DNA from: Clostridiales bacterium
GTDB lineage: Bacteria > Bacillota > Clostridia > Acetivibrionales > JBDMZA01
Reading direction: 5' to 3'
DNA length: 32,826 nt
Assembly: GCA_039770155.1 (NCBI GenBank)
Contig: JBDMZA010000014.1
Location: forward strand, 1 to 32,826
Shown here: one piece after another, positions 1 to 32,826 of the stretch
Layout: the number at the start of each line of letters is the position of its first letter
Numbering within the stretch: position 1 is the first letter of the stretch
Position numbers and translations under genes: made by a program
Notes under the pieces: model-generated
What the model was told of the DNA's origin: nothing
Database searches by the model: none
Seen by the model: only the letters and a program-made list of their open reading frames with translations

Positions 1-98
1 AATCAAAAAATAAACTAGTCAACTTTTTTTGAAAATTCGTTAAAGCATCGATATTTTCAGAAAAAAATTGTCTTATGAAATTTTTGATTATGCCTTAA
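1..98 (-). repeat. Family A element, full length, truncated by the window edge
   Basis: The reverse complement aligns along its whole length with 5211-5316, with only a few substitutions. Confidence 0.9.
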
Positions 99-119
99 TC
101 AAACTCCAAATGTAAAGAT

Positions 120-359
120 TTATTTATTTTTTTCCAATAATTTTATAATTTCTTTTGGTTTTAATACCTTCCCATAAGAAAGTACTTTTTCGTCTACTAC
201 CAAAGCTGGTGTAGACATAACACCATAGGCCATAATATCTTTAAAATCAGTTACTTTTACAATCTCAGCCTCCATATTTGCTTCCTCTAAAGCCCTCTTT
301 GTACTTTCACCTAAAGTAATACAATTTTTACAACCTGAACCCAATATCTTTATTACCAT
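120..359 (-). CDS. Small thioredoxin-fold redox-active disulfide protein (TM0996/MTH895-like)
   Basis: 79-aa ORF with a CxxC motif (GSGCKNC) near the N-terminus and a thioredoxin-like length. AAGGAG lies 8 nt upstream of the ATG at 359, so the track start at 368 (GTG) was rejected. It is the last gene of the ArsR-permease operon. Confidence 0.8.
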   Translation of the reverse strand: MVIKILGSGCKNCITLGESTKRALEEANMEAEIVKVTDFKDIMAYGVMSTPALVVDEKVLSYGKVLKPKEIIKLLEKNK

Positions 360-379
360 TTCCAACACTCCTTTTTATT

Positions 380-1420
380 TTAAATTAAAATGCTACCAAA
401 AAGATTAAAGATAGTACCTGTTATAATAATTCCTATAATCACTATAACTGCAAAAATAATTAATAATTTTGTTTTAACAACTTTTTTTAACATTACCATA
501 GAAGGCAAGGATAAAGCTGTAACACTCATCATAAAAGCTAATGCTGTTCCTATTCCAACATTCTTTGCTACAAGAGCCTCTGCAATGGGAAGTGTTCCAA
601 AAATATCTGCATACATAGGAACACCTACTAAAGTTGCAATAAATACTGAATACCATTTATCTTGTCCAAGTACAATTGATATAATTTCTTCTGGAACCCA
701 ATTATGTATTAATGCTCCAATTCCAACTCCTATAAGTATATATATCCAAACCTTTTTTATAATACTTAAAACCTGATCTTTAGAGAAAACTATTCTATCT
801 TTTACAGATTGTTTTTGTATACCTGTTTCATTCATTTTGTTTTCAAACACGAACTTTTCAACATAATTTTCCAGCTTCATTTTACTTATAATAGTTCCAC
901 CGATAACTGCTAGTACAATACCCAATAAGACATAAGAAAAAGCAATTTTCCAATTAAAAATACTTGCAAGAAGCAATACTGACGCTAAATCAACAAGAGG
1001 TGATGATATTAAAAAGGAAAATGTAACGCCTATTGGAAGACCTGCGCTTGTAAATCCAATAAATAAAGGTATAGACGAACATGAACAAAAAGGTGTAACA
1101 GTCCCCAAAAGAGCTCCTATCAAATTTGCATTGAATCCGTTATATTTACCCAGTATTTTTCTTGTTCTTTCAGGAGGAAAAAAACTTTGTACATATGAAA
1201 TAGAAAAAATAAGTACAATAAGTAATATAAAAATTTTTATTACATCATAAATAAAAAAATGTATACTACCTCCTAATTTATTATTCATATCAAGTTTTAA
1301 TATATCTTCTACAAAATTTTTTATTATATTACTTAACCATTCCATTTTAAGTATTTGATCATTTATAATTCTAAATATATTCAAAAAAAATCCCTCCCAT
1401 CTATTATTAGTTACTACCAT
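380..1420 (-). CDS. Multi-pass membrane permease of the ArsP/DUF318 (PF03773-like) type
   Basis: 346-aa highly hydrophobic ORF with the TPFCSCSSIPLF cysteine motif typical of this permease family. It sits between an ArsR regulator and a thioredoxin-like gene. The start is uncertain: a TTG at 1384 preceded by GGGAGGG is an alternative. Confidence 0.75.
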   Translation of the reverse strand: MVVTNNRWEGFFLNIFRIINDQILKMEWLSNIIKNFVEDILKLDMNNKLGGSIHFFIYDVIKIFILLIVLIFSISYVQSFFPPERTRKILGKYNGFNANLIGALLGTVTPFCSCSSIPLFIGFTSAGLPIGVTFSFLISSPLVDLASVLLLASIFNWKIAFSYVLLGIVLAVIGGTIISKMKLENYVEKFVFENKMNETGIQKQSVKDRIVFSKDQVLSIIKKVWIYILIGVGIGALIHNWVPEEIISIVLGQDKWYSVFIATLVGVPMYADIFGTLPIAEALVAKNVGIGTALAFMMSVTALSLPSMVMLKKVVKTKLLIIFAVIVIIGIIITGTIFNLFGSILI

Positions 1421-1431
1421 TACTTTAAATT

Positions 1432-1740
1432 CTATAAAGAATTCTTTATTTCTTCTATTTTTATCAGTACAATTTTTTCAGCCAATTCAATCATCTCATA
1501 AACTTCTTTGTTTATAATCGAATAAATTACCTTAGAACCTTCCTTTTTACTTTCTACAATACCTTGGTTCTTTAAAACTGATAAATGTTGTGAAGTATTA
1601 GATTGTTCAGAATCTAATTGAGGTAAAATATCACAAACACATATAGGTCCATTCTTTAAAAGGTTAATAATTTTTATTCTTGTAGGGTGTGCTAAAGCTT
1701 TAAATACATATGCTATCAACTGATTTTTTTTATAAGACAT
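1432..1740 (-). CDS. ArsR/SmtB-family metalloregulatory transcriptional repressor
   Basis: 102 aa with a winged-HTH signature (ALAHPTRIKIINLL ... CVCDI ... SQHLSVLKNQGIV). AGGTGA RBS lies 4 nt before the ATG. Confidence 0.85.
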   Translation of the reverse strand: MSYKKNQLIAYVFKALAHPTRIKIINLLKNGPICVCDILPQLDSEQSNTSQHLSVLKNQGIVESKKEGSKVIYSIINKEVYEMIELAEKIVLIKIEEIKNSL

Positions 1741-1754
1741 AATATCACCTCGTA

Positions 1755-1788
1755 TTTTAGCATATTATAATTTTCTAATATGCTAAAA
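1755..1788. promoter_or_regulatory. Perfect 13-bp inverted repeat, candidate ArsR operator
   Basis: TTTTAGCATATTA (1755-1767), an 8-nt spacer, then TAATATGCTAAAA (1776-1788). It lies directly downstream of the -10 box and upstream of the arsR RBS. Confidence 0.6.
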
Positions 1789-1790
1789 TA

Positions 1791-1819
1791 ATTATAGTCC
1801 TAAGATCAATATTTGTCAA
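1791..1819 (-). promoter_or_regulatory. Consensus sigma-70 type promoter of the arsR operon
   Basis: On the minus strand: TTGACA (1819-1814), a 17-nt spacer, then TATAAT (1796-1791). Confidence 0.7.
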
Positions 1820-1991
1820 CTACATAATCATTCTTTAGATCTCCTAATTGAGAATAAAACTAATTATTTAATAGATTCTTTCAATTTCGAATAAATATGT
1901 GTAATTACTTTTTCAAATATGAAAATTTAAAACAAACACAAATCAAAGTATTATTGATTTTTAGATATTCCAATTATAGTTTGCATAACTT

Positions 1992-2020
1992 TTGCCATAT
2001 AATTAAACATAGTATATAAT
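1992..2020 (+). promoter_or_regulatory. Candidate promoter upstream of the ATP-grasp leader
   Basis: TTGCCA (1992-1997), a 17-nt spacer, then TATAAT (2015-2020). Confidence 0.5.
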
Positions 2021-2047
2021 ATAAGTAGATAAATTTTTTATTAGGCG

Positions 2048-2109
2048 ATGTGCCTTAAAATAAATTGATAAAACTTTTATTAATTTATTTTAAGGCACAT
2101 TGTTTTTTA
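2048..2109 (+). terminator. Long hairpin plus T-tract: leader attenuator or small-RNA terminator
   Basis: 19-bp perfect stem: ATGTGCCTTAAAATAAATT (2048-2066) pairs with AATTTATTTTAAGGCACAT (2082-2100). It is followed by TGTTTTTTAT. It lies about 30 nt downstream of the candidate promoter and 65 nt upstream of the ATG at 2175. Confidence 0.5.
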
Positions 2110-2174
2110 TTTGATTATTCCTTCCACAAAATAGTATTTACCTCTAATAATTCTAAGAAAGAAGGATAATAACA

Positions 2175-3188
2175 ATGAAAAAAGATGTACATATTGAATT
2201 TATTGCAACAGATATTGATAGTCTTGCACTAATGGGGTTTGGCTCAATTGAAAATTGTAAGAGTGTTTTTAATTGTTTATCAAAAGAATACTCTTATGTT
2301 AATTTCAATATAGTTAGAAATGAAGGTGATTTAGAAAACATAGCTTCTAGAAAACCTGATTTAATATTTACTGGTATAAAATATGTGGTTTTCGACAAAA
2401 TCAAAAAACACAAAATATGGATATCTGATTTTATGGAAAAAGCTAATATAAATTATACAGGCTCTGGTAAAGAAGCTATACTACTTGAGTATGATAAAAG
2501 TTTAGCTAAAAAAACAATATCTAATTTTGGCATAAAAACAGCACCTTATTTTATTTCTAATTCAAGTTTAACTAAAAACAACTTACCTATACCATTTCCT
2601 TTATTCGTAAAACCACTACACGAAGGTGATGGAAATGGCATTGATAAAGATTCTGTTGTATATGATTTTAAATCATATCAAAAAAAAGTTGATAGTATCT
2701 ATAAATTATATAACCAGCCTTCAATGGTTGAGAAATACATTATAGGTAGAGAATTTACTGTTTCAATAATTGAATCTGACAATGGCACTTTTAATATAAT
2801 GCCTGTGGAATTAATCATTCCAGATAAAAATCCTTTAAATAGAATATTGGGATATAGCGCAAAATCTGAAAACAAAGAGTCTGTAGTTAAAATCACCAAT
2901 AATGATATATTAAAACATATTACTTTTATTGCAAAAAATTCATTTATAGCTCTAGGAGCAAGAGATTATGGAAGAATAGATATTTTAATGGATAAAGATA
3001 ATAATCCATATTTTTTAGAAGCAAATCTGGTACCTGGTATGACAAAACGATTTAAACAAGATGATTCCAGTTATTTTCCAAGGGCATGTTATCTAAATAA
3101 CAATATGACATACCATGAAACAATTATTAAAATAACAGAAACTGCTCTTGAAAGAAATCAAAATTTAAAAATTAGAAAAAGCAGTTAG
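2175..3188 (+). CDS. ATP-grasp ligase of the D-alanine--D-alanine ligase family (atypical N-terminus)
   Basis: 337 aa with C-terminal ATP-grasp motifs (FPLFVKPLHEGDGNGI, EKYIIGREFTVSIIE, RIDILMDKDNNPYFLEANLVPGM). It lacks the canonical Ddl N-terminal GGxSxE motif. GAAGGA RBS. Confidence 0.7.
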   Translation: MKKDVHIEFIATDIDSLALMGFGSIENCKSVFNCLSKEYSYVNFNIVRNEGDLENIASRKPDLIFTGIKYVVFDKIKKHKIWISDFMEKANINYTGSGKEAILLEYDKSLAKKTISNFGIKTAPYFISNSSLTKNNLPIPFPLFVKPLHEGDGNGIDKDSVVYDFKSYQKKVDSIYKLYNQPSMVEKYIIGREFTVSIIESDNGTFNIMPVELIIPDKNPLNRILGYSAKSENKESVVKITNNDILKHITFIAKNSFIALGARDYGRIDILMDKDNNPYFLEANLVPGMTKRFKQDDSSYFPRACYLNNNMTYHETIIKITETALERNQNLKIRKSS

Positions 3189-3305
3189 CCAATAAAATGG
3201 TATAATAGTAATAACTAGTTTTTTTATTATGTATTACAAAATAAAACAAGTTTATCATTAATTTAGTTTTAAAATTAATAAGCTTGTTAGATGAGGAGTT
3301 TATTT

Positions 3306-3599
3306 ATGAAAGAGCAGATTTTCAACGGAATAGATAAAAGTAAACTTGTTAAAGAATTAGAGATATTAAAACACGAATTAAAGAAAAATAAATTACACAA
3401 AGAAGCGCTAAATATTAAAGTAGCTATAGAAGCAGCTTCAAAAAAAGAAAGTGAATTAGTATTATTTTTAGGCTACTCAGAGATGAAAGTATTAAAAGTA
3501 GCACAAATAAATAATTTATTCTATGCAGTAGAAGCATTAAAAAGATCAATTAATTATAATAAATTTTCAAATTTATCAAATTGTAATAATAACTGTTAA
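3306..3599 (+). CDS. Hypothetical small helical protein with a Cys-containing tail (SNCNNNC)
   Basis: 97-aa ORF. AGGAG (3293-3297) lies 8 nt upstream of the ATG at 3306, and an extended -10 TGGTATAAT sits at 3198-3206. No recognisable family. Confidence 0.4.
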   Translation: MKEQIFNGIDKSKLVKELEILKHELKKNKLHKEALNIKVAIEAASKKESELVLFLGYSEMKVLKVAQINNLFYAVEALKRSINYNKFSNLSNCNNNC

Positions 3600-3614
3600 T
3601 AGTTTCAACTAAAA

Positions 3615-3685
3615 GATATCAAAAAAACATACAACTATTTCCAGGTTTCCTAAAATATTTTTAGGTTAAGGAGAGCCTAAATAAT
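3615..3685. repeat. Cluster of degenerate family-B-like termini
   Basis: GATATCAAAAAAAC, GGTTTCCTAAAATA, TATTTTTAGGTTAAGG and GGAGAGCCTAAATAATAAAAA resemble the B termini GGATATCCAAAAAATAA and GGAGAACCTAAAAAATAA. Confidence 0.3.
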
Positions 3686-3720
3686 AAAAACTCTTATATC
3701 AAAATATTATAAGAGTTTTT
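3686..3720. terminator. Bidirectional intrinsic-terminator-like hairpin
   Basis: AAAAACTCTTATA (3686-3698), a 9-nt loop, then TATAAGAGTTTTT (3708-3720). It is flanked by an A-run and a T-run. Confidence 0.55.
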
Positions 3721-3783
3721 ATTATTTTATTTTATTCAAATTAAATTTATTTATCATTTTTAATTAAACCTTTGTAAGATACA

Positions 3784-3797
3784 ACCGATATATCGGT
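3784..3797. promoter_or_regulatory. 14-bp perfect palindrome upstream of the hisS promoter
   Basis: ACCGATATATCGGT, ending 7 nt upstream of the -35 box. Confidence 0.35.
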
Positions 3798-3804
3798 ATA
3801 TTAC

Positions 3805-3833
3805 TTGTTTATTAAAAAATAGGATGATATAAT
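3805..3833 (+). promoter_or_regulatory. hisS promoter
   Basis: TTGTTT (3805-3810), a 17-nt spacer and an extended -10 TGATATAAT (TATAAT at 3828-3833). Confidence 0.6.
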
Positions 3834-3889
3834 TACAAAATAAAAATTATGAGAAATTTAAATGCAATAACGAATAGGGGTTGAAAAAA

Positions 3890-5152
3890 ATGAATTATTC
3901 TCCAGTGAGAGGAATGAGGGATTTTTATCCTGATGATTATGAAAAACTAAATTATATATTTGAAACATGGAAGAGTGTGTCTCATGAATTTGGATTCAGG
4001 CAATATGATACACCAATTGTTGAATCATTAGAACTCTTAGAAAGAAAATCTGGTGAAGAAGTGTCAGATCAAATTTATAATTTTCAAGATAAATCAGGGA
4101 GAAATTTAGCATTAAGAGCCGAAATGACACCATCGCTAGCTAGATTAGTTATTACAAATAAACAATTAAAAATGCCATTGAAGTGGTTCTCTATTCCACA
4201 ATGTTTTAGGTATGAAAGAATGAGTAAAGGAAGAAAAAGAGAACATTATCAATGGAATTCAGATATAATTGGAGTTGAAAGTTCTATAGCTGAAGCTGAA
4301 CTTATAGCTGTTTCTATAAAGGCATTAAACAAATTTGGTCTGACAAAAAAAGACTTTATTATAAAATACAATAGCAGACAAATAATGCAAGAGCTTTTCT
4401 TAAATTTAGATTTAACAGAAAATGAAATGAAAACAGCTTTTTTAGTACTAGACAAAAAAGGTAAAGTATCAAATGATGTTTTAAAATCTATGTTAAAAGA
4501 GGACGGTTTAGATTCTCTAAAAATTGATAATATTATAAATCTACTAGAAATAAAAGATTTTAATGAAATTAAAAATATTTTGGGAGATTCAAAAGGTGTT
4601 TTAAATATTTTGGAGTTTAATGAATTTTTGAAATCTTTTGGTATAGAAGAAAATGTACATTATGATATTTCTATTGTTAGAGGTTTAAGTTATTATACTG
4701 GAATAGTTTTTGAAGGATTTGATATTGATCGAAATAGTAGAGCTTTACTAGGTGGTGGCAGATATGATACTTTATTTGATATTCTAGGAGAAAAAAGCAT
4801 TCCAGCTGTAGGATTTGGATTTGGAGATGTTGTTCTTGCTGATTTAATTGATGAGAAACAATTGTGGGGAAAAGAAAAATCACAAATCGATTATTATATA
4901 GGTTTTTCATCATCAGAATATGTAAATGAATCGCTTAAGATAGCAACTTCACTAAGAAATAAAGGTTTAACTGTTTATTCTGATACTTCAAAAAATAAAA
5001 TGAAAAAAATTCTTTCAAATTCAAATATGAAAAATTCAAAATTCACTATAATTCTTGATGAAAGAGAAATGGTAAATTCAGAAGTTTTGATAAAAGACAT
5101 GAATAATAAAATAAGTTCTATAAAAAAAATTAGTGATTTTTATCAATTATAA
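3890..5152 (+). CDS. hisS: Histidine--tRNA ligase
   Basis: Class II aaRS / HisRS motifs are present: RGMRDF, FRYERMSKGRKREHYQWNSDIIG, GGGRYD, and a C-terminal anticodon-binding domain. The ATG at 3890 with AGGGG upstream is preferred over the TTG at 3881. Confidence 0.93.
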   Translation: MNYSPVRGMRDFYPDDYEKLNYIFETWKSVSHEFGFRQYDTPIVESLELLERKSGEEVSDQIYNFQDKSGRNLALRAEMTPSLARLVITNKQLKMPLKWFSIPQCFRYERMSKGRKREHYQWNSDIIGVESSIAEAELIAVSIKALNKFGLTKKDFIIKYNSRQIMQELFLNLDLTENEMKTAFLVLDKKGKVSNDVLKSMLKEDGLDSLKIDNIINLLEIKDFNEIKNILGDSKGVLNILEFNEFLKSFGIEENVHYDISIVRGLSYYTGIVFEGFDIDRNSRALLGGGRYDTLFDILGEKSIPAVGFGFGDVVLADLIDEKQLWGKEKSQIDYYIGFSSSEYVNESLKIATSLRNKGLTVYSDTSKNKMKKILSNSNMKNSKFTIILDEREMVNSEVLIKDMNNKISSIKKISDFYQL

Positions 5153-5168
5153 AAACCAAAATTAATAT

Positions 5169-5210
5169 TTTAGAACAACTTAAAAAATAAAATCACATTC
5201 TTTCTTTATC
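5169..5210. repeat. Family-B-type half element abutting family A
   Basis: TTAGAACAACTTAAAAAATAAAATCACATTCTTTC resembles B left arms at 17891 (AAAAAATAAATTGTCATTCTTT) and 25261 (GAGAACCTAAAAAATAATATCACATT). Confidence 0.5.
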
Positions 5211-5316
5211 TTAGGCATAATCAAAAATTTCATAAGACAATTTTTTTCTGAAAATACCGATGGTTTAACGAATTTTCAAAAAAAGTTGACCAGTTTATTT
5301 TTTGATTCTGGCTTAA
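5211..5316 (+). repeat. Family A palindromic element, full length (reference copy)
   Basis: TTAGGCATAATCAAAAATTTCATAAGACAATTTTTTTCTGAAAATACCGATGGTTTAACGAATTTTCAAAAAAAGTTGACCAGTTTATTTTTTGATTCTGGCTTAA. It is near-identical to 19429-19533 and to the reverse complement of 1-98. Confidence 0.92.
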
Positions 5317-5317
5317 T

Positions 5318-6787
5318 ATGGTAAGGAGTGATCAATCATTGATTTATGTTGCTGTTGACTTAGGTGCATCTAGTGGAAGAATACTAATAGGAAATAAGAC
5401 TGACAATACAATAACATTTCAAGAAGTCCATCGATTTTCAAACAACATTGAAGAAAAAAACAACAGATTTTATTGGAATATAGATTACCTATCAAATGAA
5501 CTGCTAATAGGTCTTCAAAAAGTTAAACAATCTGGTTATGAAAAATGTTATCTTGGTATAGATACATGGGGTGTTGACTACGTTCTTACAGATGATACTG
5601 GTAATAAACTAAGAGAAGTATTATCTTATAGAAATTTTTCATCAAATAAGTTAATTGATGAATTTTCAAACATGATTTCAAAAGAAAAAATATATGTTAA
5701 AACAGGAATTCAATTCATGCCTTTTAACACATTGTACCAATTATATAAAGATAATGCATATTTACTTGAAAATACAAATAATATTCTATTGATGCCTGAT
5801 TATTTAGCATACTATCTTACAGATATTGCGGTAACTGAATTAACTAATGCTTCCACAACTCAATTATTAAATATTGAAACTAAGAATTGGGATCCTGATT
5901 TACTAAAAATTTTATCCATTAAAAATTCTCAGTTTCCTAAACTTGTTGAACCCGGAACCAAATTAGGTAATTTAAAAAAAGAAAAATTTCCTAAATTTGA
6001 TCTTCCAGAATGTACTCTAATTTCAGTTGCTTCTCATGATACTGCTTCTGCCGTCGCTTCTACTCCCGGTTTTGGAGAAAACTGGGCATTTTTAAGTAGT
6101 GGAACTTGGTCACTTTTAGGAATGGAATTGAAACACTTTATAAATAATAATATTGCTCAAAAAAATAACTATACAAATGAATATGGTTATGCAAATACAA
6201 ATCGTTTTCTTAAAAATATTATGGGCTTATGGATTTTACAAGAAATTAGAAAAAACAACTTTTCAAATTATAGTTTTGACGAATTAGAAGAAGAAGCAAA
6301 AAAATCAAATAACTTTAGTCAATATATCAATTTAAATGATTCAAGATTTCTAAATCCTAAAAACATGTTAGAGGAAATTCAAAACTATTGCAGTGAAACA
6401 AATCAAAGTATTCCTAAATCTGTTGGTGAAATAATAAATGCTATCCTGTGTAATTTAGCAATTATATATTCAATTGCCCTAGATGAATTAGAAAAAATAA
6501 CAAGTAAATCTATAAATACACTTCATATTGTTGGTGGTGGAGCATACTATAATTTTTTAAATCAGATTACTGCCGATCTTAGTAATAAAAAAGTTTTAGC
6601 TGGTCCAACTGAAGCTTCTGCTCTTGGTAACTTTTTAGTTCAAATGATAACATCAGGCTGTATTAATGATATTAGCGAAGGTCGTAAAATAATAAAAAAT
6701 TCTTTTGAAATAAAAGAATACACTCCCAAAAATACTAATAGAGAGAATATTATTAATAAATTCATGGAGGTTACAAAATATGAGTAA
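5318..6787 (+). CDS. rhaB: Rhamnulokinase (FGGY family)
   Basis: It carries the N-terminal [11 protein letters not shown] motif characteristic of RhaB and an FGGY-kinase length. The real start may be the TTG at 5339, since AAGGAG at 5322-5327 lies inside the annotated 5' end. Confidence 0.85.
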
Positions 6788-8039
6788 AGAAATAGTAGAA
6801 AGTTATAAATTAGCAAAATTGGCCTATTCCAAATACAATATTGATGTTGATAAAATATTGGATGAATTAAAAAAAATAAAAATCTCAATTCATTGTTGGC
6901 AAGGTGATGATGTAAAAGGATTTATAAATAAAAATAAAGATTTAACAGGTGGAATATCAGTCACAGGAAATTATCCTGGTGCTGCAAGAAATCCTGGCGA
7001 ACTTCGAAGTGATTTAAAAAAAGCAATGTCACTAATCCCTGGAAAACACAAAGTAAATCTACATTCTATATATACTGATACTGATGAGAAAATTGACATT
7101 GATGAAATCAAACCAAAGCATTATGAAAACTGGGTAAAATGGGCTAATGAAAATGATTTGGGTCTTGATTTTAATCCTACATGTTTTTCTCACCCAAAAT
7201 CAGATGATGGTTTTACCCTAAGTCATCCTGATAAGTCAATTAGAGATTTTTGGATAAATCATTGTAAGAAAGTCAGAAAAATAGGTGAATACTTCGGTAA
7301 AGAAACTGGTAAAACTTGTATTACAAATATTTGGATACCAGATGGTTTTAAAGATAATCCAATAGACAGACTCTCTCCAAGAGTACGATTAAAAAATTCT
7401 TTAGATGAAATATTTAAAGAAAAATTAAATGAAAAATTTACATTAGATGCAGTAGAAAGCAAATTATTCGGAATAGGCTCTGAAAGTTATGTTGTGGGAT
7501 CTCATGAATTTTATATGGGATATGGATTATCAAGAAATAAGTTAATTTGTTTAGATGCTGGGCATTTTCATCCTACTGAGTCAATATCTAATAAAATATC
7601 CTCTCTTGCTCTTTTTTCAAAAGGTATATTTCTTCATGTCAGCAGACCTGTTAGATGGGATAGCGATCATGTAATCATATTAGATGATGAATTAAATGAA
7701 ATTGCAAGAGAAATAATTGTAAACAACCTTGCAGATAAAACTTTTATAGGATTGGATTTTTTCGATGCAAGTATAAATAGAGTTGCAGCATGGGTAATAG
7801 GTACTAGAAATATGTTAAAAGCATTATTAAAAACAATGTTAGAGCCTAATGAATATTTAAAAGAAATTGAATTGAATAAAGATTATACAACAAGACTTGC
7901 CCTTAGAGAAGAATTCAAATCTTATCCTTTTGGTGCTATTTGGGATTATTATTGTTTAAGTCAAAATGTACCTATAAAAGAAACTTGGCTTTCTGATATT
8001 AAGGATTATGAAAAAAATATTTTATTGAAAAGAAATTAA
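6780..8039 (+). CDS. rhaA: L-rhamnose isomerase
   Basis: 419 aa with the [11 protein letters not shown] motif. GGAGG RBS. There is an 8-nt overlap with the rhaB stop (ATGAGTAA). Confidence 0.9.
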
Positions 8040-8083
8040 GCAGAATCAAAAAATTGTCTTATGAAATTTTTGATTCTGCCTTA
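8037..8083 (-). repeat. Family A element, 47-bp internally deleted form (type i)
   Basis: TAAGCAGAATCAAAAAATTGTCTTATGAAATTTTTGATTCTGCCTTA. Both A termini and the ATTGTCTTATGAAAT arm segment are retained. Its first three bases are the rhaA stop codon. Confidence 0.85.
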
Positions 8084-8105
8084 AGAAAATCATAGGAGGT
8101 ATTAA

Positions 8106-9233
8106 ATGCATAATAATCAGTTAATAAGCGATTTAGTTTCTATTTCTTCATGGGCAGGTGCAGACGAAGATTTTGTACAAGCCGGTGGTGGAAATACTTC
8201 AGTAAAAGATAAAAATAAAATGTTAATTAAAGCCTCAGGTTTTAAATTATCTGAAATAAATAAACATAATGGTTATGTTGAAGTTGACATAGAAAAAACT
8301 ATTGAATTAATAAATAATCAAGAAGAGTTTAATAAATACCCACCAAAAGAAAGAGATAAACTGATCATATCAGAAGTACAAAAAACTGTTGTAAATGACA
8401 ATGGTCTTCGTCCATCTGTAGAATCATTTTTACATGCATTATTAGGTAAAATAGTTATACACACACATCCAGTCCTCACTAATGCTATTTGCTGTGTTGA
8501 AAATTGCGAAAAAATATTAGATGATTTATTTTTTGATGATGTACTATTTGTTCCATACTCTACACCTGGTTACCCCTTAGCTTGTTTAATGAAGGAAAAA
8601 GTAGATGAATTTTTTAATAAAAAAAACCACTTACCTCAAATTGTATTTTTAGGTAATCATGGGTTATTTATTTGTGGCAATTCTGTTGATGATGCAATTT
8701 CTAGAATGAATAATGTTATTACAACAATCGAAAAATTTTTAAAACTAGATAAATCTGAAAATAAGCTAAAAGTAATATTTAAAGAGGATAAATCAATATC
8801 CTTAAATAATTGGTATAATTTATATAGACATTATGTTAAAGATTCATATTTAACATTAATTAAAAATGAATCTGTTTCTACTATAGATTTAATAAAGTCT
8901 CCTCCATTATACCCAGATTATATAGTTTATTGTGGGAAAAATTATTTTTCTTCCAAAAATCTAGAAATAACGGACGAAACTAAACTTAATTTTAAAAAAT
9001 TTATTGATGAAAATGGAAATATCCCATCAATAATATATTGTGATGATGGAAATATAATATTTATGGGGAAAAGCAAACAACATGTAGAAAGTATTAAAAG
9101 TGTATTCATAGCTCATGCCAAAACAGTACTATTAGGTAAAAGAATTGGTAAATTAACTCCTCTTAAAAGAGAAGAAATTGAATATATAGATAATTGGGAA
9201 AGTGAAAAATACAGGAAAAATTTACTTTTGTAA
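8106..9233 (+). CDS. Class II aldolase-like protein resembling the N-terminal (rhamnulose-1-phosphate aldolase) half of bifunctional RhaEW/YuxG
   Basis: 375 aa with a GGGNTSVK motif near the N-terminus and His-rich motifs (IHTHP). It sits immediately downstream of rhaBA with a GGAGG RBS. The family assignment is from memory of the YuxG-type domain. Confidence 0.55.
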   Translation: MHNNQLISDLVSISSWAGADEDFVQAGGGNTSVKDKNKMLIKASGFKLSEINKHNGYVEVDIEKTIELINNQEEFNKYPPKERDKLIISEVQKTVVNDNGLRPSVESFLHALLGKIVIHTHPVLTNAICCVENCEKILDDLFFDDVLFVPYSTPGYPLACLMKEKVDEFFNKKNHLPQIVFLGNHGLFICGNSVDDAISRMNNVITTIEKFLKLDKSENKLKVIFKEDKSISLNNWYNLYRHYVKDSYLTLIKNESVSTIDLIKSPPLYPDYIVYCGKNYFSSKNLEITDETKLNFKKFIDENGNIPSIIYCDDGNIIFMGKSKQHVESIKSVFIAHAKTVLLGKRIGKLTPLKREEIEYIDNWESEKYRKNLLL

Positions 9234-9305
9234 AGCATAATAAAAAACAACTTTTATATAAAATAAAATCAAAAACTATCAATTAAAATAAATTGATAGT
9301 TTTTT
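9231..9305. repeat. Degenerate family-A-like segment ending in a terminator hairpin
   Basis: TAAAGCATAATAAAAAA matches the A terminus TAAGGCATAATCAAAAA at 15 of 17 positions. CAAAAACTATCAATT matches the interior of the degenerate A copy at 32682-32696 at 14 of 15 positions. Confidence 0.35.
9271..9305 (+). terminator. Intrinsic terminator after the rhamnose block
   Basis: AAAAACTATCAATT (9271-9284), a 6-nt loop, then AATTGATAGTTTTT (9291-9305). Confidence 0.6.
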
Positions 9306-9327
9306 CAATATTTTATTTTAAATATTC

Positions 9328-9356
9328 TTGAAAATAATAAATTTTTATGATAGCAT
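9328..9356 (+). promoter_or_regulatory. Candidate promoter of the GrpE-like gene
   Basis: TTGAAA (9328-9333), a 17-nt spacer and an extended -10 TGATAGCAT (TAGCAT at 9351-9356). Confidence 0.45.
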
Positions 9357-9393
9357 TTTTTACCAAGATAACATTGTATGAGGAGATAAGTTA

Positions 9394-9993
9394 ATGATAG
9401 ATTTTAGTAAAGAATTTGCAAAATATGATTTTTTTCATATTTCAGAAAATATTGAACTTGATATTAATATTGATTCATTATCAAATATAAAGAAAAATAT
9501 TAAAAGAATTGGAAGAGAACAAAATAATGTTGTTATCCAAATAGATGATATACATGAGATATTAGATAAATTAAATGAATCAATTTTTAATCTAAATGAA
9601 ATAAATAAATTAAAAAAAGAATTTACAATAAAAGAAGCTTGTTTTTTTAATGAAAAAGAAGAAGTAATTAATAATCTTATAGAAGTTTTAGATGAAGTGG
9701 AAAATATAATACATTTTTCCAAATTACATTTAAATAATAGCTATAGTGAGCAATTAAATATTACATGGTCTCAAATAGGTAATATAATAAAAAAAATTGG
9801 TTTAACAAGACTAGATGATATAGATAATAAATTTAATGCTGAATTAAATGTTGCAACAAAAGTTTTAGTTATTGACAACAAAGATGATAATACAATTATT
9901 GAAACATTAAATTCAGGATATATATATGAAAAGAAAATCATAAGAAAATCTAAAGTCGTTGTTAATAAAACAAGGAGTGAAATAATTGAGTAA
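9394..9993 (+). CDS. GrpE-like nucleotide exchange factor (divergent paralogue)
   Basis: 199 aa with a coiled-coil N-half, VINNLIEVLDEVENII (compare the GrpE LLPVLDNLERAL motif) and a C-terminal beta-domain pattern (FNAELNVA ... ETLNSGYIYEKKIIRKSKVVVNK). GAGGAG RBS. It is translationally coupled to an Hsp70-type ORF. Confidence 0.5.
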   Translation: MIDFSKEFAKYDFFHISENIELDINIDSLSNIKKNIKRIGREQNNVVIQIDDIHEILDKLNESIFNLNEINKLKKEFTIKEACFFNEKEEVINNLIEVLDEVENIIHFSKLHLNNSYSEQLNITWSQIGNIIKKIGLTRLDDIDNKFNAELNVATKVLVIDNKDDNTIIETLNSGYIYEKKIIRKSKVVVNKTRSEIIE

Positions 9994-10087
9994 AGTAATT
10001 GGAATAGACTTAGGTACTTCGACATCAGAAGTCTCAGTATTAGAAAATGGTAAGCCTCGCTTAATTGAAAATAATTTAGGCAGTTAA
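9986..10087 (+). pseudogene. Hsp70/DnaK-family gene remnant (first 33 codons only)
   Basis: A TTG start lies 7 nt after AAGGAG. The translation is MSKVIGIDLGTSTSEVSVLENGKPRLIENNLGS followed by a stop. This is the phosphate-1 motif of Hsp70 ATPases, and the remaining ~550 codons are absent. Confidence 0.7.
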
Positions 10088-11161
10088 AGAATATGAAACT
10101 TTATGCAATAAGAATCCCCATAATTATAAATATTTATGTAAATTGGGATCAGCTTATTGTAAAAGAGGCTTTAGTATCAAATCAGAAAAGATACTTCTTG
10201 AATGTATAAAAATAGATAAATTAAATCCACAAGCATGGGATGAACTGGTTTTACTATACATTAAAACAAAAAAAAACAAAAAAAAGTTATACCTACTTTA
10301 GATAAATGCGTTGATATGTGTAATAAAAATCACTCTAGCTATAGTCAATTAATTACTAAATATTTAACATATGATTTTGAATCTAAAGATTATAAAAACA
10401 TATTAAAATCTCTTCAAAAAATCAAAAACTATTGTATTGATAATAATGAATGTAAAGTAACTGTATCACATATGCTTTTAGATTTCGCACTAGATTCATT
10501 ACTTCCTGAAATACATATTTATTCAAAGAAAATAATAGATCTTTCATTAGAATTAAATCCTAATGATGAATTAATAAAAGAATTTCACATTAAAATCACC
10601 GAAAAAATAAAACTCCTACCTCATTTAGAAAAAGCAAAATATGACCCAAATATGTCTCAAGATATATACGAATATATATTTCATAGTATATTTTCGGATA
10701 TTAATAGTCTAACTGATTATTTTAATACTATCAATATGATGCTCAAATATAAAATGCTTTTACATAAAATATATAATAACCTAAATAAATACAAAAAACA
10801 TGTAAAATACTTAAAAAGTCATTATTATATTTTGTATGAAGAATTTAAAGATTTTTTTGATTCAATCTTATCTAATAAATTTAAACTTAACAAAAAAGAT
10901 TTATTCTTTAATAGCTTAATGAATCTAGATTCTATTTTACATGAGGAAGATATTTACTCTGAAGATGATGATTATATAGAAGAAGATGTCTATGTAGAAG
11001 AAGATGTTTATGTAGAAGATAATCCTTTTTATGATTTTGATAGTTCATATGAAGAAACACATACATCTCAACCTATAACTGTTGAAAAAATAGGTAGAAA
11101 TGATGATTGTCCCTGTGGAAGTGGTAAAAAATACAAAAAATGTTGTTTAGGAAAAGATTAA
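10080..11161 (+). pseudogene. TPR / SEC-C-motif protein gene, 5'-truncated and frameshifted in an A9-C-A8 tract
   Basis: Frame 0 (10080-10298) encodes a TPR-like segment (YETLCNKNPHNYKYLCKLGSAYCKRGFSIKSEKILLECIKIDKLNPQAWDELVLLY) with no start codon. The reading continues in another frame from 10265 to 11161 and ends in the SEC-C motif [13 protein letters not shown]. The track ORF 10316-11161 is the distal part. Confidence 0.55.
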
Positions 11162-11170
11162 TTATTTGTA

Positions 11171-11319
11171 TAAGGCAGAATCAAAAATTGTCTAACTTAG
11201 GGATATCCAAAAAATAAACTCTAATTCTCGAGTATGAATTCGCGCGATTTAAGCGAACTTCAGACGAAAAGAATTCGGTATTATTTTTTAGGTTCTCCTT
11301 ATTTTTTTATTCTGCCTTA
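11171..11319 (-). repeat. Family A short (type i) element interrupted by a complete family B element
   Basis: The outer sequence TAAGGCAGAATCAAAAATTGTCTAACT ... ATTTTTTTATTCTGCCTTA matches the 47-bp form at 8037 and 23822. Confidence 0.85.
11199..11299 (+). repeat. Family B (B1) palindromic element, full length (reference copy), nested in family A
   Basis: AGGGATATCCAAAAAATAAACTCTAATTCTCGAGTATGAATTCGCGCGATTTAAGCGAACTTCAGACGAAAAGAATTCGGTATTATTTTTTAGGTTCTCCT. It is near-identical to 23719-23822 and 32728-32826 and is flanked by TTA on both sides. Confidence 0.92.
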
Positions 11320-11396
11320 TATGTTTCTTATTTTTAATACTATTTTAACATAATAATAAATCTTTTCTAATATTTATCAATTATAATTATTTCTAG

Positions 11397-11444
11397 TAAG
11401 GCATAATCAAAAAGTTGACTAGTTTATTTTTTGATTATGCCTAA
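11397..11444 (+). repeat. Family A element, 48-bp internally deleted form (type ii)
   Basis: TAAGGCATAATCAAAAAGTTGACTAGTTTATTTTTTGATTATGCCTAA. It has both A termini plus the right-arm segment GTTGACTAGTTTATT. Confidence 0.85.
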
Positions 11445-11482
11445 TATAAAAATAAAAGATAATTTAGGGGGGTAATTTTATA

Positions 11483-13072
11483 ATGTTTAATAAAAATATT
11501 TTAAAATATTTTTCATTTTTATTATGTCTTTTTTTAACATCATCAATAATTTTCATATTTAAGCCAACTAAATCTGAAGCTAACAAATCAGACACTAATT
11601 ATAAAAATTCCAATATTGAACTACAAATATTAGGAATAAATGATTTTCATGGTCAAATAAATACCACTAAAAAAATCAGTGGTATAGAAATGGGTAGAGC
11701 AGATTATTTAGCTGCTAATTTAGAAAAAAGAGTTAGTGAAAATAAGAATACTCTAATGGTTCATGCTGGAGATATAGTAGGAGCAAGTGCTCCTGTATCA
11801 GCTTTATTAAATGACAACCCCACTCTTGAAATACTAAGTGAAATTGGCTTTGATATAGGAACAGTAGGAAATCATGAGTTCGATAAAGGAACTGACGAAA
11901 TGTTGAAATTAACAAAAAATTCTTCTAGTTTTCCTTATACTGTATCTAATGTAGTTTATAAAAATACAAATAAAACAATACTATCACCATATATAATCAA
12001 AAGAGTTAAAGGAATTCCTATTGGTTTTATAGGTGTTGTTTTAAAAGATACTCCAAATATGGTAACAGCAGAAGGTATTTCTAATGTAAATTTCTTAGAT
12101 GAAATCGATTCAATTAATAAATACACTAAGAAACTTAAAAAACTTGGTGTTAAAACAATAGTAATTTTAGCCCATGTTCCTGGATATCAAAATAACACTA
12201 CAGGCGAAATAACAGGAGAAATTGCAGAAATTGCAAATTCGATAGATGATGAGGTTGATGTAATATTTGCAGGACATAATCATGATAAAATAAATGGTGA
12301 AGTCGATGGTAAACTAATTGTAGAAACATATTCTAATGGCACAGCATTTTCAGATGTTGATCTAAGTATCAACCCTCGTACAAATGATGTCGTATCAAAA
12401 AAAGCTGAAATCATAGATAATGTCCAAACTAATATAATTCCAGATGAAAAAATCACAAAAATGATTGAAAAATATGAAATTGAAGTTGGTCCCATTCTAA
12501 ATGAAGTAATTGGAACTGCTTCTATAGATATCACAACTAATCAAAATAGCAGTGGTGAATCAACATTGGGTAATTTTATTACCGATGCACAAAGAATTAG
12601 AATGGATACAGATTTTTCTTTTATGAACCCTGGTGGAATAAGAGCCAATATAGAAAAAGGTGAAGTAACCTGGGGTGAGTTATTTACAGTACAGCCCTTT
12701 AATAATTACTTAGTAAAAATGACTTTGACTGGAGAAGATATTAGAACTCTATTAAATCAACAATGGCAGGAAAAGCAAACACGAATGCTTCAAATATCAG
12801 GATTAAAATATACATGGGATTCTACAAAACCTAAAGGAGAAAAAGTAATTGATATTTTTACATATGATGGTGTAAAACTGGATTCTACAAAAGAATACAC
12901 AATTACTACCAATAGTTTTTTAGCAGGAGGTGGAGATGAATTTTCATTATTTACTCAAATTGATAATCATCAGATAGGTCCATTAGATATTGATGTACTG
13001 GTTGATTACATAAAAGATCTAGGAAATCCTTTTGAATCAAAAATAGATGGAAGAATTCTTAAAATAAATTAA
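11483..13072 (+). CDS. Secreted bifunctional metallophosphatase / 5'-nucleotidase (UshA-like)
   Basis: It has an N-terminal signal peptide, calcineurin-like motifs (GINDFHG, GDIVGAS, GNHEFD, GHNH) and a C-terminal 5'-nucleotidase domain. GGGGGG RBS. Confidence 0.85.
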   Translation: MFNKNILKYFSFLLCLFLTSSIIFIFKPTKSEANKSDTNYKNSNIELQILGINDFHGQINTTKKISGIEMGRADYLAANLEKRVSENKNTLMVHAGDIVGASAPVSALLNDNPTLEILSEIGFDIGTVGNHEFDKGTDEMLKLTKNSSSFPYTVSNVVYKNTNKTILSPYIIKRVKGIPIGFIGVVLKDTPNMVTAEGISNVNFLDEIDSINKYTKKLKKLGVKTIVILAHVPGYQNNTTGEITGEIAEIANSIDDEVDVIFAGHNHDKINGEVDGKLIVETYSNGTAFSDVDLSINPRTNDVVSKKAEIIDNVQTNIIPDEKITKMIEKYEIEVGPILNEVIGTASIDITTNQNSSGESTLGNFITDAQRIRMDTDFSFMNPGGIRANIEKGEVTWGELFTVQPFNNYLVKMTLTGEDIRTLLNQQWQEKQTRMLQISGLKYTWDSTKPKGEKVIDIFTYDGVKLDSTKEYTITTNSFLAGGGDEFSLFTQIDNHQIGPLDIDVLVDYIKDLGNPFESKIDGRILKIN

Positions 13073-13078
13073 AATATA

Positions 13079-13178
13079 ATACCATAAAAAATAAACTCTA
13101 ATTCTTTTCATATGAACTTCGCTTAAATCATGCGAATTCATACTCGAAAATTAGAGTTTATTTTTTGGCTATCCCTTA
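13079..13178 (-). repeat. Family B (B1) element, full length, arms symmetrised
   Basis: ACCATAAAAAATAAACTCTAATTCTTTTCATATGAACTTCGCTTAAATCATGCGAATTCATACTCGAAAATTAGAGTTTATTTTTTGGCTATCCCTTA. It overlaps the last codons and the stop of the DeoR gene. Confidence 0.9.
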
Positions 13179-13936
13179 GTAATTAAAATTTCTAAATCCC
13201 ATTCACTTACATCATCATTCCATGCTTTTGGTATATCAGTATCACTTATAATTTTATTAATTTTTGAAATATCTGTTGTATTAACATAACCCATTTTATC
13301 AAATTTAGTATGATCACATAAAAATATAACTTTTTCAGATCGTTCAATCATAAGTTTCCTTATTCCTGCTTCTTCTTCACTAGAATCTGTAAGACCTTTT
13401 TTTGGTGAAAATCCTTTGCATGAAAAAAACATTTTATTTGCATAGTAGCCTTTTAATGCATTTTCAGCCACTCGCCCCACAAAAGACAAACTTTTCGCTC
13501 TTAAAATTCCACCTGTTGATATAACTTTAATATTATTACAATCTGCAAGTTCAATTGCAATTCTTGCTGCATTTGTTATAACTGTCAGTCCTGTTTTATC
13601 TTTTAAATACTTTGTCATATATAGAGCTGATGTACTTGCATCTAAAATTATGATATCACCATCATTAACTAATTTAGCTGCATTTTTTGCTATTAAATTT
13701 TTACCATCAGAATTAATTCCTTCTCTTATTTTAATTGATATTTCTTCTTTTATATCGTCAGGAAGTACAGCTCCACCATGAGTTCTAATAAGATCACCTT
13801 GTTTTTCAAGAAATTTCAAGTCTCTTCTTATAGTCTCCTCTGTTACTTCAAACATTGTAGCTACTTCATTTACCAAAATACTTTTATTTTTATTTAATAT
13901 TGATAATATTTTAGTTCTTCTCTGTACTCCAAACAC
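13169..13936 (-). CDS. DeoR/GlpR-family transcriptional regulator
   Basis: 255 aa with an N-terminal HTH (VATMFEVTEETIRRDL) and a C-terminal DeoR sugar-phosphate sensor domain. GTG start. Confidence 0.85.
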   Translation of the reverse strand: MFGVQRRTKILSILNKNKSILVNEVATMFEVTEETIRRDLKFLEKQGDLIRTHGGAVLPDDIKEEISIKIREGINSDGKNLIAKNAAKLVNDGDIIILDASTSALYMTKYLKDKTGLTVITNAARIAIELADCNNIKVISTGGILRAKSLSFVGRVAENALKGYYANKMFFSCKGFSPKKGLTDSSEEEAGIRKLMIERSEKVIFLCDHTKFDKMGYVNTTDISKINKIISDTDIPKAWNDDVSEWDLEILITKG

Positions 13937-13975
13937 ATTAGTAACCGGGTTAAATTAACCTTATCCTTTCTAAAT

Positions 13976-16447
13976 TTATATTCCTAATCTATTTAATCTA
14001 ATCTGTTCATTATATGTATAATTATTTACAGATTTATGACCTTTTAAAGGTATAATTTTTTCATGAATAGCATCTATTAACCATTCTGTTTGTGGAAAAA
14101 AATGATTTTCCAATTCATGAGCTGGAGTAATCCAATTTTTTGCTCCAACTACTACAGGTGGTGCATCAAGATAATCAAAAACTAATTCACTGATATTTTG
14201 TGCCATATCTTTTAAGTGTGAGCCTCTCTCACAAGCATCACTTGTAAGTAAAATCTTACCCGTTTTCTTAACAGACTCTATTACTTTTTCATAGTTAAAT
14301 GGAACAATTGATCTTGCATCTATTATTTCAGTGGAAATATTATATTTCTCTTCTAAAATTTTTGCAGCTTCTATAGCCCGATATAGAGTTGCTCCTATTG
14401 TTAAAATTGTTAAATCCTTTCCTTCTTTTTTAATATCTGGATCTCCAAATTCTACCTCATAGTAATTTTCAGGTACACCATCTTTATTAAATAATTCACC
14501 AACATCATATAGCCTCTGGCTTTCAAAAAATATAACAGGGTCTGTTCCCATTAAAGCAGAATTCAATAATCCCTTTGCATCATATGGAGATGCAGGAAAT
14601 ACAACTTTTAATCCTGGAATATGAGCACAAATAGAAGTCCAATCTTGTGAGTGCTGAGCTCCATACTTTGAACCTATTGAAACTCTAACTACAATTGGCA
14701 TTTTTATAACACCAGCACTCATAGATTGCCATTTTGAAAGTTGATTGAAAATTTCATCTCCCGCTCTTCCTATAAAATCGCAATACATTAATTCTACTAC
14801 TGCTCTACCTCCACAAATACCATAGCCAGTAGCTGAACCAACTATTGCACCTTCTGATATAGATGAATTAAATAATCTATGATATGGTAATGATTCTGTT
14901 AAACCTCTATAAACTGCAAAAGCTCCTCCCCAATCTCTATTTTCTTCGCCATAAGCAATTAATGTAGGATCAAGGTAAAACTTATCTATTAAAGCTTCAA
15001 AAAGTGCATCTCTAAAATTAAAGACCTTATTTTTAGATACAGGTTTTCCATCTTTAATACCAACTCTTAACTTAGTTTTATTTCTTTTTACCCTAGAATT
15101 TTCTTCCTTTGCAATCAGAACATCACATTTTCCATCTTCCATTTTTTCAATTTTTTCATTTGAAAACATTAATTCCCCTATTTTATCAGGTTCATTTATC
15201 ATATTAAATCGTGGTGAAACTTCGCTATCAACAGCAAGTCTACAAGCTTTAGTAATTAATTCTTTTGTATTTAAAATCATTTCTTCTGCTTTATCGCTAT
15301 TTAAAACTTTGTATTTAATTAGATCATCTCTATAACATTTTAAAGAATCTTGATCCATCCATGAATCAATTTCTTCTTTAGTTCTGTAACTTGAAGCATC
15401 TGACGGTGAATGACCAGTAAATCTATATGTTATAACATCTAATAAAACAGGTCCTCTTTTTTCTTCAATAATTTTTTTCTTTCTTTTCATAGCATCAATT
15501 ACCGCTAACGGATTGTATCCATCTATCCTTTCAGCATGTAATTGTTCAGGATTTACTCCCGCACCTACTCTGGCTAAAATATCATAACCCATTGTTTCTC
15601 CACAAGTTTGTCCACCCATTCCATACTGATTATTAAAGAAATTAAATATTAGAGGTAAACCACCTTTTAAATCATTATTCCAAAGTTTTTTATACTGATC
15701 CATAGTGGCAAGACACATTCCTTCCCATACCGGACCACATCCCATTGAAGCATCTCCAATATTTGCAATTACCAATCCTTTTTTTCTATTTACTTTTTTG
15801 TAAATAGCAGCTCCTACTGATATATCCCCTGAACCTCCTACAATTGCATTGTTTGGATATACTCCAAAAGGAGTGAAAAATGCATGCATTGAGCCTCCAA
15901 GACCATTATTAAAACCAGTTTCCTTTGCAAATATTTCTGCTAATGTTCCATAAAGTAAAAAATCAATTGCTAAATCTTTTATACTTGATTTATTTTCTCT
16001 ATCTTTTTCAACAATCTTTAAAATTTTTCCATCAAAGTAACTTTCCATTATAGAAATCAACTTATCTTCTGATAGTTTATCTATTGCAGAAAGACCTTTT
16101 GCAATTATTTCACCATGACTCCTGTGAGAGCCGAAAATATAGTCGTCCTTATTTAATATATAAGCTTGTCCAACTGCCGAAGCTTCCTGTCCTAATGATA
16201 AATGTGCAGGTCCTGGGTGATTATATTTTATACTGTTATATTCATTTGATGTTTTAATAGACATTAACATACTTTCAAATTCTCTAATAATCAGCATATC
16301 TCTATATATTCTTAAAAAATCGTCGTCACTAAAATCTGATTTTTCTTCTTCTATTGTTTTATTATATTGATTTACAGGAATATCTTTAAACTTTATAAAA
16401 CTACTTTTTCGAACTTCCTTTGGATCAATAAATTGTGATTTTGGCAT
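13976..16447 (-). CDS. 2-oxoacid (pyruvate/acetoin-type) dehydrogenase E1 component, fused alpha-beta subunits
   Basis: 823 aa. The N-half carries the TPP-binding E1-alpha motif ([13 protein letters not shown] ... NNQYGMG). The C-half resembles the E1-beta transketolase-like pyrimidine-binding and C-terminal domains. AAGGAG RBS. Confidence 0.85.
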
Positions 16448-16476
16448 AATTACAACTCCTTATTAATTATAAAAAT

Positions 16477-16503
16477 TCGATATTATTTTTTATGTTTTCC
16501 TTA
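16477..16503 (+). repeat. Family B right-terminus remnant
   Basis: TCGATATTATTTTTTATGTTTTCCTTA resembles GGTATTATTTTTTAGGTTCTCCTTA. Its terminal TTA is the E3 stop codon. Confidence 0.5.
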
Positions 16504-17886
16504 AAATTCATGGATGGCTTCATGTAATATTTCTGAAACTGTGGGATGAGGAAAAACAATTTCCTTTATATCTTCAGTTCTTAACTCCATTTCAAGCATT
16601 AATCCTGCACCATATATCATTTCAGAAACATAACTTCCCATCATATGGACACCAATTAATTTATTATATTTTTTATCCACAATTAGTTTTGCAATTCCGT
16701 CTCTTTCTTCATTTTCAGCTATATATCTTCCACTATACATCATTGGAAGTGTAACTTTTTTATATTCTATACCTTTTTTAATTGCCTCATTTTCAGTTAA
16801 TCCAACTACTGCAATTTCAGGATTTCCATATATGACTGATGGAATATTTTCATATCTTACTAAATCTTTTTTACCTGATATATTATTTATACAAACTTCA
16901 GCTTCTCTATATGCAGTATGTGCAAGCATTGACTTTCCATTGACATCACCAATAGCATAAACTCTAGGAATATTTGTATTTAACCTATTATCTGTTTTTA
17001 TATAATTTTTTTCTACTTCAATATTTAAATTTTCAAGACCCAAGTCTTCTATATTTGGTTTTCTTCCTATACTGAGTAAAACTTTATCTGATTCCAACTC
17101 AAAAATTTCATTTTTATTTTCATATATTATAGAATTTGTATTTAGTTTTGTAACTTTTGATCCTAGTTTAAATTCTATTCCCTTTTTCTTATAACTTTTA
17201 AGTAAATTTTCTGAAATCTCGCTATCTAAGCTTCCTCCCACATTATCTAACATCTCAACTACCACAACTTTGCAACCAACAGTACTAAAATACGAAGCCA
17301 TTTCCAAACCAATAACTCCACCACCAATAATAGTAATACTTTTAGGAATATAGTCTAAATCTAATATTTCTTTATTTGTCATTACATATCCAGATTTCAA
17401 GCCTTCTTTTAATCCCTCAATTGGTGGAACTATAGGTATTGAACCTGTTGCAATTATAAGATAATTACATGTAAAAACTTTTTTATCTCCATTAGTAATA
17501 GCTTCTACTAAATATCCTTCTTTTTTATTTCCTGAGATTTTTCCATTAGCCTCTATTACATCAACATTATTGTTTTTAAGTTTACTTTTAACTCCCATGA
17601 CTAATCTTTTGACTACTTTGTTTTTTCTTTTCAAAACAATTTTTTGATCATATTTTACGTTATCAGTGTAGACACCATATTTATTTCCTTGCTTTATGTT
17701 TTCATAAATTTTAGCTGAATACAAAAAGGTTTTAGATGGTATACATCCTTCATTTAAGCATACTCCACCAATATTTGTTTTTTCTATTAATAATGTTTTA
17801 AGTCCCTTGCCACCACTTCTTTCAGCAGCTAAATAACCTCCAGGACCTCCTCCTATAACTATTACATCATATTTCACTCTATCCAT
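16501..17886 (-). CDS. lpdA: Dihydrolipoyl dehydrogenase (E3)
   Basis: 461 aa with the GGGPGGY FAD motif, the redox-active GGVCLNEGCIPSK motif and a C-terminal HPTVSE dimerisation motif. Confidence 0.92.
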   Translation of the reverse strand: MDRVKYDVIVIGGGPGGYLAAERSGGKGLKTLLIEKTNIGGVCLNEGCIPSKTFLYSAKIYENIKQGNKYGVYTDNVKYDQKIVLKRKNKVVKRLVMGVKSKLKNNNVDVIEANGKISGNKKEGYLVEAITNGDKKVFTCNYLIIATGSIPIVPPIEGLKEGLKSGYVMTNKEILDLDYIPKSITIIGGGVIGLEMASYFSTVGCKVVVVEMLDNVGGSLDSEISENLLKSYKKKGIEFKLGSKVTKLNTNSIIYENKNEIFELESDKVLLSIGRKPNIEDLGLENLNIEVEKNYIKTDNRLNTNIPRVYAIGDVNGKSMLAHTAYREAEVCINNISGKKDLVRYENIPSVIYGNPEIAVVGLTENEAIKKGIEYKKVTLPMMYSGRYIAENEERDGIAKLIVDKKYNKLIGVHMMGSYVSEMIYGAGLMLEMELRTEDIKEIVFPHPTVSEILHEAIHEF

Positions 17887-17890
17887 CTCC

Positions 17891-18010
17891 TAAAGGATAT
17901 CCAAAAAATAAATTGTCATTCTTTAGTAATAAATCACATAACTAATCAATACACATAAGTTTTAATAATTCTGCAATAAAAAGAATGCTCTATTATTTTT
18001 TAGTTTCTCC
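17891..18010 (+). repeat. Family B variant filling the E2-E3 intercistronic spacer
   Basis: TAAAGGATATCCAAAAAATAAATTGTCATTCTTT ... AAAGAATGCTCTATTATTTTTTAGTTTCTCC. It has canonical B termini and complementary arms but a different ~50-nt interior. Confidence 0.75.
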
Positions 18011-18015
18011 AAATT

Positions 18016-19389
18016 TTAGTTTTTTAATAATAAAAGTTGAAAATTTTCTAAATTTGTTTTAAGATCATTTAAAAATCTTGCAGCAGGTGCCCCATCTATA
18101 GCTTGATGATCAAATGTTAAAGATAATCCTATTGAAGAATATAATACTAATTTATTGTTTTCCTCTTTTGGTTTCTTGACTATACTACCAACTCCTAAAA
18201 TAGCAACCTGTGGTGGATTTATTACAGGTGTAAAGTTTTCTATATTATAAATACCAAGGTTTGTAATAGTAAATGTACCACCTTTTAAAACATCTGGATT
18301 TATTGTCCCCTCTTTACACTTCAAAGCTAATTCTTTTATTTCTTTTGAAATTTGATTTAATGATTTTTTATTTGAATTAACTATTGTAGGTACCATAAGT
18401 CCCCTTTCAGTATCAATTGCAACTCCCATATTAACACTGTTGTATAAATGTAATTCATCACCTTTTAAATGAGCATTTAATCTTTTATGTTTTGTTAATG
18501 TTTTAATTAAAGCAAATATAATCATATCATTTAATGTTATATTCTCAATCCCCAACCCACTATCCTTAGTATTTTCTAAATCACCTTTTACTTTATTTCT
18601 TAAATTCATTATTTCTGTAGCATCAAAGGAAGTATTTAATGTTAGTTGAGCCATATTTGATAATGAGTTTGACATAGTTTTTGCAATTACTTTTCTTATG
18701 TTTGAAAACTTTTCAATCTCATAATCATTATTACTTTCAATATTTACACTAGACTTTTCTTCTTTTGCATTTTCAATGTCATAGGTAGCTATTCTTCCAC
18801 CTATAGCTGTACCTTCACTATCAGTATAGCTTTTATGTGAATCTATTAAATCTCTTGATGTTTTTGTATATAATCTTCCACTTTCAATACTTTTTATTAT
18901 ATCATTTTCTATTATTCTTCCATTTGCACCTGTCCCAATTATATTGCTAAAATCAATATTTACTTTCCTTGAATATTTTTTTGCTCTCGGAGAAATAAAA
19001 ATCTTTCCAATATCTGTTTTACTAATTTCCACTTCTTTTTCTACTTCTACGATTTTATTATCATTCTCTTCTATTTTTTTATTAGCACTTTCTGTTAATA
19101 CTTCTTTTGAAACTTCATTTTTTCTCGGGTCAAATTCAGATGTACTTTCTCCTTCTTGTCCAATAACACAAACATTTATGAGGCAATCTACATCGTCACC
19201 TTCGTCAAAAAAGATATCCAATACTATACCATCTAATGTAGATTCTTCTTCAAAACCTGCTTTATCTGTTTCATAGGAAAAAATCACTTCTCCTTTTTTT
19301 ATTGTATCACCCTTTTTCTTATGCCACTTTGAAATAATACAACTTTCTACAGATTGTCCTTGTCTCGGCATTATAACTGGCACTGCCAT
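18016..19389 (-). CDS. Dihydrolipoamide acyltransferase (E2)
   Basis: It has one lipoyl domain (ETDKA), a peripheral subunit-binding domain (ISPRAKKYSRKVNIDFSNIIGTGANGRI) and a catalytic domain with DHQAIDG. Confidence 0.9.
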   Translation of the reverse strand: MAVPVIMPRQGQSVESCIISKWHKKKGDTIKKGEVIFSYETDKAGFEEESTLDGIVLDIFFDEGDDVDCLINVCVIGQEGESTSEFDPRKNEVSKEVLTESANKKIEENDNKIVEVEKEVEISKTDIGKIFISPRAKKYSRKVNIDFSNIIGTGANGRIIENDIIKSIESGRLYTKTSRDLIDSHKSYTDSEGTAIGGRIATYDIENAKEEKSSVNIESNNDYEIEKFSNIRKVIAKTMSNSLSNMAQLTLNTSFDATEIMNLRNKVKGDLENTKDSGLGIENITLNDMIIFALIKTLTKHKRLNAHLKGDELHLYNSVNMGVAIDTERGLMVPTIVNSNKKSLNQISKEIKELALKCKEGTINPDVLKGGTFTITNLGIYNIENFTPVINPPQVAILGVGSIVKKPKEENNKLVLYSSIGLSLTFDHQAIDGAPAARFLNDLKTNLENFQLLLLKN

Positions 19390-19428
19390 AACTACAACTC
19401 CTTAAATTAAAATTTTATACTAATTATT

Positions 19429-19533
19429 TTAGGTATAATCAAAAATTTTATAAGACAATTTTTTTCTGAAAATATCGATGGTTTAACAAATTTTCAAAAA
19501 AAGTTGACTAGTTTATTTTTTGATCCTGCCTTA
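19429..19533 (+). repeat. Family A element, full length, between lipA and E2
   Basis: It is near-identical to 5211-5316. Its terminal TTA (19531-19533) is the lipA stop codon. Confidence 0.92.
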
Positions 19534-20373
19534 TCCCTTATATTGATCTGCTAAATATGAACTTCTAGCAAAAGGTTCTGATATAACATATTTAAATCCT
19601 AATCCATAAGCAATTTCTTTATATTCATCAAATACATCAGGATGAACATATTCTCTTACAGGAAAATTACTCTTATTCGGTGCTAAATACTGTCCTATTG
19701 TCATAAAATCACATTTCATATTTGATATATCTTTTAAAACACCAATAATTTCTTTTTTTGTTTCACCAAGTCCCAACATAATTCCTGATTTAGTTTTTAC
19801 ATTTCTATTAAATTCCTTTGATTTTTTTAATATATTCAACGATTGTAAATAATTTGAATCTGGTCTGATTTTTTCATATAAAGAAGATACAGTTTCTATA
19901 TTATGAGCCAAAATATCAGGTTCTGCTTTTAAAACAATTTCTAATGATTCCATACTTCCTTTAAAGTCAGGAATTAAAACCTCAATTGTAATATTTTCAT
20001 CTTTTTTTCTAATCTCTTCAATAACTTTTTTAAAATGACCTGCGCCTCCATCGATTAAATCATCTCTAGTAACAGATGTTATTACAATATGTTTTAATCC
20101 TATTTCTTTTACTAAAGAGGCTAATCTATAAGGTTCATCTTTATCTATATTTTCCGGAGTATTATTATATACATTACAAAAAGTACAATTTCTGGTGCAA
20201 TTTTTACCCATAATAATAAATGCTGCTGTTTTTTTTCCATAGCACTTTGCCATATTTGGGCAAGCAGCTTCATTACAAACTGTATTTATACTGTATTCTT
20301 CTAAAACTCTAAATATATAATCTCTGTCATAATCTGATTCAACTCTAATTTTTAACCAGTCAGGTCTTTTCAT
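19531..20373 (-). CDS. lipA: Lipoyl synthase
   Basis: It has a radical-SAM CTRNCTFC motif plus the N-terminal auxiliary cluster motif CNEAACPNMAKC. 280 aa. Confidence 0.93.
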   Translation of the reverse strand: MKRPDWLKIRVESDYDRDYIFRVLEEYSINTVCNEAACPNMAKCYGKKTAAFIIMGKNCTRNCTFCNVYNNTPENIDKDEPYRLASLVKEIGLKHIVITSVTRDDLIDGGAGHFKKVIEEIRKKDENITIEVLIPDFKGSMESLEIVLKAEPDILAHNIETVSSLYEKIRPDSNYLQSLNILKKSKEFNRNVKTKSGIMLGLGETKKEIIGVLKDISNMKCDFMTIGQYLAPNKSNFPVREYVHPDVFDEYKEIAYGLGFKYVISEPFARSSYLADQYKG

Positions 20374-20382
20374 ATATACTCC

Positions 20383-21018
20383 TTAAAAAATATCTTTTAC
20401 TTCTTTTACTATTTCCATTTTAATAAATTCAAAATCAGTTCTTTTCAGTATAATATTTTCAAGAGATGTAACTCCTCTATCTTCAATTCCACAAGGAACA
20501 ATCCACTTAAAATGATCTAAATTTGTATTTATATTAAATGCAAATCCATGCATAGTTATATATTTTCTAATTTGAACACCAATTGCAGTAATTTTTTTAT
20601 TATCAACCCATATTCCTGTATATTTACCATCTTCTCTAACTGCATTAATATTAAATAGTTTTTTTAAAATTCTTATAAAAATTTCTTCTATATTGAAAAT
20701 AAATCTCTTAACATCCCTGTTATAATCTTTTAAATCAAATATGAAATATCCTACCAATTGACCAGGCCCATGATATGTAACATCCCCGCCTCTTTTTATA
20801 TCATATATTTTAATATTGTGTTTTTCTAAATAATTTCTATCTAAAAGTATATTTGTTTTTTTACCTCTAATTCCAACTGTAATTACAGGGGGATGTTCTA
20901 CAAATAATATAGTGTTTTTTATTTTTCCTAAACTTCTTTCTGTAAATAATTTTTCCTGTATATCTAATGCTTCTTGATAGTCTTTATATCCTAAATCAAT
21001 TATATCTACTTTTGACAT
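20383..21018 (-). CDS. lipB: Octanoyltransferase (lipoyl(octanoyl) transferase)
   Basis: 211 aa with the KRGGDVTYHGPGQLVGY motif. Confidence 0.9.
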   Translation of the reverse strand: MSKVDIIDLGYKDYQEALDIQEKLFTERSLGKIKNTILFVEHPPVITVGIRGKKTNILLDRNYLEKHNIKIYDIKRGGDVTYHGPGQLVGYFIFDLKDYNRDVKRFIFNIEEIFIRILKKLFNINAVREDGKYTGIWVDNKKITAIGVQIRKYITMHGFAFNINTNLDHFKWIVPCGIEDRGVTSLENIILKRTDFEFIKMEIVKEVKDIF

Positions 21019-21030
21019 ATTATCATCCTA

Positions 21031-21092
21031 TGGAAAGCCCAAAAAATAATATCACATTTTTAAAATGTAGATTTATTTTTTTGAATATCCCT
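21031..21092 (-). repeat. Family B short form (B2 subfamily)
   Basis: TGGAAAGCCCAAAAAATAATATCACATTTTTAAAATGTAGATTTATTTTTTTGAATATCCCT. It shares AAAAAATAATATCACATTTT with 25261 and with 29332 (reverse complement). Confidence 0.75.
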
Positions 21093-21095
21093 ATA

Positions 21096-22355
21096 TTATA
21101 TTTTTTCTCCATTTTCAAGTAAGTAATCTTCAGCTTCTTTTGACCACAAACCCTTATTTTTATCAACTATTTTAGAAAGTTCCCTGTATAGTTTTTCTTC
21201 TTTTAATTTTAACTCATCAATTGGTACTAAAGGCATTTTTATGTTTGTATATATAAGTTTTTTGCCTCCAGGTATCTTTGGCAAATTCAATACAGAATCT
21301 TTTACAGAATCAAGTCCTCCAATATGTGTAACCATAGAAGCAGGATCAATTAGTCCCTTTGTCATCATATCTATTGATTCTATCATATCATCAGTATTAC
21401 CGCCACTTGTACCCACTATATGCGTTGCATTATAATGAACATTATAAAAATTTAGTAAGGCTTTAAAATCCTGTTTGCTTGGTCCTGAAAAGAAATTCAA
21501 ACAACCATCTCTTGCTAAAAGACTATCTCCAAGCTCCACTAATGGTGCAACAGGTGCAAATACCATTACATCATCATATCCTCTGTTATTTGTATAAGAC
21601 ATAAGTTCTTTTAAAACATCCTTAGATTTTGATGTATCTAAATAAACCAATTCCACACCATTTTCTAATGCTTCCTCTACTGTATAAATAGTTTGAGCTC
21701 TTTTTAATCTTTCTTTATCAATATCTGTAACTATTAATTTCTTGGGTTTTCTATCACAATGTATTGCATAATCTACTGCACCTAATCCCATAGGTCCTGC
21801 TCCTGCTAAAATCAACATATTTCCATTTTCTACTATACCCATTTCATGTTTGTAACTTCCCTGTTTTGTATGATAACTTGCATGAAATGCTCCAACAATA
21901 CATGACATAGGTTCAGCTAAAGAACCATAAAAATATGAATCCTTATCATATGGAAGAAGACAATTCAAATCCATTACAATATTTGGTATAATTATGTAAG
22001 TTGCACTTCCGCCAATATATTCAAATGTATAACCAGGAGCTGCATATGGATCATCTTCTTGATTTAATGCAGGTTGAATTGAGAATTTACTTCCCTTTGG
22101 AAATTTATGCTTCCATTTCTGACCAGCTTCAACAATTTCACCACAAAATTCATGTCCTACAATTATAGGCTTCTCACTAATATTATTGGGAACTCTCTTG
22201 TGATCTTCACCTTGAATTGCAGCTTTATATGAAGACATACAAATACTATCTGATATTATCCTTGCTAAAATTTCATCCTCTTTTATTTCTGGCAATGTAA
22301 ATTCTTCTAACCTTAAATCATTTTTTCCATATAATCTTACAGCTTTTGTTTTCAA
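21096..22355 (-). CDS. Long-form zinc-dependent medium-chain dehydrogenase, L-sorbose-1-phosphate reductase (SorE)-like
   Basis: 419 aa with the GHEFCGEIVEAG zinc motif and a GAGPMGLG Rossmann motif. The ~60-aa C-terminal extension and overall length resemble SorE-type enzymes; that assignment is from memory and is not verified. TTG start after AGGAGGAG. It overlaps the upstream stop by 4 nt. Confidence 0.65.
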   Translation of the reverse strand: MKTKAVRLYGKNDLRLEEFTLPEIKEDEILARIISDSICMSSYKAAIQGEDHKRVPNNISEKPIIVGHEFCGEIVEAGQKWKHKFPKGSKFSIQPALNQEDDPYAAPGYTFEYIGGSATYIIIPNIVMDLNCLLPYDKDSYFYGSLAEPMSCIVGAFHASYHTKQGSYKHEMGIVENGNMLILAGAGPMGLGAVDYAIHCDRKPKKLIVTDIDKERLKRAQTIYTVEEALENGVELVYLDTSKSKDVLKELMSYTNNRGYDDVMVFAPVAPLVELGDSLLARDGCLNFFSGPSKQDFKALLNFYNVHYNATHIVGTSGGNTDDMIESIDMMTKGLIDPASMVTHIGGLDSVKDSVLNLPKIPGGKKLIYTNIKMPLVPIDELKLKEEKLYRELSKIVDKNKGLWSKEAEDYLLENGEKI

Positions 22356-23677
22356 TCTTTTACTCCTCCTATTTCTTTACCAATTTTTGCAAAAAACTCA
22401 ACTCGTTCATTAATATTAGGATATTTATTCTTTATCAAATCAGAAAACATACCTCTATCTAATGATTTATTTGCTTCATATTCGTGTCCTATTAATGCCC
22501 ATGTAGATTCTATCAAGTTAAAAAACTCAGGTCTTTCAAGTTCCTTACATATAAATGATTGCCTTGGAGAATTTATATCCTCACCACTTATTTGAAAAAG
22601 ATTATACCTATTGGCTAAATGTCTTATTCTGTTAAGTTGCTCCAAAGTATTTCTTGATGGCATATAAGTAATAGCATCAAAGCCAAGATTTTTTAATTCT
22701 TCAAAAAGCAGTTCTAAATAATCATCCTCGAACTTTTGGCTCTTTTTATCCCCTGTAACAGAATCATTTACATCACCCAAATATGCATAGGCTATGATTC
22801 CACCAATTTTCTTATTAAAAGAGATAACATCTTTTATATTTGGACATTCTTCCTTTGCATCTATATAAAATTTTTCTAATAATTCACTCTTTAAAAGACC
22901 TAATATATCATATTTATAGTTTTTGTTACTATTGTCTAAAATATATTTTTTAACTTTCGGGCTGATTTCAATCCCAAAATCATTTTTTAAAAAGTTTATT
23001 AAAGTTACTCCTCTACCATAATTTTTTACCAAACTTTCAACCAAACCGTACAATATATGTCTTTCTGTTACTGTTCCTTTTTCATAATAATTTGACACAG
23101 ATAAAATATCTTTATCAAAATCTAATTTAATACTAAAATCTTTTAATAGTGTATTAATATTGTCTACCATTTCTCTATTTCTTTGATTTCTTATTTTTCT
23201 ATATTTTTCAAAGTATTCATCCACTAAAACTATTTTACTTTCAGGTATACCATGTATAGCAATATAAGCTATAGAATTCTGATCAGGATGATTTATTTTC
23301 CTGTTATTTAATTTTGTATCACTAAAATCTGCTCTAAATTCCATTCCTGTGGTTGTTGCAATCCCTGTAATTTTCCCTGCTTGTTTAAACTCCAAACCAC
23401 CCATTACAGATTCATGATCCATTATACCTGCTGTTGTAAGTCCTGTGTTATAAGCCATCCAAATTGCTTTTGTAGGAGAATATGGTGAGAAAGAATATTT
23501 AGTATGAATATGATTGTTAACTAAAAAATATTTCTTTTTTTCATTATACAAACTTATCAAATCATCATTTCTAAGTAGTAACTTTAATGAATTTAATCTT
23601 ACTTCTTTTTCTCTATAATTAAGATTTTCTATATTTTCAATTTCCAATTCACTAAGATTAATTTTATTTTTAATCAT
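22352..23677 (-). CDS. PHP-domain metal-dependent phosphoesterase
   Basis: 441 aa with the N-terminal PHP signature NNHIHTKYSFSPYSP ... GIMDHES. AAGGTG RBS. Confidence 0.7.
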   Translation of the reverse strand: MIKNKINLSELEIENIENLNYREKEVRLNSLKLLLRNDDLISLYNEKKKYFLVNNHIHTKYSFSPYSPTKAIWMAYNTGLTTAGIMDHESVMGGLEFKQAGKITGIATTTGMEFRADFSDTKLNNRKINHPDQNSIAYIAIHGIPESKIVLVDEYFEKYRKIRNQRNREMVDNINTLLKDFSIKLDFDKDILSVSNYYEKGTVTERHILYGLVESLVKNYGRGVTLINFLKNDFGIEISPKVKKYILDNSNKNYKYDILGLLKSELLEKFYIDAKEECPNIKDVISFNKKIGGIIAYAYLGDVNDSVTGDKKSQKFEDDYLELLFEELKNLGFDAITYMPSRNTLEQLNRIRHLANRYNLFQISGEDINSPRQSFICKELERPEFFNLIESTWALIGHEYEANKSLDRGMFSDLIKNKYPNINERVEFFAKIGKEIGGVKD

Positions 23678-23718
23678 AAAACACCTTCACTTGTTAATTT
23701 TTATTTTTTTTAGTACCA

Positions 23719-23822
23719 TTAAGTGATATCCAAAAAATAAACTCTAATTCTCGAGTATGAATTCACATGATTTAAGCGAACTTCAGACGAAAAGAATTTG
23801 GTATTATTTTTTAGGTTGTCCT
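23719..23822 (+). repeat. Family B (B1) element, full length
   Basis: It is near-identical to 11199-11299. Differences are concentrated in the apical loop (ACATGA versus GCGCGA). Confidence 0.92.
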
Positions 23823-23869
23823 AAGGCAGAATCAAAAAATTATCTTATGAAATTTTTGATTCTGACTAA
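23822..23869 (-). repeat. Family A short (type i) element abutting family B
   Basis: TAAGGCAGAATCAAAAAATTATCTTATGAAATTTTTGATTCTGACTAA. It shares its first bases with the end of the B copy. Its far terminus contains the SDR stop codon (CTA at 23866-23868). Confidence 0.85.
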
Positions 23870-24645
23870 TACATTATTTGTCCACCTGTAACATTTACAG
23901 CTTGACCTGTCATATAACTTGCTTGATCAGATACTAAAAAAGCCATAACATTTGCTACATCATCATATGTACAGCCTCTCTTTAATGGAACTTGATCGAC
24001 ATATTTTTGTCTTACTTCTTCTTTTGTTATACCTTGATTCTTAGAATATTGCTCATAGAGACTATCAACCCAAAGAGGTGAATCTAAAAGATTTCCTGGA
24101 CAAATTGCATTTACTCTCACATTATGTTCTGCAAATTCTAAAGCAAGACTTTGTGTAAGTCCTATTCCTCCAAACTTTGCAGCTGCATATGCTGAATTTT
24201 TATATGAACCTTTTTTCCCTGATTTACTGTTAATTTGAATAATATTTCCTTTTTTATTTTTGAACATTATCTTTGAAACTGCTTTTGAACATAAAAAATA
24301 TCCCATAAGACTTACATCTATAACTTTTTTCCATTGTTCTTCTGGAAATTCATCAATTGGTTTTGCAATTAATATTGCAGCATTTGAAATTAATATATCT
24401 ATTGTATTGTACTTTTCTATAGTTTTTCTTACCATTTCATTAACATCATTACTATTTGTAACATCAACTTTAACAGCTATTGCATCATTAAATTCACTTG
24501 CTACTTTTTGAGCCAGTGTATAATTTATATCTGCTACAACTACTTTACATCCTTCTTTATTTAATCTCTTAGCTAGATATTCACCGAGTCCCTGTGCTCC
24601 ACCTGTCACAATTGCTACTTTTTCATTTAAAGATTTTTGATACAT
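23866..24645 (-). CDS. Short-chain dehydrogenase, sorbitol-6-phosphate 2-dehydrogenase (SrlD/SorD)-like
   Basis: 259 aa with TGGAQGLG. A long stretch (IIQINSKSGKKGSYKNSAYAAAKFGGIGLTQSLALEFAEH ... VPLKRGC ... VNVTGGQIMY) closely parallels E. coli SrlD as I recall it. AAGGAG RBS. Confidence 0.8.
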   Translation of the reverse strand: MYQKSLNEKVAIVTGGAQGLGEYLAKRLNKEGCKVVVADINYTLAQKVASEFNDAIAVKVDVTNSNDVNEMVRKTIEKYNTIDILISNAAILIAKPIDEFPEEQWKKVIDVSLMGYFLCSKAVSKIMFKNKKGNIIQINSKSGKKGSYKNSAYAAAKFGGIGLTQSLALEFAEHNVRVNAICPGNLLDSPLWVDSLYEQYSKNQGITKEEVRQKYVDQVPLKRGCTYDDVANVMAFLVSDQASYMTGQAVNVTGGQIMY

Positions 24646-24712
24646 ACTGGTCTCCTTTTTAATAATATAAATATATTTAATTTTGAAATATACTATAATC
24701 TCTATTTATTTT

Positions 24713-24741
24713 ATTATATAATCAATGTTGATATATGTCTA
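24713..24741 (-). promoter_or_regulatory. Candidate promoter of the SDR/PHP/dehydrogenase genes
   Basis: On the minus strand: TAGACA (24741-24736), a 17-nt spacer, then TATAAT (24718-24713). Confidence 0.4.
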
Positions 24742-24775
24742 TATATATTTATTTGTTTTGATTTATTATGTATAT

Positions 24776-24804
24776 TTGTTGTTTTTTATTTTTTACTATA
24801 TAAT
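24776..24804 (+). promoter_or_regulatory. Candidate rhaM promoter
   Basis: TTGTTG (24776-24781), a 17-nt spacer, then TATAAT (24799-24804). Confidence 0.45.
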
Positions 24805-24824
24805 GTTAATATATCAAACTCAAA

Positions 24825-24900
24825 TAAGACGGAATCAAAAAATAAACTAGTCAACACCTATTCATTTTCGAGAATGTGGATTTATTTTTTGGATATCCCA
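24825..24900 (-). repeat. Chimeric element: family A terminus and arm fused to a family B arm and terminus
   Basis: TAAGACGGAATCAAAAAATAAACTAGTCAAC is the A part. It is followed by ACCTATTCATTTTCGAGAATGTGGATTTATTTTTTGGATATCCC, which is a B1 arm and terminus. Confidence 0.8.
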
Positions 24901-24914
24901 TAGGAGGAATAGAG

Positions 24915-25229
24915 ATGTTTAGAATTGCCAGTATAATGTATGTTTATAAAGAGAAATATGTAGAATACAAAAAAAGACATGATAAATTATGGCCTGAAAT
25001 GGAAAAAACCCTAAAGGATCATGGTGCAAATAACTATTCAATCTTTTTAGAACCCAATTCAGGACAACTCTTTGCCTATCTTGAAGTAGAAAGCAAAGAA
25101 AAGTGGTCAAAAATTTCAAAAACAGACATATGTAAAAAATGGTGGGATTATATGGAACCTTTGATGGAAACTAATCCCGATAACAGCCCTAAATCAACAA
25201 ACTTAGAAGAAGTTTTTTATTTGAAATAA
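24915..25229 (+). CDS. rhaM: L-rhamnose mutarotase
   Basis: 104 aa, collinear with E. coli YiiL/RhaM as I recall it ([23 protein letters not shown] ... [17 protein letters not shown] ... EEVFYL). AGGAGG lies 7 nt upstream of the ATG at 24915. Confidence 0.85.
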
Positions 25230-25236
25230 ATTTATA

Positions 25237-25262
25237 TTAGGCATAATCAAAAATTCCATAAA
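25237..25262 (+). repeat. Family A left-end fragment truncated by a family B element
   Basis: TTAGGCATAATCAAAAATTCCATAAA matches the first 26 nt of family A. Confidence 0.7.
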
Positions 25263-25363
25263 GAGAACCTAAAAAATAATATCACATTTTTGAGAATAAA
25301 TTCCTATGTTTTAATCGAATTTCATACAGAGAGGATTTGATATTATTTTTCAGTTTCTTCTAA
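25261..25363. repeat. Family B variant (B2-type left arm) overlapping the 3' end of the OYE gene
   Basis: The left end is AAGAGAACCTAAAAAATAATATCACATTTTT. The right end GATATTATTTTTCAGTTTCTTCTAA matches GGTATTATTTTTTAGGTTCTCCTAA at 21 of 25 positions. Confidence 0.7.
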
Positions 25364-26551
25364 ATAACACTTTGTAGGTTTTCCTGAATCACACATAACC
25401 GCACACATATTACAATTGGTACATTTTGATTGATAACCTTTAAAATCAATAATCTTTTCTACAAAATCATGTTCACATATAAAAGGTCTTGATAAACTTA
25501 CATAATCACAATAATTATTCGTTATTGCATCAAATATTTCTGTTTCTGATCTAAAACCGCCAACACAAATTATAGGTATTTTTGTTAAAGATTTTGCTAT
25601 TTTTGCATACTCTAAATTATATACAGGTTTAAAAGATTTAATTTTAGATTTTAAAAATGGTAATAGAACTGCACTTTTCATGTTATTTACCATATTAGGG
25701 CTGTATTTCAGTATTGGATTATACTTCATAATTGTTTTCAAAGGAACTCCACCTCGGAATATATTTAAAGCAAAATCCATTGTTCCATTACTGATTTCAA
25801 TAGCATCAACTTCTTTTGAATCTAAAAATTTAATAAGATTTGTAAACTGTTGCTTACTAAAGCTATTAAAATAATCGTCATCGCTACTTATCTTAACCAA
25901 TATAGGAAAATATTCACCACATTTTTCTCTTATTTCATCAATAATCATACTTAAAAAGTTTATACCTATTTTTGTATTAATATCAACCCCAAATTCATCT
26001 TCTCTATTATTTATTGAAGATAGAATTGATTGATGCACTAAATATCCATGTCCTGATTGTATCTGTATACCGTCAAATCCTGCTTTTTTAGCATAAAAAG
26101 CAGATTCACCAAATTTTTTAACAATAAATTTAATTAAATCTTTATTTAAAATCATTGGCTTTTCATTAAAGTAAAAAGATTTTTTATTAGAGAATCCATA
26201 AACTTTAAAGCCAGTGTTAATTTTTCTTGTTTGCCTTCCTGCATGTGATAATTGAATAAAAATTCTACAACCATAATTATGAACTTTATCAGTAACTAAA
26301 GAAAAATGATGAATCATCTTCTCTTCATCAATAGCAGACTGTCTTTGTTGAATTGATTTACCTTCTTTTGATACATATGAGAATCCTGTAATTATAGCTC
26401 CCACACTACTTTTAGCAAGTTTTTCATAGTATTTTATATATTCTGGCAAAGGTATCCCCTCTAAATCACACATCCCTTCATATGTAGCAGAACGAAAAAT
26501 TCTATTCTTTATAAAGCATCTGTTTATTTTTGTCAATTCAATTATTTCCAA
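25343..26551 (-). CDS. Old-yellow-enzyme family NADH:flavin oxidoreductase with a C-terminal Cys cluster
   Basis: 402 aa with FRSATYEG, IQLSHAGRQT, a GHGYLVHQ TIM-barrel OYE motif and a C-terminal CTNCNMCAVMC ... C motif. TTG start 7 nt after AAGGAGAGG. Confidence 0.8.
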   Translation of the reverse strand: MEIIELTKINRCFIKNRIFRSATYEGMCDLEGIPLPEYIKYYEKLAKSSVGAIITGFSYVSKEGKSIQQRQSAIDEEKMIHHFSLVTDKVHNYGCRIFIQLSHAGRQTRKINTGFKVYGFSNKKSFYFNEKPMILNKDLIKFIVKKFGESAFYAKKAGFDGIQIQSGHGYLVHQSILSSINNREDEFGVDINTKIGINFLSMIIDEIREKCGEYFPILVKISSDDDYFNSFSKQQFTNLIKFLDSKEVDAIEISNGTMDFALNIFRGGVPLKTIMKYNPILKYSPNMVNNMKSAVLLPFLKSKIKSFKPVYNLEYAKIAKSLTKIPIICVGGFRSETEIFDAITNNYCDYVSLSRPFICEHDFVEKIIDFKGYQSKCTNCNMCAVMCDSGKPTKCYLEETEK

Positions 26552-26584
26552 TTCTAAACCTCTCCTTAAGAAAATCTAAACATC

Positions 26585-26655
26585 TTAGGATAGCCTAAAA
26601 AATAAACTCTAATTCTTGAGTATAAAATTCAGCAGCATTTTTTAGGTTCTCCTAA
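26585..26655 (+). repeat. Family B (B1) element with an internal deletion (71 bp)
   Basis: TTAGGATAGCCTAAAAAATAAACTCTAATTCTTGAGTATAAAATTCAGCAGCATTTTTTAGGTTCTCCTAA. Confidence 0.85.
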
Positions 26656-26834
26656 TATGGATAGCGCCTTATATATTCTATAAACAATCTCAATATTACA
26701 TATCAAAATAAAATTGTATTCTTTTAATTTTAAAAAAATTCCTATTTTATTTATAATGGGTTTTTCCAATGATTTCTTCGTAATTATAACCTAATTTAGT
26801 CAAAAAAAACAGATTTATTTCTTTAAATATTTGT

Positions 26835-26876
26835 CTTCAAAAAAAGTTGTCTAGTTTATTTTTTGATTCTGCCTTA
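26835..26876 (+). repeat. Family A right-half fragment
   Basis: CTTCAAAAAAAGTTGTCTAGTTTATTTTTTGATTCTGCCTTA. It ends immediately before the stop codon of the 26877-27950 gene. Confidence 0.8.
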
Positions 26877-27950
26877 TTACAATATATTTTTAATAATATT
26901 ACTAAAATTAATGAAGAGATTGTTTTTACCAATAAAAACAAAATTATTTCTATATTCAGGATATTGTTTTAAAATTTTATCAACTGAGATGCAAGGATCA
27001 TTAGTCTTTAAATTCAGAGATTTTTTTATTTGTTCATATGTTTCACATAATTTTTTATTTTTTTGCTGATGATATTTTTGGAATTTATAAGTTTTTGAAA
27101 TAGGTTGATTTTGATGTGGTTCATCAAAAGTAAATTTCAGATTATTTTTATTAAGATTTATATTTTTTGATGAGTATCCTATATTTTTTAAGACATCAAC
27201 TAAAGCATTACCAAAATTCATATTTTCAAAATTTATTTCTATATCCATTTTTAGTTGAGAAGGTTCAGAAAATTCACCAGGCTTGAAGGCTGTTAACCAC
27301 CAATGTCTACCTTCTCTAAACAAAATTTCTTTATTATTTTTTTTCAAAGAAAAAGACATTTTTAAATAAAACTCATCATTAACACAGTTATAAAAGTTAT
27401 AGCCATTAATTTTTTCATTTTTTTCATATATTCCTATTTCACAACCTGTAGATAAATCATATTGACCCTTCCATAATTCTATCATCCATTTTTTATTATT
27501 GTATTCAAAAAAAATTGGTTCGCAGTCTATTACCATACCCATGTGTATTGATAATTCATCATACAAATGACAATAACCCAATTTTTTTTGCCAAGGATCA
27601 ATACCAGAATAATATATATCTTGATTTTTATCATATATAAAACCAAAATTTTCGATAGTTTCTGAAAGCTCACAATTTTTCATATCTTTTATAACTTTTT
27701 TTTCATCTTTAGATAATGAATATCCAAAATTAGAAAATAATAAACATATTTTTTTCAAATCAGATAAATTCTGCATTTTATTAAAATCTAAATCTTGATT
27801 TTTTTGAAATTTTTTCAAAGCATTAAATGTTTTTTTTCCTAAAAACCCATCTGTTTTTCCACAATCAAATTTTAAATCATTAAGTTTTGATTGTAAGAAT
27901 TCAACATCTTTACTTAACATCGCTGTAAACTTTTCATTTTTAATATTCAC
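26877..27950 (-). CDS. Peptidoglycan-binding-domain protein with a DUF4474-like C-terminal domain
   Basis: The N-terminus has a PG_binding_1-like pattern (VEFLQSKLNDLKFDCGKTDGFLGKKTFNALKKFQ). The central part (DPWQKKLGYCHLYDE ... FFEYNNKKWMIELWKGQYDLSTGCEIGIY) matches my recollection of DUF4474. GTG start after GGGGAGG. Confidence 0.55.
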   Translation of the reverse strand: MNIKNEKFTAMLSKDVEFLQSKLNDLKFDCGKTDGFLGKKTFNALKKFQKNQDLDFNKMQNLSDLKKICLLFSNFGYSLSKDEKKVIKDMKNCELSETIENFGFIYDKNQDIYYSGIDPWQKKLGYCHLYDELSIHMGMVIDCEPIFFEYNNKKWMIELWKGQYDLSTGCEIGIYEKNEKINGYNFYNCVNDEFYLKMSFSLKKNNKEILFREGRHWWLTAFKPGEFSEPSQLKMDIEINFENMNFGNALVDVLKNIGYSSKNINLNKNNLKFTFDEPHQNQPISKTYKFQKYHQQKNKKLCETYEQIKKSLNLKTNDPCISVDKILKQYPEYRNNFVFIGKNNLFINFSNIIKNIL

Positions 27951-27978
27951 AATTTAGCCTCCCCTATCTTTTAATTTA

Positions 27979-28081
27979 ATGAAGCCCTAAAAAAACAATA
28001 TCTTATTTTCCATATTTTAGTACTACTAAAATATTGTACTTCATTATTTTAAAATGTAAATTTATTTTTAGATGTTTCTAA
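27979..28081 (-). repeat. Family B variant (B2-like)
   Basis: ATGAAGCCCTAAAAAAACAATATC ... TTTTAAAATGTAAATTTATTTTTAGATGTTTCTAA. The right arm parallels 21061-21092. Confidence 0.6.
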
Positions 28082-28113
28082 CAATTAATTCTTTCTAACT
28101 TTATTTTATAAAA

Positions 28114-28148
28114 AATATCCTAAAAATAAAATATGTGGATATTATTTA
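28114..28148. repeat. Degenerate family-B-like mini element
   Basis: AATATCCTAAAAATAAAATATGTGGATATTATTTA contains a B terminus-like motif and its approximate complement. Confidence 0.3.
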
Positions 28149-28193
28149 TAATATAATATTAATAAATAAAAATTAAGAATTAACTATTATAGA

Positions 28194-28266
28194 TAAGGAT
28201 AGGCTGAAAATTAAGTTTCACAAATTCACACTCGAAAATTAAGGTTTATTTCTTGATTATGCCTAA
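28194..28266. repeat. Chimeric element: degenerate B1 body ending in a family A terminus
   Basis: TAAGGATAGGCTGAAAATTAAG ... AAATTCACACTCGAAAATTAAGGTTTATTTCTTGATTATGCCTAA. The right arm is collinear with 13131-13168, but the last ~12 nt are the A terminus. Confidence 0.75.
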
Positions 28267-28317
28267 TAATTTCAATAAATTATTAGTTAATAACTAAAAT
28301 ATATGATAAAATTACTT

Positions 28318-28349
28318 CTGAAAATAAAATCTAATTCTTGAGATGGAGT
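28318..28349 (+). repeat. Family B1 left-arm fragment containing the RBS of the kinase-fold gene
   Basis: CTGAAAATAAAATCTAATTCTTGAGATGGAGT parallels AAAAAATAAACTCTAATTCTCGAGTATGAAT. Confidence 0.55.
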
Positions 28350-28355
28350 ATAATA

Positions 28356-29321
28356 ATGAATGATATCTTTCAAAAAATAACACTCAAAGCTACAAATTCC
28401 AAAAAAATATACAAAATTGAGGAAATACAAAATCTTTGGAGTGGATATGGGAAAATTATACGTTATGGACTTGACGGTTCAAATATAAAAAGTGTGGTTG
28501 TAAAAAATGTATGTTTACCTAAAAATAATAAATCCTCTCGTAAATATGCTCTCTCACATCAGAGAAAAATAAACTCTTATAAAGTAGAAATGTCTTTTTA
28601 TAAAAATTGGAGCAACAAGTGTAATAATGATTGTAAAGTGCCCACTTGGTATGCTCTTGAATGGTTAAATGATGAGTTTTTAATGGTTTTTGAAGACTTA
28701 GATGACAGTGGTTTTGGCAAAAGAAAAACCAGTGTAACATGGAATGAAGTTCGTACTTGTTTAAAATGGTTAGCTAATTTTCATGCTACTTTTATGGGAG
28801 AAAAACCTGAAAAATTATGGTCAAAAGGTACATACTGGCACTTAGAAACTCGTCCAGATGAATTAAAAGCACTAAAAGATATTAAATTAAAGAATGCAGC
28901 TAAAACTATCGATCAAAAGCTACAAAACTGTAAGTTTAAAACACTTGTTCATGGTGATGCTAAATTAGAAAATTTCTGTTTTTCTTCAGATGGAAATAAT
29001 GTTGCGACAGTAGATTTTCAATATACTGGTGGAGGATGCGGTATGAAAGATCTTGCTTATTTTATTGGTAGTTGCTTTTATGAAGATGAATATGAAAACT
29101 GGGAAACAGAAATTTTAGAATTTTATTTCCAAGAACTAAAAAAAGGCTTGGATATACAAAAAAAAATTCTTGATTTTACTAAACTAGAAAGGGAATGGCG
29201 AAAATTATATCCATTAGCGTGGACAGATTTTCACCGTTTTATCAAAGGATGGGGTTCATATCATTTTGCAAAAAACAGCTATAGTGAGCGAATTGCTCGT
29301 AAAGTTATAAGCGAGTTATAA
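28356..29321 (+). CDS. Protein-kinase-fold phosphotransferase (APH / choline-kinase / ecdysteroid-kinase-like)
   Basis: It has the catalytic loop LVHGDAKLENFCF and the metal-binding VDFQYTGGG motif. The ATG at 28356 lies 7 nt after GGAG and is preferred over the TTG at 28338. Confidence 0.7.
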   Translation: MNDIFQKITLKATNSKKIYKIEEIQNLWSGYGKIIRYGLDGSNIKSVVVKNVCLPKNNKSSRKYALSHQRKINSYKVEMSFYKNWSNKCNNDCKVPTWYALEWLNDEFLMVFEDLDDSGFGKRKTSVTWNEVRTCLKWLANFHATFMGEKPEKLWSKGTYWHLETRPDELKALKDIKLKNAAKTIDQKLQNCKFKTLVHGDAKLENFCFSSDGNNVATVDFQYTGGGCGMKDLAYFIGSCFYEDEYENWETEILEFYFQELKKGLDIQKKILDFTKLEREWRKLYPLAWTDFHRFIKGWGSYHFAKNSYSERIARKVISEL

Positions 29322-29331
29322 CATAATAATA

Positions 29332-29378
29332 GTGATCCTAGGATTTTGAAAATGTGATATTATTTTTTGGCTTTTCTA
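29332..29378. repeat. Family B short form (B2 subfamily)
   Basis: The reverse complement GAAAAGCCAAAAAATAATATCACATTTTCAAAATCCTAGGATCAC parallels 21033-21070. Its end contains the GNAT stop codon (CTA at 29376-29378). Confidence 0.6.
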
Positions 29379-30263
29379 TATATGAAAATTGTATGGAAAC
29401 ATAAATCTATAATCAAAATTAGTTCCATTTGTTTTTATATGAAAGTCATAATCACCATCTGTATAGAGTTCGCTTTCAATATCTACTTCCCCAAAATTTG
29501 GTGTAAATAAAAAATTGATACGATTTATATCATCTGAAACAATATTCTCCAGAATAATTCTAATATCAGTATTAATATCTGAAAAGACATTATATATATC
29601 AATTTCATCTTCATTTTTTTTACATATCAACACTAAATTAAAATCTTTAAAATAGTAAATATCTTCACTAAATAAGTTCATTAGATGCCAAGCCAAAATG
29701 TTATTTGAATTATATACCTTAAATTTTTCAGATAAAAGTTTATTATTTTTTGATAATCTTAAAGCTAAATCTAAATCATCTTTATTATCTATATTAATTT
29801 TTCTGGACTCTATGTTGTTCCTAGATTTAAAATTGTTTTTTGTATAAAATTTATACTCATTTATTATTCTAAATCCAAATTTATTATAGAAAGTTTTAAC
29901 ATCTTTATTCCCAAATAAAAATATTAAATCACTTTTCCCACTGTATTCATCCAATACATTTTTTATTAGTTTTGAAGCAAAACCTTTGTTTCTATATTCT
30001 GGAGATGTCATTACAGTTCCTATTTGAATTGAATTTATATTTTTATTATTTGAATTTATACTTTGTTTAGTAATAGAAACATTTGAAATAATATTTTCAT
30101 TTTCAAAAATAGAATAACACACATATCTATCATCCCAAAACCCGGCTTGATACCATTTTTCAAAATCTATTCCAAAAACTTTATTTGCCAGATTGTTAAA
30201 ACTTCTCCTATACTCATAATTTTCTTTATAATCATAAATCAATTCACAATTCATTAAATTCAT
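29376..30263 (-). CDS. GNAT-family N-acetyltransferase with an extra C-terminal domain
   Basis: 295 aa with acetyl-CoA binding motif A (IQIGTVMTSPEYRNKGFASKLIKNV). AAGGAG RBS. Confidence 0.7.
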   Translation of the reverse strand: MNLMNCELIYDYKENYEYRRSFNNLANKVFGIDFEKWYQAGFWDDRYVCYSIFENENIISNVSITKQSINSNNKNINSIQIGTVMTSPEYRNKGFASKLIKNVLDEYSGKSDLIFLFGNKDVKTFYNKFGFRIINEYKFYTKNNFKSRNNIESRKINIDNKDDLDLALRLSKNNKLLSEKFKVYNSNNILAWHLMNLFSEDIYYFKDFNLVLICKKNEDEIDIYNVFSDINTDIRIILENIVSDDINRINFLFTPNFGEVDIESELYTDGDYDFHIKTNGTNFDYRFMFPYNFHI

Positions 30264-30267
30264 CTCC

Positions 30268-30314
30268 TTAGAACCTAATAAAAAATAATTAGAATTATTT
30301 TTTGATATCCATTA
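30268..30314 (-). repeat. Minimal family B element (termini only, 47 bp)
   Basis: TTAGAACCTAATAAAAAATAATTAGAATTATTTTTTGATATCCATTA. Confidence 0.7.
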
Positions 30315-30340
30315 TATATATATATCGGTTTTTAAAAAGA

Positions 30341-30979
30341 TTATTTTAAAAAATCTATTATATCTTTTAAATCATTTGTTGCTATATATTCATCTGATAT
30401 ATTTATTAATGCATTGGAAAAATTAATAGCAATTCTTTTTCCACAATTATCAAATATATTCATATCTGAAATGCTATCCCCCACAGCTATACAATCTTTC
30501 ATTTTAATTTTATTTTTTTTACAAAATTCTTTTAATCTCAATAATTTATTTTCACCATTTAAATGTACCTTCATATCACCTGTGAATTTTCCTTCTTTTA
30601 ATTCTAAATCACTTCCAATATATTCATCAAACTTATATTTATCTGAAATTATTTTAGCTATAACACTAGGACCAGTAGTTATAAGAAAGATTTTCATATT
30701 TTGTTCTTTTATTGATTCTACACATTCCTCTATACCTTCATTTAACTTCATTTCTGAATTGAAAAAATCTTTAATCTTTGATTCTAATAAACCTTCTAAA
30801 AGTTTTACTCTTAAATAATCAGATTTTATCCAGGTAATTTCATTCTCTCTTTCCTTTTGTTCTATATCTTTTAGTTCTTTTTCTTTTTTATTTAATATAC
30901 AAAGATAATCAATAGACTTTGTGTTTTGAAAAAATGAACCGTCCATATCAAAACAAACTGCTTTATACTTTTTTTTCAA
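30341..30979 (-). CDS. HAD-superfamily hydrolase (subfamily IB, phosphoserine-phosphatase-like)
   Basis: It has motif I (CFDMDGS) and motif IV (AVGDSISDMNIF). The TTG at 30979 lies 6 nt after GAGGTG and is preferred over the ATG at 31000, which has no RBS. Confidence 0.75.
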   Translation of the reverse strand: MKKKYKAVCFDMDGSFFQNTKSIDYLCILNKKEKELKDIEQKERENEITWIKSDYLRVKLLEGLLESKIKDFFNSEMKLNEGIEECVESIKEQNMKIFLITTGPSVIAKIISDKYKFDEYIGSDLELKEGKFTGDMKVHLNGENKLLRLKEFCKKNKIKMKDCIAVGDSISDMNIFDNCGKRIAINFSNALINISDEYIATNDLKDIIDFLK

Positions 30980-31025
30980 AACTAACACCTCATTCCACAT
31001 TTTTTTTATTTATATTTTAATTATA

Positions 31026-31115
31026 TTAGGAGAACCTAAAAAATAATACAGCATACTGACAAGTCCATATGATTCATTAATCGATTATGACAACTTGCTT
31101 TTACAATATCCCTAA
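31026..31115 (-). repeat. Family B variant with a divergent interior
   Basis: TTAGGAGAACCTAAAAAATAATACAGC ... ACAATATCCCTAA. Confidence 0.65.
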
Positions 31116-31281
31116 TCAGTAGAGTATAATTATTATCATCCCAATAACAATGAAATTATTAATTACAGTAAATTTTTTATAGTAATTTTTTATTAGAAAT
31201 ATATATTAAATTATCTTATGTAGGTTTGAATAGATTATTACATTACATATAATTAAAATAAACTAAATTTTTAACCCAATG

Positions 31282-31378
31282 TTAGAGATATCAAAAAATA
31301 AACCTTAATTCTTGAATATAAATTCATATGAATTAAGTAAACTTAAAACAAATAGTATTATTTTTCAGATTATCCTTA
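31282..31378 (+). repeat. Family B (B1) element, diverged full-length copy
   Basis: TTAGAGATATCAAAAAATAAACCTTAATTCTTGAATATAAATTCATATGAATTAAGTAAACTTAAAACAAATAGTATTATTTTTCAGATTATCCTTA is collinear with the reference copy. Confidence 0.8.
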
Positions 31379-31643
31379 TATTATAAAAACACTAAAATAA
31401 ATTCTCTCTATTTGTTTTGCATTAATTATAGCACATGAAAGCAAATAGCTACAATCTAAATTTTCATAAAATTCTTTTTATCTAAAATCACTTTGAAATG
31501 AAATATAGATTATTTTGTTGTATTTTGTCATTTTATTTGTTATAATATAAGAAATACACTTCAAATATATTTTTTCAGTCACTATAAGTTCATTAGTTTA
31601 CTCCTATAATTTTACGTTTATTATTTGAAAGTGAGGTACTTTT

Positions 31644-32603
31644 ATGAAGAAAAAAATATTTACAATTTATATTTTTTCCATAATCTTCTTAACTTCATCA
31701 TTATTTTCAAATGTTAAACCACAATACCATAAAATCAAGTCTACAAGCTTAAGTACAAAAAAAACATTTTCAAAAACTAATAATTCAAAACCAGTATTAT
31801 TTATAAATAACAATTTAATATTAAATAAAACTTCACTATATATAGATTATTATTTGTATATTTCTTTAGAACTAATTTGTAATAATTTAGGTATAAACTA
31901 TACTTATAATAAAAACATTGTTTCTTTTAGAAAAAACAATAAAAAACTCCACTTTAAAATTAATAAAATTAAAAACAATACAAAATATATTTCCTATAAC
32001 CAACTAGTTATTTTATTAAAAAAATATAATGCAGATTATTCATGGAATTTAAAGAGTAAAACATTAAAAATAAATCATGATATTTATGATAATAATTTTA
32101 CAAAAGAAGATGCAATAAATAATGTTTCAGTGATTTTTTCAAACAATGCACAAGGAAGTTCTGTTTTAATTGATAAATATACATTACTTACATGTTGGCA
32201 TGTTATTGAAGATTTTAATTATGATTTAAATAATATAGTAGTAGGAGATGCAAATATTGATGTGCTAGGATTAAGAAAAGTAGTAAATAATGATTTAGCA
32301 GTATTAGATGTTACAGTAAGAAATAAAAGGGATTATCCTAAATTAAATGTTGCTTATAAATGGAATAGAGTCACCTCAATAGGGTTTCCAAACACCTCTT
32401 TTTCAATAACAACTGGTCAAATAACAAATGTTAAACAGTTTTATAAATATCCTTCGGATACTAGTTACACAATTGAAAATCAATCTGATGTAAAAATAAA
32501 TCATGGAAGTTCAGGCGGTGCATTATACAATGCAAAATATGAATTAATAGGAATAACCAATGCCTTTGATAAAAAACATTCATATTCACTTCCAGTAAAA
32601 TAA
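31644..32603 (+). CDS. Secreted trypsin-like (S1) serine protease with an N-terminal copper-amine-oxidase-N-like/stalk domain
   Basis: It has a signal peptide and a catalytic triad context: TCWHVIE (His), NDLAVLDV (Asp) and NHGSSGGALY (Ser). GAGG RBS. Confidence 0.7.
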   Translation: MKKKIFTIYIFSIIFLTSSLFSNVKPQYHKIKSTSLSTKKTFSKTNNSKPVLFINNNLILNKTSLYIDYYLYISLELICNNLGINYTYNKNIVSFRKNNKKLHFKINKIKNNTKYISYNQLVILLKKYNADYSWNLKSKTLKINHDIYDNNFTKEDAINNVSVIFSNNAQGSSVLIDKYTLLTCWHVIEDFNYDLNNIVVGDANIDVLGLRKVVNNDLAVLDVTVRNKRDYPKLNVAYKWNRVTSIGFPNTSFSITTGQITNVKQFYKYPSDTSYTIENQSDVKINHGSSGGALYNAKYELIGITNAFDKKHSYSLPVK

Positions 32604-32606
32604 ACA

Positions 32607-32631
32607 AGAGAAATGTAAATACACTTCTCTT
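32607..32631 (+). terminator. Weak terminator-like hairpin after the protease gene
   Basis: AGAGAAATGT (32607-32616), loop AAAT, then ACACTTCTCT (32621-32630). That is 9 of 10 bp paired, with only a short T-rich tail. Confidence 0.4.
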
Positions 32632-32634
32632 ATA

Positions 32635-32709
32635 TCAGACATAATCAAAAATTTCACAAAATAGTTTTTTTCTAAAACTATCAATTCTTTACAGCAATTT
32701 GATCCTTTA
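32635..32709 (+). repeat. Family A element, degenerate copy
   Basis: TCAGACATAATCAAAAATTTCACAAAATAGTTTTTTTCT follows the A left arm. The right end AATTTGATCCTTTA resembles TTTTGATCCTGCCTTA. Confidence 0.65.
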
Positions 32710-32727
32710 TTTTTAATTATAACAAAC

Positions 32728-32826
32728 TAAGGGATATCCAAAAAATAAACTCTAATTCTCGAGTATGAATTCACATGGTTTAAGTGAACTTCAGACGAAA
32801 AGAATTCGGTATTATTTTTTAGGTTC
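32728..32826 (+). repeat. Family B (B1) element, full length, truncated by the window edge
   Basis: It is near-identical to 11199-11299 and 23719-23822. Confidence 0.92.

Follow-up and report, generated by a model that had tools for sequence, protein, structure and literature searches.

Families A and B, described here from a 32,826-nt stretch of DNA (the window), are two families of miniature non-coding transposons (MITEs) that had not been described before and that duplicate a 3-bp TTA or TAA target at insertion. Both families have terminal inverted repeats and duplicated flanks, are found nested, are missing from corresponding sites in a relative, and have spread to other contigs and lineages, and the MITE reading was supported by every test that could be run. 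The host is an uncultured, low-GC Clostridia-like bacterium in which element density is unusually high. This density, the targeting of stop codons, and a mobile 42-bp derivative are the notable features of the two families.

Structure, number, and position of the elements

Families A and B are each 99 bp in length and form imperfect palindromes between genes, with the palindrome extending beyond the termini over the whole element. The terminal inverted repeats (TIRs) are GGCATAATCAAAAA / TTTTTGATTATGCC in family A and GGGATAKCCAAAAAATAA / TTATTTTTTAGGYTMTCC in family B. Likeness between the families is confined to these termini (approximately 10 of 14 bases) and the common duplication, and their interiors are unrelated. 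Elements begin with GG(C/G)AT, have AT-rich bodies, range from 42 to 117 bp (MITEs in general, below approximately 600 bp), and contain no ORF. Full copies in the window are 93 to 97% identical to each other in family A and 90 to 96% in family B.

Searching with an arm pattern returned 10 matches in the window and 0 in 100 dinucleotide shuffles, and a profile search gave 30 hits in the window and 0 in 5 shuffles. A preliminary description of this DNA had proposed two palindromic families with seven full copies; both families are real, and all seven copies are in place. The internally deleted, nested, and chimeric forms that it reported are likewise genuine (42-bp forms at 8039-8080, 11400-11441, and 23825-23866; a nested pair at 11174-11316; chimeras at 24830-24899, 28212-28263, and 25240-25360). 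Its estimates of abundance, about 30 copies and 2 kb, corresponding to about 6% of the window and close to half of the non-coding DNA, were overstated. nhmmer supports 18 merged loci with approximately 21 elements and 1,369 bp (4.2% of the window and 28% of the 4.8 kb of non-coding DNA), and adding hand-curated stubs brings this to approximately 26 elements and 1.75 kb (5.3% and approximately 36%, respectively). Elements were also said to occupy nearly every gap from 5.1 kb onward. Among gaps of at least 40 bp in this region, 17 of 19 hold elements or fragments (full, shortened, nested, or chimeric), but those at 9234-9393 and 9994-10315 are empty.

The elements in the window are as follows (TSD, target-site duplication).

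1..94, minus strand: family A full copy, cut by contig start (nhmmer 4e-25; right flank TTA at 95-97)
~5170-5205: degenerate B-terminus stub near the following A copy
5214..5312, plus strand: family A full copy, 99 bp (TSD TTA at 5211-5213 / 5313-5315), ending 5 nt upstream of the rhaB ATG
8039..8080, minus strand: 42-bp short A, two TIRs plus left-arm loop (TSD TTA/TTA; dG -16.2, z -6.4), overlapping the rhaA stop codon (8037-8039)
11174..11316, no strand assigned: short A split by nested B (A pieces 11174-11196 and 11302-11316)
11200..11298, plus strand: family B full copy nested in short A (own TSD TTA at 11197-11199 / 11299-11301)
11400..11441, plus strand: 42-bp short A, right-arm loop kept (TSD TAA/TAA; dG -17.7, z -6.8)
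13079..13175, minus strand: family B full copy between convergent 5'-nucleotidase and deoR genes; TSD and element supply the last two DeoR codons and stop (AAG GGA TAG)
16470..16500, plus strand: 31-nt B-terminus stub with TAA/TAA flanks, exactly on the E3 stop codon (16501-16503)
17894..18010, plus strand: 117-bp B variant, interior replaced, between the E2 stop and the E3 Shine-Dalgarno sequence
19432..19530, plus strand: family A full copy (TSD TTA/TTA on the plus strand, TAA on the gene strand); right duplication copy is the lipA stop codon (19531-19533)
21032..21091, minus strand: 60-bp short B between the ADH stop and lipB start (TSD TAT/TAT)
23723..23821, plus strand: family B full copy (TSD TAA/TAA; right TAA common with the adjoining short A)
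23825..23866, minus strand: 42-bp short A (TSD TAA/TAA); last base plus TSD form the SDR stop codon
24830..24899, minus strand: chimera of A right arm (24830-24858) and B left arm (24860-24899), ending 3 nt before the rhaM Shine-Dalgarno sequence (GGAGG, 24903-24907)
25240..25360, plus strand: stub of the A left terminus (25240-25258), abutted by a full-length B variant (25262-25360; TSD TAA/TAA) that provides the OYE reductase ORF with its 3' end
26588..26652, plus strand: 65-bp short B with TTA/TAA flanks
26835..26873, plus strand: 39-bp A right arm, with its TSD TTA immediately next to the stop codon of the DUF4474 gene
28212..28263, minus strand: chimera of B interior joined to A terminus
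29344..29375, no strand assigned: hand-curated weak stub of a B arm at the stop of the GNAT gene
30268-30314: mini-B similar to the stub at 29344-29375
31029..31113, no strand assigned: B-like variant whose B terminus GGAGAACCTAAAAAATAA is perfect and whose interior is divergent (hand-curated)
31285..31375, plus strand: divergent B copy with TTA/TTA flanks (profile E 2.6e-11)
32638..32694, plus strand: divergent left half of A
32731..32826, plus strand: family B full copy, cut by contig end

Target duplication and nested insertion

Perfect direct 3-bp flanks are present on 21 of the 33 elements with both termini (12 TAA, 8 TTA, and 1 TAT), and inverted flanks are present on 1 (direct versus inverted, p=1.1e-5, binomial test); among the other 11 elements, 8 have flanks differing at one base. 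In 20 of 21 TWA pairs, the two ends co-vary at the middle base. Both TTA and TAA flanks are seen among copies of the same element orientation, and the flank is therefore not a fixed part of the element. The TTA/TAA in which the inverted repeats had been described as embedded is real, but it represents the target-site duplication and not a part of the inverted repeat. The nested site reads TAAGGCAGAATCAAAAATTGTCTAAC-TTA-[B]-TTA-TTTTTTTATTCTGCCTTA, in which B lies inside a short A and has a TTA duplication of its own. The arrangement TWA-A-TWA-B-TWA at 23723-23866 indicates two successive insertions into one target.

The flanks bear directly on whether A and B could instead be MITEs of the IS630/Tc1-mariner type, such as Correia or RUP, which would duplicate only the 2-bp TA and carry the third base as part of the element. 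TA is present in all flanks, the size of approximately 100 bp and the AT-rich targets resemble those of RUP (107 bp), and the pairs TAA...TTA (11174/11316) and TTA...TAA (26588/26652) fit a symmetric TA. However, this model does not account for the co-variation of the middle base, would require the element to carry an extra base at exactly one of its two ends, and finds no sequence similarity to known repeats in Rfam or in a literature search of the termini. We consider it improbable.

REP/BIME-like palindromes spread by RAYT (IS200/IS605-type Y1 HUH) via single-stranded hairpin intermediates would also be palindromic over their full length, and the 42-bp forms are REP-sized and copies frequently lie in pairs or side by side. 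A and B have direct 3-bp duplications that co-vary, whereas HUH elements make none. Moreover, A and B lack the GTAG/CGTC tag and are AT-rich rather than GC-rich (compare PMC3733652), and no RAYT gene was found in window ORFs or in the related contigs examined. Such an origin is very unlikely. The preliminary description had left the non-autonomous elements as MITE, REP, or Correia-like. The first of these stands, with its TIRs, TSDs, nesting, empty sites, recurrence, and lack of a transposase in the window; REP/RAYT is contradicted by the duplication, the missing tag, and the composition, and a Correia/RUP target by the use of 3-bp TWA and not TA.

Filled and empty sites, spread, and conservation among relatives

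A comparison is provided by a related locus, L110 (E1 81% amino acid identity), which has the order rhaM-SDR-PHP-ADH-lipB-lipA-E2-E3-E1-deoR, syntenic with the window, and spacers of 13 to 52 bp. Neither A nor B was found in its 21 kb. Three sites that are empty in L110 are filled in the window: the SDR stop carries TTA-A-TTA-B-TTA, the lipA stop TAA-A-TAA, and the E3 stop TAA-stub-TAA. Both families are missing over 42 kb of a third lineage that is about equally distant. In another relative, L103, B is found at the deoR stop at the same site and in the same orientation as in the window, the two copies being 72% identical, and the rhaA spacer holds a full A opposite in orientation to the short A of the window. 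This difference at the rhaA stop indicates recurrent insertion.

Recurrence outside the window, which the preliminary description had put forward as a check, was observed for both families on contigs of another metagenome and on other contigs of the same sample. A 27-nt A-arm pattern matched 26 metagenome contigs, 20 of which have full A copies with 82 to 95% identity to those of the window, and 5 B copies are also present. On the unselected 2-kb contig L112, from the same species, B-type pieces lie at each end and in the only spacer, and the window, L001, L109, and L112 all begin or end within repeats. No presence/absence polymorphism within the species was seen in comparisons with L001 and L109, which are from the same sample as the window and match it at 99.9 to 100%. 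Transposition may still be ongoing.

It is hardly credible that the palindromes are non-mobile, whether as integron attC-like sites, as operator/terminator palindromes duplicated with genes, or as an assembly artefact. They are indeed imperfect palindromes of attC-like length between genes, but the genes around them make up a conserved housekeeping operon, syntenic in L110, and are not cassettes; there is no GTTRRRY core (attC cores, RYYYAAC...GTTRRRY), and the elements have duplications and include a nested copy. An independent Logan assembly contains the same copies, and the families occur in a different metagenome.

The consensus sequences of A and B are far better conserved across lineages than neutral sites: identity is 82 to 94% for A and 72 to 81% for B, compared with 49% (saturated) at four-fold sites of E1. 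This suggests whole-hairpin constraint, gene conversion, or horizontal transfer, and is not obviously expected of a purely selfish element needing only its termini. One compensatory pair in each family (a full pair in A, AU<->GC, 5 sequences; one in B, UA<->AU, 5 versus 5) hints at hairpin maintenance. These observations raise the possibility that the MITEs, or many of them, have been co-opted by the host, their transcribed hairpins serving as intercistronic RNA stabilizers, processing sites, or attenuators, or as structural sites at the DNA level. Co-option would add to a MITE origin without replacing it, and would explain both the density and the cross-lineage conservation. Every form folds as a hairpin, and copies lie between cistrons of the acetoin/pyruvate dehydrogenase-lipoate operon, beside Shine-Dalgarno sequences. 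On the other hand, full-length elements have only a modest folding advantage over shuffles (z -2 to -3), the covariation term is close to zero (-0.14 and -0.31 kcal/mol), and the stem of the A' subfamily is weakened without compensation. There is no T-tract 3' of the stem, terminator and promoter patterns are not enriched, truncation and chimerism are haphazard, and an equidistant relative has the same operon without the elements. Co-option seems unlikely, though less so than the other alternatives considered above.

Proposed mechanism and comparison with known systems

The non-coding A and B elements very probably arose by deletion from a cut-and-paste DNA transposon and are mobilized in trans by a DDE transposase whose gene lies elsewhere in the genome. 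In agreement with the earlier observation that the window has no transposase, RAYT-type, or other recombinase gene, Pfam identified no transposase or recombinase in any window ORF of at least 80 aa. No transposase was found in related contigs, where 10 of 74 ORFs were family-scanned and the rest inspected, and a pattern scan of a genome collection, together with the window and related contigs, revealed no autonomous element with A or B termini. The families also remain unnamed, as first reported: Rfam gave no match to A or B, the literature none to their termini, and plasmid, phage, and viral collections none to the full elements.

Plant 'Tourist' MITEs belong to the IS5 / PIF-Harbinger superfamily, and the ISL2 and IS1031 groups (ISfinder) produce 3-bp duplications. 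Judged from the duplication alone, the mover would be an IS5 / PIF-Harbinger-type (Tourist-like) DDE transposase, as a 5'-TWA-3' TSD defines PIF/Harbinger (PMC4482050), which is related to bacterial IS5 (PMC2213677). The putative enzyme would recognize the termini of approximately 14 to 18 bp (A, GGCATAATCAAAAA; B, GGGATAKCCAAAAAATAA) and make a 3-bp staggered cut at TWA, leaving each insertion flanked by TTA...TTA or TAA...TAA. The genome is 26% GC, and TAA is its commonest stop codon. Because the duplication would regenerate a TAA stop, insertion in or near the stop codon of a tight operon spacer should be nearly harmless, which would explain why many copies abut gene ends or supply last codons. 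Three processes probably account for the variety of forms: microhomology deletions between A/T runs gave rise to the 42-bp form, which is present in several copies of its own; insertion more than once at a given TWA led to adjacent and nested copies; and recombination between A and B generated the chimeras.

Among known repeats, REP/BIME-RAYT systems share with A and B a very high copy number, palindromic structure, and location at gene 3' ends, and the 42-bp forms are of similar size, but REPs (20 to 40 bp) are GC-rich, carry a GTAG/CGTC tag, and make no duplication, none of which applies here, and they are associated with a RAYT gene, of which none was found in the window ORFs or the related contigs examined. 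ERIC/IRU, RU-1, and YPAL are likewise imperfect palindromes of approximately 100 to 130 bp in transcribed intergenic regions, with size variants arising by internal deletion or insertion; they are found in enterobacteria and vibrios, are unrelated in sequence, and differ in that the evidence for A and B consists chiefly of co-varying target duplications. RUP (107 bp, Streptococcus pneumoniae) and Correia/CREE (Neisseria) are bacterial MITEs of approximately 100 to 150 bp that, like A and B, are intergenic, often lie between co-transcribed genes, can overlap gene ends, and have full and internally deleted forms. In contrast to the 3-bp TWA of A and B, their duplication is TA and their transposases are IS630-like or unknown, and no sequence similarity to A and B was found in Rfam or in a literature search of the termini. 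Tourist / PIF-Harbinger elements differ in that A and B have a bacterial host, are palindromic over their whole length and not only at the termini, have a multi-copy 42-bp derivative, and have no partner transposase in the window or related contigs. With Tourist / PIF-Harbinger / IS5, A and B share the 3-bp TWA duplication, termini starting with GG, an AT-rich target, a non-coding body of approximately 100 bp, high copy number, a preference for gene-adjacent sites, and nesting (PMC4482050, PMC2213677). A and B are new families within a well-known class.

Repeat content and boundaries of the A and B elements

Our results show that two families of imperfect palindromes, A and B, which we read as MITEs, densely occupy the intergenic DNA of the window. 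All copies listed in the preliminary description were recovered by repeat finding, BLAST, and profile searches. The window held 10 matches to a degenerate 28-nt arm pattern, versus none in 100 dinucleotide shuffles, and the profiles gave 30 matches in the window versus 0 in 5 shuffles. Pairwise identity among the full copies in the window is 93 to 97% for A and 90 to 96% for B, and downstream of 5.1 kb, 17 of the 19 gaps of at least 40 bp hold elements or fragments. Although the repeats are real and dense, the initial estimate of about 30 copies, spanning roughly 2 kb, 6% of the window and close to half of its noncoding DNA, was somewhat overstated. Of the window, the profile search assigns 1,369 bp (4.2%) to the elements, which corresponds to 28% of the noncoding DNA, and adding hand-curated stubs gives about 26 elements and about 1.75 kb.

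Boundaries were set by aligning 23 full A and 9 full B copies, taken with flanking sequence from the window and metagenome contigs. By this flank alignment, A is GGCATAATCAAAAA...TTTTTTGATTATGCC and B is GGGATAKCCAAAAAATAA...TTATTTTTTAGGYTMTCC, each of 99 bp. TTA or TAA (TWA) is indeed present at the ends, as first noted, but it is not part of the inverted repeat; it lies outside, as a direct repeat. Identical trinucleotides on the two sides are found in 21 of the 33 elements with both termini (12 TAA, 8 TTA, and 1 TAT), whereas inverted flanks, which an extension of the palindrome would give, are found in 1 of 33 (direct versus inverted, P = 1.1e-5); among the remaining 11 elements, 8 flank pairs differ at a single base. 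Same-orientation copies include both TTA- and TAA-flanked ones, which marks the flank as target DNA that was duplicated, outside the element. A B copy nested inside a short A (11197-11301) has its own TTA duplication, and at the stop codon of the SDR gene the arrangement TWA-A-TWA-B-TWA is a record of two successive insertions into one target.

Three 42-bp copies of A at separate sites have the GGCAGAATC terminus variant in common. Two are intact with direct duplications, and the third, which is split by B, is flanked by TAA and TTA. This distribution suggests that the termini suffice for movement. The derivative of 42 bp seems to be mobile, and its copies show how far an apparently mobile unit can be reduced in size.

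Two further palindromic features were observed. At 3667-3690, a degenerate B-type terminus, TAAGGAGAGCCTAAATAATAA, adjoins a hairpin, AAAAACTCTTATA...TATAAGAGTTTTT, that is clean and terminator-like and lies upstream of hisS (3640-3735); this may be an old B remnant within the otherwise repeat-poor first 5 kb. A third small palindrome family, unrelated to A and B (TTAAAATAAATTGATA...), is present at 2048-2100, with arms of 26 nt that are 96% complementary, and at 9283-9321; both copies have a terminator-like look and lie in gaps that contain neither A nor B.

Stop codons, operon spacers, and related lineages

Homing to stop codons is one of three standout features of these elements, the others being their local density and the 42-bp derivative. 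About 10 elements in the window overlap a stop codon or sit no more than 3 nt from one, and deoR (13169-13177) and the OYE reductase gene (25343-25360) draw their last codons from an element. A JGI contig with 26% GC (L110), whose E1 and E3 proteins are 81% and 67% identical in amino acid sequence to those of the window, matches the window in gene order between rhaM and deoR, with spacers of 13 to 52 bp and no A or B across 21 kb; neither family is present at a second 21-kb locus of the same organism. When the spacers are placed side by side, lipA in the window reads ...TAA-[A]-TAA... and E3 reads ...TAA-[stub]-TAA..., and the relative has a bare stop codon followed by a Shine-Dalgarno sequence. 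The locus shows, in one place, a 3-bp TWA target letting an element settle harmlessly at TAA stop codons and in the narrow spacers of operons. The repeats also distort gene calls, at the start of rhaM and at the 3' ends of the deoR and OYE reductase genes. The mechanical start of the rhaM open reading frame, GTG at 24876, falls within a B fragment; the true start is likely the ATG at 24915, preceded by GGAGG (24903-24907), which lies three nucleotides past the element end.

Both families recur on contigs of another metagenome, as the preliminary description would lead one to expect of mobile repeats. A metagenome scan with one A-arm pattern matched 26 contigs, 20 of which carry full A copies 82 to 95% identical to those of the window (18 of these 20 are from Ga0224525), and the matched contigs also carry five B copies, unselected by the scan, that are 72 to 81% identical to those of the window. 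One contig, L103, is the orthologous piece of a Ga0224525-type relative (E1, 84% amino acid identity). At the deoR stop, B is common to L103 and the window in the same orientation, and the two DeoR proteins share a C-terminal KG* whose codons come from the duplication and the element. At the rhaA stop, where the window has a 42-bp A, L103 carries a full-length A oriented the other way, which indicates that this target was used recurrently. At L103 1600-1700, the E1-deoR spacer is 242 bp, compared with 39 bp in the window, and about 100 nt of it (GGTGGCGGGTACCGATTCTGTTTGCAGGCGGCGAGC...) are strikingly GC-rich, in contrast to the AT-rich remainder of the genome.

The window, Ga0224525, and repeat-free lineages are about equidistant from one another (81 to 84% amino acid identity for E1 and 77 to 80% for RF2). 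Four-fold sites of E1 are 49% identical between the window and L103 and are therefore saturated, and the consensus sequences of A and B are far closer between the lineages than these sites are. This implies whole-element constraint, homogenization among copies, or horizontal transfer.

Genomic setting and host lineage

The window is AT-rich (about 26% GC) and is an ordinary bacterial chromosome segment of housekeeping and catabolic gene content. It harbors arsR with a permease gene, a Ddl-like ligase gene, hisS, rhaB-rhaA-rhaD, grpE, a 5'-nucleotidase gene, deoR, an E1-E3-E2 2-oxoacid dehydrogenase cluster with lipA and lipB, dehydrogenase genes, and rhaM. No transposase or recombinase domain was found in any open reading frame of at least 80 codons in the window. 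For RF2 of this species and of its relatives, identity to the Acetivibrio and Pseudobacteroides proteins is 70 to 74%, E3 shows about 60% identity to proteins of Clostridia, and related contigs encode a spore-type YhbH and a clostridial CcpM maturase. These affinities identify the uncultured host as a low-GC, Clostridia-like lineage.

The hisS gene (3881-5152) is anomalous. Its nearest homolog among 5.8 billion proteins is 55% identical and lies on a contig without the repeats, and the next-best matches, at about 45% identity, are from the PVC group (Lentisphaerota and Kiritimatiellia). A genome collection searched with HisRS returned only PVC-group MAGs, also about 45% identical and of no use for synteny. 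This gene may have been acquired horizontally or may be evolving very fast. Directly 3' of grpE lies a 31-codon remnant of the dnaK N terminus (9986-10087; SKVIGIDLGTSTSEVSVLENGKPRLIENNLGS*), with the remainder of dnaK missing; it is followed by 230 bp without an open frame (10097-10315) and then by an open reading frame with a SEC-C motif. The remnant looks like a rearrangement breakpoint or a pseudogene.

The window spans a whole contig, which begins (1) and ends (32826) inside repeat copies. Three independent Logan contigs from the same sample, corresponding to window 5281-8069 (100% match), to window 13154-19000 (99.93% match), and to a separate 2-kb piece of the same species, likewise begin or end in A or B copies. 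With contigs breaking off inside them, the repeats are numerous enough in the genome to fragment short-read assemblies of this lineage.

Hairpins, proposed mobilization, and comparison with known systems

Every form of the elements folds as a hairpin. On the two strands, folding energies are -18.6 and -20.2 kcal/mol for full A (z = -2.0 and -3.1) and -24.1 and -25.1 kcal/mol for full B (z = -2.4 and -3.2), and those of the 42-bp forms are -16 to -18 kcal/mol (z = -6.4 to -6.8). Compensatory pairs comprise one AU<->GC change in A and one UA<->AU change in B, nearly all other stem pairs are invariant in both families, and covariation energy terms are near zero; one such pair per family does not suffice to argue that structure is under selection. 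In the A' subfamily, the stem is weakened without compensation. Promoter-like and terminator-like patterns showed no enrichment, and no matches were placed on the elements. Near-constant full-length sequence while neutral sites are saturated, together with a compensatory stem change in each family, could be taken to suggest that the elements are no longer merely selfish and have become a host-maintained hairpin layer. The full proposal, that this is the heaviest prokaryotic MITE load yet and that stop-codon-homing, Tourist-like elements gave rise to hairpins kept by the host as intercistronic RNA or DNA structure in operons, strikes us as rather improbable. If the conservation across lineages reflects function, the elements would be a test case for the domestication of MITE hairpins in operon regulation.

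In the best-supported model, A and B would be moved in trans by a DDE transposase making a 3-bp staggered cut at TWA. Their common terminus core and identical duplication suggest that the two families use the same or sister enzymes. An autonomous partner would be bounded by GGCATAATCAAAAA or GGGATAKCCAAAAAA; no terminus pairs 0.6 to 3 kb apart were found in the window and related contigs. The related contigs have 74 open reading frames, which resemble ordinary genes, with no partner transposase apparent, and the ten that were family-scanned are PrkA, YhbH, FlgG, RF2, a radical-SAM maturase, and similar proteins. The partner gene was not found, and trans-mobilization is therefore an inference.

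Readings of A and B as REP/RAYT elements, TA-type MITEs, integron attC sites, or assembly artifacts each fail on tested features. An exact 26-nt A-arm pattern gave no loci among the matches listed for the genome collection. The absence of a name for either repeat, noted at the outset, held up: Rfam gave no match at the gathering threshold (its E-value mode returned only sub-threshold miRNA-hairpin matches), and neither a full-text literature search with the terminus sequences nor the plasmid, phage, and viral contig collections gave a match. Both families are therefore new, although their kind is well known.

Within the IS5 family, the ISL2 and IS1031 groups duplicate 3 bp of target. A 3-bp TWA duplication defines PIF/Harbinger (PMC4482050), whose elements are relatives of bacterial IS5 (PMC2213677, PMC4482050). 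Among the mobile elements of bacteria, MITEs have received the least study, and clear TWA-duplicating, Tourist-like families at such density are, as far as our searches could tell, undescribed in Bacillota. Although one contig is not a genome and census detection is strict, the local density in the window, about 640 to 800 elements per Mb and 4 to 5% of the DNA, is higher than the maxima of 123 to 146 per Mb and about 1.2% (1.23%) of DNA in a MITE census of 183,232 genomes (PMC11602168).

Follow-up and report, generated by a model that had tools for sequence, protein, structure and literature searches.

A Nested Insertion of One Miniature Transposon in the Hairpin Loop of Another in a Metagenomic Contig

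Introduction

The insertion sequences IS1397 and ISKpn1 enter the loops of REP (palindromic unit) sequences in enterobacteria with a duplication of 3–4 bp; both are autonomous IS3-family elements with TG...CA ends and a strict specificity for REP. Correia and Stowaway-like elements duplicate the dinucleotide TA, and so does the IS630-Spn1 family. The ends of the pneumococcal RUP repeats resemble those of IS630-Spn1 (PMC3049150). A 3-bp duplication of TWA is the hallmark of the PIF/Harbinger transposons and the Tourist MITEs (PMC4482050, PMC2213677, PMC4561436), which are relatives of the bacterial IS5 family (PMC4482050, PMC2213677, PMC12730594). For MITEs, the paralogous empty site is a routine, standard form of proof (PMC4482050). 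A recent review of MITEs in prokaryotes contains no mention of nesting or of TTA/TAA.

Here, we analyze two families of short repeats, designated A and B, in a window of 32,826 nt. The window is an entire metagenomic contig with a G+C content of about 26% and housekeeping genes, and both of its ends lie inside repeats. We focus on positions 11171–11319, where a B element lies within the loop of an A element, and compare this locus with the other copies in the window, with related elements in the Clostridia and with the known systems.

Results

A B1 Element between the Arms of a Short A Element

Direct reading of the sequence gives the order TAA, GGCAGAATCAAAAATTGTCTAAC, TTA, B1, TTA, TTTTTTTATTCTGCC, TTA at 11171–11319. 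This composite of 149 nt follows the stop codon of gene 10316..11161 by 10 nt and precedes a 5'-nucleotidase gene by 164 nt; it consists of the following parts:

11171..11173, no strand: TAA, left flank of the outer A element, presumed to be an old target-site duplication and now unlike the right flank TTA
11174..11196, plus strand: interrupted short A element, left arm with the adjoining loop portion, GGCAGAATCAAAAATTGTCTAAC (19/19 A-arm match; alignments)
11197..11199, no strand: TTA, left copy of the duplication, representing the triplet originally targeted in the A loop (intact A elements have one TTA here)
11200..11298, plus strand: B1, 99 nt, noncoding, GGGATATCC...GGTTCTCC (copies, identity, hairpin fold)
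11299..11301, no strand: TTA, right copy of the target-site duplication (sequence; empty-site alignment)
11302..11316, plus strand: interrupted A element, right arm with the adjoining loop portion, TTTTTTTATTCTGCC (arm match, alignments)
11317..11319, no strand: TTA, right flank of the outer A element (sequence)

Compared with the arms of the A hairpin, the outer pieces agree at 19/19 and 16/17 positions, and the B1 insert has imperfect terminal inverted repeats of about 30 nt (GGGATATCCAAAAAATAAAC... / ...GTATTATTTTTTAGGTTCTCC). It is 93.9% identical to the copy at 23723–23821 and 94.8% identical to the one at 32731–32826 (BLAST E of about 1e-40), and 85% identical to a minus-strand copy at 13079–13175. 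Private variants distinguish it from its relatives, such as GCGCG at 11243–11247, where two other close copies have ACATG. A terminator scan revealed no terminator-type signal at the composite; a terminator role is therefore unsupported.

The initial annotation had described this locus as a B1 copy inserted in the loop of a short A element and bracketed by TTA at 11197–11199 and 11299–11301. The sequence confirms both triplets, and the insertion is borne out by the identity of B1, the arm matches and the reconstructed empty site described below. Its span for B1, 11199–11299, was right as to a full copy but not as to the limits, which are 11200 and 11298 with the TTA triplets outside.

Two Families of Short Repeats with a Common Terminus

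The window contains at least 22 copies or fragments of A and B in its 32.8 kb. Sizes of the elements range from 47 to 123 nt; together they account for 6.0% of the contig and are present in 18 of the 23 intergenic regions. Their DNA fold z-scores lie between −2.7 and −7.0, with terminal inverted repeats at both ends, and all six frames of B1 and of A hold stops or only short open stretches. The copies used for comparison with the nested locus are as follows:

11397..11444, plus strand: short A, A2 subtype, with TAA/TAA flanks and one loop TTA; a paralogous empty site (alignment, fold)
26830..26876, plus strand: short A, A2 subtype, with decayed left arm; its loop GTCTAGT-TTA-TTTTTTGATT is closest to the interrupted copy (alignments)
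8036..8083, plus strand: short A, A1 subtype, flanked by TTA on both sides; shares positions 8037–8039 with the stop codon of rhaA (alignment)
5211..5315, plus strand: long A (about 105 nt) with TTA/TTA flanks; its right end has the A2 loop and terminus sequence (alignments)
19429..19533, plus strand: long A flanked by TTA on both sides, the right-hand one forming the stop codon of the minus-strand gene 19531..20373 (alignments)
23720..23869, plus strand: TAA, B1 (23723–23821), TAA, short A1 (23825–23866), TAA, with one TAA shared (sequence, fold)
32728..32826, plus strand: B1 with left flank TAA, cut by the contig end (terminus mapping, alignment)
13076..13178, minus strand: B1 in opposite orientation with its far end decayed (terminus mapping, alignment)

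Relative to long A, subtype A1 comprises roughly the first 36 and last 12 nt, and A2 roughly the first 17 and last 31 nt. Judging from these alignments, the short subtypes (8036–8083 and 11397–11444) look like internal deletion derivatives of the 105-nt long form (5211–5315, 19429–19533, and 1–97). The deletions that gave the short forms appear to fall between short runs of T or A. The outer element at 11171–11319 had been equated with the 47-bp form at 8037 and 23822; it is indeed a short A of 47 nt but of a different subtype, as its loop is closest to A2 (11397–11444 and 26830–26876) and to the right end of long A.

Both families have the same terminus of about 20 nt, GG[CG]A[TG]A[AT][TC]CAAAAAATAAAC, and two elements (24828–24899 and 28197–28263) are hybrids in which one A-type and one B-type terminus face each other. 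Based on these common termini and hybrids, one transposase probably moves both A and B. The two families were probably active over overlapping periods. Orphan half-elements are found at 5172–5205, 16469–16506, 25240–25258, and 29344–29383.

A and B elements are neighbors at several places. Of the four B1 copies in the window, three are found inside an A element or at most 7 nt from one; the copy at 32731 begins 7 nt past a decayed long A (32635–32723). The succession TAA-B1-TAA-A1-TAA at 23720–23869 is what insertion of one element into the flanking duplication of its neighbor would produce. At 25237–25363, a 19-nt A-type left end (25240–25258) is followed by TAA, a complete 99-nt B-type element (25262–25360) and TAA, and the right half of the A element is missing; this may be a second nested insertion with a subsequent deletion.

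The Empty Site and Its Rival Explanations

Joining the outer arms through one TTA, without B1, yields a 47-nt hairpin, TAAGGCAGAATCAAAAATTGTCTAACTTATTTTTTTATTCTGCCTTA, which has the same length as an intact short A and is 76–84% identical to the intact short A copies. As single-stranded DNA this reconstructed empty site folds into one hairpin of −11.9 kcal/mol (z = −7.0), and the intact copies fold alike. The alignment shows that five uninterrupted A sequences, namely the A2 copies at 11397–11444 and 26830–26876 and the right ends of three long A elements, contain only one TTA at the homologous position of the loop, which in the composite is occupied by TTA-B1-TTA; the uninterrupted loops all read ...GTTGACTAG-T-TTA-TTTTTTGATT.... 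A complete B1 thus entered the loop of a resident short A and duplicated the resident TTA, a reading to which we assign a probability of roughly 85%. As a textbook example of a paralogous empty site, the locus is proof of past mobility in family B, and it sets the length of the target-site duplication (TTA/TAA) at 3 bp with no need of a second strain. The order of events proposed in the initial annotation, with A present first, holds for this locus but not as a statement on the age of family A overall.

Three other origins of the composite were weighed against this insertion. The ends of A and B have ∼20 nt in common, the hybrids and half-elements demonstrate that rearrangement between repeats does happen in this window, and recombination, gene conversion or template-switching during replication between A and B termini could be invoked in place of transposition. 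Recombination through the common termini is, however, expected to produce hybrids with one A end and one B end, and not a complete B within an A loop; the breakpoints are in the A loop, a part of A that does not resemble B, and the precise duplication of a resident TTA is predicted by staggered-cut transposition but not by recombination. We consider this origin very unlikely.

Of comparably low probability is a third family, with the A-B-A composite as the repeat unit and movement by way of the outer A ends. These outer termini are nearly intact and flanked by T-W-A, so that the composite could in principle be mobilized as a unit, and A and B adjoin at several loci. Both junction 24-mers, however, occur only once in the window with up to three mismatches allowed, the other A/B neighbors differ in geometry (B and A abutting at 23720, or 7 nt apart at 32723/32731), and the outer flanks of the composite are unequal (TAA/TTA). 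The recurrence of the composite had been named as an observation that would speak for a third family; none was found in the window, and the collections scanned contained no copy of A or B except for a chance match (L006). A composite that moved at a later time would still have originated by nested insertion.

An assembly chimera is rated lower still. The suspicion arises from the nature of the data, a metagenomic contig assembled from short reads across repeats, with repeats at both ends, and from the Logan contigs of SRR25010665, which break inside the repeats. The left junction is nevertheless also found in an independent Logan contig (L003, SRR25010665), which then stops inside B, and the private variants (GCGCG) are specific to this copy of B1. 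Moreover, the composite is about as long as one read, de Bruijn assemblers are unable to invent junction k-mers, and the reconstructed empty site is too good for an accident. Nested insertion remains the preferred reading, and as such the locus gives clean evidence of past transposition, but of an event that is ordinary for miniature transposons.

Three-Base-Pair Duplications of TTA and TAA

To define the element limits, termini were mapped by a position weight matrix, which yielded 35 hits on both strands compared with about 0.8 per strand in shuffled sequence; inward-facing termini were paired into elements, and the B-type ones were checked in the alignment. Identical direct 3-nt flanks were observed in 11 of the 16 paired A- or B-type elements in the window (P = 0.009 in a permutation in which the right flanks were shuffled among elements), whereas the flanks are inverted in 3 of 16. 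The matching triplets are TTA/TTA, TAA/TAA, and in one case TAT/TAT. Without the nested locus and one doubtful hybrid, the flanks match in 10 of 13 elements (P = 0.003). Overall, 27 of the 32 flanks in the window are TTA or TAA, as are all eight flanks of the Clostridia relatives described below, in what is a small sample of one 32.8-kb contig and four foreign copies. The five elements (5/16) that break the duplication rule presumably do so through decay.

The middle base of the flanking triplet varies among copies of one family and agrees on both sides of any one copy. This pattern of variation between copies and match within a copy indicates a 3-bp duplication; by the same pattern, the triplet is neither part of the inverted repeat nor a duplication of TA only. 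Two candidate interpretations were accordingly rejected: flanking triplets as part of the inverted repeat, given that they are inverted in no more than 3 of 16 pairs, and a 2-bp TA duplication of the IS630/Tc1-mariner type, which would require every copy to be preceded by TAA and followed by TTA. This last arrangement is seen in 1 of 16 pairs, namely the outer A element of the nested locus.

The middle base also bears on the possibility that A and B are REP/REPIN-like or IS200/IS605-type elements mobilized in single-stranded form by a Y1 (HUH) transposase, with the TTA as the remnant of a recognition tetranucleotide. Consistent with this possibility are the strong hairpin folds of all elements, their location between genes at very high density (6% of the window and 18 of 23 intergenic regions), and one insertion in a hairpin loop, a target resembling single-stranded DNA. 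Y1 elements make no duplications, however, and a triplet whose middle base changes between copies and matches within a copy (P = 0.003–0.009) is a duplication. In addition, the long terminal inverted repeats reach the very ends of the elements, in place of asymmetric subterminal hairpins, and no RAYT, TnpA or Y1 gene was found among the 20 window proteins scanned. We therefore consider such an origin highly improbable, on a par with the assembly chimera. A and B are MITEs with a 3-bp T-W-A target-site duplication. The earlier claim that family B has been mobile and inserts at TTA/TAA-type sites is supported by the matched flanks and the empty sites, the tabulation of flanks for a TTA-type duplication having given 11 of 16 in the window (P = 0.009) and TTA/TTA in four of four Clostridia relatives.

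Neighboring Genes and the Host

Stop codons of six genes coincide with, overlap, or abut the end of an element or its TTA/TAA flank (at 8037–8039, 13169–13171, 19531–19533, 23866–23868, 25343–25345, and 26874–26879). Genes that end at or within elements are explained by a T-W-A target that includes the stop codon TAA, and the arrangement fits TAA stop codons serving as insertion targets, with the duplication preserving the stop. The stop codon of rhaA is made by a G-to-A change in the element end at 8039, and the final two codons of the DeoR-type gene 13169..13936, together with its stop codon, come from the B1 at 13076..13178. The last five codons and the stop (25343–25345) of a flavin oxidoreductase gene lie inside the B-type element at 25262–25360.

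Between the composite and the A2 hairpin, a promoter-like site, TTAACA-17-TAATAT, is found at 11345–11373 (a consensus match only). If this promoter is real, the 5' leader of the nucleotidase gene would include the A2 hairpin at 11397–11444, which ends 38 nt upstream of the start codon. Upstream of the composite, at 9992–11161, grpE is followed by a stub of 31 codons resembling the N-terminus of Hsp70/DnaK (KVIGIDLGTSTSEV...) and then a stop. Downstream of the stub are a TPR-like frame (in another frame), an A9-C-A9 stretch near 10270–10290, and an ORF with a SEC-C motif at 10316..11161. In the place normally taken by dnaK, the region 9992–11161 has the appearance of a decayed or frameshifted gene.

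The host appears to represent a deep lineage with very little sampling. Among 5.8 billion proteins, none is more than 55% identical to its HisRS, with the next matches at 45–49% spread over several candidate phyla, and the nearest nucleotidase is 63% identical. The contigs that encode these nearest relatives (63% nucleotidase, 55% HisRS) have no A or B termini, and identical proteins were found only in short contigs of SRR25010665, which end inside repeats. A search for the orthologous region with the flanking nucleotidase returned only relatives of 38–41% identity and no orthologous empty site, as is explained by the sparse sampling of the host lineage. The elements also break short-read assemblies: both ends of the contig, and all Logan contigs, stop inside them.

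Related Elements in the Clostridia

Exact and degenerate scans for A and B found nothing real in 185,579 species genomes, the JGI metagenomes, and IMG/VR, the matches amounting to one hairpin (L006) in a genome of 63% G+C and one viral match, both by chance. Searches of plasmids by BlastN with the elements gave chance matches or none, and a protein-space search with the open frames of the repeats (gene calls through other copies) found nothing. Rfam had no match in the window at the gathering score; the sole match, in 11000–11600, is due to chance (E = 0.65).

Scanning with the common terminus alone revealed relatives in the Clostridia:

L016:6213–6369 and L018:3072–3228, Tepidibacter sp. McLGI.53: 157-nt elements, two complete copies; a third copy, cut, at L029:1–37
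L026:∼7235–7391, Oceanirhabdus seepicola ZWT: 157-nt element, complete
L017:∼2640–2800, Clostridium sp. UBA6640: element with a different core, complete
L027:1020, Clostridium magnum: related MITE-like element

Their terminus, GGCATATTCAAAAAATAAACTAGTCA, and the right end of the long A in the window agree over about 26 nt; the terminus of these relatives is also written GGCATATTCAAAAAATAAAC(TAGTCA). All four complete copies are intergenic and have direct TTA/TTA flanks. The 157-nt elements share their terminus and TTA flanks with A and B but differ in internal sequence and in length. The copies of Tepidibacter and Oceanirhabdus are about 90% identical, although their hosts belong to different genera, and this similarity hints at horizontal spread. 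The hosts of these relatives are cultured or binned, whereas the window encodes the HisRS with no more than 55% identity to any protein in the collections. Neither a transposase nor a full-length element with these ends was found near the Clostridia relatives in loci of 8 kb, and the literature searched contained no description of the 157-nt elements.

Discussion

The structure of the locus can be accounted for if A and B are nonautonomous MITEs moved in trans by a transposase encoded elsewhere in the genome. The enzyme would cut its target with a stagger of 3 nt, preferring T-W-A (TTA or TAA), and repair of the stagger would duplicate the triplet on either side of the insert. At 11171–11319, a short A2-type hairpin was resident first, 10 nt downstream of the stop codon of gene 10316..11161; B1 then entered the TTA in the A loop to give A-left, TTA, B1, TTA, A-right. 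We infer a cut-and-paste or copy-in reaction by a DDE-type transposase acting in trans. Scanning of the 20 proteins in the window revealed no transposase, and the window contains no full-length element with these ends.

The TWA duplication and the GG...CC ends point, by analogy, to a transposase of the PIF/Harbinger-IS5 type, an assignment that we make tentatively and at somewhat below even odds. Enzymes of the IS30 and IS3 types likewise make 3-bp duplications and could also be responsible. Bacterial IS5 elements are reported to prefer ANT over TWA (PMC4482050), and the assignment is weak for this reason. The terminus GGCATAATCAAAAAATAAAC combined with TWA provides a handle in searches for the autonomous element, the ends sought for this partner being GGCATAATCAAAAAAT.../TWA.

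A broader proposal, which we regard as possible but rather unlikely, is that A and B form an undescribed superfamily of bacterial MITEs together with their relatives in Tepidibacter, Oceanirhabdus, and Clostridium. Such a superfamily would have its own transposase with strict T-W-A specificity, a prokaryotic counterpart of Tourist/PIF-Harbinger; the enzyme may preferentially target the loops and flanking triplets of its own resident copies, and the elements would have spread between distant lineages. In the host of the window, an apparently deep-branching uncultured bacterium, the elements fill about 40% of the intergenic DNA.

Families A and B appear to be new, as no description of them was found in the literature and databases; the kind of element and the nested insertion are already known. 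Several features of A and B are shared with the pneumococcal BOX, RUP, and SPRITE elements, which are small hairpin repeats crowding the intergenic regions of a low-GC bacterium. BOX is modular, none of the three has sequence similarity to A or B, and the duplication made by A and B is 3 bp. The Correia elements of Neisseria and other IS630/Tc1-mariner MITEs are, like A and B, high-copy intergenic elements, of 100–150 bp; terminal inverted repeats of about 26 nt and cotranscription with genes are also listed as shared (PMC3049150). A and B differ from these in that the variable middle base of the triplet is duplicated as well, which a 2-bp TA model does not fit.

By analogy, we infer that the closest counterparts of A and B are the Tourist/PIF-Harbinger elements. 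Tourist-like MITEs (e.g., mPing) have the same 3-bp T-W-A duplication, GG...CC ends, and sizes of about 50–160 bp, and also resemble A and B in their AT-rich targets, in subfamilies with common termini and in frequent nesting (PMC4482050, PMC2213677, PMC4561436). Tourist elements are nevertheless eukaryotic and moved by PIF/Harbinger transposases, and A and B have no sequence similarity to them. The nested locus itself is most reminiscent of IS1397 and ISKpn1 in the entry into the loop of a palindrome; here, however, the insert is a MITE, and the elements have entered other target contexts besides the loop. Eukaryotic MITEs with TWA duplications are classical, and A and B add one MITE family to this well-known class.

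Follow-up and report, generated by a model that had tools for sequence, protein, structure and literature searches.

The segment at 24825–24902, directly upstream of rhaM, was probably an immobile fossil in which the stumps of two MITEs, one from each of the families called A and B here, had been fused by internal deletion; it would thus be an ordinary product of decay, and not a dedicated regulatory device. It lay in a window of 32,826 nt, by which we mean the whole stretch of DNA that was analysed, and consisted, in direct reading, of TAA GACGGAATC AAAAAATAAACTAGTCAAC ACCT ATTCATTTTCGAGAATGTGGATTTATTTTTT GGATATCCC ATA. The initial annotation had described this region as a composite of an A left end and a B right end upstream of rhaM, and alignments of both halves bore this out.

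All parts of the segment are given on the plus strand. The left part (24825–24855; TAAGACGGAATCAAAAAATAAACTAGTCAAC) matched the left end of family A; it aligned, column by column, with the left ends of ten further A copies and diverged from them right after GTCAAC. In other copies from the source metagenome (run X1), the canonical TTTTTTAAAAA continued after the position equivalent to 24855. This part began with a TAA flank (24825–24827), positioned by the nine-nucleotide rule explained below and without a match to the flank at the other side, ATA; it is possibly one copy of the 3-bp target-site duplication of the A insertion. There followed the A left end proper (24828–24855), comprising the terminal 9-mer GACGGAATC, an A-run and then TAAACTAGTCAAC; two base changes separated the 9-mer from the A consensus, GGCAGAATC. 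The right part (24860–24899; ATTCATTTTCGAGAATGTGGATTTATTTTTTGGATATCCC) had 85% identity with the family B right end and 81–85% complementarity with three B left ends (at 11200, 23720 and 32727), and was alignable with all B right arms. It contained a B right arm and a B1-type terminus (in reverse complement, GGGATATCC AAAAAATAAATC), its nearest sub-variant being found at 21062–21091, and the ATA flank of this B end (24900–24902) shared a base with the start of the Shine-Dalgarno sequence. The halves were separated by a filler of four bases, ACCT (24856–24859), unrelated to A or B; likeness to other copies ended at 24855 and restarted at 24860.

A core common to both families had also been proposed. 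For the window at large this held, as the 13-nt core CAAAAAATAAACT occurred 15 times with at most one mismatch, against 0.85 occurrences expected, and none of 100 shuffles gave 15. Within the chimera it held only in part: the exact 13-mer was found in the A arm alone (24836–24848, plus strand), while the corresponding stretch of the B arm, CAAAAAATAAATC, agreed at 11 of 13 positions.

Copies of the two families ranged from 40 to 143 nt and none had an open reading frame of its own; canonical copies folded well as single strands (best z about -4 to -8). Family A elements were about 99 nt long with GGCAKAATCAAAAA at both ends, and there were internally deleted forms of 41–42 nt that kept both ends. 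The reference full-length A copy (19432–19530, 99 nt, minus strand) was flanked by TTA/TTA, and the duplication on its inner side supplied the lipA stop codon. Family B elements were about 98 nt long, had a B1 end (GGGATATCCAAAAAATAAACTCTAATTCT) and a B2 end (GGAGAACCTAAAAAATAATACC), and carried the terminal inverted repeats GGGATATCCAAAAAATAA and GGAGAACCTAAAAAATAA; the reference full-length copy, with B1 at left, B2 at right and TTA/TTA flanks, was located at 11200–11298 on the plus strand. B1/B1, B2/B2 and short B2/B1 variants were also present, among them a short element at 21032–21091 with B2 at left, B1 at right and TAT/TAT flanks. The A, B1 and B2 termini followed one layout, i.e., a 3-nt flank, nine family-specific bases starting with GG, and then A5-7 TAA. 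The most similar pair of termini was A-left and B1, which had CAAAAAATAAA in common and the same 9-nt spacing to the flank. A second mixed-end element was identified at 28197–28263 (plus strand), in which a B-type left terminus (GGATAGGCT) and B arm were combined with an A-type right terminus (GATTATGCC) between perfect TAA/TAA flanks; here, the switch from B to A adjoined the shared core. One or two other X1 contigs, with a terminus that may or may not be of the A type, reached across the corresponding region at 85% likeness or more.

Copies of A and B were frequently adjacent or nested. The reference B copy, with its TTA/TTA duplication, sat within a short A copy (11174–11317), in the loop region of the latter; B adjoined A at 23723–23866, with one TAA in common; half of an A element lay beside B at 25237–25359; and further neighbouring or nested copies occurred at 5169–5315. 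At 25237–25261, the B copy interrupted the A arm in the same loop region (CATAA) as in the nesting at 11174–11317. An A copy and a B-like copy were also observed about 70 nt apart (2262–2521) on L141, a metagenome contig with a GH9 cellulase; thus, A and B co-occur outside the organism of the window too.

Flanking bases were compared for 23 two-ended copies, 16 from the window and seven from metagenome contigs, by a boundary rule of our own choosing that was applied uniformly: nine bases separate the flank from the A-run in all three kinds of terminus, and the flank was read 10–12 nt outside the A-run. By this rule, 12 of the 23 copies had direct repeats (TTA/TTA, TAA/TAA and, once, TAT/TAT), one had an inverted repeat, and 10 had neither, most of these being one base away from an exact duplication. 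The excess of direct over inverted flanks was significant (binomial p = 0.0017), and the observed count was reached in 59 of 50000 flank shuffles. A further A copy, on L141 and outside the 23, had direct TAA/TAA flanks by eye. Since the flanks were direct rather than inverted, they were interpreted as target-site duplications and not as the outer part of a longer inverted repeat. Neither TA (mariner-like) nor TTAA duplications fitted the flanks. For the chimera itself, the flanks (TAA/ATA) differed at two of three positions and so did not form a duplication.

Short non-coding copies, terminal inverted repeats, target-site duplication and many dispersed copies were therefore all in evidence, and A and B behave as MITEs, that is, as families of non-autonomous DNA transposons that are related to each other. 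The type is previously undescribed but conventional. A REP/REPIN-RAYT system was considered and rejected; such systems lack target-site duplication, have a conserved 5' tetranucleotide in their REP units and are associated with a RAYT gene, whereas duplications were present here and the window was without a RAYT or Y1 transposase domain. The 3-bp TTA/TAA (TNA) duplication of the IS5/PIF-Harbinger group was found in both families. PIF/Harbinger elements and their Tourist MITEs are characterized by just such a 3-bp TTA/TAA duplication, next to inverted repeats of 14–25 bp, together with an IS5-like DDE transposase (PMC2213677).

Comparison with the contig L155, which was found through its homologue (67% identical) of the window's E3 dehydrogenase, provided a view of the locus without the elements. 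GC content was alike (26.4% in L155, 26% in the window), and the gene order was that of the window, with rhaM followed, divergently, by SDR, PHP, ADH, LplA, LipA, E2, E3, E1 and DeoR. No copy of A or B was present in L155, which was the only syntenic relative found. Its operon spacers measured 13–52 nt, while five of the six comparable spacers in the window measured 53–188 nt and were filled with repeats; the LplA-LipA spacer of the window was only 9 nt. Given the same gene order, the lack of A or B copies and the shorter spacers in L155, the repeats were interpreted as insertions, at a distance (67% identity for E3) too great for base-by-base alignment of the insertion points. Elements were also interposed between genes that form one uninterrupted operon in L155, a position that speaks against a role as intrinsic terminators.

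In the divergent spacer, L155 had conserved the SDR-proximal ~190 nt, including TAGACA-17-TATAAT and TTGTTG. Alignment and a promoter scan delimited the conserved intergenic block at 24646–24815; it held a minus-strand TAGACA-17-TATAAT (24741–24713) for the SDR operon, and TTGTTG-17-TATAAT (24776–24804). The chimera lay outside the block and was without a counterpart in L155, where about 290 nt of unrelated sequence took its place. A short sequence in the L155 rhaM leader (3176–3200; ATTTATTTTTTGATGATAT) resembled the B1 terminus and stood 16 nt before the ribosome-binding site. This motif, ATTTATTTTTTG..GATAT, gave a local alignment to the chimera with p of about 0.03, and contained the sole instance of the CAAAAAATAAA 11-mer in the 21 kb of L155; it may be due to chance, be a B1 remnant of great age, or serve some function as a short motif. 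In light of this likeness, the B stump of the chimera could be older than assumed, or the motif, short as it is, could have its own role.

Repeats were dense. The 26 copies and fragments in the window covered 1941 nt, equal to 5.9% of its length and 39% of its intergenic DNA, and were found in 18 of the 24 spacers of at least 30 nt. The TAA or TAG flanking an element served as the stop codon of rhaA (8037–8039), lipA (19531–19533), SDR (23866–23868), E3 (16501–16503) and GNAT (29376–29378), and the open reading frames of DeoR (13169) and an oxidoreductase (25343) ran on into an element for a few codons. The contig (32,826 nt) began and ended inside repeat copies (1–23 in A, 32728–32826 in B). 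As these ends and the breaks of Logan contigs lie in repeats, the elements limit the assembly of such genomes. Summed word depth in X1 was about 3000 for A-left and about 1000 for B-right, against 8–10 for unique sequence (100–370 times single copy), which implies some hundred copies or more in the X1 community.

Beyond the source metagenome, a scan of metagenomes with a degenerate core pattern proved too loose, its 120 or more loci being mostly chance matches. Among the matches listed, family A copies of 87–95% identity were present on at least seven unrelated metagenome contigs, and A-bearing contigs encoded proteins of Clostridia type (a GH9 cellulase with CBM30, VanW and DUF4015). Words of the A element were detected in some twenty runs from peat, soil and sediment; one of these, a peat metatranscriptome, yielded a 210-nt contig with a whole A copy. 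There was no A or B copy in the viral contigs and plasmids searched. For the GH9 of an A-bearing contig, the two best homologues were on contigs L156 and L157, which had no repeats and were of unrelated GC content; a literature search for the core sequence returned chance matches only.

The source metagenome had also been assembled independently, and the junction within the chimera was recovered there. In the Logan assembly of run X1, a contig of 1055 nt (depth 8.2) spanned 24300–24889 with zero differences, and a second, overlapping contig covered 24863–25255 and ran on into rhaM. That this assembly spans the junction unchanged shows it to be genuine rather than misassembled. One might suspect that two contigs with repeats had been joined falsely, given the position of both window ends inside repeats and the tendency of the Logan assembly of X1 to break at repeats; yet the first contig passes from unique SDR sequence into the A arm, through the filler and 30 nt into the B arm, without any difference, the second continues into rhaM, and both were at single-copy depth, so an artefact of this kind is exceedingly improbable. 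The breakpoints (24855/24860) bear on how the junction arose. The A part keeps its core plus seven bases and the B part its core plus 20 bases; the break is therefore interior, and the four-base filler occupies it. The initial annotation had suggested recombination across the shared core, and a homologous exchange between copies of A and B through these 13 nt would draw on a core that is both shared and over-represented, and on the element at 28197–28263, which switches from a B arm to an A terminus beside the core. It is contradicted by the breakpoint map: each half of the rhaM chimera retains its own core and family-specific arm, with unrelated bases between, which a crossover in the core cannot yield, and this origin is very improbable. 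The same annotation had held that a chimera without parallel, broken away from the core, would be better explained as adjacent truncated copies. No other A-left/B-right junction was found at 80% likeness or more among X1 contigs longer than 47 nt, and this outcome favours truncated neighbours fused by deletion.

It is unlikely, too, that the chimera was a transposition-competent MITE with mixed ends, the 72-nt unit having been moved as one piece by one transposase acting on its A-left and B1 ends. These are the two ends that have CAAAAAATAAA and the 9-nt flank spacing in common, and mixed or unlike ends elsewhere in the window do have duplications (TAA/TAA at 28197–28263, TAT/TAT at the short B2-left/B1-right element of 21032–21091). 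Against this, the flanks of the chimera disagree at two of three positions, its terminal 9-mer is mutated, and the source metagenome held no second copy across the junction at the likeness given above. The mismatched flanks, the two changes in the terminal 9-mer and weak fold z-scores were instead read as signs of decay. Fusion of two neighbouring insertions is the simplest origin because adjacent or nested copies are frequent in the window. Under the fossil interpretation, A and B would have inserted side by side or one within the other; illegitimate recombination or a deletion in the interior would then have fused them, with loss of the right part of A and the left part of B, leaving the four filler bases; and the B end, having landed 2 nt before the rhaM ribosome-binding site, would have caused the relic to be carried in the rhaM leader. 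We infer the deletion from the arrangement of the remaining parts; no diagnostic microhomology was seen at the junction.

The rhaM gene (24915–25229, plus strand) encodes an L-rhamnose mutarotase of 104 aa (Pfam PF05336, E 5.3e-31), and its ribosome-binding site, AGGAGG (24902–24907, plus strand), stands 7 nt before the ATG at 24915; the B end of the chimera stops 2 nt before that site. With the conserved, promoter-bearing block on one side of the chimera and the ribosome-binding site on the other, its position makes membership of the rhaM 5' UTR plausible, and the relic would accordingly be transcribed with the gene. The candidate promoter (TTGTTG-17-TATAAT) failed a consensus scan, and promoter-like sites in the region were at chance frequency (6 found, 6.1 expected), while the candidate itself falls inside the block conserved with L155. 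None of the RNA runs searched for the rhaM locus contained it. As RNA, the chimera was predicted to fold at -12.5 kcal/mol (z -0.55), and as DNA at -8.1 to -8.9 kcal/mol (z -1.4 to -1.65); this was no better than shuffled sequence, so that 'hairpin', the term used initially, was generous, and the predicted stem left the Shine-Dalgarno sequence free. Rfam had no match anywhere in the window at the gathering threshold, and none in 24600–25000 at E up to 1, and no intrinsic terminator (a GC-rich stem with T-run) occurred in 24600–25400. Rfam, the terminator scan and gene content together led to the rejection of a riboswitch, a terminator and an integron attC site.

These observations also bear on whether the segment is a selected cis-regulatory RNA element of rhaM, such as an attenuator, riboswitch or translational hairpin, built from parts of repeats. 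Such a role would suit its place downstream of the conserved block and 2 nt before the ribosome-binding site, the short similar motif that precedes L155's own ribosome-binding site, and the capacity of MITEs elsewhere in bacteria to alter the expression of neighbouring genes (PMC4596501). It is quite improbable all the same, given that the segment had no Rfam match, folded at the level of shuffles, left the Shine-Dalgarno sequence free, and was absent from L155, where the leader has unrelated sequence instead. Most likely, the fossil is a passenger in the rhaM leader with little or no effect that depends on structure.

No transposase was encoded in the window, by domain search, or on the A-bearing contigs. 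The duplication alone points to an IS5 / PIF-Harbinger-type DDE enzyme that would act in trans. That one recognition system acts on both families had been suggested initially from the shared core; the common layout of A, B1 and B2 termini, the same 3-bp duplications and the mixed-end element at 28197–28263 with its TAA/TAA flanks are consistent with this, and a single transposase serving both families is plausible. Tourist MITEs and PIF-Harbinger elements are comparable in being small and non-coding, in having terminal inverted repeats that start with G and a 3-bp TTA/TAA duplication, and in their high copy number, and related Tourist subfamilies are likewise thought to be served by one transposase (PMC2213677). 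They are eukaryotic, and have a G(N)5GTT motif in their inverted repeats that was not seen in A or B. Bacterial MITEs derived from IS5, such as those of Porphyromonas gingivalis and the ATR of Neisseria, resemble A and B in being intergenic, AT-rich and hairpin-forming with terminal inverted repeats, in being often nested or truncated, and in that they can affect neighbouring genes (PMC4596501). The duplication of A and B was consistently 3 bp, in contrast to the irregular duplications of BrickBuilt elements (PMC4596501). The sequences of A and B are unrelated to those of the IS5-derived MITEs, and the density observed here (39% of intergenic DNA) is far higher.

Among other intergenic repeats, the BIMEs of Escherichia coli are REP-type mosaics with linkers, in which a few types of module occur in several head-to-head combinations, also inside operons; the A-left, A-right, B1 and B2 modules resemble such mosaics. 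REP and BIME sequences lack target-site duplications, which A and B carry, and are associated with RAYT tyrosine (HUH) transposases. Correia elements of Neisseria are palindromic, intergenic and about 100–150 nt long, are co-transcribed with genes, and exist in full-length and internally deleted forms; they duplicate TA rather than a trinucleotide, and their sequences are unrelated to A or B.

The host is uncultured and of a lineage that is poorly sampled or fast-evolving. Among 5.8 billion proteins, none was more than 55% identical to its HisRS (3881–5152); its E3 was nearest to Clostridia at about 60%, and its PDH-type genes shared 60–67% identity with clostridial ones. L033, the contig that carries the nearest relative of the HisRS (55%), contained no repeats; at 852–4301, it encoded a protein of 1149 aa with a Tubulin_2 domain, beside a VWA-domain protein. 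Orthologous rhaM loci in GTDB genomes numbered 31, the best being 69% identical (Bacilli), and none of the 31 had repeats; from this search, rhaM is no guide to the relatives of the host. Exact-protein look-ups for the rhaM product and the ArsP permease returned no record. Directly after grpE (9394–9993), a 30-codon open frame at 9995–10087, VIGIDLGTSTSEVSVLENGKPRLIENNLGS, resembled the N-terminus of DnaK and ended in a stop, with a SEC-C-motif gene next; it appears to be a truncated dnaK remnant. E1 (13976–16447) was a single protein of 823 aa with E1_dh, transketolase pyrimidine-binding and C-terminal domains (i.e., fused alpha and beta), an arrangement kept in L155.

A broader interpretation, offered tentatively and on balance doubtful, is that A and B (B1, B2) are interchangeable end modules of one MITE system, which, in a Clostridia-like lineage that is uncultured and of low GC content, would be mobilized by one IS5/Harbinger-like transposase. 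Elements with mixed ends, such as 28197–28263 and perhaps the rhaM chimera before its decay, would retain mobility; operon spacers would have been invaded at very high density, and several organisms from peat, soil and sediment would have acquired family A, at 87–95% identity. If this were true, new MITE families would arise by the shuffling of ends. Taken alone, the chimera matters little, but it illustrates how dense MITE populations erode into mosaics, and that the leader of a gene can consist almost wholly of MITE debris. The wider interest lies in two related MITE families with Harbinger-like duplications that fill about 40% of the intergenic DNA of the window, including the spacers of a pyruvate-dehydrogenase-type operon.
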